From contig NC_043013.1 in the NCBI RefSeq assembly GCF_006345805.1, positions 26,102,001 through 26,166,000 on the forward strand: a DNA stretch of 64,000 nt, in the 5' to 3' direction. The translations under genes and the position numbers were made by a program. This document shows positions 1 to 64,000 of the stretch, one piece after another (within the stretch, counting starts at the first letter, position 1; each line of letters begins with the position of its first letter). The notes under the pieces were generated by a model, which had not been told where the DNA came from, did not search any database, and worked only from the letters and a program-made list of their open reading frames with translations. Source of the stretch: Octopus sinensis (Eukaryota).

Positions 1-818
1 ATAAATACCCCTTTCAATTTGGCAAAAAGGATTTGCACAATAGTGTCTGATAGAACGACTCGGGACTTTCGTCTTCAAGACCTCAAAACAACGCTTACTG
101 AAAGACAATACACACCCTCACTTATCGACGAAGGAATTAAACGTGCCAAACAATTAGACACAAAAACTCTAAGAACAACAAAACATAACACCACACCTCT
201 ACTCAAAACGTTACTATTTATATCAACACACAACCCAGAAACAGTGAGGCATTCAACACTATTGTGCAAACTCTTCCTTTACTAACTAGAGATCCAAAAA
301 TGAACAACATCCTGAAAACACACAAACTCATCAAATGCAAAAAACAAGACAAATCGTTAAAGAGACTACGAACAAATGCGAAACTTTACAAAACAACCAC
401 GAAAGCAACGGTTGAAAAATGTGGACACCCAAACTGTGGAACCTGCTCCAATGTACTTGAAGGCTCGGATTTCCTTTTCAAACAACGACAGAGGTTCACA
501 ATTAAAACTAGTTTCACTTGTGCCTCTGAGAACCTAATTTATGTAATAACCTGCTCGGGTTGCAGACACAACTATATTGGACAAACGAGTATGGCTTTGA
601 GAAAGAGAACTACACTACATAAAGAGCAAATCAGTTTCCCACAGTACAGGGAAATTCCTCTCAGTGAACATATAGAAAAATATGCAGATAACATCAAACC
701 AAATTTCACAGTCTTCCCCTTCTACCAGTGCAAAGATACAGTTTCTCCACAAGAACGTTTAAATAAAGAAACTTTTTGCATTGAAAAATATAGAATACAT
801 CTTAATATGCACACATAA
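1..818 (+). mobile_element. Penelope-like element, end of RT plus GIY-YIG endonuclease, frameshifted
   Basis: CGHPNCGTC...FTCASENLIYVITCSGC..NYIGQT...R...H: the PLE Cys-linker/GIY-YIG signature; frameshift near 260-285. Confidence 0.85.
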
Positions 819-2149
819 CCAACTTTTAGCTTTTTACATATTCCAATTCACGATTACATCACTGTACATAAATCCCCTCACTAAACAAGGTTTTCGAAAC
901 TTGTCTTTGTCTGTACATATATATCCCCACTCCTATTACCGAAAGCTGAACAGTTATCTCCCTTACCCACAACAATAACAATAATAACGATGATCAATTA
1001 CCTCCCTTTATTTATCTACTTGTGAAGTCATTCACTCGTGAATTTCATCACACACAACTTGGGACAAAATTTCTTCTTAAGAAAAAATACATATTCAAAT
1101 AAGTAAAACAATATTATGAATAGCGACAGCGAAACTGGTCGATATATTAAAAATTATATTAAAACTATGTAAGTGTGCGTATTTTCCTTTTTTAATTTCT
1201 TATATATATATATATATATATCCTAATTTGTATGATTAGTATAGAGGTATATATTAATCGATGAAATTCTAAGTTTGATTTTCATGTTTTATTTAGCTGG
1301 GGTGCTGCAATTTCCAGAAGAAACTTTCAAGCCATGTAAACTTGCTATGTTTAAGGACAAATTGTTTTGAATCATTCAAGCCAAAATGGTATGAGTAGAT
1401 TAAATACCGGTTGTTGCTGCAACGACTCTCAAAGGATCTAGATAAAATTCGTTTGGGAATCTTGCATTTGAAGTTAGACGAAACACTCATCAGTAATGAA
1501 ATTTTGGTTTTGGCTGCTATTTTACATGGACAAAAACTTTAGTGGGTAGAAAGCGTTGGTCTCAATGCTATCAGTATATCAACATTGCAGACCAAAATGA
1601 TGAGGGTGTAAGAAGTAAAGATCATGTTGGCAGCTTTTTACCCTTTTGATGTTTAGTCTATTCTCACTGTAACGTGGTGTTTGTTTGCATCCATTTCATA
1701 TCCATTGTTATGTTGGAAGGTTTATTTCCCTGAGACTGATAAAAATATGATGATGAAAATTCTGTACTAATGTGTATCACTCTCTCTTGTAAAAAAACTT
1801 GGTTAACTTGACAAAAAAAATAACCTTTTATTTCACCAGACATTGAATGACAGTCAATTGGTTTTAGTAATGATCAGAAATGAAAAACCTTAAGTCTAGA
1901 GAATTCAAATTATCATTTGTGAGATTTACGAACATTAGTTTAATTACCACAGGATTTTTCTTGATCTCGGGTTTACCATTGTCGTGAGATAGTGTTGTAG
2001 CTGTACCAATCGTGGTGTGAAAGCAAAACTCATGAACATGTAACAATAGATTTTATTGAGGGAAAGCTAAGCATGAATACATACATATATCATCAAATCC
2101 TCACTGGTGGAGAGACTAGGATGTAGGGATTGACTTAACTGTATCTGTT

Positions 2150-2620
2150 CAACTATTAGTTATCTTGAAGATAAGAGACTACTGAAACTTGTTGAAGTCT
2201 TTTCCCTGATTGGCTTGGTGAGATCCGAGATATTCCGTTCGAAAGCCACCAGAACCCCATTTGGTTTTTGGCCTAAATTGCTTAACTAGTCTAAAGGACA
2301 CTTCAGATGATGTCCCATCTGGTGGTGCAATCTGCTGCAAATTGATTGGTTAATAAATAGGGGGTTCGTATGAAATGCACATGGCTCAACTGTGTGGTTT
2401 ACTCATAATCGTGAACTGATAATTTCACAGATAGAGTTTGAATATCTAGAGGCTTTTTTCCAACTTCTCCTCTTCTGAGGATCGAATTCTGGATCTGACA
2501 CATTACTGTGCCAGCATCTGCAATTCTAGCATTCAAATTAGTCTCCTGTTTTCCACCCTCATGAATACAGTCTCAAGATATGTAAGTTTCTTCACTTGTT
2601 ACAGTAATGTTCCATTAACA
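2150..2620 (-). mobile_element. decayed RTE-clade LINE C-terminal relic
   Basis: Broken frames resembling 'TYL.S...E.NARI..A' of the RT thumb. Confidence 0.4.
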
Positions 2621-2839
2621 TGCAGAGTGCACTGGGAGAACTCTCTTTGGAAGATCAATGTCTCAGTCTTTGCAATACTAATCCTCTGCCCTTCCTTGCA
2701 ACACTTGGCAGTGCATGCTTATGAACATCTGATGAGCGAAGTATCACCTCCTGTCAGCAATTATCAACTGACTTATCCTATATCCACTTCCACAATGGCA
2801 GTGCATATCAATGCAGCTCATTAAAATTACAAAAAGGAG

Positions 2840-3300
2840 AGGTTATAATATGCACCCCTGCCAAAGTCACGTTGCTCTTTATCCAAAACTCCTTCAAAAC
2901 CCTCTTTGATACTATGATGGATGTTCGTGTTAAAGATCAACTGACCACTGCTAATTATCCACGTGAGACTATCGACAACAGGGAGAACTCAGAAAACCAG
3001 TGGGTCCAGTGCAACTTACAGAATAAAATGGGAAACTCTAGCAGAGGATGGGATCAGAAACAAATATGTGAACGCTATTGAATTCAAAGAGATCTTCTTG
3101 AACAATCTGAGTACATTGAACCAGAGTGGAGATTACATTTTTTTTTGGCAATTTCTTCTTTGGCTGTAGAATACTACAGACAAAAGCAGCTTGGTGTGTG
3201 CCTGGTGGAAAAAAAAATTTATTGTAGAGGAGACATATGGGGTGGACAGTTGTTGAAGAGATCACAGGATGTGTGACAAAAGATTTCCAGACAATAATAA
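2840..3300 (+). mobile_element. decayed LINE endonuclease-end/linker relic
   Basis: DVRVK..TDH...RIKWETL..., similar to RTE APE C-terminus and linker. Confidence 0.4.
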
Positions 3301-3718
3301 ACAAGGAAAGAATGAATATATAGTGCGTGTGTTTATTTGACAAGAAAATAAAATGATCGGCCCGAAATATAACAATATCTGTTTCAACGCAAGATTTCAC
3401 ATGAGGAATGTGGCAAAACTATTTCATAAACGTAATGAGATATATATAAATATGTATATATCATTGGTATAATGTTTCATGTTCATTGATGGACCAAAAG
3501 GAATATATGGTAGAAGCAAGTGATAGACCATCATACAAACATAGATATCAGCAAAAAAAAAAAAAAAGCCAAATGAATAAGTAGCATGCTTAAAGATAAA
3601 GAAATAAGTACTGGAACTGATTCGTTTTACTAAGATTCTTCAATGTGGTGTCCCAGTTTAATGACTGAAACAAATAAAAGATACATATAAACGTATATTC
3701 ATGTGTGTGTGCATGCAC

Positions 3719-3769
<51 letters not shown>

Positions 3770-4369
3770 ACAAACGTGTGTGTGTGTGTGTATTGGTGTT
3801 TGTACATGAATGTGTATATAAGTTTGTGTTGCAGCCAAGTAAGCAAACAGACAAATAGACAGATTCATGCCTTTATTTGAATTTTTCTTACATAAAAATG
3901 AATTAGAAAAATAAAGATAAAGTGAGATTCCTAAATATTGTTTATAATTGAGAACCTACATAAAATATAGAGTGAATATACATGATTTACATTTGACACT
4001 TCCCATTGCCCATCAATCATTTGGAAGTATTCTCTCTATATTTAGTACTTCAGATTCTTGCATTTACCTGACAGTAAAATATATGTTAATACATTCAGTT
4101 AAAATATTAGATTAAAATATATGGTTTTACCTTACATTTCTGTTTTAGGATTTATTGCTATTTTGTTACAGTTTATCATGATTTAGTAATTAACTGATAC
4201 TTTAAGAGCAGTAAATGTTAATTATATATAGTATAGTAGAGGAAATTCTCAAAAATTTGGTAAGACTCCTCTAATTTTAAAGTTCTTCAGTTTCTTGCAT
4301 TTACCTGACAGTTAGTGAAATATATGTTAATACATTACATTAAAATATTGGATTAGATATAGGATTAAA

Positions 4370-7058
4370 GTAGCCAAGGGAGAAGCAGAAAAGAAGAAGT
4401 TTGCCTATGTTAAGCATCGTGAGGCCCAAAGAAATTAAGTATTTCAAGTCGCAAGACAGTGCGTGAGAGAAAATTGCGAAGTCATAGGAGAGAAATGTGT
4501 CCACATGGATGATGGTGCACTTGCTTTTAATGAGTCTGCAAAGAAAAAGGCTTGGGGATGACATTAAGAAAGACTGCTGAACGTGGAGAATGAATGGGAG
4601 GAGGAGAGTCTGCCAAATGTTGACCCAATTGAGGGACCAGCTACTCAAATCGATGGTAAAGGGTAAAGACCCCCTTCGGTCATGAATGACCATGGGATTG
4701 TACCTGGAAAGTTACCCTCCTAGACACAAGTCCGGGCAAGGTTGTTTATGGAAGGCCAGCAGTCGCCCATGCATACCAACCTCCCCTCTCCACACCACCA
4801 GTGTTATTCAAGGGAAAGACAAAGGTCGATACAGCTTGGCACCAGTGACGTCGCAACTCATTTCTACAGCTGAGTGAACTGGAGCAACGTGAAATAAAGT
4901 GCCTTGCTCGAGAACACAATACACAGCCCGGTCCGGGATTCGAGCTCACAACCTCACGATCGTAAGCTCGACGCTCTAACCACTGAGCCATCGATGGTAA
5001 CATGGTAGATAAAGTAATTAAGTATACAAAGACAGGGAAATTCCCTGGCCCAAAAGGAATCACCACTGAAACGCTTAAAATATCTTAAAATATGTGGGTT
5101 ATGATCTAGTTACTCATATTGTAAATCAGGTGGTTCATGAAGGAGTCATACTCAATGACTGGTGTAGCAGCACCATAGTGAACTGCTACAAAGGTAAAGG
5201 TGATGCCTTAGATAGAAATAATCACAGAAGTATCAAATTGTTGTATCAGGTGATGAAAGTTATGGAGAAAGAAAAGCCCAACTAATTAGGAAGAGACTTG
5301 GTCTAGATGAGATGCAGTTTGGTTTTGTGCCAAGTAGAAGCATCACTGATGCTATATTTCTGGTAAGGCAACTGCAGGAGAAATACCTAACCAAAGACAA
5401 ACCTCTGTACTTGGCTTTTGTTGACTTGGTGAAAGCTTTTGACAGAGTCCTCTGATCCCTTATCTGATGGTCAATGCAGAAACTAGGGTTAGACAAGTAA
5501 TTGGTGAGATCCATACAAGCCTTGTACAGGGATGCTACCAGTAAGGTGATGGTGGGTAATGAGTACAGCAAAGAATTCAGGGTACAAGAAGGGGTTCACA
5601 AAGGATCAGTGCTCAGCTCCCTCTTGTTCATCATAGTCCTCCATGCAATAACAGAGGAATTCAAGACAGGCTGATAACCTTGCTCTTATAGATGAATCAC
5701 TACCTGAACTAGAGAAAAAGTTCCAGGTATGGAAGCAAGGTCTAGAATCAAAGGGCCTTAGATTTAACCTAGCAAAAACTAAAGTCATAGTAAGTAGGAA
5801 GGCAGACAAATCACAAATCCCTTCAGGTAGATGGCTCTATTCAATCTATAGAAAAGATGTAGGTAGAAACTTCATCAAATGCACCCAGTGTAAGCTTTGG
5901 ACACATAAAAGGTGCAGTAACATCAGAGGAAGGTTAACAGGGAAACTAACTTTTGTATGTAGAAGGCTCACAGGTACAATAAACACTGAAGATGCACAGA
6001 AAATAGACTCCATCAACTTCCAGGGGATCAAGCTAGAGGTAGTAGATAGCTTCCATTATCACAGGTGACCAAGTTAGTAGTGGAGGTGGATACTCCAAGA
6101 GCATAGCTGTGGTTAGGTTGGGCAAAGTTCAGAGAGCTCCTACCCCTACTGCCAACAAAGCACCTCTCTCTCAAAGTGAAAGGTATATTGTTTGATGCCT
6201 GTACGTGAACAGCTATGCTGCATGGCAGTGAAACATGAGCTATAACAGTTGAGGACACACGAAGGCTTGAGAGAAAAGAAGCCAGTATGCTTCACTGGAT
6301 GTGAAATGTCAGTGTGCATGTTTGACAGTGTAAGCATCTTGAGAGAAAAGTTAGGCATAAGAGGAATCAGATGTGGTGTGCAAGAGAGATGACTGTGCTG
6401 GAATGGTCATGTGATGTGAGTGGATAAGGACAGCTGGACGAGGTCACCTAGATAATGGAAGTTATCTACTACCTCTAGGTTGATCTCTTGGCAGTTAATG
6501 GTGCCTCTAACTGTGGAGGGAACCTGTGGTAGAGGTAGACCCAAGAAGACATGGGATGAGGTGGTGAAGTATGATCTTCAAACATTGAGCCTCACAGAGT
6601 CAATGACTGGTGACCAAGACCTTTGGCAATGTGCTAGGCTTGAGAGGACCCATCAGGTCAAATGCACCCGTGTTGGTGGCATGTAAAGAGCATCTTTTGA
6701 ACGATGGGCCTCATGGAGGCAAAATGGCTGAGTGTTGGGCACAGAGGCAATGACCAATACTTTTGGCATTATGTTGTGTTTGAGATGAAGACCCATCAAG
6801 CTGAGCAAAATCACAGTCATAGTAGATACCGCTGTCGCGCAAACTGGCTGTTGTCATGCAAATGGCACCTGTGCCAGTGGAACATAAAAGCACCCATTAC
6901 ACTCTCAGAGTGTTTGGTATTAGGAAGGGCATTCAGCTGTAGAGAACCATGCCAAATCAGACTGAATTCTGGTGTAGCCTTCCAGTGTGCCAACCCAGTC
7001 AAACCATCCAACCCATGCCAGCATGGACAACAGACGTTAAATGATGATGATGATGATG
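4370..7058 (+). mobile_element. RTE-clade LINE, 5'-truncated and degenerate, with 3' UTR and (GAT)n tail
   Basis: NCYKGKGDALDRNNHRSIKLL, QFGF, DL.KAFDRV, GRGRPKKTWDEVVK motifs; tail at 7042-7058. Confidence 0.9.
4660..4989 (-). mobile_element. tRNA-derived SINE (family C here) nested in the RTE LINE
   Basis: A box tggctcagtgg, B box-like gctcgaatccc; 11-bp target-site duplication ATCGATGGTAA at 4649-4659 and 4990-5000. Confidence 0.85.
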
Positions 7059-7235
7059 AACTTGCTTTAATGAATAAACAGTTATCACTTCCTTTTTATA
7101 TTTCAGGCTTAATTCTAATTTTGTCTGATTATGTCTGTTCAAAAACCATTAACAACAACAGCAACATCCATTCCTGATGCTAGTGTTGCTGTTGCCTATA
7201 GTTTATTATGATTTCGTATGTAATTGATACTTTAA

Positions 7236-7456
7236 CCCTTTCATTACTGTATTTATTTTGAGATGCTCTGTGTTTCTTTCAATTACTTTAAATATAACAA
7301 AGAATTTAGTAAAATAACTTGGTTATCATTCAGCTAGTGTTAGGAACATAAATTGTGACTAAGGTTTGGTGGAAGATTTTAATTCAAAACTTATGAAAAC
7401 AAGACATTTGTACTATAGAGCCAGAGCCGGTTTCAGCCGGGTTAGTAACAAAAGGG
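7236..7456. mobile_element. piggyBac-type MITE in the TRPM 3' flank/UTR
   Basis: TTAA|CCCTTTCATTAC ... GTAACAAAAGGG|TTAA; TTAA duplications at 7232-7235 and 7457-7460. Confidence 0.75.
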
Positions 7457-7554
7457 TTAAGTACAGTAAATGTCAATTATATTCTTAGTTGGCCATTCTC
7501 AAAACAAAAGTCTGTTTCACTACATTCAGAAAACATTCCTCCAGGACCCTCTTC

Positions 7555-7617
7555 TCAATGTTTTCTGTCCATGAGACTTTCTTTTAATTTTGCAAGAGTT
7601 GTATCAATATTATTTAT
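7555..7617 (-). CDS. TRPM: TRPM terminal exon INNIDTTLAKLKESLMDRKH*
   Basis: Strong tttctatactttcag acceptor; phase 0; continues the heptads; TGA at 7555-7557. Confidence 0.75.
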   Translation of the reverse strand: MNNIDTTLAKLKESLMDRKH

Positions 7618-10600
7618 CTGAAAGTATAGAAAAATCGTTTGTTATTTAGTATTTAATATATACAGGCTGTTATATTCATTTTTTATTTTATTTTATTTAC
7701 TTTCAGTTTCAAATAAATTTTCATCACAGTTATGAAATCTTGAAATATATTTGACTTTATTGTTGGGCCTTGTACTTTCTTTCAGTTTGTGTTTGGTGGT
7801 GAGGGATGCCCTAATTTTGAAGTAAATATCAAAAACAATACATTTTATCTCTTAATGTATTTGGCACATTTGGCAAGCAAAAACGGAAAGGAAGCCCATC
7901 GTATACTATATATATGTGCGTGTGTCTGTGTGTCTTTGTGTCTGTTTTGTATACTACCACCACTTCTAGACAACTGGTTTTCGTGTGTTTATGTCCTCAT
8001 AATTTAGCAGTTTGGCAAAAGAGATCAATAGTATAAGTGCCAGGCAGGGTCAAGTCATTTGACTAAAAATTATTTAAGGCAGTGCCCAAGCATGGCCACA
8101 TTCTAATGACTGAAACAAGCAAAAAAAATTAAAATTACAAATCAAATCAGCAATCAGCCTCAAATGGTAGAGTATGAGATTAAATAATTTACAATATATT
8201 AGCCTGCAAGTGAATCTCTGTGTAGTCTCTCAAGCCTCAAGATCTTGTTTTCATCTTATCCTACCATCTTAAAAAGGCAACACATTAGATAATATAGTTC
8301 TATGTATACTAAATTAGATTAAAATGTGGGATGGTCACAGTTGGATTCTTCTGATCATGGATCATAGGTGGTGATGTATCATAGCTCCAATGATATTACA
8401 ATTAGTTTTATATGTAATCACACTAATTAAATCAAATGGAGTTGTTTGCAAGTGTGCTGAACATTGATAAAATACGATATACTTACTTGGATTCTGATAA
8501 CATGAAAATTAATATAATTTCTTTCTTTTTTTAAAATGTAGAAAATTAGATTGATTAATGACTGAGAAATGAAATATAAAGTTGGTAATAGTAGTATAAA
8601 TAGAAACAAAAACTCTTTCTTTGCCATGACTATTTTTTTTCTCAATAATATCATATTAGTGTCATATATGATGATGCTGTTTGACAGATACTCATAAAGG
8701 ATGTAGCAAATATATCCCCATGAAATTTTTTACTCTTTATTTGAGATAAACCTTTTAATGTATTTGTTCTGTTTCCTATATGCTATTTCCTAATGCTACA
8801 AATGCTACACAACCATTTTCAATAAAGTCGATTTTGGCCAGAATAACTATCACATTTCTAAATGTCGTAGAAATTTTTTTTTGTCATTGCTCTATGGACC
8901 AGTCTTTTATATTTGCTTCATATCTGCAATTCTAACATTCAATAAATATTATTTGTTCAGTTAATAAATTCCTTAAAATTTTGAGTAAATCATAACATAA
9001 AATGTTAAAGCTGAAAAATAAATTTTAAATTATAAATTGCAAACCTTTTCTTCAATGTTTTGCAGCCTCTGATTTAAAATATTTGCGCTTATAGTAAATT
9101 CTTTTTCAGGTTCTGAGAATGAAATATTCTGTGAACTTTCATATTTAGGAAGTTCTAATTGGTCAATTCTGCAATGATAAAATATGTAATTATATTTAGA
9201 GGTAGTTACATTATGAAAGAGCCATTTATATCATAGTGTTCCACTATAATGGAACTTTGTCAGCTGCCAAATCACAGTTGTGTGGTGAAAATATTTACCC
9301 TTCCACTTCTTCATGCAGTGACAAGCCTATGTTTTGGGTGTCTTGAAGCTCCTCTTCAAAGCCTGTAACAATAGGGCAACATTCAACAAGGTTTGAAAAG
9401 TACCTTACTACCCATGCAAGGACTCAGAAGTCAAGAGGTGAGAGAAAAGTGTGATTGAGTGAAATCCCCAAAAATGGCACCATACAATAAGCTTTTTCCT
9501 ATCAGTAATGGTCTTTGGCTACCCCTATAATGCATTTGTTCCATGACAGATCATTATACATTTTAAAATAAAATTCAGTTTTATATCTCAAGTTTTAATT
9601 TAAATTGCTGTGCTGAGTTATCTCACCTTTTAAAGTTTCTGCTCTGAACAGAAAGTGTTTGAGTTATGAGGTGGATGAAAATTAGACATTATACAAATGC
9701 TTGACACAATGTAGACTAATGAATAAAACTCAGCTATGATCAGATTTAACATAATCTTTTAATTTAAACACCTATTATATTACATGCTACATAAACCAAA
9801 TTTTAGAAATACTTTCTTTCAGGTTTTTCTTGCAAAGTTTTGTCACTTGAGAGATTCCTTGCAATGACATTTTTTTTTTGGTGACAATATGGCAAAATAA
9901 TTTAAATACTCTTCAGTTATGGTAGAAAAATTCCTTTCTGCTTCACACCTTGTAATAGCCATTAAGTATTCCTTAAGTGCAACAATAATATTGAGGAACA
10001 CTTCAGTTAGGTGTAGATCACAAATAAGCTGAATAATTTCTGTACATTGTATTTTGATGGTGTGTTTTCTTCCGTGTTCAGAGATTTTCCAAGTTGTAAA
10101 TGGTCACCGAACTGACAGTGCACATTGAATAAATTGCAGTCAAGATCATTTTTGTAATATATTGCAAGGTTAATACTGTTCTTCTCAGAACTGTTTACCA
10201 ATTCTTAAAGGAACATGTACCTTTCCACAATCTGTTCATCTACGTTAATCCTTTAATACATTTGGATTTAACTTTCTGAATTCCACTAAAAAAAAACGCT
10301 ACCATTTGTTCCTTCTGAAAGTTTCATTTTGTAACAATGCATTTGGAAGCATCAGAATAACTTGTGGTGATATTTTATGCATCCACTATAATCAAAGCTG
10401 AAAGGAATTTTCTTTGATTTTAACAAAAATTAATACCAATAAGAAATAACAGTGAGTTCAGAAAAATTCTTAAGTTGATACTAAAAACACAAACACAACA
10501 AGAAGTAATCAGATGAATTTTCTAAACATTAAAAGCTATAAAACTATTTTTTAATGTTAATTTTGTCAATTTCTAAAGCTGAAACAAGCTAATCAAGTAA

Positions 10601-13600
10601 CAGTGTAACCAGTAATAGCATACAAACTGTAGTGGGTGAGGTCTTTCTAGCAATTTTCAACCCACTTTCAACACACGTGATGATCATAATGGACAATATG
10701 AAAAACACCACGGAACAAGAGAAAGATCAGGAATATGGTCCAAGAAACAATTTCAGTGATTACAAACAATATAGAGATATCACAAACTGGCTTAGAACAG
10801 TTGGTAATTATTTCTTATAGAATTGCTAACTGAAAGACATCAATTTTTTTTTTCAAAATAAAATAAAAGAAATTATATATATTTTGAATGAAGCAGAGTT
10901 TACAAGGTGCATAACAGATATTCCTCAAAGAAATATTTTGAAAAAAGATTGAAAAATCCAGATTTTGAGATCCTGGTCAATTTACTCAAAGCACAAATGC
11001 TATTTATAGTGTTCTGGTTGAAACATCACTCACAACATGTGAATTTGCAGACTGGATGAATGCGTGCAGAACTCTGGAGAATCATGAAGATAAAATGAAG
11101 CATAAGAAAGGGATATTGTGTTAGATTTAGATTAAATATCTGGAGTGATATTTCAATGTCATCTATAAACACCAGCAATCAAACTGATGTTGAGATTTAT
11201 TAATTCTGAGTTAGAGTGGAGTTTTCATGTAGCTAAAATTGCATCAATATTATTTTATAATGAATGAGAAAAATTGAAAACACAAATTATTGGCATATCA
11301 TAGGTGTAGCGTTTCTACATATTGATGCGCTTATGAAGGAAGCATAATTATTGAAAAAAAGAGTATAAAACACTAAGCTGTTGGGCCTTACAAAAACCTT
11401 TGAATGGAAAGCATGAAGGCACATCTTGGAATTCCTTTTCTAATAAGAGTTGTGCAACTTGCAAATAATGCAGACTAATTAGAACACAAGTGGAGGCACA
11501 CGGCCTCGAGATTGGAGCAGTGGACTTGCAGTCAAGGGATTGCAAGTTTGAATCTCAGACCAGGTGATGTGTGTGTTTATGAGTGAAATACCTAAGCTCT
11601 ACATGCCTCCAGTAGAAGGTAATGGTGAACTTCTGCTGACTCTTTCGCCACAACTTTCTCTCACTCTTTCCTCATGCATTTAGCAGCTTACCTGCGATGG
11701 GCCGCCGTCCCATCCAGGTGGGGAACCTATATGCCAATGAAACTTAGAAACTGCCCCTTATGAGCCAGGCATGGCTCAAGAAGGAACAAACAACAACAAT
11801 TACAACACAAAGTTAACTCTGAGATAGAAATTGGGTGTCCAGAAACCAGTATCAGTGATAATCAAGTTAACTATATTCAACCAAAAAAGCAACAAAATCT
11901 GGTTAAAACCACATTCACAGTGTACATCAATGAATAAGTAGTTGATAGCTTCCATTCCCTAGGTGACCAAGTCAGTAGCAGTGGAGTTGATGCTCTGAGT
12001 GTAGCTGCTAGAATGAGAATAGCCTGGGAAAAGTTCAGAGAGCTCCTACCTCTACTGGTGACAAAGGGCCTCGCACTTAGAGTAAAATGTAGACTGTATG
12101 ACGCATGTGTGTGAACAGCCATGCTACATGGCAGTGAAACATGGGTGGTGACTGATGAGGACATGTGTAAGCTTGCAAGAAATGAAGCTAGTATGTTCTG
12201 CTGGATGTGTAATGTCAGTGTGCATGTGTGACAGAGTGTAAGCGCCTGAGAGAAATGTTGGTCTTAAGAAGCATCAGATGTGGTGTACTAGAGAGATGAC
12301 TGCACTGGTATGGTCATGTGTTGCATATGGATGAGGATAGCTGTGTGAAAAAGCAGACGTTAAACAACAATGATGCTGATGATGATACCAACAAACTTCA
12401 TCCAAAGTTATGGAATAGTTATTAAAAAAACTGTTATACTGGACTAACTGCATTTCATAAAAGTCTCTAGTTTCTAATAGGATTGGGAGACATCTAGAGA
12501 AAGTACTACAGTTCTCTAAGTGTTAAATGTTGCATGCACAACAATTAATAAAAACATTAACCCATATCAGCATGGAAAACAGACATTAAACAATGATGAC
12601 GGTGTGTCAGAAACTTAAAACAAAAAACATAAAACAACAATAACTTATGTTTTTGTAAGTTAACCCCAAATCAGCCCTGACCAGGCAGTCAAATGATCAG
12701 AGACATTCCAGCCACGACTATCCCATCTTTTGTGTATCGAGAACAACATTGTCCTAAGTGTCTTACTTTTTTATAGTAGAATTTGATTTGAGGGAAATTT
12801 AGCAGCTACTTCTGGCAGTTTGAGCAATTGTCCATTGGTTCCATCAGTGGCTCAAATAAATACATTTAGTGTTTAGTACAATTGGTGATGGAATGATTTT
12901 ACTATTGTATTCAACTGATGAATCCACCATGGGAAATCATCAAAACAAATATACCAATAGCTTTCCCTTTAAAATGCCCAACAGTGTCCTTTTATCATTT
13001 GTCAATTATTATGCTTTAATATCAGAAAAAAAAAATATTGTCAATAGAATAATATAATGACTATAAGTGCCTAAGTTAATAAGGTATACAAGGGGTGCTG
13101 AAAAGGTCCTGACTTTGGATAAAAGAAAATACAGGAGGATCAGTTAATTATGATTTTATTCAACATATCCCTCTCAAAGATTCACACACTTATTGCAGCA
13201 GTCCTTCAGTTTTTCTAAGCTCTGTAAAAGAACTTGGAAGGTTGGGTCTCCAACCAGACTTTTCACAATTCCCTTAAGTCCAGGAACTTTACAGCAGCCC
13301 CTCATAGGACAGAAAGCACTTATGATTAGATGTTTGGACTTTGTCACAGGTATTGCATGAATTCAAGGTTAAAACAATTAACTTATCAGTCTTCCAAACA
13401 ATAAATAGATGGCATGGAATATATACAACTCTTTGTTCTAATTAACAAATTTCAATGTTATCTTAACTTGGAGCGTTGAATTGAAGAGACTTTCTACAAG
13501 TTGCAGACTATATTTAAATAGTTCCATCACAAATACAATAAAGTAAACTCAGTATGAATAAATTCTTGAAAACAACAACAGGATTATTCAAACAAGATAA

Positions 13601-16600
13601 ACAGATAAGTTTTCACACCAGTATTGGGGCAAAGATTTCAGTTATTAACTCATGAACTGTTATAAACTTGAATCAAGTTTTGTGTTTGTAACATAATAAA
13701 TGAGAATACCCAAAGCCTTATTGCCACAGATCCAGAAACCTTTGTGTAGTATCAAGGGTAAATGTACTTGATGAGCCCCTTCTAGCTATTGATTGAAAAT
13801 TATGAACATAATGCTCATTATCTTTAGGGGAAGTAAAATAAGATTTGTGACAGTTATGTCTCTGTCAGAACAGTATGAATGGTACAAGTAAAGGGAAGTG
13901 AGTGCAACTATGAATCAATATTGTGTCATACACTTGGCCATAAGAGTTTATCACAACTCTAAAACCTAAACAATATGCTTACCAAATACCTGGAATATAA
14001 ATTTTAAAAACAAGGGTTTTTTTGCTTGCATAGAATGAATTGAAAATAAAATAGGAAGCCTTAAAATGAAAAAAATCTTTTCTAAACATTTCTTAATATT
14101 TTACCTGTATTTTCCAGAAAATACTATTATTCAAATCCCAAATTCTCACAATTTTCAGATTTCACTCATCTCAAGTTTCAACACATTTTCAGCTTGAGAT
14201 TCTGAGTTCAAATCATGCTGGAATTATCTTTGACTTTTATGCTTTTTAGTGTAGATAAGATAATTATTGACAAAGAAGAGAATTGGTTCAGTTTAATGTA
14301 TCAAACTATATAATATAAAACTGGTTTCATGCCTTTTAAGAAATCCAGTTATTTAGAATTCAGGAGGTGACTAAGATTTCAAGGGACCAAAATCTATTGT
14401 TTACAGTATTTTATCCCTAATTTACTTATCTTATTTCCAGATTTGACAAAAGAAATATCACTGGCATCAATTCATTCTTAATCTACTCAAGCATTTTTGT
14501 TTTATTCGAGATGTGAAGTTTTATTCCATTGGAATCAACTTTGTGATTAACGAATCAGGGCCAACAAAATGTGCACTATGTTCTCAAGTGTATTTGTTCA
14601 ACTGCATCCTATCCTTAATCTTATAAAAATTGTACTTTTTTCCCCCAACGAAAATTGTTTTACAAGTGTCAGAACATTAGCTTAATGCATATAAATTTAA
14701 AAGTGAAATCACTTACAAATTCTTGTTACTGTCAGATTTATTTTGCCTTGCGATGTAAGAATCAACCATCTGATCTTCCCAGAGAATTAAATCTTTTTCT
14801 TTTTCTTTTTCCAAATCGGTTTTATATGTCTTTGCTGTGAAAGAAATGTATAGCAAATATTAATTATAGTGAAAGTTATTCCACATAAGCTGTACTGGTT
14901 CGAGTGTCAAGATAACACATATGTTATGGTTAAGGAGTGTAGTTGCAGCTCTAATGTACTACAAGAGATTATGAAGTGTAGCAGTGAAGGAAAGATATAA
15001 TTGCAGTGGCTGTAGAGTACACTGGTAATGGCTATATAATGTTGCAATAGCTATAGTGTGTAGCATGTAACCTGTAGACAATGCAGTGGCTATATAATGT
15101 AGAGGTAATGCAAATATATACATATAACTGCTGTGGAGTTAAAACATAGATAAGGTTGTGGTAACTAGGACATAGTTTTAAAAAGAGATTGTCGTACTAG
15201 TTATTGAATGCAGTGCTAAGATAAATTTGCATTTGCTATGAAGTGTAGGAATAATCCATTAAATACAAGAAAAGTTTGGATTGTCCTTGAAGACATTAAA
15301 CCAGAATAATGTTGTAGTGTGTTATTGAAGTATAGCAATAACATATGGATATTTAAGTGGAATTTGTGTATCATTGTAATTCACAATTATCAGATCTGAC
15401 AAGTCTAAATATGCTGAAAGTAATGGACTCTTCCAATGAGAATGATTCCCTAATCATGTGAGAAAAAGTTCAAGTTGCAATAAGATGAGTGGAAGATGAA
15501 AAGTCAGTAGGTGTTGGCAATATCCCTGCTGAACTGTTGAAACAAGAAGGAGAGGTCACAATACCCATCTGTAATAAGATCTGACAGACAGGGGATTGAC
15601 TGATACTCTCATCTCAATTTCTGATCATATTGCTTCCTAAGAAAAGCAATCTCCAACCATATCAGAATAATCATGGCATGTGTAAGCTCAGTCAAACAAA
15701 CACGTCCAATGTTCAAAGCAATCTTTGATGGACTGATGCTTCAGACAGAATACATCATAGTTGTAGAACAAGTAAGCTTTCATAAAGCTAGAAGAACTAC
15801 TGAGCAGATCTTTCACATTTTCATCCTCTGCAAGAAATACCTTTAGCACCACGGAGAATTAGACTGTATTTTCTAAGACTTAAAGAAAGAATTTTATAGA
15901 GCTTGCAATGAAACACTTTGAAGAAATTCCACAAGAGGCACAAGCTGGTTAATTACATTTCACAGCTTTATGCCACGACAACCAGTTCAGTACTCATGCA
16001 AGACACAATCAGGATGACGGGTCCACAACACCATAGGAGTCCACCAAAGTTGCTTTCTTTCACCCAATATCTTCAACAACTTGGAGCATATTATCATCAA
16101 TGCCTATATGAACAGATCATATGAACAGAGTCAACATCAGAGCGGAGAGCATCACAAACCACAGATTTGCTGACAACATCGATAAGCTGGTAAGAAAGGA
16201 GGATCAATGAGTCAATCACCTTGATAAAGCCTTTACAACTTTGGACTGGAAATCATTACAAAATGTCCAAAGTCATTGAAAATGCTAATGATATCTTCAC
16301 AACAGATACTTCTATAAAAGGTCATAAACCAGAGATAGTATAACATGTCAAATAACTGAGAGTAATCATTAATGAAAACGAACCACACAAAACAGCTTAA
16401 CAGATAATGATTTCACTAAATTAAATGAAGGCAATATAGAAAGATAAACGTATCATTATGATAAGAAATATCTGATTCTACATGCACTGGTCCTTCCCAA
16501 CTTTTCGTATCCATGTGAGATGCAAATACTCACTGTAGAAACACAGATGAAGATACAGGATATGAGGTTCTACTGAAACATCTTGGGCATTTTAAACACA

Positions 16601-19600
16601 GACCACTGCATAAATGAGTAGGTTCATAAAACAATCCAGCTTCAAATTTCGTTTCTTAAAGATAAAAGCAAGAAAAGAAAGCTAAAATGGTATGGCCAGT
16701 GGTCTTGCAAAGATTACTAAATCTTCTTTTTCAAAGAACTGTGGTCTTGCAAAGATTACTAAATCTTCTTTTTCAAAGAACTGTGGTCTTGCAAAGATTA
16801 CTAAATCTTCTTTTTCAAAGAACTGTGGTCTTGCAAATTTTACTAAATCTTCTTTTTCAAAGAACTGTGGTCTTGCAAAGATTACTAAATCTTCTTTTTC
16901 AAAGAACTGTGGTCTCGCAAAGATTACTAGATCTTGTTTTTCAAAGAGCTGTGGTCTTGCAAAGATTACTAAATCTTCTTTTTCAAAGAGCTGTGGTCTT
17001 GCAAAGATTACTAAATCTTCTTTTTCAAAGAGCTGTGGTCTTGCAAAGATTACTAAATCTTCTTTTTCAAAGAACTGTGGTCTTGCAAAGATTACTAGAT
17101 CTTGTTTTTCAAAGAGCTGTGGTCTTGCAAAGATTACTAGATCTTGTTTTTCAAAGAGCTGTGGTCTTGCAAAGATTACTAGATCTTGTTTTTCAAAGAG
17201 CTGTGGTCTTGCAAAGATTACTAGATCTTGTTTTTCAAAGAGCTGTGGTCTTGCAAAGATTACTAGATCTTGTTTTTCAAAGAACAACGGTGGGAAAATT
17301 ATGTAGAAGGAATGAAAGATGTATGACTAACATGACAAAATGGATCCCAGGTCTGATACAATACCACATCAGATAGAAAAGTTTGGTGAACTGTAAGTCC
17401 TAAAGTACTCCTATGTCACCATCAGAGGTTGAGGTCTCAGGCAATCAACAGAGTGGTAGTACAAATATTATGATGTAGTTACTAGATTGTTTAGTGCTAA
17501 CAAACAGGTAAGGATGTAGTGACTGTGGAATGCACTTGAATATATAAGAGTTTATGAAACATAATGGCAACACAAAGAGTTATAGAGGCAATGCAAGGAA
17601 TGGTAATAAAGTGTAGTGGTTATGAAGAAGATTGGGCTGTTGTGGCTATGGATTATAATGGTAATACCCCCAAAATATTTTAGTGGAACCTTTGCTATGG
17701 CTAACTGATGTTGCTATGACTAACAAACAAGTTCATTGCATATACCTACGTTGTGTAGCATATTGATACAAAATATCGCTAACAGTAAAAACTGTATCCA
17801 ATAATATGCAGAAGTACAAATTTGGAAAATCACAAATAATAGAAATAAAACAAGGAAAAAGGTATTTACAAAATGCAGATTTTCTATTAGGTTGTTTACG
17901 ACTTGCTTTTTCACACAGATAGCGACAGGCCTGGTAGATGTTACAGAGCAGTATGAAAGGAGGAGGCAGAGGAGGGCGGATAGAGAACTCAAAGATTAGT
18001 TCATATCTTTGGAAGGACCAATGGAGACGACTTTTTTCCTGCACTCTTTGAAAAGTATTACTGAAAATAAAAACCAAAAAACATTACAGAACAGAATTTA
18101 TTTCCATTTTGAGCTTTCAATAATATTAAATTAAACCCTATTTTAAAAGAATCAATCAACAACAAACAAATTAAATTTATTTCTATTTAATACATATTGC
18201 ATCAATACATATAGTATCAATATTTCTATATATTTTCAGGGCCTCTGCCAGTCAACATTGAACATACATCTTCGCATGTATAACCAAATCCAGGCAAAAT
18301 ATTTTTAGGGGAGTGGACAGTTGCCCATGCATCCATACTGCTGATGTTTATTAACAGAAAAAATTGCCAAATTGGGCCAATGCAGCTTGATGTTGTTACA
18401 GGCTTTGCAGGGGGAATGCAAATACAGAACAAATACTGCAAGGTAACTTGCCTGACATTCTAAAAGCTATACAACCCTGGATAAGTACATTTTCTTTTGT
18501 GACACAGTAATGGTGAAAGGTAAAGTTGACCTGGGTGGGATCTGAACTCAAAGTGCAGAAGGTTAGAACAAATATTACGAGGTACTGTGCCCAACAATCA
18601 GGAACAGTCATTTTGGTGACAAAGAAAGATACCAGTTGTTGGAGCTCTTTAATCATGAAATAATTTAAGTTTGTGTAAGCTTCATTCATCTCAGTGAATT
18701 TTTCAACTACTTTATATAACTTGTAGAAGGATTTTCTCAGACTTTTTATTTTTTATAGCACTGGAGTACATCTTGATTCAAATGCAAAGAAAAAGCAAAA
18801 TGAGAAGACTACTTACTCTATTTTAGTTAACAGACAGATTTGGTAGTACTGTTGATGTTATTATTTGTATCAATATTTATGCTGTTGTTGAAGGAAAGTA
18901 ATTTCTTTTTTTTTAAACTCAGTCTGAATACCTGTCATTTACCAGTTATTTCTCCCATTACCAGGAACCACTTCTATTGACTTCCACCCTTCATTCTTAA
19001 AATTCTCACTCTCTCTTCACATTTTATAATGATCAGCATTTTGTGCCTCCAATTATCTCTCAATTTCTCCTGAACCATTTCCTATTGACCCACCCCATCA
19101 CCATACATCTCTTACTCTCCCCACACATTCTTGCAACCTAGCCATCATCTCCCTTTCCTTCACCATTCTCCTGTTTACAGCATTATTACTATTCTGCTGC
19201 TCTTCGTCCTTTCTCTATTGCCCGACATCACTTACCCTCCCCTATCTTCCCTCCAACTCATTTATCATCAACCACTCCTCCAACCTTGTTCACTATTCAC
19301 TTTCTTTATCCCCACCACTATCCCATCTCTCCCCATACATTCTAGTTACCTCTTCCCACCCCTCTTCCTATTCTTCTGTGCTCCCTTCTCTCTTCTCTTT
19401 ACCTTGTATCTTGATGGAACCCTGACAACTCCCCACTTCCATCTTTATCTCACTTTCCAACTCTACCCTGATTACTCTCATCCATTCTTATATAACATGA
19501 GGTAGCCTTGTATTTCCTCTGCAGCCAAACACCCATTTCTGTCCTTTCTTTCACACCTTTACCTCTCACTACCTGGCATAAAGCTGCCGCTTTTCTTTTC

Positions 19601-20373
19601 TATAGCCCCAGTCATTCAAGGAAGATTCTAGATTTGTGAGTTAAATAGCAGCCTCACTAGTACTGATGCACTCAGTAAATTTAGAGAAGTGGTTAGCATT
19701 AAGAAGAGCATCCAACCATAGAAACCATGATAAAGCAGACATTGGAACATAATGCAGTCCTCCAACTCATTGGAGGAGGAGGAGGAGGAGGAATGAACTC
19801 CTACTGATAAGCAGAAAACCTTTTGTGTCGTGTTCTATTGTGATAGAGATGTGCAAATTACTTGGATGCGTATTCCTGGTCATCAGTTATTTTCTAACAT
19901 TTCCTTTCCAACTCGCATGATTTTTCTGCTTTGTGTTTCTATATACTTGATTCATGGATGCACTTTGATGCTTGGTGATTACAAGATACTTTGAATGGAA
20001 TCTCATTTGTCCTTCAAAGATTGCTTTAATTGATGGCAAACCATTGCCTCCTTATTTGCATTTTAGGTAGAAGCTATCGATATCACTATTGATGTGGAAA
20101 TTTCCTGTGACCCATGATGTCTTCATCAAAACTTCTCAACAAAAACATGTCCACAGCAATTATGAACAGCATTATACAACCCTGTGATATTTTATCTTAT
20201 CAGTAACATATACCTGTATATAGCCTATATTTAATTTCCTAATCACCAAGAATTTAGCAAGGCCTCAGTGAGACAGTAACCAAACACTTTCTGTGCCATC
20301 ACACTTCTGACATTACAGTTTCACTGTGTAGATGTTTCTCAGTAAATCTCCAAATCCCTTTCATTTTAGTTAC

Positions 20374-20434
<61 letters not shown>

Positions 20435-22371
20435 CGCACATGCTATACTTCATATTCTAGCATACAACGACCAGTAACCAAGTCAGTATCAGTCACATTT
20501 CTGCCAATACCAGCCAATTTGACATTAGAGTGTACAATTTAAGATCCATAACTAGTATCCAATATATCAACTTTTTGTTTTTATAAAGGTCGCTGACAAT
20601 CAGGTGTCTTCTCGGTGTTTCCTCTTCTGAAATTCTCCAATCACATTTTTAAGGAATTCACCATTGATACTGATGCAATATTCAGAACAATATTTCTTTC
20701 AGAATTCTTCTGGCTATATAATAACCTGGTTAAACTCATTTTTGTCTCCAGAATGAATCTGCATCATCCAGAGAAAGAGCCTCTGTTTTTATTGACTAAC
20801 CCTTCGTCTCTATAAACACTAGTAACTGATTCTGACTGAATCTCTTGTTAATTTCTTTGTTTTTTTCATTTATTCTCTTCTGAGGAAAGGGTTTCATACT
20901 GGTAGCTTTTAATTCATGGTTATGGGCAATCAAGGGTTTTCATTTTTATCATCTCTAAACATGTTTCTTAATTTATTTTTTAATTTTTGTCGATTAGAAG
21001 TGTTGTTAATTGCTTGTTTGAATTTGATGTGTATCATCGCATAATTAATCATCTTACATTTTTCTAATCCATGGTGGTACTTTTTGCATTTTATTGGTTT
21101 GTCAATGTTTAATTCTTTAATGTTTTAATGAGACTGTTTAACAGTACCCAGTACATATGAATATATTTAGAGGTGGGATAAGAGAGAGAGAGAGAGAGAT
21201 GAGGAGCAAGAGGCTAATACAGCATACATTAACTGATGAATTTTATAAAAAATTTAGTGTCAGTAACATTCTGGATTTTGTCACAACAAATTGAAATATA
21301 TTTTATTAATTCAAAAATGAAAGTTAATGTCTTTAATAATAATAGTTTTTTCATATGTTTCTATTTTATTTTCATTGCAATTATTCAAAAATGTAATCCA
21401 GTAACTATAGTTACCCACTTATTAAAACTTCATTAGCACATATATTCACACATATTTCAAGGAAAAGTTCTTACCTGAACATGGCAATCAGTAAATTGAG
21501 AAGTAAAATATTTGTTAGTAAAATATATATACACATCAAAATTGGTGCAATGTATAATCCAAGTTCAGAAGGACATGTGCTGTTGCTCGCATCACAATTT
21601 TCTGAAACAAAGCCAATGAAAAATCATTAAATATTATAACAATTATAATCATATTATAATAGCATCTTAAACTTTTACTTAAGAAATCTTCCTCTAAGTA
21701 AGGTGTTGGCAACACGATTTTTGTGAGTTGTTATGAAACAGTCAAACAGTAATAAATTGGAGCCTGGTACTCTTGCACGAATTCTCTATTGTAGGAAATT
21801 ATTATTATTATCATTGTTATTAAGTGTAAGGAACCCCTTTGGTCAAGAATGACCATAGGATTGCACCTAGAAAGTTTTCCTCCTAGGCACAAGTCCAAGC
21901 AAGGTTGTTTATGGAAAACCAGCAGTCACCCATGCATACCAGCCCCCCTTTCTTATCCATGCCACTTATATTATCCAAGGGAAAGGCAAAGGCCAATACA
22001 GCTTGGCACCAGTGAGAACTAATAAATGTTTTAATGAAAAACTGGCATTTTGTCAGCTATGATGATGAGGGTTCCAGTCAATCCGATCACTGGAACAGCC
22101 AGCTCATGAAATTAGCCTGCAAGTGGCTGAGCACTCCATAGACACATCTATTCTTAATGTAGTTCTCATGGAGATTCAAGATGACACAGAATGTGACAAA
22201 ACTGGTCCTTTGAAATATAGATACTACTCATTTTTGCCAGATGAGTGGACTAGAGCAACTTGAAATAAAGCGTCTTGCTCGAGAACACATTACACAACCC
22301 AGTCCAGGAATTGAACTCACGATCTTATGGTCATAAGCTCACTCTCTAACCACTGAGCCATGTGCTTTCAC

Positions 22372-22409
<38 letters not shown>

Positions 22410-23566
22410 TATTATTATTATTATTATTATTATTAGTTTTCTTCTTTTTTAATTTTGTTCCCATTTCTTGCCGAGTGTCTTCCCAACACCTATAGTAAAG
22501 AAACTTACATTGATAGGCCATTAAAATAAATACTCCAAGTTGTTCATTTACAAAATCAAGTTATGTGAAAGAATAAAAAGAGAAGAAATGGAAAAGAAAG
22601 AAAAAAAGATATTCATCATCATCATCATTTGACAATTATTATTATTAATAAGGTGGTGAGCTGGCAGAATCGTTAGCATGCTGGGTGAAATGCTTAGCAG
22701 TATTTCATCTGCCATTACATTCTAAGTTCAAATTCCTCTGAGGTCAACTTTGCCTTTCATCCTTCTGGGATCGATAAAATTACTACCAGTTATACACAGG
22801 GGTTGATGTAATCGACTTAATCCCTTCCCACAAATTTGAGGCCTTGTGCTTCCAGTAGAAAGGATTTTTATTTTTATTATTATTGTTATTATTATTATTA
22901 TAAAAGAAGCAAGCTGGCAGAATCGTTAGCATGCCAAGCAAAATGCTTAGTGGTATTTTGTCTGTTGCTGCTACTTTGTCTTTCCCCTTTTTGCAGTCAA
23001 TTAATTAAGTACCAGTTGAGCATTGGGGGTCAATGTAATCAACTTCAACCCTTCCCCAAAATTTCAGGCTTTGTGCCTACAGTAGAAAGGATTATTATTA
23101 TTATTATTATAAAGCCGGTGAGCTTGCAGAATCATTAGCACACCAGACTAAATGCTTAGCAGTATTTCACCCATCACTACATTCTGAGTTCAAATTCCAA
23201 TGGAGTCATCTTTGCCTTTCATTGTTTCAGGATCAATAAATTAAATACAAGTTGAAACACTGGGGGCAATGTGACCAACACATCTCCTCTCCCAAAATGG
23301 CTGCCCTTGTGGAAAAATTTGAAGCCATCATTATTATTATTATTATTATCATCATCATCATCATTATTATTATAATAAAAGCAGTGAGCATGTCGGACAA
23401 AATGCTTTGTGGTATTTCACCCACTGCTACATTCTGAGTTCAGATCCCACCGAGGTGGTCTTTACTTTTCAGGGTCAATAAATTAATTACCAGTGAAACT
23501 CTGTAATTGACTAGTTCCCTCCCACCAAATTTCAGGCCTTGTGCCTTTAGTAGAAAGGATTGTTAT

Positions 23567-23604
<38 letters not shown>

Positions 23605-26600
23605 TAAAAGGATTCTTCTTCTCATTGTAAAAATAATAATCATTTTATTGTAATTATTACGACCGACATGTTGGCGGCAAGGTTGGCCCTCAACCAACAC
23701 TTTGACGCCAAACACGAAGGCTGCGTTGTTAGAGCTAAGGCACATTCGCTAAGCGGGGAGGGGACTAGAGCCGCTCGATGGGCCCGCGTGGCGGAGGCGA
23801 AGCGAGGCAACAAAGCAACCATTCGATCTTTGGTGGACCAGAACGGGCGCGAGGTTACTGAACCGAAGCAGATGTGTACGGTGTTTCAGCGGCACTTTGC
23901 TCAACTGTTTGAGACGAGCGGTGGAACGCACAATGGTGCAGACTTCGGTGTGTACCTGGACAGCCTACCACAACTCTCGGACAGCGAGGCAGAGTGCTGC
24001 GAAGGACCGATATCTGCCTGGGAAGTGGAGGAAGCGATGAAGAGTTGCACGAGAGGTAGATCGCCGGGTTTGGATGGTCTGCCCTATGAGCTTTACACTT
24101 CAATGCCAGACTTGTTTGCGGGCCTGTTGGCAAACGTCTACTGCAACTGGCAGCAAAACGGGAGAATTCCTGCTTTTGTCTGTCGAGGGGTGGTGGCTTT
24201 GCTAAAAAAGGACCCAAACAAGGGGGATGTTATAGGGAATTTTCGGCCCATCAATGCAGAGTTGAAGATTTTGGCCAAGGTGCTAGCCAAGAGATTGGCG
24301 CTTGTCATGGACAAGCTGGTCGGCAAGACGCAGACATGCGCCGTGCCAACCAGGTCGATACACGACAACCTCCATCTCATGCGCTACATCATAGAGAGGG
24401 TGGGTAACAACGCTGGTGCAGGTGGGGCTTTGATCAACTTAGATCAGAGTAAAGCCTTCGATAGGGTCGACCATTGGTACCTGGCAGCCGGCTTCGGTCC
24501 AGTCTTCCGCGGGTGGATCGCTGCTTTATACAGCAACATCTGCTCGGTGATACGGGTGAACGGTCACCTTTCGGAACCGTTCGACATCTCGCGTTCGGTC
24601 CGCCAAAGATGCCCTCTCTCCTCCCTCTTGTACATATTGACTCTCGAGCCATTACTGCGCAAGTTGGAGGCTTTGAGGGGTATCCCACGCAATCTAGGAG
24701 GCGGAAACAGCATGTCTGCCTATGCCGACGACGTCACCGTGATGGTGTTGAGCCACAGGCACATTGGCCTGATTGGCAAGACACTAAACGAGTACGAAGC
24801 GGTGACAGGGGCAAAGATTAACGCGGAAAAGTCTGTGGGCTTGCAACTGGGCACCTGGAGAGGCAAGCCCATGCTGTCCAACAGCGTCGTAGGGCACTGG
24901 ACAGACGGACCCGTTAAACTGCTCGGGGTCTGGCTCGGTCCGGACCGCCAGGTGGATAAAAACTGGGAAGAAGTGACGAGCATGGTGGCACGTCTCACCC
25001 AGAAATGGGCTGAGAGGAAGCTGTCCCTGAAAGGTCGAGTGGAGGTGGCGAATGCATACATCGCATCCATCATCTATTACCGCTTGACTGTCGTCCCTTG
25101 TCCCAACCACTGGTTGGCCAAGCTGGTACGCCTGCTCTTCGACATTTTGTGGAAGGGTCAGGTGCCACTGGTCAGGCGATCCATCTGCTGTCAACGACCG
25201 CTGAACGGAGGCCTTGGCATGCCGTGGTTACAGATGCACAGACATGCGCTCAGGCTGCGACATCTCAAGCGTTTCCTAGATGGTGATCAGGTGTGGTCGT
25301 CTTTTGTCAGACGTGACTTTCCACAGCTCGTCTCTTTGACAGAGCTGCAGACCTGGATCAAACGTAGACCGAGAAAGGGCGCTTGGCACCTCGAGTGCCG
25401 TCGAGCTCTCTCCACCCTCCGCCAGGCGGGCAATGCGATCGGTTTCAGCTCCACTCTAGCGTTCTATAGAGGGTTTGTGGAGGAAAAATGCGACGACGTT
25501 CTCGGGGAAACTCTAGGGGTTGACGATAACGAACTGAGCGGTCTGTTCGGGAGGGCTTTCGGGCTGGGGCCGATGGACAATTTCCAGAGGTCGCTCACCT
25601 GGCAGTGCTACTGAGGGGCTCTGCCTGTTCGGGATAAACTCTACCGGCACGGAAGTGCCGTCAGCCGAGCCTGCCCGAGGTGTTGCCAGGATGACAAAAC
25701 CGTTCAGCATGCACTCGTCCAGTGCCCTAGTATTGCTGAACTATGGGTTTATGTCGAACAGCTACTGTCACGTGTAGGACGGATCTGGCTATCGGCCGAA
25801 TCCATAATGAAGATTGCCCCGCCGACCTCCTTTAACAAGGAGGGTGAAGCTGTTTCCCTGTGCCTAGTGGCTGTGGCTAAAGAGGTTGTATGGTGGACCC
25901 GTTTGAAAGGGCTAAAGTCAGACACTTTCCTCTTTGGACAAGGCCTCATCAACTTTTTCAAGTTTCATTTGAAAAGGAAGATGAGGTTAGAGAGGAGAGT
26001 GCTGTCCAATAGCAAGTTTTCTGAAAGGTGGGTGAATTGTGCGAGAATGGCCAGTATAAATGGACCAATTCTCAGGTTTCGCCTGTGATTGAAAAAGGTT
26101 TTATAAAAGGAGAAAGGGGCTCTCTACCCCCCTTTTGACCAGGCTCCTGTTGGCTTTTATGGGGTTTTTTCCACCAGGAACCTTTCGAAGCACCTCCCCC
26201 TATTGGGAGTTTTTTTCATTGTTATAATCTTTCGTTGTTAAACAGTTTTTACTCGGATTTTTTCAAAAACAGACAAAACCCTTTGTAACCTTTCGTCCTG
26301 TTTTGTCCCTTTATGTTTCCTAATCATGTGTGTCAGCCCTTGTGGCCAATAAAAAGAATTAATTATTATTATTATTATAAAGGTGGCAGAATTGTTAACA
26401 CAGCAGGCAAAATGCTCAGCAGCATTTCAGCCTTCCTGTTCTGGATTCAAATTCCAATGAAGTCATCTTTGCCTTTCATCCTTTCAAGATCAATAAATTA
26501 ATTACCAGTTGAGTACTGGGATTGATGTAATCAGCTAGCCCTCTACCTCAAATTTCAGCCCTTGTACTTATAGTAGAAAGAATTATCATCATCAATGATG

Positions 26601-28599
26601 GTGATGGTGATGATGACTTTTACATTGTCAAACACTGAATTTAAAGACGTGATTGACATATTCCTGAAATAATATCTAATAATTTCCTTTATGCTCTTGT
26701 TTCAACTACCATTAGGTAATATAGGATAAAGCATATTTCTTCTTAGATGGAGCATAAAGAAGACATTACAATGTGATGGTATCGGTCATGTTATCCAAAA
26801 TATTGTTAAAAATAGAAAATGCATAAATTGGTAGAGCTCATGGACAGTTTTTTTACCTAGACTGAGTCAAATTATAAATAATACAAGGACTTAATGTATT
26901 GATAACAGATGGATGAAAGCAAAGTTGAATCTGAAATGATTCCATTTTAAAATGTAGAGAGTTAAAAATGTCATCATCATCATCGTTTAACGTCCGTTTA
27001 CCATGCTGGCATGGGTTGGATGGTTCGACTGGGGTCTGGGAAGCCAGGAGGCTGTACCCAACTCCAATCTTATCTGGGAAGTGTTTCTACAGCTGGATGC
27101 CCTTCCTATTGCCAACCACTCCAAGAGTGTAGTGGGTACTTTTTACGTGCCACCGACACAGGGGCCAGAGGAGCTGGCATTGACCACAATCGGATGGTGC
27201 TTTTTACGTGCCACCGGCACGGAAGCCAGTCAAGGTGGCACTGGCATCAGCCACATTCGGGTGGTGCTTTTTACATGCCACCAGCACAGATACTATTTCC
27301 ATTTGATTGTCATATGATTTGATTTTGATGTTGATGTACTTGACTATATTTATAATTTCTGCTAACACATTCCACGTAAATACAATACTCAAAAAATGTT
27401 TGCAAGCCATTATTTCTGTCAAATGACTTGAAAGAAAGTGAAAAAATATACCAAATTTGTTTACCTTCATATTCGTCAAGAAAAAGTTCTCCATACATAT
27501 GAAAATAAGCTTTCCTAAATACTTTTTTAAACAAATCATATGAAACTGGTGCACTTGGATAGAGAATTGACTGGGAAGCAATGCCATAGGCAATCATTAA
27601 GATAAACAGAATTACGATAAAATATCCAAGGTCTTGCATCTGAAAGATAAATAATGTTAAAAATTAAGTAGCGATAATTAATCATTTGTTAATATTTATA
27701 TAAAATAACTGTATCTACAGTTAACATTACAAGATAATTAACAATGTAGTACAAAGATACTCTATTCAATGTGAGATTTCATCAGTATTTGATTGGTTCA
27801 TTTGTAGTGGTTATAATGGAGAGTATTGCAGCAGATATGATAGAGGTTGAATTGACTGCTTCAAAACTTTTTTTGTTTCTCTCACAGAACATGTTTGCCA
27901 AAACTATGTTTGAAGATTTTCTTCTATTGTAATTTGGTTGTACCTAGTATGCAATGCTAAAAAAACAAAAACAAAAACAAACAATTGCTAATAAGTTCTA
28001 GTCTCTTGTATTTGTTTTTCAGTCTAGACAGATATGGAAAGAAACATGCATCTGTTTATAAAATTGCACAATTGAATGTATTTTTCAGTTTCTATGAAGT
28101 CTTTGAATTATTGTCCCAGAGGTTAACAAACACCGCTTCCCATCCACCTGATTAGTAAATCTTTATTTACTGCTCACCAGATATCTTACTCATAATCATT
28201 TAGCATTTCAATTACTCTAACAAATGTAATATCATCATCATCGTTTAACGTCTGCTTTCCATGCTAGCATGGGTTGGATGATTTTGACTGAGGGCTGGCG
28301 AACCAGATGGTTGCCCCAGTCTCCAATCTTGATCAGGCAGAGTTTCTACAGCTGGATACCCTCCCTAATGCCAACCACTCCGAGAGTGTAGTGGGTGCTT
28401 TTTACATGCCAACATTACTATGTAACTTCAAGATTTTGATGATGTGATTGTTTCTTTCTAGAATGGCAGTGTTGAGTAGGTGATTGTCTGAACAAATGAA
28501 TTGTCAGTTACTTTCCACAACATTCATTTGGTGCACCATTCTTACTCCTATTACTTCACGAGACACAGTTGTATCTCATTTTCATATTAATTAATTCAT

Positions 28600-28648
<49 letters not shown>

Positions 28649-29250
28649 ATGAAATGGATAAATGAATTATCTTGTTACGGATTATTCCAAATTTAACCAA
28701 TACCTGTGTAGCAAAAATCACACCAGAAAAGACATGGTTGAGGTTACGACCATGGGGTTTCGCCCCCGTGCTTCAGCGCGGATAATTGAAGTTTTATATA
28801 TTTAGTGAAGGGAAGAAATGGAGCCGAACGAAGATTCTACAAAATTCCTTTTTATTATTTTCCACACATGTTTCAAAGACTGCAAATTCCCAAATTTGGA
28901 TTGAATAAGGAGACCATTCTCAGCTTTCTCTTCAGGAAAATCCAGGAATTTAAAATCTCAAAACAAATGCGCAGCAAGCTTTTCGAACAAAACGCTCCCT
29001 AGGAGCCCATGGTAAAAATGGCACAAAACTGTCTCTCAATATGCGCTGACGTCAGAGTGGGTGAAGGCCGACGAAAAATCCGTTGGAATAAACCTAGGTC
29101 AAACCACGGTCAAATCAGGTAGGGGAAGAATCACAGAAAACCCAAAGAGTGTGAATATATTCTGTATAACTAGTGTTAATGTTCACATTGTTTTAAGAAT
29201 GACAGCTATCTTATTTGGGTGTGAGGAACTTCTTCCCTTCACTATATATA

Positions 29251-29282
<32 letters not shown>

Positions 29283-29875
29283 TTAATGAAATGGATAAAT
29301 GAATTATCTTGTTACGGATTATTCCAAATTTAACCAATACCTGTGTAGCAAAAATCACACCAGAAAAGACATGGTTGAGGTTACGACCATGGGGTTTCGC
29401 CCCCGTGCTTCAGCGCGGATAATTGAAGTTTTATATATTTAGTGAAGGGAAGAAATGGAGCCGAACGAAGATTCTACAAAATTCCTTTTTATTATTTTCC
29501 ACACATGTTTCAAAGACTGCAAATTCCCAAATTTGGATTGAATAAGGAGACCATTCTCAGCTTTCTCTTCAGGAAAATCCAGGAATTTAAAATCTCAAAA
29601 CAAATGCGCAGCAAGCTTTTCGAACAAAACGCTCCCTAGGAGCCCATGGTAAAAATGGCACAAAACTGTCTCTCAATATGCGCTGACGTCAGAGTGGGTG
29701 AAGGCCGACGAAAAATCCGTTGGAATAAACCTAGGTCAAACCACGGTCAAATCAGGTAGGGGAAGAATCACAGAAAACCCAAAGAGTGTGAATATATTCT
29801 GTATAACTAGTGTTAATGTTCACATTGTTTTAAGAATGACAGCTATCTTATTTGGGTGTGAGGAACTTCTTCCCT

Positions 29876-29926
<51 letters not shown>

Positions 29927-32266
29927 CATCATTGTTTAACATCCGTTTTCCATGCTAGCATGGGTTGAACGGTTCGACCAGGATCTGGGAAGCCAGGAGG
30001 TTGCACTAAGCTCCAGTCTGATCTGGCAGTGTTTCTACAGCTGAATGCCCTTCCTAATGCCAAACACTCCATGAGTGTAGTGGGTGCTTTTTACGTGCCA
30101 CTAGCACAGATGCCAGTCAAGGCTGCGCTGGCCTCGGCCACATTTGGATGGTGCTTTTTACATGCCACCGGTACAGATAGCACAACAACAATTTCCATTT
30201 GATTTTTATTTTGATGTTGATGTATTTGATTCAATAGGTCACCTCAAACACAGTAGGTTGCCCTATGATCCAAAGTAGGCACAGCAGGCCGTCCTGCGAT
30301 CCAAGGTACTTTGGATGGGCTGGGGCTGCTATGTGAAGCTGGTGCAGGAAACAGCCATGAATTCACATTATTTGTTGGGTCTTCGCAGTCACAGCATATC
30401 TCCAGAGATCTCAGTCTTTCGTCATTTCCTCTGTGAGGCCCAACGTTCGAAGGTCATGCTTGACCACCTCATCCAATGTCTTCTTGGGTCTACCTCTACC
30501 CTGGATTCCTTCAACTGTTTGGGAGTGGCACTTCTTCACACATCTCTCCTCATCCATCCGTAGTACATGACCGTACCAGCGTAAACATCTTTCTTGCATG
30601 CCACATCCAGTGCTTCTTATGTCCAGCATATCTCTCAGGGTGCTTACATTCTGTCGTGTGTGCACACTGACATTACACATCTAGCAGATCATGCTAGCTT
30701 CATTTCTTTTGAGCCTACGCATGTCCTCTGCCGTCACAGCCCATGTTTCACTACTGTGAAGCATGGCAGTTCACACACATGTGTCATACAATCTACCTTT
30801 CACTCTGAGTGAGAGACCCTTTGTCACCAGTAGGGGTAGAAGCTTTCTAAACTCTGCCCAGGCTATTCATATTCTAGTGGTGACACTCTCTGAGCATCCA
30901 CCCCCACTACTAACTTGCTCACCTAGGTAGTGGAAACTATCAACTACTTCTAGTTTCTTCCCCTGGAGTGTGGTGGAATCTGTTTTCTGAGTATTTGTGG
31001 TGTATATTGCCCCTGTGCATCTGCCACACATCAAAGCTAGCTTCCTCTGATGTTGCTGCCCCTCTTATGCATCCATTGCTTACACTGGGTACATCTTATG
31101 GAGTTTCTACCTACACCTTTTCTACAGATCGAGCAGGGCCACCTACCTGAGGAGGTGTGCAATGAGTTCGCCTTCCTACTTAATATAACTTTGGTCTTTG
31201 CTACATTTACTCTAAAGCCTTTTGATTCTAAACCTAGCCTCCACACCCCAAATTTCTTTTCTAGTTCTGGTAGTGATTCTGCTATGAGGGCCAGGTCATC
31301 AGCATAGAGGAGCTCCCAGGGGTAACCCATCTTGAATTCCTCTGTTATTGCCTGGAGGACTATGTGGTACACCCCTACTTCTATCTGGAATTCTTCACTA
31401 TACTCGTTGCTAACGGCCTCTTGTGGTGAGAAGTTCACTTCCAAACTACATGGTTTGGTGTCCAGTCCCTCTACATGGCACCTTGGACAAATGTTTTCTA
31501 CTATACCCTCAGGCCAATCAAAACCCTTGTGAGTGGATTTGGTTGATGGATATTGAAAGAAGCTCATTTTGTATGTGTATATATGTTTCCTTGTGTTTGT
31601 TTCACTTACACTTACATTGCTTGACAACTAGGGTTGGTTTGTTTACAACCCTGCGACTTAGTGGTTTGGTGAAAGAAACTAATAGAATAAATACCAGGCT
31701 TTAAAATTTTTAGTACTGGTTCCCTAGTATGGTGGCAGCTCAAAGACTGATACAGGTAAAAGATAAAGGAAGGATTCCTGCTCATAATATATCCCAGTTT
31801 GCTAACTGCGACAATTTAAACTCAATCATGATTTTTCTTAAAAGAAGTAAGAAAAAAAAACATGTTGAAGTCTCTGAACAAGATTACTGCAAGCTAACAG
31901 ATGTGTGTTTGTGTGTGTATGTGTCTGTGTACCTTACTTTGAAATAGACAAGGGTTGGAGAGAAGGGCATCCAGTCATAGAAAATCTTCCTCAATGCAAA
32001 ATCTTCCTTGACCCTTACAAGCATGAGAAAGTTGATCTTTAAAAGCCCATGCATTGCCACGTAAAAACACCCATGATGTGCCACATAAAAATGCTCATGT
32101 AACGCCATGTAAAAGCACCCAGCACACTCTGTAAAGCAATTGGCATTATGAAGGGCATCCAGCCACAGAGACCATGCTAAATCAGACTGGAGTCTGGTGC
32201 AGCTCCCCACCTTGCCAGCTCTGGTCAAACCATCCAACCCAAGCCAGCATGAACAATGCATGTTGA

Positions 32267-32304
<38 letters not shown>

Positions 32305-34973
32305 ATAAATGCACACACACTCACAAACTATTTTCTTTTGTATAATGCAAGAAATCTTATTTAAAAAATGAGGATCACAATTAGAAAGAGGGCAAGAAAT
32401 ACTAGCATCGTACTTATGTGTTAAAACATGCAACATAAATGAAAAAAAAGCTAAAGGCTATAACCCCGAGACTTCTAATGGCTAAAATATACACTTCATT
32501 GTGACAGTATGCATAGCATGAAATTGTTGATTCTGTTTGCATTCTGGAGGTGTGTTGTTAGAAACTCTATTATTTAAAAGTGATTATTTGATTTATAAGT
32601 TAGTTTAAAATATAGAAAGTTACATTACTGACATCTGATACAAGTGAACAATGTTCAGCATACACATAGAAGAGAAAATAATAAACATGTGAAGATAAAA
32701 AAAATAAAAACATAAATGTGAACTTAAAGTTATGGAATTTACTGGAAAAAATCAACAGTACAACCTCTAGGAAAATTGATGTTGTCGAGGACAACATTAG
32801 ACTGAGGAAAGAAAAAAAGTAAAGCCCAACATCTTTAAAGCAAAAACAGGAACTATGAAAGTTTTAGTATTTGTGTTTTAATTTTTGTATTTTATGCTTT
32901 AAAATTTGTTGCGAGATTAGTTTTGAGTCTATAAATAACTATGGTTGTATTCAGGACAGAATATATTACTGATTTCTAACTACAAATGGTGGGGCTTTGC
33001 ATTATAGTTAAGACTGCATAAGATTTTATTTGAGGGAGATTTTGCCTACTAATTACCTGAATAATCTCAATAAAGTGAAGTTTTTAACTCAATATATTAT
33101 ATCTGTAAAACCCTAGAGTTTGGATTTAATATATTGTCAAAATATATTAGAAAGAATCAGAAAATTATTAGTTTCATAATCTGGTTAATATGTACTATTA
33201 ATACTACTTGCTAAGACAAAAAAAAAAGTGTTACTTTGGGGGTGGGGGGAATAAAGGGAACACACAGAAAAATATTTCCTACATTACTCGTTAAAACTTA
33301 CCCTCATTGTCACTTACTATCTATTTTCCATGCTAGCATAGATTGGATGGTTTAATGATATCCTGTGAGTGAGAGGACTATGAATGAGAGATGAGTAGGT
33401 CATGGAGACAGGCCTGAGTTAGAAAGGATACAATATATTTCTTGAGTTTAAAAATAAATCCAGTCTTGTAACTCACCATTTTCTTAATCATTATAAGCTT
33501 CGGTCCAAGATGTCTATGGATCGAAAGCATATAAAGAAACCGGATGTAAAAGGTGATCAAATTTAAACTAAGCATCACTTTGGCAGCATCATCCAGTTTC
33601 AGAAATCGAAGAACATACCCAATGATGAACAAGATAATAGTTATAACATCAACAACATTCCAAATGTCATGGATGTAATTGACAAATTTTGAGCAAAGTG
33701 AATTAGAATTTTTTTTCAACATCTGAAATGTAAGCAGAAAAAAAATAAATAAATAAAACAGTTACATGCACACACACACAAATATGTATGTCATTATTCA
33801 GTTTTATTAAGGCGGTGAACCGGCAGAAACATTAGCGTGCCAGGCAAAATGCTTAGCGGTATTTCATCTGCATTACGTTGTGAGTTCAAATTCCGCCGAG
33901 GTCGACTTTGCCTTTCATCCTTTCGGGGTCTATAAATTAAGTACCAGTTACACGCTGGGGTCAATGTAGTCGACTTAATACCTATGTCTGTCCTTGTTTG
34001 TCCCCTCTGAGTTTAGCCCCTTGTGGGTAATAAAGAAATAGGTATTTCATCTGTCTTTACGTTCTGAGTTCAAATTCCCTTTCATCTTTTCAGGGTCGAT
34101 AAATTAAGTACCAGTTGCATACTGGGGTCGATCTAATCGACTGGCCACTCCCCAAAAATTTTGGGCCTTGTGCCTAGAGTAGAAAAGATTATTCAGCTTT
34201 ATTTCAAGATTTCTTGCCAATAGAGAAAGAGTTGGTTTCTAACCTAGATCCAAGTCTCCTTCATTGAAATTTCAACATCATCAACAGGGTATTTTCTATG
34301 TATATGTGCAGATTTGTATGTTTTGTTTCATGTTTGTCTTCTCATGCATATATTTGCACATCCAGATATGTGCATATATACTTAAATGATAAACTTATGT
34401 ATGTGTGTATATGTACATATATATGTGTGTATAGTCTTAGTGATCAAGTAAGAGAATAATGAATCAGTAATGAAATGACAATATATGCTGAAAGCAGTCA
34501 GGTTAATCGCTTTTTCTGGCTACAAGGATAAAAATGCATTGCTTAACCATAACTACTTCCCACATTGTGGCTGAAAATGTGTGTTGACTAAGAATACATA
34601 TCTGTAACGTTACCTTATATCATTTTATATATTATGTATATATATATATTCTCTAAGACTCCGCCGGTTACGACGATGAGGGTCCCAGCTGATACGATCA
34701 GCGGAACAGCTTGCTCGTGAAATTAACGTGCAAATGGCTGAGCATTCCACAGACACGTGTACCCTTAACGTAGTTCTCGGGGATAATCAGCGTGACACAG
34801 AGAGTGACAAGGCTGACCCTTTGAAATACAAGTACAACTCATTTTTGGCAGCTGAGTGGACTGGAGCAACGTGAAATAAAGTGTCTTGCTCAAGGACACA
34901 ACGCGTCGCCGGGAATCGAACTCACAACCTTACGATCATGAGCCGAACGCCCTAACCACTAAGCCATGCGCCC

Positions 34974-35021
<48 letters not shown>

Positions 35022-37026
35022 AATGACTATTTATGATGGAATCATATTTCTAAAAGAGTTAATACTTACCATTTCTCTTTTGAAAATCTGAAAGAATAAA
35101 TAGAATTGCCGTCAGTCAATAAATTGAAGCTATGCAATCATCTTCAGAGAGGAGGCTCCGGAAAATCAGTATAAATCCATCATGCTTAGTGCAATATATG
35201 TATATGTATATATATACACATGTGTGTGTGTGTGTGTGTGTGTGTATAATGTATATATATTCAACAACAACTGAGGAACGGCCTCAATAGGCCATTCAAC
35301 CCACTAGAAAGAATGGCCTATTGAGGCCGTTCCTCAATTGTTGTTGAATTTATATATTTAGTCTCTGACTATTTTCTCTTTCTCACTAAACCGCTGGTGG
35401 CGAAAAAATTTCTATTGAATTTTTTGCTACCCTATATTGATTAAATATATATATATATATATAACGGGAAGCTTTATGAAAATAAACAAAGACGAAGGCA
35501 GGTGGAGTACAAACAAACAATTGTATTAGTATGGCGCTCAGGAATAGAAATAAAACAAGTCTTTAACGTTTCGAGCCTACGCTCTTCAACAGAAAGATAC
35601 ACAGAAAAGAAACACGGAGAGAAACAAGGAGAGAAAAAAATGCGTGCAGAAGCTAGCAGTCTAGTAACAAACTGTGAGAAAGAGTTCCTTCAAAGAGGTG
35701 TGTTAAACATCCTGTTTTTTGTAATGTTACAGTTTTATTTTAAATCTCTATATTTAGAAACTTTCTTATAAAACTTTTGTCAGTATATGTGCCTGTGTGT
35801 GTGTGTGCTTAGATATATGCATGTGAATATGTATGTGTGTGTATGTGTACATATATATATATATATATAACTAATGTAGGATAAAATTTTTTTCAAGAAA
35901 AAAATTTTATCAATGGCCAGTATATCAAAAAATACCTTTAAAGGTTAAATTTATAAGTAATTTACAAAATAAGGGCAAAAGAAAAATTCTAATGCCAAAT
36001 ATGCTGCAAAAAAGACAAAATTGTCAATAACCATTATAATTTATGCGTCTCGAAACAAACCGATAGAAATTTCTAAAAAATCCGTTATTACCATATTGGT
36101 CCCAATTTCGGGGTTAATTCATAAGAATTTTCACCTCTTCAGTGATAAATACGTGAGATATAAGTGAAATATTTACTCATACCCATGGAAAATTATTTAT
36201 ATATATATATACACATACACACACAAGGTGATATCAAATAATTCAAAGAGAACATGTGTAGACTAAAGAGGAATGAAGGTAGTAAGCTCCACTGGATGTG
36301 CAGCATCAATGTGCATAAATGACAAAGTGCAAATGTGTTGAGAGAAAAGTCAGGCATAAAAGGAATCAAATGCAGCATGCAAGAGAGGATACTACATTGG
36401 TTTGGACAAGTGATGCATATGAATGACGATTGCTGTATAGAGAAATGCCAATCAATGAAAGTGGGCGATGCCCATGAATAGGAAACCCAGGAAGACATGG
36501 GATGAAGTAGTGGGGGGGGGTGATCTCAGGATGTTGGGGCTCGTGAACGAAATGACAATGGACTGGGATGTCTGACAATATGAGGTTCTTGAGAAAACTC
36601 ACCCACTTCAGCAAACCTGAGTTCTAGAAGCATTGTGCTTCACCCACACATAACAATAAAATTTTCACGCACCCCCATCCCAACAAATCAAACTACATCT
36701 CCTCCCCCTCCCAAACTGTATCTCTTCTCTTGCTCACATTTCCTCTTCATACTCTATGATTATCTCCCACTCACCAATCCAGTCCTCACTACTCTGCTCA
36801 TTACTGTATCATTACTTCTCCATCCCTTCTCTCTCAATATACCCAGATTCTCACCAATCACAGCATTCCCCACATCCACTCCCTATTTCATGGCAATACC
36901 CTGCTAATACCTGCCATCATTCATCCCTTTCTTCTTAACTCTATCAGTCCATCTATGCCCTAATCCTTGTTCCTTACGAATATACCCTATCACTACTGTC
37001 ATCCTCTCCTGCTCTTGCTGTCTCCT

Positions 37027-37058
<32 letters not shown>

Positions 37059-37797
37059 GGTAACCTTGTCTCTCCTCGTCAGTGTCACACCTGTTTCTAC
37101 CCTCATTCTTGATTAATTTCTTTCTCTATCTCTCCTCTTGCTCTCCTCTCTGGCTAGGTAACCATGTATCTCCTTTACAGCAGCACATCTTTTTCTGCCT
37201 TCCTCCTTGTTAACTCCCACTTTATCTCTCTATGTTTCACTCCCTCTCTTCTTCTCTCTTTCTCTGTCTCTCTCTCTGCCTATCTCTCTGGCTGAGTAAC
37301 CATGTACCTCCACTACAGCAAAACATGTGCTTTTGTCTCTGTCACACTCTAACCTTTTATCACCTCCTCCAGTGCCCCCTCCCCTTGCAAAGATTGTCTT
37401 GCAAAGTTACTTGGTGATACAGTGCAGGTGCCATTTAAAAAGTGATTGGCATTTGGAAGGGCATGCCAAAAACCATGCCAAAACAGACACAGAAGCATGG
37501 TGCATACTCCTGCCTGGCCAACTCCAGTCAAACTGTCCAACTCAGGCCAGTGTGGAAGGAGGACATTAAACGATGATGATGATGATGACAGATAGGCACA
37601 TAAGTGCAAAACAAGGTGGAATAAATAGTACTCAAATACCAAAGACAGAGTAATATACTTTATTATTAAAGCTGCAAAATATTCACAGAACTGTTTTCCA
37701 GTTTTATGTTCCCATTCATTGGACAGTTTTGATGAATACAGTCTGACAAACAGGAACGTGAAACCGAGTAAGAGTTGTATGAATATTTTGTAGTTTT

Positions 37798-37836
<39 letters not shown>

Positions 37837-40800
37837 TCACTTCAGAAATGTAACCACATGTGGATTGTGGGCAATTTTTCCCCCTTGCTCTTTGAACTTT
37901 CCTCTTTCCAGTGAAGTGCTATGCTCAAAATGTTAACAACTCTCTCCTTTCACCAAGCAATCAAATTAATATATTTCTTGTGCTTGTCCTCACATTCATT
38001 TTATTCTTTTTTCTCTGATTTTTGTTTGTTCTTTGAATTGACTACACTCACACAAACACACATATATATGGAAATAATTGAGATTCAGTTCAATTAGGTA
38101 TCTAAGTTGAAGCACCAATCAGTGTGGTATTATCCATACAACTCAAAGTAAGGTGAATAAAATCAAAACAAGCAACAGGATATCAAGATGTGATGCAGTA
38201 CAACTGTTTCAAGCAGCTCCATTTAATTGAACAATGCAATCATTACATCAATTAAAATACACACACACACACACACACACACATATAATAAAAAATACAC
38301 ATTAAGGACAGGACATCATCAGCATGGCATCGAGCTTCTCAGTAATTTGTCAGTTCTTATTTGGTATTACTGCCCTCCAAGACAAGTTGGACATATATAA
38401 CTCAGGCATTTCACTTTGGGCAGAGAATTTATTGTCTGGGTATTCTTTCTCATGAAATGGCATTTGGATAATAAGGAGAGGAAGAAGCTCTAATGCTCTT
38501 AAAATATGAATGCGGAAACGAATTTTTCCTGCCTCTAAAACTAAAGCTTACTTGCAACGGTAACACAATAACTAATATAACATCTTCTTTCTAAAGACAA
38601 CTATGACATTAAAACAAGAAATCTTTGAAACCAGAATATGCAGTAGGATGAGAAACTGGTGAAGTTAATAGAAATGTCCTATAAGAGAACGAAGATATGT
38701 TCTTTTGATATTTTCACTGAAAAAAACTTGATAACGCATGCAGTATTTATACACACACAAACACGCACACACACATAACTACATTTATACATTTACATAC
38801 ATATAAACAATATATCACTCTTTATATATTACTCTTTTATTTGCTTCAGTCATTTGACTGTGGCCATGCTAGAGCACTGCCTTTAGTTGAACAAATCAAC
38901 CCCAGGACTCATTCTTTGTACTTATTCTACCTTGTACTTATTCTATCGCTCTCATTTGCTGAACTGCTGAGTTATGGGGGATGTAAACACACCAGCATCA
39001 GTTGTCAAGTGATAGTGGGGGGACAAACACAGACACACATATTATATATATATATATATATAATGTTGAAGCATTCCTGTCACAATCTGAACCTGATGAA
39101 TGCTTAAATGCAAGAAAGTATACTAGTTCAATGAGAATAAACATTTAATATTTAATTTTCAATATTTCATTTGTTCAATAAGACAATCAATATTTCATTT
39201 CTTTCTTACTATATATTCTACATTCTATATCCTATATTAATATTAGCCAAAGATAAACCTCTGTACCTGGCTTTCATTGACATGGAGAAAGCCTCTGACA
39301 GGGTCCCCAATCCCTTATCTTGTGGTCAATGAGGAAACTAGGGATAGATGAATGGTTAGTGAGAGCTGTGTGAGCCATGTACAGAGACACTGTCACTAAG
39401 GTGAGGGTTGGCAACAAGTACAGTGAAGAATTCCAGGTAGAGGTAGGGGTCCACCAACGTTCAGTCCTATTTATCATAGTCCTCCAAGCAATAACAGAGG
39501 AATTCAAGACAGGATGCCTCTGGGCACTCCTCTAGGCTGATGACCTTGCTCTAATTGCTGAGTCACTATCAGAACTAGAGAAGTTTCATGTGTGGAAGCA
39601 AGGATTAGAACTGAAGGGCCTTAGAGTCAACTTAGCTAAAACCAAAGTACTAATAAGTAGGAAGGTAGACAAATCACAAATCCCTTCAGGTAGATGGCCC
39701 TGCTCGATCTGTAGTAAAGGCATAGGTAGAAACTCTATAATATGTACTCAGTGTAAGCTATGGACACATAAGAGGTGCAGCAATGTCAAAGGAAGGCTAA
39801 CTAAGAAGATAGTTTTTGTATGTGGCAGATGCTCAGGAGCAATAATCACTGAAAATGTGCAGAGAACAACTTCTGCCACATTCCAGGGAGAAAAACTAGA
39901 AGTAGTTGATAGCTTCCATTACCTACATGAGCAAGTCAGTAGTGGGGGAGGGTACTCTGAAAGCGTAACTGCTAGAATAAGAATAGCCTGGGAAAACTTC
40001 AGAGAGCTCTTACCTCTGCTGGTGACAAAGGGCCTCTTGCTCAGAGTAAAAGGCAGGCTGTATGACGCATGTGTACGAACAGCCATGCTACATGGCAGTG
40101 ACACATGGGCCATGACTGCTGAGGATATGCGTAAGCTCACAAGAAATGAAGCCAGTATACTCCGATGGATGTGTAATGTCAGTGTACATACTCAGCAAAG
40201 TGCAAGTACCTTGAGAGAAAAGTTGGACCTAAGAAGCATCAGTTGTGGTGTGCAAGAGAAACGATTGCACTGGTATGGTCATGTGGTGAGCATGGATGAG
40301 GATAGCTGTGTGAAAAAGTGCCACACCCTAGTGGTTGAGGGAACCTGTGGAAGAGGTAGACCCAGGAAAACCTGGGATGAGGTGGTGAAGCACGACCTTC
40401 AAACATTAGGCCTCACCGAGGCAATGACTAGTGACTGAGACCTTTGGAAATATGCTGTGCATGAGAAGACCCGGCAAGACAAGTGAGACCATAACCTGTG
40501 GCCTTTACCAGGGGTGTAGCCAGTCCACTTATGCATACCTTTCCTATGGACACAAAACTCTGCTTGTGGAGACCTGTTGAGTCAAGTGAAATTGAAATCA
40601 AAATTGAATTCGAAATTGAACCAAATTCGACTGGCACCCATGCCAACCTTCCTTCATTGGACACTAAACTCTGCTTGCAAAGACCTTTTGGGGCAAGTGA
40701 AATCGAACCAAATTCAATGACTGGCACCCGTGCCAGTCGGTCACTAACAGCTTCATCCGAGCAGGATCACTGCCAGAGCAGCTGCCTGGCTTCTGTGCCG

Positions 40801-41255
40801 GTGGCACGTAAAAAGTACTATGTAAGCGTGATCGTTACCTGTGTTGCCTTTCTGGCACTTGTGCCGGTGGCATGTGAACAAAACATTTGAGTGAGGTCAT
40901 TGCCAGTGCCACTGGACTGACTCCTGTGCAGGTGGCACATAAAAAACAGCATTTGAGTGTGGCCATTGCCAGTACCACCAGACAGACCCTCGTGCCGGTG
41001 GCATGTAAAAGCACCCACTACACTCTCAGAGTGGTTGGCATTAGGAAGGGCATCCAGCTGTAGAAACTCTGCCAGATCAGATTGGAGCCTGGTGCAGCTA
41101 TCTGGTTCACCAGTCCTCAGTCAAATCGTCCAACCCATGCTAGCATGGAAAGCAGACGTTAAATGATGATGATAATAAATAACATATAAAAAACATACAG
41201 AGTTGGAATTCCTTTGAGTAATATATTATTTTATACACAATCATACAAACCCCTT

Positions 41256-41329
<74 letters not shown>

Positions 41330-44300
41330 GATGGGTTTCTTTCAGTTTCTGTCTACCAAATCCACTGCTAACAAGGCTTTGGTTGACCCAAGGCTGTAAT
41401 AGAAGATACATGCCCAAGGTGCCATGCAGTGGGACTGAACCCAGAACCATGTGGTTGGTGAGCAAGCTACTTACCTTACTCCTGCACCTACATCACACTG
41501 TCATCACACAGGATATTCTCTTTATTATTTCTAAAACTCTTTATATCAGAAAATATATGAACAACTGTGTTGGCAACACTGGCACCAGTACCACTGCTGT
41601 AGCAACCATTGCTGCCACCATTACCACCACCACCACCACCACCACCACCATCAAACTTTACTCTCTTTTTCATACAGATATATATTGGATAGTTCATCAA
41701 AGCAACATCTCTCTCTAAATTTCTATTATACTATTACATCTCATCTGTGAATCTCACTATTTTCAGATCTTCATTCCAAGTTCTTCCTTATTCTGCTTCC
41801 AGCAGACTACCCTCATCTTTTTTACACAGAATTCATAACCACTAAACACTAGATTAGTTTTGATGAAATAATTTTGAGACAATATTTACCTGGTGTATTT
41901 CTTCTGTAAATATTCCAATCACCCACACAATAAGAAACCATTCTAGATAAAAAATCTGAGGTTTCAGCTCAACAAGTAACACATAGCTATAGAGGCCAAG
42001 GAAAATTATATAAAATATCTGAAAGAAAAAAAGAATTTGAGAAAAATTAAATTTATTGTCGCAAGGATTTGATGACAAATACTTGATTATATTCAAACAA
42101 AGGGAACACATGAGAAAAGATTAAAAACTGAAAACCCATTTTTATTTTCTCTCATGTGTTCTTTTTATATCTGCTGTGTTTAAATGTAAACAATAAACTA
42201 GAAGGGTGTAAGTAAAATTGTCAAAATCTATGCTTTGAGCATGTATAAATGTGAATGCGTGCGTACATGAATATGTGTGTTCTTTTGTATGAAGGTACAT
42301 AAGTGTATGGGTGTCTGCATGTCAGCACAATCATGAACATGAGTATATGTGTGTATATGTATGTATATGTGTATGTCTTGATATATCTGTACATATGTAA
42401 ATGTGTGTGTATATGTGTGCATATTGTCTGTGTATATGAATATTTACATATGTGTACTTTCTATCAAATGAAACACAGTTTTGTTGTTAAGAAGATCATT
42501 TTGTAATCCTGCTGCCACAGGTTCAATCCTACAACATGGAATCTTGAGCAAGTATCTTCTACCATAATCTCAGAGCGACCAAAACAGGGTGAGTAAATTT
42601 TATGTTATGAGAAAGAAACAAAGTTTTAATATTTCAAACTCTTCTCCTTCTTTACAGAGAGAAAGGGAAGGAGAGAGAGAGAGAGAGAGAGAGAGAGGAA
42701 GATAGAGAGATTATCATTTTGTTTAGCTTCATAATTATTAATGCAGATACAAATAAAGGGGAGAAATAACAACTGGAACATTCATTGTTGGAGCCTAAAG
42801 AGGAGAAACCTAAAGAGGAGAAGTGAATGATGGTGTTTAGTATATGAGAGGAACTGAATATCCAGAAAGGAACAGAGGCTGTATTTTTACAATTCTAAGG
42901 ATTAAAATGCTACAAAAATGGAATTATTAAAATAGCAATTAAAACTATTTTCTCTTTAACTAAGACAGTGAAGTAATATTAATTTCAAATTTTGGTACAA
43001 GGCCAGCAATTTCAGGGATGAGTAAGTCAATTACATTGATTGACCCCAGTGCTCAACTGGTACTTATTGACCTCAAAAGGATGAAATATAAAGTCAACCC
43101 TGGCTGAATTTGAACTCTGAATGTAAAAACAAGAAATGTCACAAAGCATTTTGCCCAGTGCAGCAACGATTCTGCTCGCTCACCACTTTAGACAATGAAG
43201 TAATATTAATTTCTGAGGTATAAGGGATCAAAGGTTAGGGGCTGGTGTAGTCATTTAAAACAGCACCAGCATTTGACTGATACATTATATTACTGACCCC
43301 AGAAGGATGAAGGATGAATATAGAATGAAGAAAGGCTCTAACTAAAATCATCTGATTGTCTGATTTTCATCTAATTCTATCAAGAAATATTAAAAACAAA
43401 TTAACTCATTTAAATATGCTCACATTTCAGTGAAGTTTAATAGCCAAAATACCTTCTCAAAAATCTTCAACCTTATTCATTTAGTTTTAACCTTAAATCT
43501 TTGTCCTTATTCATCTAGTTTTAAAGGTGTTATTCAAAAGAAGGGCAGTGAGAAATTGGAAGAAGAAATTGAGCACTTTAGTAAAATTTGTTTTAAAAAG
43601 GTAATATTTTCTTTTCTCTTAAAATTTATTTGAAAGGAAAATTTACCCACACAAAGAAACATTTAAAATATTTACGTGTTGGTACATACCAAATTGCTCA
43701 AAAACTTTATGATAGGAGCATTATAAAATGATGCACATCTGCAGAACATACGGCAACATCTTCCACATGGCTTGCAACAACATCTAGATATGAATTAGAA
43801 TCATTTATTTTACTAATTAATAATAAATTGCAAATAATTTTGTGTGTGTGTGTGTTATACCATCTAATCATAAAATATACAATTGTAACATGAAAACCAT
43901 CTCTAACAGACAAGCAGGTAACTAAAACCATCCCCTTGTCACTATACATCACTGATGCAGCCAAATCTCATAGGCTCAAATCATTCATGTGCAGCAGCAA
44001 AATCAAACAATGTGAACATTTGGTAAACCTCATCCAATTTCACTAATTGGAGCAGATTATGCCCATCACAGTAACAATCTATTTCAGCACATCATATCAG
44101 ATCTTAATCTAGATAACTCCAGCAGTACCATATCTACTCTTGTGTGGATATACACTCTGCCAGTTAGTCTGTTTGCCATTCCTTCAAGTACAGCACCAAA
44201 AATAACGAATAACAACGCTGGAGTGAGTACATAGCCTTGCTTTACACTATGGGTGACTGGAAAGTGGGATGAACTGTCACTTCCAAGAGAGAATGTGGAA

Positions 44301-47300
44301 AACATACTATTATGAACCCACTTGAATATCTCCACAAATATATCAGGACACCCATATCTTTTGAGAATGGTTTATAAGCTTTGCTCTCTACATGGTTGAA
44401 AACCTTTATAAATTTAAGAAATATGACAAAAAGTGAGACCTGTTATTCTATTAACTTTACTTGAATTACTTACAAGGTGAAAATCATATTGCTCTATATT
44501 TGTCAGTAGGTCCAGGCTAGTAATTTAGAAATTTTCAAGGAGACACTCCAAATCCTCACAAAAAATTCTTCAGGAACAGTTTAATAGCTTTCTAAAATGT
44601 TGCTACTAACACTTTATGATAGCATGTTTCTTGGTGCAGATATGCAAGTCAGCCTTACTCCTCATTAGTGTGTTACCATCTTTCAGGAGATTGTGCACCT
44701 CTTTCTCAATGATATAGAAGAACTTCACATTTTGAAAATCAGCAATGGTATGAACTTCATCCAGCTTCTTATCCCACCGTCTGATAGAGCACTTCCTATT
44801 GACGAAAAGATTTTCTGTCTTTGAGTGAAGCTGGTAGTAAGCTGTGTATCCCATACATTAAAAACAGATTAGTGGTGCCTTCAACGTTTTGATAACAGTT
44901 GTTCTATCTCTGTCAGTCAGCATACATTTTGAGAAACTGAATGAGGCAGCAGCTACTCAGAAGACTCTCTCTTCAGCTGAACCTATCAAGCTGGTGCAGT
45001 GTAAGGTAGCACTTTTAATTGGTTGGTCATATTCACTGAAATTACATGTTTCTACATTTTCTTACGTTGCTGACATTCAGTTATTCTGGTGCAATTTTGC
45101 TGATTTTTCTTACACTTTCATCTCACAAATTTGTTGAAAAAAAGCTGCAATAATTATGCACCAACGCAATACTATATAAATACTTGAATGATTTGTGAAG
45201 AACACTACATAATAGTTGATGCTATGGCTGTGTAACTAAGGAATTCCCAGCTATGTAGTTTTGGGGTCAGCCCCACTGTGTAGCACATTGAGTAAGGGCC
45301 TTCTATTATAGCCATAAGCTGACCAATGCCTCATACACTATAGTGAATAAATTTGATGGACAGAAACTGTTTTTTCCTTTTGCTAAACAGTGTGTGTGTG
45401 TGTGTGTGTGTGTTATACCATCTAATCATAAAATATACAATTGTAACATGAAAACCATCTCTAACAGACAAGCAGGTAACTAAAACCATCCCCTTGTCAC
45501 TATACATCACTGATGCAGCCAAATCTCATAGGCTCAAATCATTCATGTGCAGCAGCAAAATCAAACAATGTGAACATTTGGTAAACCTCATCCAATTTCA
45601 CTAATTGGAGCAGATTATGCCCATCACAGTAACAATCTATTTCAGCACATCATATCAGATCTTAATCTAGATAACTCCAGCAGTACCATATCTACTCTTG
45701 TGTGGATATACACTCTGCCAGTTAGTCTGTTTGCCATTCCTTCAAGTACAGCACCAAAAATAACGAATAACAACGCTGGAGTGAGTACATAGCCTTGCTT
45801 TACACTATGGGTGACTGGAAAGTGGGATGAACTGTCACTTCCAAGAGAGAATGTGGAAAACATACTATTATGAACCCACTTGAATATCTCCACAAATATA
45901 TCAGGACACCCATATCTTTTGAGAATGGTTTATAAGCTTTGCTCTCTACATGGTTGAAAACCTTTATAAATTTAAGAAATATGACAAAAAGTGAGACCTG
46001 TTATTCTATTAACTTTACTTGAATTACTTACAAGGTGAAAATCATATTGCTCTATATTTGTCAGTAGGTCCAGGCTAGTAATTTAGAAATTTTCAAGGAG
46101 ACACTCCAAATCCTCACAAAAAATTCTTCAGGAACAGTTTAATAGCTTTCTAAAATGTTGCTACTAACACTTTATGATAGCATGTTTCTTGGTGCAGATA
46201 TGCAAGTCAGCCTTACTCCTCATTAGTGTGTTACCATCTTTCAGGAGATTGTGCACCTCTTTCTCAATGATATAGAAGAACTTCACATTTTGAAAATCAG
46301 CAATGGTATGAACTTCATCCAGCTTCTTATCCCACCGTCTGATAGAGCACTTCCTATTGACGAAAAGATTTTCTGTCTTTGAGTGAAGCTGGTAGTAAGC
46401 TGTGTATCCCATACATTAAAAACAGATTAGTGGTGCCTTCAACGTTTTGATAACAGTTGTTCTATCTCTGTCAGTCAGCATACATTTTGAGAAACTGAAT
46501 GAGGCAGCAGCTACTCAGAAGACTCTCTCTTCAGCTGAACCTATCAAGCTGGTGCAGTGTAAGGTAGCACTTTTAATTGGTTGGTCATATTCACTGAAAT
46601 TACATGTTTCTACATTTTCTTACGTTGCTGACATTCAGTTATTCTGGTGCAATTTTGCTGATTTTTCTTACACTTTCATCTCACAAATTTGTTGAAAAAA
46701 AGCTGCAATAATTATGCACCAACGCAATACTATATAAATACTTGAATGATTTGTGAAGAACACTACATAATAGTTGATGCTATGGCTGTGTAACTAAGGA
46801 ATTCCCAGCTATGTAGTTTTGGGGTCAGCCCCACTGTGTAGCACATTGAGTAAGGGCCTTCTATTATAGCCATAAGCTGACCAATGCCTCATACACTATA
46901 GTGAATAAATTTGATGGACAGAAACTGTTTTTTCCTTTTGCTAAACAGTGTGTGTGTGAGTGTGTGTGTGTATGCACATGCATGTGTGTGCATTTTTGTG
47001 TTTGTGTTTCAGTGTTTTAAATTGTTTATATTCCTGTAACATAGCATTTCAGCAAAACATGACATATTAAGAACCAAACTTGAAATAAGTAATGACATCA
47101 GTTTGATTGACTAAACCCTTCAAAGTGGTGCTCCAGCATGGTTACAGTTCAACAACTGGAATAAGTAATTAAGTATAATCTTTAAAGTTCAGAGTTTTAG
47201 AAAGTAAAGTGTTTCATGAATTACACGAAACTGTGCAGTTATGTGTTATGAAGTTGATCAACAAATGAATTTATCCCTGGATAAGATACTAATCCATTGT

Positions 47301-50300
47301 AAATGACTTACTTTGCTCAGTGGAACACCTCTTTTTAAATGGAGCAATATTGAATTGGCTTACCAAGAAATAAACACACACAAACACATGCATTTCCGTG
47401 TTTAGAAATATTCATTAAAATTTTCACACAAATACAAGAAAAGAAATAAAATAATAAAATTAAAGATGTAGAATATTCACTGTTTTCTGGCATAGACGTA
47501 GAATTTTTCAGATCAAAATTTGCAGCCATAAAAGTTAGGTTGACCTCTACACTAAGTTGAGTTTGGAGGACCAAAAATTCCATATGAAATGCAGCAGGAT
47601 TTGAAAAGATAGTGAAGCTGTTTCAATGTTTACATGTTTAGACTATGTGCTATGCTGAGTTATTTGTCAGAAAATATAGTCAAAGAAACAATATTCTGCA
47701 CTGACACAGCAACAAGTCAAAATTTCATTAAATAGTAGCTTGTCAATTGATTCAACCCTAATATATAGATGGTACTTATGTTAGCAATCACAGAAAACAT
47801 TTGAAAATCAAAATTTTGGCCAGTGGAAAGCATAACAGTCTTGTTTCATCATTAGGTTAAAAGTGTAATACTCAGACATATGTGATGACTGGAAGAATGA
47901 TATTGTAAAGAGTTGGTGTTACAGGGAGAGTAGATGAGAGAATTAGTAGCAAGTCAGGCTACATAATGGTGATATTTAAGTGAATAAGTAGAAACTGCTA
48001 AGACTAGTGATAATCGGCATCACAAGTGGAATAAGTTAGTTTGCCAAGAGACATGGGGAGGGTCTGACATTTTCTGAAGTAGTAAACATGAAGACAGTTT
48101 TTCGAAATCAGTGACAGTAGTTACTAGAAAAACCCATAAGTATTTGCAAACAGGTCTTCCTTTTCATCGTAAACCAGTGATTACCATGTGTTGACAAGAG
48201 GCAAACACCTCAAAACTGCAGTCCATACGTATCACTTAGGCTTACGAGAGAGGGATGACCTCCCTTTGCAAATACCATAAGAGCACAGATAGTGTGCCTA
48301 AAGCCAGCTGGAGACGATGATATCCTGGGGCTAATAGCTACAGTAACACCCACCCTTAGTGGTTAGCCATATTGATGGCTAGTACACTTTACGTTGTCAA
48401 GCGGTTACTGTTTACATCTCGTTCAGAGATTTATTATTGCTAAACATTCTTAATAAGGAATTAAATGTGTTGTGTGTCCTGAAGTCAGTAACATCTATGG
48501 GAGAGGGTCAATAATTGGTATGTTAGGTCTCAAATGAAAGGATATTTGCAAGTCAGAGACAAATCAACAACAATGGATGACATGTAGTAAAAAAAATTTC
48601 AGATGTGACAAGTGGTACTATGTATGATTAATATCTTCTTGATAATCATAAAAAGAAATACAACTTACGATTTGTTGGTTTCTTTATTGTTGTCCTGCAA
48701 ATATGAATGGAGGTATAACTTACGAATATGTAATAGTTCTGTTTTATTATGTTTTGTTGTCTACATGTTAAGGTATCATCATCATCAGCATCATCATTTA
48801 GCGTCCGCTTTCCATGCTAGCATGGGTTGGACGATTCAACTGGGGTCTGGGAAGCCAGAAGGCTGCACCAGGCTCAGTCTGATCTGGCAATGTTTCTACA
48901 GCTGGATGCCCTTCCTAACGCCAACCACTCCGTGAGTGTAGTGGGTGCTTTTTACGTGCCAGACGGGGCTGGCAAACGGCCATGGTTGGATGGTGCTTTT
49001 TACGTGCCACCGGCATGGGGGCCAGGCGAGGCTGGCAACGGCCACGATCGGATGGTGCTTTTTACATACATATATATATATATATACACTCAAAAAAAAA
49101 TTTATCAATGGCCAGCATATTAAAAAATACCTTTAAAGGTTAAATTTATAAACAACTTTATAATATAAGGTATATTTACAGTTAATATTATCACAGTAAT
49201 ATCCTCAGATTTCTGGTAATGTTATATCTATAACGTGTTTAAGCTTCCATATTTAAGCTTTCATTGTAACTATAGACTTTGTATGATAAGAACTGAATTT
49301 ATTATTTTAATACTGGAACATAAAGAGAATGTTGCAAGTAAGAGGTGTCAGCCATCTCATGTGATCAAACTGAAATGCTTGACAGGAGATCCAATTTTTC
49401 CTGTCAATATATCCAATGCAGAATAATATTCTAATAGTGTTCTGGTTACAGTGACTCTCCTGCAAAAGAGTTGCATATATTGCTTCAATCAAGTCAGAAG
49501 CTAAGAAAATGGAACTTGCAACATGTTCAGATAAAATTGGTCTCTTGATAGAAACGTTTTATAACAAAAATTTGATGATTCTAATTTTAAATGTTGCAAG
49601 ACATAGTATTTTGATAAGAAAACCAATATATTTGTACTAATATGTCATCAAAGAATTTTACGACAATACTATTATGATAATATTTCTGAGATTATTAGTA
49701 ATCAGAAGCTATGACAGTAATAAAGTAACAGACATTACCTGCTTGTCCTTGTCATGAAAATGTATAAAAAATATAAACAATGGACACAATATACAGAGTA
49801 GCAACTGAAAGAAGAATAAAAATAAGAAACTGTTATTTTCATTAAAAAAAACGGAGAAATATTCAAGGATGCACTTAATATAAAAACCTGATAGTAAAGT
49901 TGGTATCAATATATAAAATAATGAAAATCAATTGAAAATTGACAGTGAACAATGCAACTTGAAATGAATATGATGTTGGCAGAATAATGTCAACTCTGGA
50001 CCTGTTGATACAATAATACCAAGTTGAGTATCATTCTTCATCTATTGCCATTATAATGACAACAGTGGATATGTCACAGTAATACCATAATGAGATCCTC
50101 TCTACTGCATTATGTGGTCTTCTCATTAAAATAGGGAATTTTCAAGAAGCATTCTTAGAAAGATCTCTCTTGATACATTTATTTGGTTTGTGTTTGCTTA
50201 TGGAATTAACAATAGATATCAGGTATCCATTGGTCTCAAGAACCTTTAGGAACTGAGCAACATGTGCAACCTGGCTGCTGTTGTCACTGTATCTTTGGTG

Positions 50301-53300
50301 TATCCATGCAATCTCATTATGTAAATAGCTCATCTTAGCCCTGATGTGGAAAGCTGACCTGTAATGGATGAAGAGGTCCTGGCAAGTTGATTTGTGGTAG
50401 AACACCATGTCAATTTTTCTCCATTATCTGTGACATTTAACTGAATGTCTAGCTAAGAGGGAGAACCATCGCTGTTTGAGTCTCCAATGGTGAAGCTAAT
50501 GAGTTGGTCCACCTTACTGAGATTCTTTAGCATTGTGGAAGTGTCCTCGTGGAATGAAGTGAGCATGAGGATCTCATACATATGAATGGTGTAAAAGGCA
50601 TATGAGTGGCAGATACTGAGTACCCTACACTCCAGTTGGTTTAAGTAAGTAATAGCAACCAGGCCTGAGATGTTCAGCCCCTATAGACAGGACTGAACAC
50701 TATATGTGTTTCCAAGGAAATCACAATGTGTGTTGGTGACAACAACTGACAGTATCTGGTAGACGTTGGCTGAAATAAATCTGAAACATATAAGGAGGTG
50801 ACACATTTCATGATCAGTTCAACCATGGTAAGGGCAGGAACAAAGAAGTGTAGTGAGACCATGTTTAAGCTGAAGGTATATCTGTTATATCTGAAGGTAT
50901 CAGAGATGGCCAGTGGCTCCAATAAAAGCATCATATGTCACCAACACCATCTTCTACCATCACCATGTGAAAAGACATCAAAACGACCAACGGTTGGAGA
51001 GTTGCTGCTAATCCTAATGCTGGGCAGTTTAAATAAAATAACAAAATTGATGTAACTAGACATTTTAAATTGTTTCCTTCTGAGGATGGGCCTTTGCACC
51101 TAAAATGTAAAAGTTTTTTGTAACACTTTCTGCCTTGTTAGAAGCTTTCTTTATTTTCCTTTTCTGCTTCTGTACTGCCATGCTTTAAGTGAGCTGCAAC
51201 ACTCATATATGTAATTGTAATTCATTGTCTAGTGTCAAAGGTAGTAACTTTTTTTTGGTTTACTCACAAGTATCCTCCTTCATTAAATTTAAACTTAAGA
51301 TTAAAATTATAATAATTATGGAAATCTCATCACACAAACAGAAGTAGGAAATACTTTTGTATGTTAAGGGAGAAAGGAGTACAGTCAAGTCTGATGAAAA
51401 TGAATTCAACCAACTTGCTTGCTTTTGAGTAATTTTGAATCTATTGGTAACATAAAATAGCTGTATTCTACACCTTTAATTGTGTGTGTGTGTGTATGCA
51501 AGCATGCATTTATATGTGCATTAATGCATTAACCGTATTCTACACTTGTAAACATATATAAATTAATTACATATTCATTATGATGAGTGCTCCATATTCA
51601 TTCAACAGATATGTAGATAATTAAAGAGAAACAAAAAGAGCATAATTAATTTAATTAACCATCAATGAATTGCTAGTTATTATTTCAATGGGTTGAAGAT
51701 TGGCAATAATAACTTTGATAGCATCTGACATCAGCTAAATAAAGTAAACTATATTATAGATGTACTTATCATATTGCATATGTAAACTATATAATAAAGA
51801 AAAAATAATGTATATATAATATGTGTATACATGTATCATGTGTCCTACATGATACATGTAAACAATATAATATACAGATTTGAATATTTTTAAAGAGTGT
51901 GATACATGTAATCATGTAATCTGTGCATGTGTAGAATATACATGTGTAAAATATGATGCATGTAAGTTAGATAATACATGACCCAAATAAGACATGTAAG
52001 TTTTATATGAGAATTTAAGTTCTCTACCTTCAAAATGTTGGTCTTTTTACAAATTTTTCCCCTCCAAATTTTTCCCAACAAAGATTGACAAGCAGCCTGG
52101 GACACAAATTTCTTATTGTTAATATTAAATGCTATTTGCATGCATGAAGCATCATTCCAAGTTTTCCGTCGTAGCAGCAGTAAATCTAATGTCCGTTTTT
52201 CATCCGCGTAGTAACATTCAGTCAAAATTCCAATGGCACGTTCTTCATAAAGACTAAAATTAACAGAAAAATCAGTATTTATAAAAGTTCCAAATCAAAT
52301 GAAAGAGAGAATATTTACATATTTATAATCAACCAACAATAACTTCAATATTGATTGGAGAAAAACTCTTGTGCATACTAAGTTGCCACTGTGATTCTCA
52401 GTTTTTATTTAGCATATAGACATTTTTAACAATGTCAGCATCAACAATTATCCACCTATCCATACATATTTTTATATATATACTCACTCAGCATGTTCCT
52501 GTAGTTGGATCCTTCTGTCATAATCTTTACACTTTGTTTTCAGGAATTCGAGCACATTATTTGCAATTAGAGCAGATGGTAAAGCGCCCTAGTAAAATGA
52601 CAATTGTATCAAAATACTAAATGTGAACACATTTAATCACAATATGCATAAGACAAATGAGAATTAAGTAATATCCAGCTGGAAAGGATGCTAGCGTTTC
52701 TTTCAGGTAACTGAATGTTTGCTTCTTTTACTAAACAGTTAGGTGAAGAGAGCCATACAAAATGAACTATCTTCCTCTGAGATTTAATGACAAGAATATA
52801 TTTTAATTAATTGAATCTATCAATTGAACAACTTGGTTAAAGTTAATTGTTATCAATATTCTCATTAGGTACCTTGCTAATTATTCTATATTAATTGACT
52901 GAATCCATTTGCATTATTTTCAATCTATTTCTAATGCTAGTACCATATTTCCTAAGCTAGTAGTCTTTACAGAGAGATTATAATAATAATGAAATTATTG
53001 TATACAGTGCTCAGGTGCACCACAACTTGTCAGAAAGTGCGTATAAAGTATATGCAGTAATGTACAAATGTCTGGAAAGTGAACAATGTATGAGTCAGAT
53101 ACATGCTTGTGTGTGTATGGAGGGGAGAAAATCAGGTGTAGTGTTGGCGAATCTCAGAAAGCATGGATGTTTTGAAGAATGCAGTGCTCCGATAACTAAC
53201 AACTGATGCCAACAGTTTGTTCCATGCTTCAGCAACTCTCAGTGTGAAAAAATGTTTCCTAAAGTCATGGGAGCTATGCTGTTTTCTGACTTTGTAAATA

Positions 53301-56300
53301 TGCCCACGGGTGTTAGACGGGTGGAGTTTGAAAAGGTGCTCAGAGTTATTGTTTGTAAGATGGTTAATAATTTTATGGGTGTCTGCCAAGTTAGCTGCCA
53401 GACATCGGAGCTTCAATGTATCCATGCCCAGGGAAATAAGGCGTTCAGAATATGGCAAATGCCTGATGGAGGGTATTCTTTTGGTTGCACGTCGCTGAAC
53501 GGCTTTCAGACGATTAATATCCTGGGCAAGATAGGGGTTCCAGACCGGTGATGCAAATTCCAGGTGAGGTCTTACCATAGCTATATAAAGCCGCAGATAG
53601 ATAGCCAGAGAGCAGCTCACAAAGGACTTGGTGAGTGATGCCAAGACACCCCTCAGCCTTCTTGGCAATTTTAGCAATGTGTTTTGTCCAACACAAATCG
53701 CTGTCGACAATAACACCCAGGTCATGTTCACACAAAGACTTTTTGAGATTAGTGTTGTGGAGGGAGTAAGTGGACGCTGGGTTTCTCCTCCCAAAATGCA
53801 TGGTGGTACATTTGTCCACAGCCAGCTTGAGTTGCCAGTCCATGATCCACTGCTGCATCGTGTCCAGGTCTGCTTGCAATAGAGATCTATAGTGTACAGG
53901 ATCTGACCTCTTTATTTTGAGGTACAGCTTGATGTCATCTGCATATTTCAGCACTGTGGCATTCTTTAAGTTGGCATCTATGTCATTAACATATACAACA
54001 AATAAAAGGGGGCCAAGAACAGATCCCTGTGGTACACCAGATGTCATCTCATAGGGTGAAGAGTGCTGTCCTAGAACTGTGACAACCTCTTTTCGGCTGA
54101 AAATAAAGGACTACGCCCAATGCAGAGAGTTTCACCATAAGTCTTTTGTGTGGCACAGAGTTAAAAGCCTTAGCAAAGTCCAGGTAAACAACATCCACCC
54201 AGGATCCGTGATCAGTGATTTGGGTAATGTCCTCAAGAAACTCGATGAGTTGATTACAGCAGCTGGAGTTAGGAATAAATCCAAATTGTGATGGCTGGAT
54301 GAGGCTGTGAGACTTCCAGAAGTTCCAGAGGGTTTCCCTGACACAGGATTCCATCAGTTTGGTGATGCAGCTAGTAAGACTAATGGGGCGACAGTTGACA
54401 GGCGATGTGCAGTCACCTTTTTTGAACAGAGGGATAACACTGGCAGTTTTCCACTGCTCTGGAGTAACACCATTGTCAAGACAGAATTGGAAGAATAGAG
54501 AAAGTTGGCTTAGAAGAAAGTACCCACCGCGTTTGAGAAGTAGGTATGTAACACCATCGAGACCAGGAGAGGCATAGTTGCGTTTATTCTTAAGGTGGCG
54601 TTGTAGCATTGCTGGTGTAAATTGCATAGTAGATATAGAGTCCGGTGTCAGTGGTGATGAAGATGGAACATTTTGGTCTTCGACAGTAAAGACACCGGCA
54701 TAGCATCCAGCAATGATTTCTGCACATTCTTTGGGATTGCCAGTAATCTGTCCTGTGTGGTGATTGCGAAGGGGACCAACTGGAGAGTGAGGTCTCTGCC
54801 TTGAGTGCATATACTTCCAGAACATTTTGCTGTCAGGGTTGGTTGCAATGCGTTTTTTGTCACCCGCTTGAAGTGGTTGGCTGACCTATTGTGCTTTTCC
54901 TGTTGATCTCTGATTTGTGCAATTTGTATTCCTGTTCAGCATTACGGCATTCTTTCCTGGCAAGTCGGACTGCTGCAGTCTCCCAAATTTCACTATTGGG
55001 TGGTTTTTTGTGCTTGCGTGGTACTGATGCTGCACATGCTGCCCATATTGAATTCAGAATGTTCTGGAGTATAGTGGCCACATCTCCAGAGGCATAAAAT
55101 TCAAGCCAGTTTGGGTGTTGCAGCTCAGTACAATAAGAGCTCTAGTCTGCTTTATTCCAGTCAAAGCGGGCAGTTTGAAGATGGTTGTGGTTTTTGTTAC
55201 AACCAATCAGAGACAAGTCGGCCATGATCATGGAATGATCGGAGTCACCTAAAGGTTCTTCAGTAGTGACACTAATGATTGTTTCAGGAGAAGCGGTAAG
55301 TAGCAGATCCAAAGTGTTGTTACCCTCTTGTGGAGGAGGTAACGACTTGGGACCAATTTGAATTCAGCACCAGTTCAAGGAAATTGTCTGCACTTTGCGG
55401 CCAACGGAAGGCCTCCCTGTCAATCTCAGGGAAATTGAAGTGGCCCGCAATATAAACGTATGTGGCTGTTTTTATGGCAGCAGCTCTGAGGATATCAAAA
55501 CGCTGTGCGTCTTGACGATAATTATATCTTGCATAAGTACAAATTCTTGTTGAAGGAAGAGATATTTAATTCCATTCAATTCATAGAGCGAACATAGTGA
55601 AGTGGAAGGCAAAAGAGAACTTCAAACTTGAAATGGAACAGAGATTTAACTATAGACTGTAATAAATGTAATTTAGTGGTCAATTTGACTTGGCCATCTT
55701 CTCTTACAATATTTTCTCTTTAACCCATTCTTGCCGAAATTTTTCTAGTGAATGAAATTACCTGAAACTTCACATATACTATCATATTGACCTAAATAAC
55801 AACTGGAAAGAATTTCGTTGAAATCTGTTTGACACAGACTGCATATGGATTAAGAACATGTTTCATTCTTTCATACAGATCATACACAAATCACAATTTG
55901 TATCGAGTATTTGTTTGATAGCCTTATAAATTAAGTGTCAGTTTAAACAGCCAATCGGCATGAATATGTTAAAGAATTACATAGACTATAAGCTATTCAG
56001 TTTGGTGTTCTACTATCTTGGTGTTTGAAATAACTTGTCTAAAGAAGAAACTGCTTGACGTGTAAGGTATCTAAGCAGTTGCTTTACTATCTTCAACATC
56101 TCAACTATCTTTTCAAAAATATCTTCAAAAAGAAGAAGCTTCCTTGGCTCAGCAGTATGTAGTCTGATGCTCTTTCAAAATAATAAATATGTAAATAACT
56201 ATTTTATACTGTATTGCAACCTCAGAAGAAAATTAGGACAGCAAGGTGGCAGAAATGTCAAGGAATCAAATGTTTTACAATATTTTAGCATTTTTACTCT

Positions 56301-57397
56301 AAAGTTTGAGTTGAAGAACCAATATGGTTGACTGGTTAAGTGACTATACATGTCCTCTGAAAAAACTTGCCTTGTATCTAGACAAATGAGTCATTTATGT
56401 GGCTCTTACAACAAACCAACTTACCATGCCTTCTTTCCAAAATAGAAAAGCCATTTCTTTTCTGTTTAAATATAATGCCCATAAGAACAATTTTATTGCA
56501 ATGTAAAAGCTATCTGAAATAAGAAGCAGACAAATAAAAAAATGTGATACAATTAATTCAAATATTAGGAATGAAAAGAAAACAGAAAACTGAAGGAAAT
56601 TATTACAGATTTTATCAGACCATCTATTTTCTAAATTTGACTATTTTCTGGACTCCTTAGAAGCAAAACAAAAAGAAAATATGAAAAAAATTAACTTCAG
56701 AAATATTTAACTTAAATATTATGACATTATTCTACAACTTCTGCTAAATCAATGCATTAATATTGATCTCAAATTTTAGCACAAGGCCAGAAATTTAAGG
56801 AAAAGGTAAGGTCAACTTCAGCAGATTTTGAACACAGAGTATTAAGATGGCCAAAATGCATTCTGTCCAGCATGTTAATGATTTACCACCTTATTATCAA
56901 TAATAATAATAATAATAATAATCCTTTCTACTAAAGGGTAGGGGGATAGTTAATTGCATCAAACACCAGTACTCAACTGGTATTTTTTTAATCAACCCTG
57001 AAAGGATGAAAGGCAAAGCCAACCTCAACGGAATTTGAGCTCAGAAAATAAGGATGGATGAAATACTGCTAAACATTTTGCCTGGTGTGCTGACAGTCCT
57101 ACCAGCTCATTGCCTTAATAATAACAATAATAATAATAGTAATAATGGTTTCACATTTTGCCACAAGGGCAGCAATTTGGATGGAGAGGACAAGTCGATT
57201 ACAGTGACCCCAGTGTTCAGCTGGTACTTTTATTTTATCAACACCAAAAAGATGGAAGGCAAAGTTGACCTCTGTAGAATCTGAACTCAGAATGGAGGGA
57301 CGGGTGAAATGCCTCAAAGCATTTCATCTAATGTGCTAACAATTCTGCCAGCTCGCCACCTTTATACTTACTACAACTACTACTACTACTACTACTA

Positions 57398-57429
<32 letters not shown>

Positions 57430-59442
57430 CCTTTCTACTAAAAGTATAAAGCCTGGGAGGGGACTAGTCGATTACATCAACCCAAGTGTTTCACTGGTAC
57501 TTCATTTATCAAACTCAAAAGGATGAAAAGCAAAGTCGACCTCAGTGTAATTTGAACTCAGAACATAAGGATAGACGAAATGCCACTAAGCATTTTGCCC
57601 AGCATGCAAACGTTTCAACCAGCTTACTGGCTTAATAATAATAATAAGAAAGATCCCTGGCTTACCATCCATGCAAGAAGTGCAAAAGATTGTTTTCATT
57701 AAGCATCACACTGAGAAGAGCATTGTTGCTGTGAATTTTCTTTGCTTTCTTTTCTTCCTTTTCTCTCTTCCTTTCTATTTTTCTTTTCTTTCTTTCTTCC
57801 TTTTTTTTTCTATAACATATCTTGACTTGGTAAATGAACAATCTGGTAAGTTTACTTTAATACCCTACCAATGTATGTAGTAAGTTTCCCTGTCCTGTGT
57901 CAGGAAGACACTAAGCAAGAATCATCATCATCGTTTAACGTCCGTTTTCCATGCTAGCATGGGTTGGACAGTTCAATCAGTGTCTGGGAAGCCAGGAGGC
58001 TGTGCCAGGCTCCAGTCTGTTCTGGCATTGTTTCTACAGCTGGATGTCCTTCCTAACGCCAACCACACCGTGAGTGTAGTGGGTACTTTTTACGTGCCAC
58101 CGGCACAGGGGCCAGAGGAGGCTGGCAAACAGCCATGATCGGTTGGTGCATTTTACGTGTCACTGACATGGATGGAAGTCAGACAGTGCTGACATCAGCC
58201 ATGTTTGGATGGTGCTTTTTACATGCCACCGGCACGGGTATCACAACTACAATTTCCATTTGATTTTTATTTTGATGTTGATGTACTTGACTCAATAGGT
58301 CTCCTCAAGCAAAGTGGGTCACCCTACGATCCAAGGTTTTAGCACAGCAGGCCGTCCTGTGAGCCATGGACTCACTTCATTTGTCGGGTCTTCACAGTCA
58401 CACCATATCTCAGAGGTCTCAGTCTTTCGTCATTGCCTCTGTGAGGCCCAACGTCACACTGGTATGAGTATCACAACTACAATATCCATTTATACTTGAC
58501 TCAATAGGTCTCCTCAAGCACGGTAGGTCGCCCTACAATCCAAGGTTAGCACAGCAGGCCGTCCTGTGAGCTATGAACTCACTTCATTTGTCGGGTCTTC
58601 GCAGTCACAGCATATCTCCAGAGGTCTTGGTCTTTCGTCATAGCCTCAGTGAGGCCGAACGTTCAAAGGTCATGCTTGACCACCTCATCCAATGTCTTCT
58701 TGGGTCTACCTCTACCCCGAATTCCTTCAACAGTTTGGGAATGGCACTTCTTCACACATCTCTCCTCATCCATCCGTAGTACATGACCATGCCAATGCAA
58801 ACGTCTCTCCTGCATGCTACATCCAATGCTTCTTATGTCCAACATTTCTCTCAGGGTGCTTACACTCTGTCGTGCATGCACACTGACATTACACATCCAG
58901 CAGATCATGCTAGCTTCATTTCTTTCAAGCCTACACATGTCCTCCGCAGTCACTGCCCATGTTTCACTGCTGTGAAGCATGGCAGTTTGCACACATGCGT
59001 CATACAATCTACCTTTCACTCTGAGTGAGAGACCCTTTGTCGCCAGTAGGGGAAGGAGCTTTCTAAACTTTGCCCAGGCTATTCTTATTCTAGTGGTAAC
59101 ACTCTCTGAGCATCCACCCCCACTAATAACTTCGTCACCTAGGTAGCAGAAACTATCAACTACTTCTAGTTTCTCCCCCTGGAGTGCAATGGAATCTGTT
59201 TTCTGAGTATCTGTGGTGTCTATTGCCCCTGTGCATCTGCCACACATGAAAGCTATCTTCTTGGTATCTCAGAGTATGATCTGATGGATGTGTAATGTTA
59301 ATTTTCCTTTGTGTACAAAATTGAAAGAAGGAAAATAATAACAATAATAATAATGACCTGTTATCCTTTCCACAAAATATCCCTCATTCATGAGTTTATT
59401 GAGTAAAGAATGTCCATTTTCAATGCTAATATCTTTATTTTG
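7555..59442 (-). CDS. TRPM: TRPM-family (melastatin) cation channel, 3' ~60% of the gene: 15 exons, 619 aa visible, N-terminus outside window
   Basis: Exons joined by hand: 59358-59442, 56425-56513, 52488-52588, 52028-52253, 49739-49804, 48669-48694, 43690-43783, 41890-42018, 33477-33722, 27465-27639, 21475-21601, 17870-18060, 14717-14834, 9045-9168, 7555-7617. All GT-AG, phases chain without frameshift, sum 1860 nt. TRPM motifs: LFLWALYLNRKEMA, YEERAIGILTECY, FYNAP, EEIHQ, WNVVD, LGPKL, YGELF, NLLIAMF, WSFQRY, RPPLPPPF. Paralog identity not determined. Confidence 0.95.
7900..8125 (+). mobile_element. SINE family A, 3' half, decayed
   Basis: Homologous to 31540-31700 and, inverted, to 38840-39060. 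Confidence 0.55.
9045..9168 (-). CDS. TRPM: TRPM penultimate exon (IDQLELPK...LNQRLQNIEEK), coiled coil
   Basis: cattgcag / AAG|gtttgc; 124 nt; open frame; phase 2 to 0; heptad pattern. Confidence 0.8.
9790..10200 (-). mobile_element. hAT transposase C-terminal (dimerisation) relic
   Basis: LTEVFLNIIVALKEYL..TRCEAERNFS matches the hAT 'FPN...AL...LT......AER.FS' motif. Confidence 0.6.
11490..11800 (+). mobile_element. tRNA-derived SINE (family E)
   Basis: Decayed tRNA-like head with B box gtttgaatc; body cctgcgatgg...cccatccagg; (AAC)n tail. Confidence 0.6.
11880..12385 (+). mobile_element. RTE LINE 3' fragment
   Basis: VVDSFHSLGDQVSS...ARMRIAWEKFRELLP, same family as 39240-41175. Confidence 0.8.
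13089..13304. mobile_element. Tc1/mariner-type MITE
   Basis: TA|caaggggtgctgaaaaggtcctg ... caggaactttacagcagcccctca|TA; degenerate ~25-bp TIRs. Confidence 0.7.
14717..14834 (-). CDS. TRPM: TRPM exon rib helix (KTYKTDLEKEKEKDLILWEDQMVDSYIARQ)
   Basis: tttcacag / TT|gtaagt; 118 nt; resembles the TRPM 'L..(F/W)E.....Y' helix; phase fits. Confidence 0.88.
15400..17460 (+). mobile_element. old RTE-clade LINE relic hosting the minisatellite
   Basis: Broken frames resembling GNIPAELLK, TTEQIF, VGVHQ..LLSFT.., KLKWYG and QRT.VGK...KW. Confidence 0.7.
16699..17286. repeat. minisatellite, 14 x 42 bp (GTGGTCTTGCAAAGATTACTAAATCTTCTTTTTCAAAGAACT and variants)
   Basis: 14 contiguous units counted; no spacers. 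Confidence 0.98.
17870..18060 (-). CDS. TRPM: TRPM exon TRP helix/box (WSFQRYELIFEF..RPPLPPPF)
   Basis: tttcag / T|gtaaat; 191 nt. Confidence 0.97.
19790..20230 (-). mobile_element. decayed non-LTR relic, possibly R4/Dong-like
   Basis: FHINSDIDSFYLKCK*GGNGL resembles 'DRLYLPRKEGGRGL'. Confidence 0.4.
20375..20443. repeat. (TG)26(CG)5 alternating purine-pyrimidine tract
   Basis: Direct reading. Confidence 0.95.
21475..21601 (-). CDS. TRPM: TRPM exon outer pore loop and S6 (ENCDASNSTCP...TNILLLNLLIAMF)
   Basis: tttcag / AG|gtaag; 127 nt; not in the ORF track, found by phase matching. Confidence 0.97.
21825..22365 (-). mobile_element. composite/nested SINE: family C tail 21825-22015 plus family B body and head 22030-22365
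   Basis: Homology to 4660-4850 and to 34650-34975. Confidence 0.75.
22650..23605 (+). mobile_element. four head-to-tail copies of tRNA-derived SINE family D separated by (ATT)n/(ACT)n
   Basis: Repeated ctggcagaatcgttagca...gagttcaaattcc...gccttgtg...agtagaaagga units at about 22650, 22905, 23113 and 23378. Confidence 0.85.
23650..26370 (+). mobile_element. Tx1/L1-clade LINE, 5'-truncated ORF2 (RT + C-terminal Zn finger), young
   Basis: 648-aa ORF (SPGLDGLPYE, DQSKAFDRV, RQRCPLS, YADD, GGLG). One TGA at 25612, then the same frame continues through CPRC..HALVQC to 26088. 3' UTR with AATAAA and (ATT)n tail. Confidence 0.95.
26380..26585 (+). mobile_element. SINE family D copy
   Basis: Homology to 22650-22866. 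Confidence 0.8.
26970..27335 (-). mobile_element. RTE LINE 3'-UTR-only insertion; similar copies at 28230-28410 (-), 31960-32302 (+), 48775-49065 (-)
   Basis: (CAT)n-cgtttaacgtccg..catgctagcatgggttgg, the same terminus as the longer RTE copies. Confidence 0.8.
27465..27639 (-). CDS. TRPM: TRPM exon S5, pore helix and filter (YGELFLDEY)
   Basis: tttcag / G|gtaaac; 175 nt. Confidence 0.97.
28602..29920. repeat. 637-bp direct tandem duplication bounded by (TA)n tracts
   Basis: 28644-29242 is repeated at 29281-29879; no difference noticed. Confidence 0.95.
28805..29242. mobile_element. 438-bp MITE with 13-bp TIR GTGAAGGGAAGAA flanked by TA; second copy at 29442-29879
   Basis: TIRs at 28805-28817 and 29230-29242. 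Confidence 0.65.
29925..31420 (-). mobile_element. RTE LINE 3' portion (RT, PHD-like insert, 3' UTR)
   Basis: GYPWELLYADDLAL, WPCSICRKGVGRNSIRCTQC, GRGRPKKTLDEVVKHDL. Confidence 0.9.
31420..31700 (+). mobile_element. SINE family A (CORE-like ggcaccttgg.caa motif) abutting the RTE copy
   Basis: Homologous (inverted) to 41325-41480 and 38840-39060. Confidence 0.65.
33477..33722 (-). CDS. TRPM: TRPM exon S3-S4 and S4-S5 linker
   Basis: tttcag / ATG|gtgagt; 246 nt; DIWNVVD, IRFLY, LGPKLIMIKKM. Confidence 0.97.
33808..34192 (+). mobile_element. SINE family D, long-tail copy followed by a second partial copy
   Basis: Well-preserved head with B box gagttcaaattcc; tail 33989-34040 resembles the Tx1 LINE 3' end. 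Confidence 0.85.
34650..34975 (-). mobile_element. tRNA-derived SINE family B, well preserved
   Basis: A box tggcttagtgg, B box gttcgattccc, then gtccttgagcaagacact; no tRNA acceptor stem. Confidence 0.88.
35070..35087 (-). CDS. candidate 18-nt cassette microexon IFKREM in the S2-S3 linker
   Basis: CTGAC branch-like motif, tttattctttcag acceptor, ATG|gtaagtatt donor; phase 0-0 fits the flanking exons; not needed for the frame; no transcript evidence. Confidence 0.5.
35259..35349. repeat. inverted repeat: 39-bp arms, 13-nt loop
   Basis: 35259-35297 pairs with 35311-35349; the single mismatch is G.U on the minus strand. Confidence 0.95.
35460..36200 (-). mobile_element. probable Penelope pseudo-LTR remnants carrying hammerhead-type motifs
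   Basis: Motifs at 35560-35597 and 36084-36152; 35890-35960 recurs at 49090-49150. Assignment to PLE is inferred from the known PLE-hammerhead association. Confidence 0.45.
36084..36152 (-). ncRNA. type I hammerhead ribozyme motif with intact core
   Basis: UUAUCA-CUGAAGA-GGUGAAAAUUC(UUAU)GAAUUAACCCC-GAAA-UUGGGACCAA-UA/UGGUAA; stems I-III can all be drawn; AUA cleavage triplet. Confidence 0.7.
36240..37590 (+). mobile_element. RTE LINE 3' end with pyrimidine-rich 3' UTR and (GAT)n tail
   Basis: LHWFGQVMHMN...QEDMG*S homology to the other RTE copies; tail at 37572-37588. Confidence 0.65.
37661..37804. repeat. degenerate fold-back element with two opposed hammerhead-like relics
   Basis: tattattaaagctgcaaaatattca versus tgaatattttgtagttttaataata; CTGACAA..GAAAC at 37743-37764. 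Confidence 0.55.
38840..39060 (-). mobile_element. SINE family A 3' half; the matching 5' half lies at 41325-41480
   Basis: Two halves of one family in the same orientation either side of the RTE insertion; they may be a single split copy. Confidence 0.6.
39240..41175 (+). mobile_element. RTE LINE 3' portion with 282-aa ORF (RT end, PHD finger, thumb) and modular 3' UTR
   Basis: ORF 39590-40438; DMEKASDRV and upstream YADD-region relics; (GAT)n tail. Confidence 0.92.
41325..41480 (-). mobile_element. SINE family A head
   Basis: tRNA-like ggtaagtagcttgc..ggttcagtccc followed by ggcaccttgggca. Confidence 0.75.
41890..42018 (-). CDS. TRPM: TRPM exon S1-S2 IFYIIFLGLYSYVLL...FTEEIHQ
   Basis: tttcag / CAG|gtaaat; 129 nt; two TM helices; EExxQ motif. 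Confidence 0.97.
42985..43200 (-). mobile_element. SINE family D copy
   Basis: Inverted homology to 22650-22866. Confidence 0.7.
43690..43783 (-). CDS. TRPM: TRPM exon (pre-S1 / start of S1) CCCKPCGRCCRMFCRCASFYNAPIIKFLSNL
   Basis: atctag / TTG|gtatgt; 94 nt; FYNAP motif; in-frame alternative acceptor possible at 43738. Confidence 0.9.
43841..46960. repeat. 1558-bp direct tandem duplication bounded by (TG)n tracts
   Basis: 43855-45390 is repeated at 45413-46948; ORF translations identical in both copies. Confidence 0.95.
43990..44880 (-). mobile_element. RTE-BovB-like LINE relic (duplicated at 45548-46438)
   Basis: FPVTHSVKQGYVLTPALL; VYIHTRVDMVLLELSRLRS (cf. 'YRTDGKLFNLRRL'); KRYGCPDIF. 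Confidence 0.65.
48669..48694 (-). CDS. TRPM: TRPM 26-nt microexon DNNKETNK(S)
   Basis: tatttgcag / TC|gtaagt; the only candidate I found that converts phase 0 (49739) to phase 2 (43783). Confidence 0.8.
49739..49804 (-). CDS. TRPM: TRPM exon (pre-S1 elbow) LLLCILCPLFIFFIHFHDKDKQ
   Basis: tttcag / CAG|gtaatg; 66 nt; phase 0-0. Confidence 0.9.
50050..51060 (-). mobile_element. decayed Penelope-like RT relic
   Basis: LISFTIG...LDIQ...VFYHKST.QDLFIHYRSA..FLKVLETNGY. Confidence 0.6.
52028..52253 (-). CDS. TRPM: TRPM exon (MHR4) LYEERAIGILTECY...QSLLGKIWRGKICKKTNILK
   Basis: attttag / AAG|gtagag; 226 nt; strong similarity to TRPM2-type 'AIGVFTECY..DE.RA..LL....W...C..A......F....Q..L..W.G'. Confidence 0.97.
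52488..52588 (-). CDS. TRPM: TRPM exon (MHR4) GALPSALIANNVLEFLKTKCKDYDRRIQLQEHA
   Basis: ttttactag / GA|gtgagt; 101 nt; phase 0 to 2; resembles the TRPM 'AAAL.A..L' helix. Confidence 0.92.
52980..55520 (-). mobile_element. CR1-clade LINE, 5'-truncated, frameshifted (APE end, RT, 3' UTR, (ATT)n tail)
   Basis: TLDLLL..LGDSDH; SPGLDG; LDFAKAFNSVPH; SGVPQGSVLGPLLF; YADDIK; VRPHLEFASPVWNP; TRGH..K; FFTLRVAEAWNKL. Confidence 0.95.
56425..56513 (-). CDS. TRPM: TRPM exon (MHR4) DSFYIAIKLFLWALYLNRKEMAFLFWKEGM
   Basis: tttcag / ATG|gtaagt; 89 nt; matches the TRPM LFLWA..NR..MA..FW motif. Confidence 0.95.
56780..57650 (-). mobile_element. train of about four SINE family D copies separated by (AAT)n/(ACT)n
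   Basis: Inverted homology to the 22650-23605 train. Confidence 0.8.
57920..59270 (-). mobile_element. RTE LINE 3' portion with a duplicated ~220-bp 3' segment
   Basis: ORF 58663-59247; 58237-58457 resembles 58465-58660. Confidence 0.9.
59358..59442 (-). CDS. TRPM: TRPM exon (MHR3/4 linker) QNKDISIENGHSLLNKLMNEGYFVERIT
   Basis: Long pyrimidine tract + cag acceptor; CAG|gtcatt donor (weaker); 85 nt; ends phase 1, matching the next exon. Confidence 0.8.
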
Positions 59443-59649
59443 CTGAAAAATTAAAATTAAAAATTAAAATTAAAAAGAATGTCATATGTATGTATTATCA
59501 TTTCAAGCTATGTTGTAAATTATAATTTATGAGTAATTAGTATACTAGATTAATATCATCAAAGACTTTAACTGAAAGTAATTTATACAAATTGAAATTA
59601 AACACAGTTTACATATCATTATCATTGTTACAATGGTCACTCAGGTTAT

Positions 59650-60030
59650 TTTTCATGATGTTAGCATTCTTGTTGTCAATAATGAAAGCGCTTTCATCTA
59701 GCTTATGGTAATACACTGATAGATCTGCTGTTCAAGCGAAAGGAAAAGAAGCTGTTCCATTTCTTCAGTGATACTATTTCTTTTCTTGGTGATTACAATA
59801 ATCTTCATCCTTGAAGCAATTTCTTAAGATATGAATTAAGATCCCTTCTTTGTCGTGATTAATTGTACACACCATCATCTGACTAAAGACATCAGCATAC
59901 ACTATTTCTATTATCCTTTCACACTTTTCCTGTCATTTGATCATCGCCAACTTTTCCTCCAAAGAAACAGCATAATGTTTAGGACCACCAGGATAAGATT
60001 TAGCAGTAGGAACTCTTGTAGGAGGCATGA
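59650..60030 (-). mobile_element. pogo/Tigger transposase N-terminal relic (CENP-B-type HTHs)
   Basis: MPPTR...VSLEEKLAMIK*QEK...; TKKRNSITEEMEQLL...Q....IS*MKALSLL. Confidence 0.65.
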
Positions 60031-60169
60031 TATAGGAGAAAAAAAAAGCACAAATCTATACAAGGTAAACTCAGGCACATGTTTGAATTTTCTACTACAA
60101 ATTACAATGTTATTTCACGATGGAATGCTACAACTGTTGCTCCAAAAAGTCACATAAATCACGTTCGGA

Positions 60170-60975
60170 TGGTGCTCTTAACACTCTACTAGCATGGGGC
60201 TTGAGTGCCAGTAAGGCAACGCTGGTAACGATCACACTCGAATGGTGCCTTTTATGTGCCACTGTCACGGAAGCCGGTTAGCCGCTCTGTCAACGATCAC
60301 ACTCATATGGTGCTATTTGCACCCTGCTGGCATGGATGCTAGTCATTGAATTTGATTTTGATTTTGATTTCACTAGCCTCAACAGGTCTTCGCAAGCAGA
60401 GTTTTAATGTCCAAAGAAGGAAAAAGTACACATAAGTGGGCTGGTTACGCCCCTGGTATAGGCCACGAGATTATGGTCTCATTTGGCTTGCCGGGTCTTC
60501 TCACACACAGTATATTTTCCAAAGTCTCGGTCACTAGTCATTTCCTTGGTGAAGCCTAAAGTTCAAAGGTCGTGCTTCACCACTTCATCCCAGGTCTTCC
60601 TGGGTCTACCTCTTCCACAGGTTCCCTCAACTGCTAGGGTGTGGCACTTTTTCACACAGCTATCCTCATCCATTCTCACCACATGACCATCCCAGCACAG
60701 TCGTCTCTCTTGCACACCACAACTGATGCTTCTTAGGTCCAACATTTCTCTCAAGGTACTTACACTCTGTCGAGTATGCACACTGATATTACACATCTAT
60801 TGGAGCATACTGGATTTATTTCTTGCAAGCTTACGCATGTCCTCAGCCATCACAGCCCATGTTTCACTGCCATATAGCATGGCTGTTCGTACACATGCGT
60901 CATACAGTCTACCTTTTACTCTGAGCGAGAGGCCTTTGTCACCAGCAGAGATAAGAGCTCTCTGAAGTTTTCCCA
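60170..60975 (-). mobile_element. RTE LINE 3' portion
   Basis: GLSLRVKGRLYDACVRTAMLYGSETW; GRGRPRKTWDEVVKHDL. Confidence 0.9.
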
Positions 60976-61230
60976 AGCTAGAAGTGGGGTCTGAAACTCT
61001 TGAGGGTGTTATGGTGCAAGTTTTGGAAAGATCATGGGCATACGAAGCTGAAAATGGCTGCCATTTAAGCGATGTCAATTTTCATATATAGGGATGTTGC
61101 AAAATTTGACTTTTGCATATTAATTTCTATTATGTTCTTTATATTGTATCAAAATTTCATGCATTTATTTGTAAAGTTAAGCAAGTTATTAAAAATTGAA
61201 ACCTATCAGTGAGTTTTGGGACATCCTGCA
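60976..61230 (+). mobile_element. 3' end of another Tc1/mariner element
   Basis: ENGCHLSDVNFHI* C-terminal motif, then a TIR-like ttttgggacatcctg end. Confidence 0.5.
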
Positions 61231-61246
61231 TATATATATATATATA

Positions 61247-62958
61247 CACTTGCGTCAGAAATTAATTAGCACTTCTCAAATTTCTACATTTTCTTACATT
61301 TTCTTAATTTAATTAACTTATTATCAGAAACGTACCCGTTTTTAATCAAAGATTTATTAAAACATATCCCAGCATACCACATAATAGTCAATATCTTGTT
61401 GCTCCTCCTTTGGCAGCAATGACAGCTGCTACGCGGGCCGGCATGCTGTCTATGAGCGCCTGCAGGTACTGTGCAGGGATGGCCCTCCATGCAGCAAGAA
61501 GTGCCTCAAATAGCTCGTGTCGGTTCCTGTATTGCTGCACATTCAAATCCCTACCCAATCGACTCCAGAGGTTCTCAATAGGGTTCAGGTCAGGTGACTG
61601 GCCAGGCCAGTTCATGACCATCACCTTATGGTCCTTGAAGAAACCGGTTGTGAGCTTGGCTGTGTGGGGAGGCGCGTTGTCCTGCTGGAGCACGTACTCC
61701 TCGCCACCAAAGAGGTATCCCGCAGAGGGTAGGGCAGCATTCCGTACTATCTCAACATACTTTGCTGCGTTGATGTTGCCTTCGACGGCATAGAGCCGCC
61801 CAACACCACTGTAGCTGAACGCCCTCCACACCATCAGACCACCCCCACCATGCTTCATGGTGGGAGCAATGCAGTCTTTGTTGAAGCGCTCACCCCTGTG
61901 GTGTCGCATATGGACAGGCTTGTCACTGACGAGACTGAATCACGACTCGTCAGTGAACATCACTGTCCGCCACTGCTGCACGGTCCATGTCTTGTGGGCA
62001 CGGGCCCAGAACAGCCGACTCTTCCGGTTTTGGGCTGTAAGGAGTGGCTTACGGGTGGCCCTACGGGATTTTAGACCAGCTTCCAGTAATCTGGTCTTGA
62101 CGGTGGTTGTAGACAACTGCTTCCCTGTCACCTTTTGCATCTCCTCCACCAGTTGCCGGCTCGTTGCCCTTCGGTTGTTCAGCGACTTTCAGATCAGCAT
62201 CCAATCCTCCCACTGGGTCGTCAGCCTCTTCTGTCCCCTACCCTTTTTGTCAGCTGCTGATCCGGTTTCTTCGTATTTCTTAAATAAGCACTGAATTGTG
62301 CGCCTGGCTACACCAAGTTTTCTGGCTATTGCTGCCTCCGACAGCTTCCCACGCCACGAGAGAGCCCCGTACCGTCTCTCCAAGGTCATGTGAGGTCTTG
62401 GGCCCATCTAGGAATGAACGATAAAAACCAGTTATTTTCATTAAAACTATTCATTTGAATAATGTTATGCTATAACAAAACTACTATGAGTTATTATTCA
62501 TTAAACAAAAAAGAAAGAAAGCAGAATTTCTCACTTTATTTGATGTATAACAGAAAGTTTTGTGAACCAGAAGTGACGTCACGAAGCAGAGTGTAGGAGA
62601 ATTTGTGAGGAAAAAAAATCTTGCAAATACACAAATCAATTAACCTACAAGCTGTTCAAAACGTCTTACGCGATGAGAAAACTTAGTACGGTGTGATTTC
62701 GGTCCTTGCGAGGCGCTACCTATATCTATTAAACAAAGGAAGATTTGTCTGCATCCGCACTCCAAGTTGTTGTTGCACTGCTATGTCAACATCATTAGGC
62801 TGTAGACTCTCAAACCGCTCTGCAAACAAAGTTACATCATCGTTCTGCGCAACAGTGAACTCGCAACAAAGCAATAGTTCGAGATATGGCCACTAGGTGA
62901 CAGCACATACCTTGAGTGAAGAAAAATCAAGGGTGCTAATTAATTTCTGACGGTAGTG
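61247..62958 (-). mobile_element. full-length Tc1-family DNA transposon (DD34E), two nonsense codons
   Basis: 26-bp TIRs with 2 mismatches, flanked by TA. Transposase 62407-61388 is in one frame (340 codons) with TGA at 62189 and 61940. Motifs FTDES, QQDNAPPH, WPGQSPDLNPIE (34 residues from D to E). Confidence 0.95.
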
Positions 62959-63169
62959 TATATGTACACAGAAACATAGATATAGAAGATCTATGTGTAC
63001 ATAATCATCAAACTATAAGAAGGGAAATAGGCATGGCAGTTGAAAATAGCCCAAGATTGCTATAGTTGATAAGAAGCTTCTTATAGAATCCTCCTGTAGG
63101 TGAGGAGACGCTGAGTGTTTGCTGCTCACTCAGGTGACATGTACAGTTATATATAAGGGAAGACTTAGA

Positions 63170-63874
<705 letters not shown>

Positions 63875-64000
63875 CCTATCTTATTGTTGTGTGTTGTGGT
63901 GACAAGGGACTATCTTGGACATGAAAGGGTCTCAATTGGTATGTGTTTGAGATGTAATGAAGTAAATGTAATGGTTGTGGATTGCACTTACTTGGTTCTA

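What the first reader, a model, noticed from the sequence alone, without database searches (positions are those of the whole stretch)
7555..59442. Tail-less invertebrate TRPM: Ca2+ site and YGE filter kept, no NUDT9-H or kinase
The reconstructed protein stops about 60 aa into the terminal coiled coil (...SLMDRKH*). It keeps the voltage-sensor-like-domain Ca2+ ligands of TRPM2/4/5/8: S2 EEIHQ, S3 WNVVD and TRP-helix LIFEF (equivalent to human TRPM2 E843/Q846/N869/D872/E1073). It also has the acidic YGELFLDEYEE filter seen in Ca2+-permeable invertebrate TRPM2 and in TRPM1/3/6/7. This combination suggests a Ca2+-modulated, Ca2+-permeable channel lacking the C-terminal enzyme domain. It could be an independent NUDT9-H loss parallel to TRPM8, or a member of the sister TRPS family. 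A sensory role is speculation.
Basis: partly seen in the sequence, partly recalled or inferred. Interest (0 to 1): 0.7.

Follow-up and report, generated by a model that had tools for sequence, protein, structure and literature searches.

The report
Octopus tail-less TRPM2-like channel gene
The window holds the 3' half of an already annotated octopus TRPM2-like ion-channel gene that really does end after its coiled coil, because octopus copies of this channel lost the ADP-ribose-hydrolase tail; this is a small evolutionary footnote, not a new kind of channel.

Summary
Sixteen minus-strand exons (59442 to 7555, all AG/GT, phase-consistent) encode 625 aa running from MHR4 to a stop codon.

This is only the C-terminal half of the gene. 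The model is 623/625 identical to residues 652-1276 of the Octopus vulgaris RefSeq protein "TRPM member-like 2", whose gene spans 104 kb. Its O. bimaculoides ortholog, XP_014774531, is listed as TRPM-beta in a 2026 phylogeny.

The missing tail is genuine:
- The acceptor, reading frame, TGA and a downstream AATAAA are conserved between species.
- In O. bimaculoides an unrelated MOSC gene starts 4.9 kb downstream.
- Mollusc NUDT9-H probes find nothing in the window or in that locus.
- All octopus paralogs, and transcript assemblies of relatives, stop at the same place.

My tree nests this NUDT9-H-less clade (100%) inside a lophotrochozoan TRPM-beta clade (99%) that includes NUDT9-H-bearing members. 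That supports an independent loss and refutes the TRPS reading.

The predicted function is a Ca2+-co-activated, Ca2+-permeable, non-inactivating channel. It may still be nucleotide-gated through a largely intact MHR1/2 pocket. Interest is low to moderate.

The parts
59358..59442 (-). Exon 1 in the window (P0301 residues ~652-680; MHR3/4 linker, QNKDISIENGH...). Starts at an acceptor in phase 0, not at a start codon.
56425..56513 (-). Exon (MHR4: ...AIKLFLWALYLNRKEMAFLFWKEGM)
52488..52588 (-). Exon (MHR4)
52028..52253 (-). Exon (end of MHR4, PF25508 positions 206-257; ...SQAACQSLLGKIWRGKI...)
49739..49804 (-). Exon (pre-S1 hydrophobic helix LLLCILCPLFIFFIHFHDKDKQ); donor CAG|GTAATG
48669..48694 (-). 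26-nt micro-exon (DNNKETNK+S), with splice sites conserved in O. bimaculoides
43690..43783 (-). Exon with the cysteine cluster CCCKPCGRCCRMFCRC and the start of pre-S1/S1 (FYNAPIIKFLSNL)
41890..42018 (-). Exon with S1 and S2, carrying Ca2+ ligands E and Q (FTEEIHQ)
35070..35087 (-). 18-nt micro-exon (IFKREM) in the S2-S3 linker
33477..33722 (-). Exon with S3 (WNVVD: Ca2+ ligands N and D), S4 and the S4-S5 linker
27465..27639 (-). Exon with S5, pore helix, selectivity filter and post-filter (YGELFLDEYE)
21475..21601 (-). Exon with the pore-loop cysteine pair (C-DASNST-C) and S6 (LLNLLIAMF)
17870..18060 (-). Exon with the TRP helix (WSFQRYELIFEF, RPPLPPPFILL) and the post-TRP segment
14717..14834 (-). 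Exon with the rib helix (…KDLILWEDQMVDSYIARQ…)
9045..9168 (-). Exon with the linker and first half of the C-terminal coiled coil (…ISANILNQRLQNIEEK)
7555..7617 (-). Terminal coding exon (INNIDTTLAKLKESLMDRKH) plus TGA at 7557-7555. Acceptor, frame and stop are conserved in O. bimaculoides.
7202..7207 (-). AATAAA 348 nt after the stop, conserved in O. bimaculoides. Likely poly(A) signal.
7236..7461 (-). Insertion of about 225 bp in the 3' UTR relative to O. bimaculoides (repeat-like). It carries two further poly(A)-like hexamers.

Best explanation
Identity. The window contains the last 16 coding exons (residues 652-1276) and the 3' UTR of an octopus TRPM-beta ('TRPM2-like') channel gene. It is the gene annotated in O. 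vulgaris as 'TRPM member-like 2', and it is the ortholog of O. bimaculoides XP_014774531.

Shown:
- The protein ends right after a C-terminal coiled coil, and no NUDT9-H or kinase follows.
- This tail-less state is shared by all octopus paralogs found (at least four groups, two of them tandem neighbours in O. bimaculoides) and by two transcript-derived relatives.
- This clade sits inside the NUDT9-H-bearing lophotrochozoan TRPM-beta clade. The ADP-ribose-hydrolase tail was therefore lost in this lineage, independently of the losses in TRPM8 and TRPM4/5, and the gene family then expanded.

Inferred from sequence:
- The subunits tetramerise through the coiled coil.
- Intracellular Ca2+ binds the intact S2/S3/TRP site (E-Q-N-D-E) as a co-activator.
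- The nvTRPM2-type filter (G-E-L) and acidic post-filter (L-D-E) give a Ca2+-permeable, non-inactivating pore.
- In Nematostella TRPM2, gating runs through the N-terminal MHR1/2 pocket and not through NUDT9-H. That pocket is largely kept here (T-L-F-R-T-R versus T-T-Y-R-T-R). The channel may therefore still be opened by ADP-ribose or a related nucleotide, while lacking the built-in ligand-clearing enzyme.
For: Gene model: 16 AG/GT exons, open and phase-consistent. The model is 623/625 identical to P0301 residues 652-1276.

Family: PDB best hit is nvTRPM2 at 8e-68. Pfam gives PF25508 and Ion_trans and no NUDIX.

The C-terminus is real:
- Acceptor, frame, TGA and AATAAA are conserved against O. 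bimaculoides.
- The heptad register is continuous across the last splice.
- In O. bimaculoides a MOSC gene starts 4.9 kb downstream, and the window is collinear with that locus.
- Seven NUDT9-H tails from molluscs and other animals give only noise (E >= 0.6) against the whole window and against L001. They match each other at 1e-31 to 1e-98.
- PDB probes of the 9.4-1.7 kb stretch find nothing.
- Octopus paralogs end 119-171 aa after the TRP box.
- P0155 is a complete 1166-aa ORF with a 3' UTR of about 0.9 kb on the longest of RNA-seq contigs from several runs.

Clade:
- XP_014774531 is listed as TRPM-beta.
- NJ tree: cephalopod clade 100%, lophotrochozoan beta clade 99% with 10 NUDT9-H+ members.
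- None of 15 octopus hits carries PF25969, and there is no cephalopod among the best 120 NUDT9-H+ hits.

Function: residue table, with roles of the residues taken from PMC8145809.

Constraint: the ORF is intact although dS = 0.11. Under neutrality P(no stop) is about 0.0004.
Against: - There is no transcript or expression evidence for this particular gene in this species. The RefSeq models are predictions.
- dN/dS against O. bimaculoides is 0.63. Constraint is relaxed outside the TM core, and some paralogs may be drifting.
- One ADPR-pocket position is non-conservative (nv T179 -> L, the residue that TRPM4/5 have) and Tyr is Phe, so nucleotide gating is uncertain.
- My trees are quick NJ trees. 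Nodes between the mollusc and lophotrochozoan levels have 40-54% support.
- The two collection searches list only the best 120 hits. A divergent NUDT9-H+ cephalopod gene could have been missed.
- MHR1/2/3 were examined only in database proteins, not in the window.
Confidence: 0.85

Rival explanations
1. The gene is not tail-less. The exon at 7617-7555 would be an alternative or mis-called terminal exon, and the main transcript would splice on to NUDT9-H exons beyond the window edge.
For: Only 7.5 kb of window lies downstream, which is about one intron length in this gene. In O. bimaculoides a GTAAGA donor-like site lies 12 nt before the stop.
Against: - The window has no such donor (ATGGACAGA).
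- The stop and a downstream AATAAA are conserved.
- No NUDT9-H signal appears in the window or in 10 kb downstream in O. bimaculoides, where an unrelated MOSC gene starts at +4.9 kb.
- RefSeq models in two species, all paralogs and transcript contigs of relatives end after the coiled coil.
- No octopus TRPM-beta-type protein carries PF25969.
Confidence: 0.03
2. It is a TRPS (soromelastatin, ced-11-like) channel rather than a TRPM.
For: Octopus TRPS genes have been mis-annotated as 'TRPM-like 2' or 'TRPM2' in NCBI. That is the same name this gene bears.
Against: - TRPS keeps Nudix and has a divergent TRP box 2 and inter-box segment. This protein has WSFQRY...RPPLPPPFILL and no Nudix.
- TRPS is only about 18% identical to TRPMs. 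The O. bimaculoides ortholog of this protein is 41-42% identical to mollusc TRPM-beta.
- Its ortholog is listed as TRPM-beta, and octopus TRPS is XP_052825070/XP_029638531.
Confidence: 0.01
3. The absence of NUDT9-H is ancestral rather than an independent loss. The octopus clade would then belong to an anciently tail-less lineage (TRPM-beta-like, gamma or bilaterian alpha).
For: - Those clades lack NUDT9-H and occur in molluscs.
- Nodes inside the lophotrochozoan clade are weak in my NJ tree (40-54%).
- In a first small tree the clade paired with a tail-less annelid protein at 55%.
Against: - The lophotrochozoan clade that contains the octopus genes and 10 NUDT9-H+ genes has 99% support. The tail-less Owenia protein pairs with the NUDT9-H+ Owenia protein.
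- The best non-cephalopod hits of the ortholog are NUDT9-H+ chiton and bivalve genes at 41-42% identity, against 33-35% for tail-less amphioxus, hemichordate and annelid genes.
- The published ML and Bayesian trees put the ortholog in beta.
- The Ca2+ site typical of TRPM2/4/5/8 is complete.
Confidence: 0.07
4. The gene is a decaying or functionless duplicate within a lineage-specific expansion.
For: dN/dS is 0.63 overall and at or above 1 in some peripheral exons (X0, X4a). The gene is one of several paralogs. Its introns are swollen with transposable elements.
Against: - All 16 exons are open with canonical splice sites in two species at dS 0.11. About 10 stops would be expected under neutrality, giving P about 0.0004.
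- The TM-core exons X5 and X7 have dN/dS of about 0.25-0.3.
- All Ca2+-site, filter, TRP and S6 signatures are intact.
- The 18- and 26-nt micro-exons are conserved.
Confidence: 0.06

Closest known systems
Octopus vulgaris RefSeq protein 'TRPM member-like 2' (P0301, 1276 aa) and its O. bimaculoides ortholog XP_014774531.2 (P0001)
   Same: The window model is 623/625 identical to P0301 residues 652-1276, with the same exon structure (including both micro-exons) and the same C-terminus. It is 84.8% identical to P0001, and the genomic DNA is collinear.
   Different: Two substitutions (R/K and L/I), so the window is another individual, another assembly or a sibling species. The window lacks the 5' half of the gene.
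Nematostella vectensis TRPM2 (nvTRPM2, PDB 6co7), the model invertebrate TRPM-beta 'chanzyme'
   Same: Best solved relative. It has an identical Ca2+ site (E893/Q896/N918/D921/E1110) and an identical YGELFLDE filter and post-filter. Four of the six MHR1/2 ADPR-pocket residues are identical and one more is conservative (Tyr to Phe).
   Different: nvTRPM2 carries a catalytically active NUDT9-H ADPRase tail, which this protein lacks entirely. Pocket residue T179 is Leu here and Y264 is Phe.
Vertebrate TRPM8, TRPM4 and TRPM5 (tail-less TRPM-beta members)
   Same: Same architecture: the protein ends shortly after the C-terminal coiled coil, has the same Ca2+ site, and lost NUDT9-H secondarily.
   Different: The losses are independent, since the octopus clade is lophotrochozoan-specific. 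TRPM4/5 have a Gln filter (FGQ/YGQ) and are monovalent-selective, and their MHR1/2 pocket is degenerate (VLRRMG/VLGRTG), unlike here.
Other lineage-specific tail-less TRPM-beta duplicates (oysters, Mya, planorbid snails, Owenia, hemichordates, echinoderms)
   Same: Each nests beside NUDT9-H-bearing genes of its own phylum and has no NUDT9-H match by BLAST.
   Different: In those taxa a NUDT9-H-bearing copy persists alongside the tail-less one. In octopus none was found.
TRPS (soromelastatin; C. elegans ced-11, octopus XP_052825070)
   Same: SLOG-linked six-TM channel, sister family to TRPM. Octopus members share the NCBI name 'TRPM-like 2'.
   Different: TRPS retains a (non-catalytic) Nudix domain and has a divergent TRP box 2. 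This protein has neither feature.

Membership tests
TRPM (melastatin) channels | N-terminal SLOG/MHR1-2 domain (Pfam LSDAT_euk) | tested here: met
   Not in the window. Present in the full-length O. vulgaris model, which is identical to the window model over 623/625 C-terminal residues, and in the O. bimaculoides ortholog (PF18139, E 8e-67).
TRPM (melastatin) channels | MHR3/4 'TRPM2-like domain' (PF25508) | tested here: met
   Window model hits PF25508 positions 148-257 of 257 at E 1e-28. The first 147 positions are encoded upstream of the window.
TRPM (melastatin) channels | Six-TM ion-transport domain with the TRPM pore and S6 signature | tested here: met
   Ion_trans at E 4e-21. Aligns S1 to S6 to about 100 solved TRPM chains, best 8e-68. 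S6 reads LLNLLIAMF.
TRPM (melastatin) channels | TRP domain with box 1 (WKFQR-like) and box 2 (PPPF) | tested here: met
   WSFQRYELIFEFSIRPPLPPPFILL, aligned to TRPM2/4/5 TRP helices.
TRPM (melastatin) channels | C-terminal tetramerising coiled coil | tested here: met
   A single heptad register with 8/12 I/L/V/M core positions (10/12 counting A and F) spans the last splice. There is a sub-threshold coiled-coil Pfam hit at residues 580-605.
TRPM-beta clade (TRPM2/4/5/8 and invertebrate TRPM2-like) | Phylogenetic placement within the beta clade | tested here: met
   NJ tree: inside the 99%-supported lophotrochozoan clade of NUDT9-H+ TRPM2-like genes, with vertebrate TRPM2/4/5 in the same ingroup. 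The ortholog is listed as TRPM-beta by Morini et al. 2026. No labelled beta-like or gamma references were available.
TRPM-beta clade (TRPM2/4/5/8 and invertebrate TRPM2-like) | VSLD/TRP Ca2+ site (E, Q in S2; N, D in S3; E in TRP helix) | tested here: met
   E-Q-N-D-E at the columns of nv E893/Q896/N918/D921/E1110.
TRPM2-type chanzyme (ADPR-gated channel with ADPRase tail) | C-terminal NUDT9-H (Nudix) domain | tested here: not met
   Stop codon 145 aa after the TRP box. No NUDIX in Pfam. No PDB hit downstream. tblastn with seven NUDT9-H tails gives only noise across the window and the orthologous locus.
TRPM2-type chanzyme (ADPR-gated channel with ADPRase tail) | N-terminal MHR1/2 ADPR pocket (nv T143, T179, Y264, R271, T307, R329) | tested here: inconclusive
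   T-L-F-R-T-R in the O. vulgaris protein. Both arginines and two threonines are kept, Tyr is Phe (as in chiton and Lingula NUDT9-H+ genes), and T179 is Leu (as in TRPM4/5). Binding was not testable.
TRPS (soromelastatin) | Divergent TRP box 2 and inter-box segment; retained Nudix domain; clusters with ced-11 | tested here: not met
   Canonical TRPM TRP domain and no Nudix. Octopus TRPS is a different accession. No TRPS sequence was available for my own tree.
TRPM6/7 channel-kinases | C-terminal alpha-kinase domain | tested here: not met
   No alpha-kinase match in Pfam or against PDB for the downstream 7.7 kb. The protein ends after the coiled coil.
TRPM8-like cold/menthol sensors | Cold and cooling-agent activation | not testable with these tools
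   Needs electrophysiology. TRPM8 arose within vertebrates, so any similarity would be convergent.

The most novel reading that the evidence does not exclude
Octopods, and possibly all coleoid cephalopods, may have no NUDT9-H-bearing TRPM-beta gene at all. Under this reading the ancestral ADPR-hydrolysing 'chanzyme' lost its enzyme tail once on the cephalopod stem. It then expanded into at least four paralogs, partly in tandem, that evolve under relaxed constraint. The paralogs keep the Ca2+ site, a Ca2+-permeable non-inactivating pore and most of the MHR1/2 nucleotide pocket. That would make them nucleotide- and Ca2+-gated channels without self-limiting ligand clearance, or channels re-tuned to new ligands. 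This is not described in the 2026 TRPM evolution paper, which states that non-vertebrate TRPM-beta retains NUDT9-H.
Probability: 0.35. Interest if true: 0.5.

Novelty: already known. Interest (0 to 1): 0.25.

Why it matters
The gene itself is ordinary and already catalogued: it is in RefSeq, and its ortholog sits in a published TRPM phylogeny.

What is mildly useful is the evolutionary detail. Published summaries say invertebrate TRPM-beta channels keep the NUDT9-H ADPRase tail. Every octopus TRPM-beta-type protein I could retrieve lacks it, while chiton, gastropod and bivalve relatives keep it.

If that holds, cephalopods offer a natural 'tail deletion' of the invertebrate chanzyme. It could be used to test two ideas:
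- that NUDT9-H serves only to clear the ligand;
- that MHR1/2 is the conserved gating site.

It would also add one more independent case to the recurrent loss of this domain.

Tried and rejected
1. A word-indexed homology search with four concatenated exons returned nothing, so I mapped exons differently. I built pseudo-proteins from all minus-strand stop-free segments and ran them against Pfam and PDB.
I kept to its rule and submitted one contiguous exon translation instead. This found the orthologs.
3. My first junction choices were wrong in three places: the 43738 acceptor, the 17900 donor and a direct 49734-to-43783 junction. Ortholog comparison corrected them and revealed two micro-exons.
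4. A strict Nudix-box regular expression found nothing, even in NUDT9-H-bearing relatives. I replaced it with BLAST against a Lingula NUDT9-H tail.
5. I considered that the exon before 59442 had been deleted in this genome. A TE copy at 60544-60873 matches L001 at 87.6%. However, its flanks do not align, and the O. vulgaris protein contains that exon, so it most likely lies beyond position 64000.
6. Rfam at gathering thresholds found no RNA family in the window, so there is no intronic miRNA like mir-204/211 of TRPM1/3.
7. The O. vulgaris locus DNA could not be fetched because the gene range exceeds 100 kb.

Full report
WHAT IS IN THE WINDOW

The window is AT-rich eukaryotic DNA, about 30-45% G+C, full of microsatellites and retroelement ORFs. 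On the minus strand, stop-free stretches carry unmistakable TRPM peptides.

I first mapped exons by aligning frame-agnostic pseudo-proteins to Pfam and PDB. I then resolved the splice junctions by phase. Finally I checked the model against orthologs.

The final model has 16 exons, all with AG/GT borders and consistent phases. It runs from an acceptor at 59442 to the TGA at 7557-7555. The model encodes 625 residues.

Every quoted motif is present: FTEEIHQ (S2), WNVVD (S3), WSFQRYELIFEF (TRP helix) and ...SLMDRKH* at the end. YGELFLDEYE|E is also there, with its last Glu formed across the splice.

The similarity is far beyond chance. PDB gives E 8e-68 to Nematostella TRPM2 and about 100 further TRPM chains. 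Pfam gives PF25508 at 1e-28 and Ion_trans at 4e-21.

IT IS HALF OF AN ANNOTATED GENE

The model starts at an acceptor inside MHR3/4 (PF25508 position 148 onward). No SLOG/MHR1-2 exon exists in the window.

An exhaustive search with one exon found XP_014774531.2 of O. bimaculoides, named 'TRPM member-like 2'. A second search found the O. vulgaris RefSeq protein of the same name. Its residues 652-1276 differ from my model at only two positions. It confirms both micro-exons, of 26 nt and 18 nt, and the C-terminus.

The O. vulgaris gene spans 104 kb, so the window carries its 3' half. The window is collinear with the O. bimaculoides locus at 85-92% nucleotide identity, introns included. The donor is therefore O. 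vulgaris or a very close relative.

IS THE PROTEIN REALLY TAIL-LESS?

Yes. The evidence is as follows.
- The terminal exon's acceptor, reading frame and TGA are conserved between the two species, as is an AATAAA downstream (window 7207-7202).
- The coiled-coil heptad register runs unbroken across the last splice. The protein ends four residues after the last core position.
- In O. bimaculoides an unrelated same-strand MOSC gene starts 4.9 kb after the stop.
- tblastn with seven NUDT9-H tails from molluscs and other animals gives only noise (E >= 0.6) against both strands of the whole window and against the O. bimaculoides locus plus 10 kb downstream. The tails match one another at 1e-31 to 1e-98.
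- PDB, which holds TRPM2, NUDT9 and TRPM7, gives nothing for the downstream 7.7 kb.
- All octopus paralogs stop 119-171 residues after the TRP box.
- A member of the same clade (P0155) is a complete 1166-aa ORF with 5' and 3' UTRs on RNA-seq contigs from several runs.

WHICH CLADE, AND WAS THE LOSS INDEPENDENT?

Morini et al. 2026 (PMC13143021) list XP_014774531 as TRPM-beta. They list a different octopus gene as TRPS. They state that NUDT9-H is retained in TRPS, in cnidarian alpha, in non-vertebrate beta and in gnathostome TRPM2.

My NJ tree uses 53 sequences, 1078 columns and 100 bootstraps. It gives a 100%-supported cephalopod clade with no NUDT9-H: four octopus paralog groups plus two transcript-derived relatives. 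This clade is nested in a 99%-supported lophotrochozoan clade. That larger clade holds ten NUDT9-H-bearing genes from a chiton, gastropods, bivalves, a brachiopod, a nemertean and an annelid.

The database searches agree. The best non-cephalopod hits of the ortholog are NUDT9-H-bearing mollusc genes at 41-42% identity. None of 15 octopus hits carries the NUDT9-H Pfam family. No cephalopod appears among the best 120 hits to a NUDT9-H-bearing TRPM-beta profile.

The TRPS alternative fails for three reasons: TRPS keeps Nudix, it has a divergent TRP box 2, and it is only about 18% identical to TRPMs.

Many other phyla show similar lineage-specific tail-less duplicates. The phenomenon is therefore recurrent.

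HOW IT PROBABLY WORKS (INFERENCE)

I aligned the O. vulgaris protein with the 6CO7 sequence; the numbering was verified at 14 positions.
- It has the full Ca2+ site, E-Q-N-D-E.
- It has the nvTRPM2-type filter and post-filter, YGELFLDE.

According to PMC8145809, these residues bind the co-activating Ca2+. The filter Glu was reported to be needed for Ca2+ permeation in other TRPM channels, and the LDE post-filter triplet prevents pore rundown.

The same review reports that deleting NUDT9-H leaves nvTRPM2 gating intact. ADPR acts through the MHR1/2 pocket instead.

That pocket reads T-L-F-R-T-R here. For comparison:
- nvTRPM2: T-T-Y-R-T-R.
- Chiton: T-T-F-R-T-R.
- Lingula: T-M-F-R-T-R.
- TRPM4: V-L-R-R-M-G.
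- TRPM5: V-L-G-R-T-G.

Nucleotide gating is therefore plausible but unproven. What is certainly missing is the ADPRase that would clear the ligand.

CONSTRAINT

Against O. bimaculoides, dN = 0.070 and dS = 0.111, so dN/dS = 0.63. The ratio is about 0.25-0.3 in the S1-S2 and pore exons. This is relaxed for an ion channel.

However, an open 1.8-kb CDS would survive neutral divergence of this size with P of about 0.0004. Splice sites and micro-exons are also conserved. The gene is maintained, probably as one member of an expanding family. Two paralogs are tandem neighbours in O. bimaculoides, and others lie elsewhere on the same chromosome.

NOVELTY AND LIMITS

The gene is annotated and already placed in a published tree, so I rate it 'already known'.

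I could not find any paper that describes the loss of NUDT9-H from cephalopod TRPM-beta. The cephalopod TRP survey counts only one beta TRPM per species. That gap is the only mildly new point.

The limits are these:
- There is no transcript evidence for this gene itself.
- My trees are NJ trees without labelled beta-like, gamma or TRPS references.
- The collection searches list only the top 120 hits.
- The N-terminal half was examined only in database proteins.
- The exon preceding 59442 is not in the window. It is present in the O. vulgaris protein, so it most likely lies beyond position 64000.

Noticed in passing
window 59443-64000: The exon encoding the 45 residues before the first window exon (TGTLNNFML...SLFRM in the O. 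vulgaris protein) is absent from the window. A TE copy at 60544-60873 matches the O. bimaculoides intron at 87.6%, but its flanks do not align. The exon probably lies beyond the window edge rather than being deleted.
   Followed up: partly
window 43690-43783 (minus): A dense cysteine cluster, CCCKPCGRCCRMFCRC, lies just before S1. It is conserved in the O. bimaculoides ortholog (CCCKSCGECCSMFYRC) and looks like a possible palmitoylation or metal site. In the window the upstream CAG acceptor used in O. bimaculoides is mutated (CAT). The acceptor therefore shifts by 6 nt, and two residues (SR) are dropped in frame.
   Followed up: partly
window 35070-35087 and 48669-48694 (minus): Two micro-exons, of 18 nt and 26 nt, have perfect splice sites conserved across species. 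The 18-nt exon (IFKREM) sits immediately after the S2 Ca2+ ligands.
   Followed up: yes
window ~43800-46900: A tandem duplication of about 1.56 kb lies in the intron upstream of the Cys-cluster exon. Identical ORFs occur at 44084-44335 and 45642-45893, and at 44606-44854 and 46164-46412. O. bimaculoides has a single copy.
   Followed up: partly
window 28805-29958: A tandem duplication of about 637 bp. Identical 65-aa ORFs lie at 28805-29002 and 29442-29639, in the intron between the S3-S4 and pore exons.
   Followed up: no
window 16699-17285: A minisatellite of 42-bp units, 14 copies at 97% identity, in the intron between the TRP and rib-helix exons. It is open in several frames on both strands, which produces spurious ORFs of over 200 aa.
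   Followed up: partly
window 23668-25614 (+): An uninterrupted 648-aa reverse-transcriptase ORF (RVT_1, E 8.5e-22) sits in a G+C-rich island (54% against about 35% around it). It is antisense to the channel gene, in the pore-S6 intron, and may be a young LINE-like element.
   Followed up: partly
window 53517-54885 (-), 61388-62407 (-), 39590-40438 (+): Further mobile-element remains are present: a split RVT_1 ORF, a Tc1/mariner-like DDE_3 plus HTH transposase, and a PHD-finger ORF. The PHD-finger ORF belongs to a repeat family with copies at 30411-30680, 58663-59247 and 60563-60796. The same 16 exons span 52 kb here against 21 kb in O. bimaculoides.
   Followed up: partly
window 7236-7461 (minus): An insertion of about 225 bp lies in the 3' UTR relative to O. 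bimaculoides. It brings extra poly(A)-like hexamers (7383, 7257) ahead of the conserved AATAAA at 7207.
   Followed up: partly
L001 44500-44522 (O. bimaculoides): In O. bimaculoides the terminal exon reads ...CATGGTAAGAAAACATTGA. This creates a consensus-like GTAAGA donor 12 nt before the stop. The window reads ATGGACAGA and has no such site.
   Followed up: no
L001/L002 (O. bimaculoides CM046617.1, 8.02-8.14 Mb): Two tail-less TRPM-beta paralogs, XP_014781149 and XP_014774531, are head-to-tail neighbours about 27 kb apart, with a small 169-aa gene between them and a MOSC gene after them. A third, partial paralog (XP_014773772, named 'TRPM4') lies at 30.3 Mb on the same chromosome.
   Followed up: partly
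proteins P0304, P0307, P0309, P0310, P0313, P0327: Octopus species encode several large proteins (860-1423 aa) that are about 50% identical to the SLOG/MHR1-2 part of this channel. Their Pfam lists show only the SLOG families and no channel domain. They may be SLOG-only derivatives of the same expansion, or fragmentary gene models.
   Followed up: no
window 63213-63800: A long (AC)n microsatellite of about 590 bp, about 297 copies, produces the Cys/Val-rich pseudo-ORFs at the window's right end.
   Followed up: yes

What the first reader, a model, noticed from the sequence alone, without database searches (positions are those of the whole stretch)
35070..35087. Candidate 18-nt cassette microexon beside the Ca2+-binding site
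Minus strand: ...ttgACTGACggcaattctatttattctttcAG | ATT TTC AAA AGA GAA ATG | GTAAGTATT. The branch point, pyrimidine tract and near-consensus donor all fit, and the phase is 0-0. Inclusion would add IFKREM straight after the S2 EEIHQ motif. Without it the S2-S3 linker already has the usual TRPM2-like length (20 aa from Q to W), so it would be an optional insert. Frame-preserving microexons of 3-27 nt are a known neural splicing class in bilaterians. It could tune Ca2+ sensitivity (inference).
Basis: partly seen in the sequence, partly recalled or inferred. Interest (0 to 1): 0.7.

Follow-up and report, generated by a model that had tools for sequence, protein, structure and literature searches.

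The report
Conserved 18-base exon in octopus TRPM
The 18-base stretch is very likely a genuine tiny coding exon of an octopus TRPM2-like ion-channel gene: public annotation of a sister species already includes it, and it is conserved as far as the paper nautilus Argonauta, but whether it is optional or alters calcium sensing is untested.

Summary
The sequence is exactly as described (minus strand 35087..35070, cag|ATTTTCAAAAGAGAAATG|gtaagt, phase 0-0, IFKREM). Splice-site strength alone does not prove it. Octopod DNA yields about 0.07 equally strong pseudo-microexons per kb, so about 0.5 are expected in this 8.2-kb intron. A TE-borne 18-nt decoy in the same intron scores higher.

Comparative data settle it:
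- The window is colinear (86-95% identity, dS 0.11) with the Octopus bimaculoides gene for RefSeq XP_014774531.2 (TRPM-beta). Both versions of that protein read EEIHQ-IFKRDM-MLTK, encoded by the orthologous 18 nt (17/18 identical).
- In Argonauta hians the introns are otherwise unalignable. Yet the homologous 1-kb intron holds acag|ATTTTCATCAGCAGTTGG|gtaagt: the same length, phase, first 7 nt and donor, and by far the best pseudo-exon there.
- The neighbouring tandem paralog lacks the element.

An AlphaFold model puts the six residues as about 1.7 extra helical turns of S2. They directly follow the Gln that aligns with Ca2+-coordinating Q896 of nvTRPM2.

So the exon is real. It is a known kind of feature, already annotated in a congener. 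Interest is modest.

The parts
35070..35087 (-). 18-nt coding microexon ATTTTCAAAAGAGAAATG (IFKREM), phase 0-0
   Evidence: Sequence. Orthologous exon annotated as CDS in O. bimaculoides XP_014774531.2 (L008 27066-27083, 17/18 identical). Homologous 18-nt element in Argonauta (L001 14013-14030).
35088..35119 (-). 3' splice-site region: AG at 35089-35088, pyrimidine tract, branch-like TTGAC/CTGAC at -32/-28; AG-exclusion zone of about 42 nt
   Evidence: The tract and CAG are conserved in Argonauta and O. bimaculoides.
35064..35069 (-). 5' splice site GTAAGT (ATG|GTAAGTA, 9.8 bits)
   Evidence: GTAAGT is identical in O. bimaculoides and Argonauta.
41890..42018 (-). Upstream exon (S1-S2), ending ...IFTEEIHQ; holds the Ca2+-site Glu and Gln
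   Evidence: residue mapping to nvTRPM2 E893/Q896 from the alignment and PMC5976436.
33477..33722 (-). Downstream exon (S2-S3 linker, S3, S4), starting MLKKNSNS..., containing WNVVD (Ca2+-site Asn and Asp)
33723..41889 (-). The 8167-nt interval between the S2 and S3 exons; with the microexon it splits into introns of 6802 nt (35088-41889) and 1347 nt (33723-35069)

Best explanation
The 18 nt are a genuine internal coding exon of a TRPM-beta (TRPM2-like, NUDT9H-less) cation-channel gene of an Octopus species closely related to O. bimaculoides. The spliceosome joins it between the S1/S2 exon and the S3/S4 exon. This adds six residues (IFKREM) immediately after the Gln of the S2 E-x-x-Q motif, which helps coordinate the activating Ca2+ ion, and lengthens the Q-to-W segment from 20 to 26 residues. 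The insert is predicted to prolong the cytoplasmic end of helix S2 by about 1.7 turns. The exon arose before the Octopus/Argonauta split. Selection has kept its length, phase, splice sites and first two codons (Ile-Phe), while the other four codons drifted. A tandem paralog lacks it. In the annotated transcript of the sister species the exon is included, so inclusion is probably the predominant or only form.

Shown: the sequence, the orthology, the annotation of the orthologous exon, conservation to Argonauta, and the position relative to the Ca2+-site residues.
Inferred: actual splicing in the window's species, the helix extension, and any effect on gating.
For: (1) The window and O. bimaculoides locus L008 are colinear at 86-95% identity through exons and introns; dS is 0.109 and dN/dS 0.6 over 464 codons.
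(2) The protein from L008, XP_014774531.2 (P0091), and its older version (P0230) read EEIHQ-IFKRDM-MLTK. The six residues are encoded at L008 27066-27083 by cag|ATTTTCAAAAGAGACATG|gtaagt, 17/18 identical to the window.
(3) In Argonauta hians (L001), the 1023-nt homologous intron contains acag|ATTTTCATCAGCAGTTGG|gtaagt. It is 18 nt, phase 0-0 and open, with PWM sum 16.8 against 4.9 for the next best candidate.
(4) Elsewhere only exons align between the two genes, and those alignments stop 4-20 nt into each intron. Background density of strong 18-nt pseudo-exons is about 0.01 per kb, and sharing the first 7 nt by chance has a probability of about 2e-4 (own estimate).
(5) The pattern CAGATTTTCA-N11-GTAAGT occurs nowhere else in seven loci or in the window, so it is not a dispersed repeat.
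(6) In a 60-protein alignment the six residues form a clean insertion at the exon boundary.
(7) The AF2 model of P0091 (pLDDT 86, pTM 0.78) has one S2 helix spanning 623-650, which includes EEIHQ (638-642) and IFKRDM (643-648). The best structural match is nvTRPM2 with Ca2+, 6co7.
Against: No RNA reads could be examined, so the RefSeq model is only indirect transcript evidence, and I could not see its evidence notes. The Argonauta annotation (P0001) omits the element. Only 10 of 18 exon bases and 2 of 6 residues are shared with Argonauta, and flanking intron similarity beyond the splice signals is not significant (p = 0.05-0.4). No Logan transcript assembly clusters with the orthologous protein, which suggests low expression. 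Local pLDDT at the insert is only about 70.
Confidence: 0.82

Rival explanations
1. One reading: a regulated cassette microexon, skipped in most tissues and included in neurons or sensory cells (SRRM/eMIC-type programme), giving two channel isoforms with different Ca2+ sensitivity.
For: Skipping would leave the canonical 20-aa linker, which aligns without gaps to solved TRPMs. The tandem paralog works without the exon. The AG-exclusion zone is long, 42-60 nt, in all three species, as reported for microexons (PMC8797185). The insert directly follows the residue aligned with Q896, whose mutation shifts K1/2 for Ca2+ about 20-fold in nvTRPM2 (PMC5976436).
Against: No skipping isoform is annotated for the ortholog, and both annotation versions include the exon. 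The UGC motifs lie at -49, -53 and -59, not close to the 3' splice site. Flanking introns are not conserved as is typical of regulated microexons. No tissue data were available.
Confidence: 0.35
2. A chance pseudo-exon that is never spliced; the RefSeq inclusion would be a gene-prediction artefact.
For: About 0.5 equally strong pseudo-microexons are expected per 8-kb intron, and a TE-borne decoy in the same intron scores higher. The window-to-O. bimaculoides identity (17/18) is what neutral divergence predicts. Unverified gastropod models also carry unrelated inserts at this boundary.
Against: The same 18-nt architecture, with identical first 7 nt and donor, is kept in Argonauta, where the introns are otherwise saturated. 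The joint chance probability is roughly 1e-6 (own estimate). Two separate RefSeq versions carry it. An ab initio predictor gains nothing in frame from adding an 18-nt exon between two phase-0 junctions (inference).
Confidence: 0.07
3. A conserved non-coding splicing element, such as a decoy or intron-subdividing exon that helps intron removal and is spliced out again or causes transcript decay, rather than a protein-coding insert.
For: Conservation is concentrated on the splice signals and the first 7 nt, including synonymous positions, while the remaining codons are not conserved.
Against: The length is a multiple of three and the frame is open in all three species. The Argonauta intron is only 1 kb and needs no subdivision. 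The AG and GT are 18 nt apart, unlike a recursive AG|GT site. RefSeq translates it.
Confidence: 0.05

Closest known systems
Annotated coding exon of Octopus bimaculoides LOC for XP_014774531.2 / XM_014919045.2 ('TRPM member-like 2', TRPM-beta in PMC13143021 Table S1)
   Same: The locus is orthologous and colinear. The 18-nt exon sits in the same position with the same splice sites, and 17 of 18 bases are identical (IFKRDM vs IFKREM).
   Different: It is a different species (dS about 0.11), with one conservative E/D change. The exon has not been described or discussed in the papers I could search.
Bilaterian neural microexons (3-27 nt) controlled by the eMIC domain of SRRM3/4 (PMC8797185)
   Same: The size class, frame preservation, strong branch-point-like motifs and long AG-exclusion zone all match, as does the location in an excitability-related membrane protein.
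   Different: Alternative use and neural enrichment are untested. UGC motifs are 49-59 nt upstream rather than adjacent to the 3' splice site. Flanking introns are not conserved, and the donor is strong.
Splice variants of vertebrate TRPM channels (e.g. TRPM3 pore-loop variants, TRPM2 deletion isoforms; own knowledge, not tested here)
   Same: Alternative or small exons modify gating or permeation modules of a TRPM channel.
   Different: As far as I know, none of these inserts residues after the S2 Ca2+-coordinating Gln. A full-text search for TRPM + 'S2-S3 linker' + 'splice variant' produced no title pointing to such a variant.
nvTRPM2 Ca2+ site (PDB 6co7; PMC5976436)
   Same: All five residues align: E893, Q896, N918, D921 and E1110 correspond to the window's E and Q of EEIHQ, N and D of WNVVD, and E of LIFEF. 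It is also the best fold match.
   Different: nvTRPM2 has a 20-aa Q-to-W segment with no insert and carries a NUDT9H domain. The octopus ortholog ends at residue 994 with no Nudix-type Pfam hit.

Membership tests
Frame-preserving microexon (3-27 nt) | Length 3-27 nt, a multiple of three, no in-frame stop | tested here: met
   18 nt encoding IFKREM; the same holds in O. bimaculoides and Argonauta.
Frame-preserving microexon (3-27 nt) | Canonical AG/GT sites of functional strength | tested here: met
   Acceptor 6.9 bits and donor 9.8 bits, against 8.4-10.3 for the flanking real sites; rank 2 of 192 in the intron.
Frame-preserving microexon (3-27 nt) | Present in mature mRNA | tested here: inconclusive
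   It is included in the RefSeq CDS of the ortholog in two versions. No reads could be inspected, and the window's own annotation was not available.
Frame-preserving microexon (3-27 nt) | Exon and splice sites conserved across species | tested here: met
   The Argonauta element has the same length, phase, first 7 nt and donor, in an otherwise unalignable intron.
Neural eMIC/SRRM-dependent cassette microexon | Both inclusion and skipping isoforms exist | not testable with these tools
   Only inclusion models are found in the ortholog's cluster. The Argonauta model skips it but is fragmentary.
Neural eMIC/SRRM-dependent cassette microexon | Neural-enriched inclusion | not testable with these tools
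   No expression data are accessible.
Neural eMIC/SRRM-dependent cassette microexon | [quoted passage not shown] | tested here: inconclusive
   The nearest UGC is at -49, -53 and -59. The AG-exclusion zone is 42-60 nt in the three species.
Neural eMIC/SRRM-dependent cassette microexon | Conserved flanking intron sequence | tested here: not met
   Beyond the splice signals, upstream similarity has p = 0.05-0.11 and downstream p = 0.39 against shuffles.
TRPM-beta (TRPM2/4/5/8-type) channel | TRPM transmembrane domain and TRP helix | tested here: met
   E = 2e-55 to nvTRPM2 6co7 and similar values to TRPM3/5/4/2. Fold match to 6co7 has TM-score 0.79.
TRPM-beta (TRPM2/4/5/8-type) channel | Five Ca2+-site residues (E, Q on S2; N, D on S3; E on TRP helix) | tested here: met
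   All five align with E893/Q896/N918/D921/E1110 (alignment; residues defined in PMC5976436).
TRPM-beta (TRPM2/4/5/8-type) channel | N-terminal SLOG/LSDAT (MHR) domain | tested here: met
   Pfam LSDAT_euk and TRPM2 hit the orthologous protein. The window itself holds only residues ~370-994.
TRPM-beta (TRPM2/4/5/8-type) channel | Phylogenetic placement | tested here: met
   The published tree lists XP_014774531 as TRPM-beta (PMC13143021 Table S1).
TRPM2 proper (ADPR-gated chanzyme type) | C-terminal NUDT9H domain | tested here: not met
   The ortholog ends at residue 994 after the coiled coil, with no Nudix-type Pfam hit on record.

The most novel reading that the evidence does not exclude
An octopod-lineage microexon, older than the Octopus-Argonauta split, that is alternatively included in particular tissues (for example nervous system or sucker sensory epithelium). 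It would lengthen helix S2 right after the Ca2+-coordinating Gln and so shift the Ca2+ dependence or coupling of a TRPM-beta channel. That would be a splice-encoded tuning knob at the conserved TRPM Ca2+ site, which has not been described for any TRPM.
Probability: 0.25. Interest if true: 0.55.

Novelty: already known. Interest (0 to 1): 0.3.

Why it matters
However, the orthologous exon is already part of the RefSeq protein of O. bimaculoides, so its existence is not new. Three things are added here:
- The exon predates the Octopus/Argonauta split.
- It is missing from the adjacent tandem paralog.
- It sits directly after the residue equivalent to Q896 of the TRPM Ca2+ site.

If it proved to be alternatively spliced, it would offer a natural pair of isoforms for testing how the cytoplasmic end of S2 sets Ca2+ sensitivity in TRPM2/4/5/8-type channels. 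It also shows that gene models lacking it, such as the Argonauta model, are probably incomplete.

Tried and rejected
- Word-indexed protein search with the 131-aa insert-containing junction found nothing. A longer query was needed.
- Exact look-up of the window's S3/S4 ORF found no record, so the window's species could not be named. It is a congener of O. bimaculoides.
- The O. bimaculoides and O. vulgaris 'TRPM4-like' loci (L002, L003) turned out to be a more distant paralog whose S2 exon lies more than 10 kb upstream. No element was found in the 10 kb available.
- L004 ended before the relevant exons. In L005, S2 and S3 are in one exon. L006 and L007 are distant relatives without a clear counterpart.
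- Logan hits P0075 and P0076 were human TRPM2, and the other Logan hits inspected were distant relatives or did not cover this junction. The Logan transcript family P0231 has no insert but is only about 51-59% identical, so it is not the ortholog.
- Repeat origin was rejected: the element is single-copy in the window and loci.
- Known ncRNA was rejected: only sub-threshold microsatellite-type miRNA matches nearby, none over the exon, and no tRNA.
- Inserts at the same boundary in Lymnaea (+5 aa) and Lottia (+16 aa) models are unrelated in sequence and unverified, so I did not use them as support.

Full report
**Observation.** The upstream exon ends ...GIFTEEIHQ|gtaaat at 41890. The downstream exon begins cag|ATGTTGAAA (MLKKNSNS...) at 33722. 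Both junctions are phase 0 and 8167 nt apart. With a simple position-weight scoring, the candidate acceptor scores 6.9 bits and the donor 9.8 bits; the four neighbouring real sites score 8.4-10.3. Branch-like TTGAC/CTGAC motifs lie at -32/-28, and the nearest upstream AG is at -44.

**Chance.** The window alone does not make the case. Among 192 frame-preserving, open AG..GT pairs of 3-27 nt in this intron the candidate ranks second. First is an 18-nt decoy at 40344..40327 that belongs to a repeated element. In 422 kb of octopod DNA, counting both strands of the window and three loci, I found 31 pseudo-microexons of the same quality. That is about 0.07 per kb, or about 0.5 per 8-kb intron. The candidate is not repeated DNA. 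The 27-mer is unique at up to 3 mismatches, and it lies in a 170-bp single-copy island (35022..35193). That island sits between an (AT)n tract and a (CA/TA)n tract, and a SINE copy (34669..34977) begins about 90 nt beyond the donor. No tRNA or Rfam family covers it.

**The gene.** The joined exons match solved TRPM channels at E = 2e-55 (nvTRPM2, 6co7) and similar values for TRPM3/5/4/2. The insert-free junction aligns across the S2-S3 linker without a gap. Counting along that alignment:
- the second E and the Q of EEIHQ align with nvTRPM2 E893 and Q896;
- the N and D of WNVVD align with N918 and D921;
- the E of LIFEF aligns with E1110.

These are the five residues that form or support the activating Ca2+ site. 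Q896A raises K1/2 from about 2 to about 40 uM (PMC5976436). In 100 relatives with both motifs, the Q-to-W distance is 20 aa in 45 and 21 aa in 18, with a range of 12-59.

**Orthologous exon in O. bimaculoides.** An exhaustive search with the Argonauta relative returned P0091, which reads EEIHQ-IFKRDM-MLTKSSNSL...WNVVD. P0091 is RefSeq XP_014774531.2, 'TRPM member-like 2' of Octopus bimaculoides. The only other member of its 90% cluster, a 1041-aa older version, has the same insert, and no skipping isoform is present. Its locus (L008, CM046617.1 8.02-8.06 Mb) is colinear with the window at 86-95% identity through exons and introns. dS is 0.109 and dN/dS 0.6 over 464 codons. The window therefore holds the ortholog in a congener, covering residues ~370-994. 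The six residues are encoded at L008 27066-27083 by ...ttctatttattctttcag|ATTTTCAAAAGAGACATG|gtaagtatt, 17/18 identical to the window. At this short distance that identity is what neutrality predicts. Its value is that the annotation pipeline placed a coding exon there, in two versions. A published phylogeny lists this protein as TRPM-beta (PMC13143021 Table S1). It has LSDAT/SLOG, TRPM2 and ion-transport Pfam hits but no Nudix-type domain.

**Deep conservation.** In Argonauta hians (L001) the homologous intron is only 1023 nt. It contains tttttacag|ATTTTCATCAGCAGTTGG|gtaagtgat at 14013-14030: 18 nt, phase 0-0, open (IFISSW). It shares the window's first 7 nt and the GTAAGT donor. Its PWM sum is 16.8, and the next best pair in that intron scores 4.9. 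Between the two genes only exons align colinearly, at 67-80% nucleotide identity, and those alignments stop 4-20 nt into each intron. Apart from microsatellites, this element is the only colinear match between the two introns (E = 0.024 in the intron-versus-intron search). Three probabilities combine: a background of about 0.01 strong 18-nt pseudo-exons per kb, a 1-kb intron, and about 2e-4 for sharing seven given bases. Together they give a coincidence of the order of 1e-6 (own estimate). The architecture pattern occurs nowhere else in the seven loci. Conservation is narrow, however. Only 10 of 18 exon bases and the first two residues (Ile-Phe) are shared. Flanks beyond the splice signals are not significantly similar. 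The Argonauta gene model omits the element, but that model is fragmentary.

**Paralogs.** The neighbouring gene in O. bimaculoides (XP_014781149 family, L009, about 23 kb away) reads EEIHQ-ILTRSS..., and its 1189-nt intron has no comparable element. The Argonauta protein is about equally distant from both Octopus genes, at 54-56% identity. The simplest history is an exon present in the octopod ancestor and lost in one tandem copy (inference). The 'TRPM4-like' gene (L002, L003) is a further paralog, and its S2 exon lay outside the retrievable flank.

**Structure.** An AlphaFold2 model of the insert-containing O. bimaculoides protein, built with 60 aligned relatives, has mean pLDDT 86 and pTM 0.78. 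It predicts a single S2 helix from 623 to 650 that includes EEIHQ (638-642) and IFKRDM (643-648). A loop follows, then a linker helix (657-666) and S3 (668-688). Local pLDDT is about 70. The best structural match is Ca2+-bound nvTRPM2 (6co7, TM-score 0.79). In a 60-protein alignment the six residues form a clean insertion at the exon boundary. [quoted passage not shown] An insert just after this Gln could therefore alter access to or geometry of the site. This is inference only.

**Class membership.** Size, frame, splice signals and cross-species retention fit a microexon. The features of the SRRM/eMIC neural programme could not be established. The nearest UGC motifs lie 49-59 nt upstream rather than close to the 3' splice site, the flanks are not conserved, and no tissue or isoform data were accessible. 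The long AG-exclusion zone (42-60 nt) is compatible with that class.

**Verdict.** The 'optional, neural, Ca2+-tuning' reading is open; I put it at roughly one in three for a cassette and lower for a demonstrated gating effect. Because the orthologous exon is already in a public RefSeq model and the kind of feature is well known, novelty is low and interest modest.

Noticed in passing
window 43841-45398 and 45399-46956: A perfect head-to-tail duplication of 1558 nt, 100% identical over 1560 compared bases, in the intron upstream of the S1/S2 exon. O. bimaculoides L008 appears to have a single copy. It is either very recent or an assembly artefact.
   Followed up: partly
window 40327-40344 (-), 60621-60638 (+); L003 near 7668 (-): A repeated element carries its own strong 18-nt, frame-preserving pseudo-exon (GTTCCCTCAAC..CTAGG, VPSTTR). 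It outscores the real microexon within the same intron, which shows how easily TE copies supply decoy exons here.
   Followed up: partly
window 16699-17285: A 42-nt minisatellite, 14 copies at 97% identity, in an intron downstream of the TRP-helix exon.
   Followed up: no
window 43579-43767 (-): The Cys-rich exon between S1a and S1/S2 (O. bimaculoides residues ~567-606...CCCKSCGECC...) is only about 44% identical, with gaps, between the two Octopus species. It is far more diverged than the other exons, which are 80-92% identical.
   Followed up: no
whole gene, window vs L008: dN/dS is about 0.6 (dS 0.109, dN 0.065 over 464 codons). This TRPM-beta copy evolves unusually fast for an ion channel and sits in a tandem family on O. 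bimaculoides chromosome CM046617.1, with genes at 8.02-8.06 Mb and 8.09-8.13 Mb and a further paralog at 30.3 Mb.
   Followed up: partly
window 61391-62407 (-), 53135-54885 (-), 24000-26000: A Tc1/mariner-like transposase ORF, reverse-transcriptase-like ORFs, and a GC-rich island (GC 0.54 against about 0.35 for the window) all lie inside introns of the gene.
   Followed up: no
P0094 (Lymnaea stagnalis CAL1536039.1), P0097 (Lottia gigantea XP_009055754.1): Gene models of two gastropod TRPM-beta relatives carry unrelated inserts (+5 aa, +16 aa) at exactly the same EEIRQ| boundary. Either the intron repeatedly hosts small exons or these are prediction artefacts.
   Followed up: partly
L005 5980-6363 (ENA ERZ25071447, unidentified animal): In this relative, S2 and S3 are encoded in one exon with a 20-aa linker, so the phase-0 intron after the Ca2+-site Gln is not universal.
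   Followed up: no
L001 10001-18657 (Argonauta hians BAAFZT010000103.1): The Argonauta TRPM-beta gene appears to be split into four separate gene models (389, 283, 98 and 453 aa) and lacks the 18-nt element in its CDS, so the annotation is probably incomplete.
   Followed up: no
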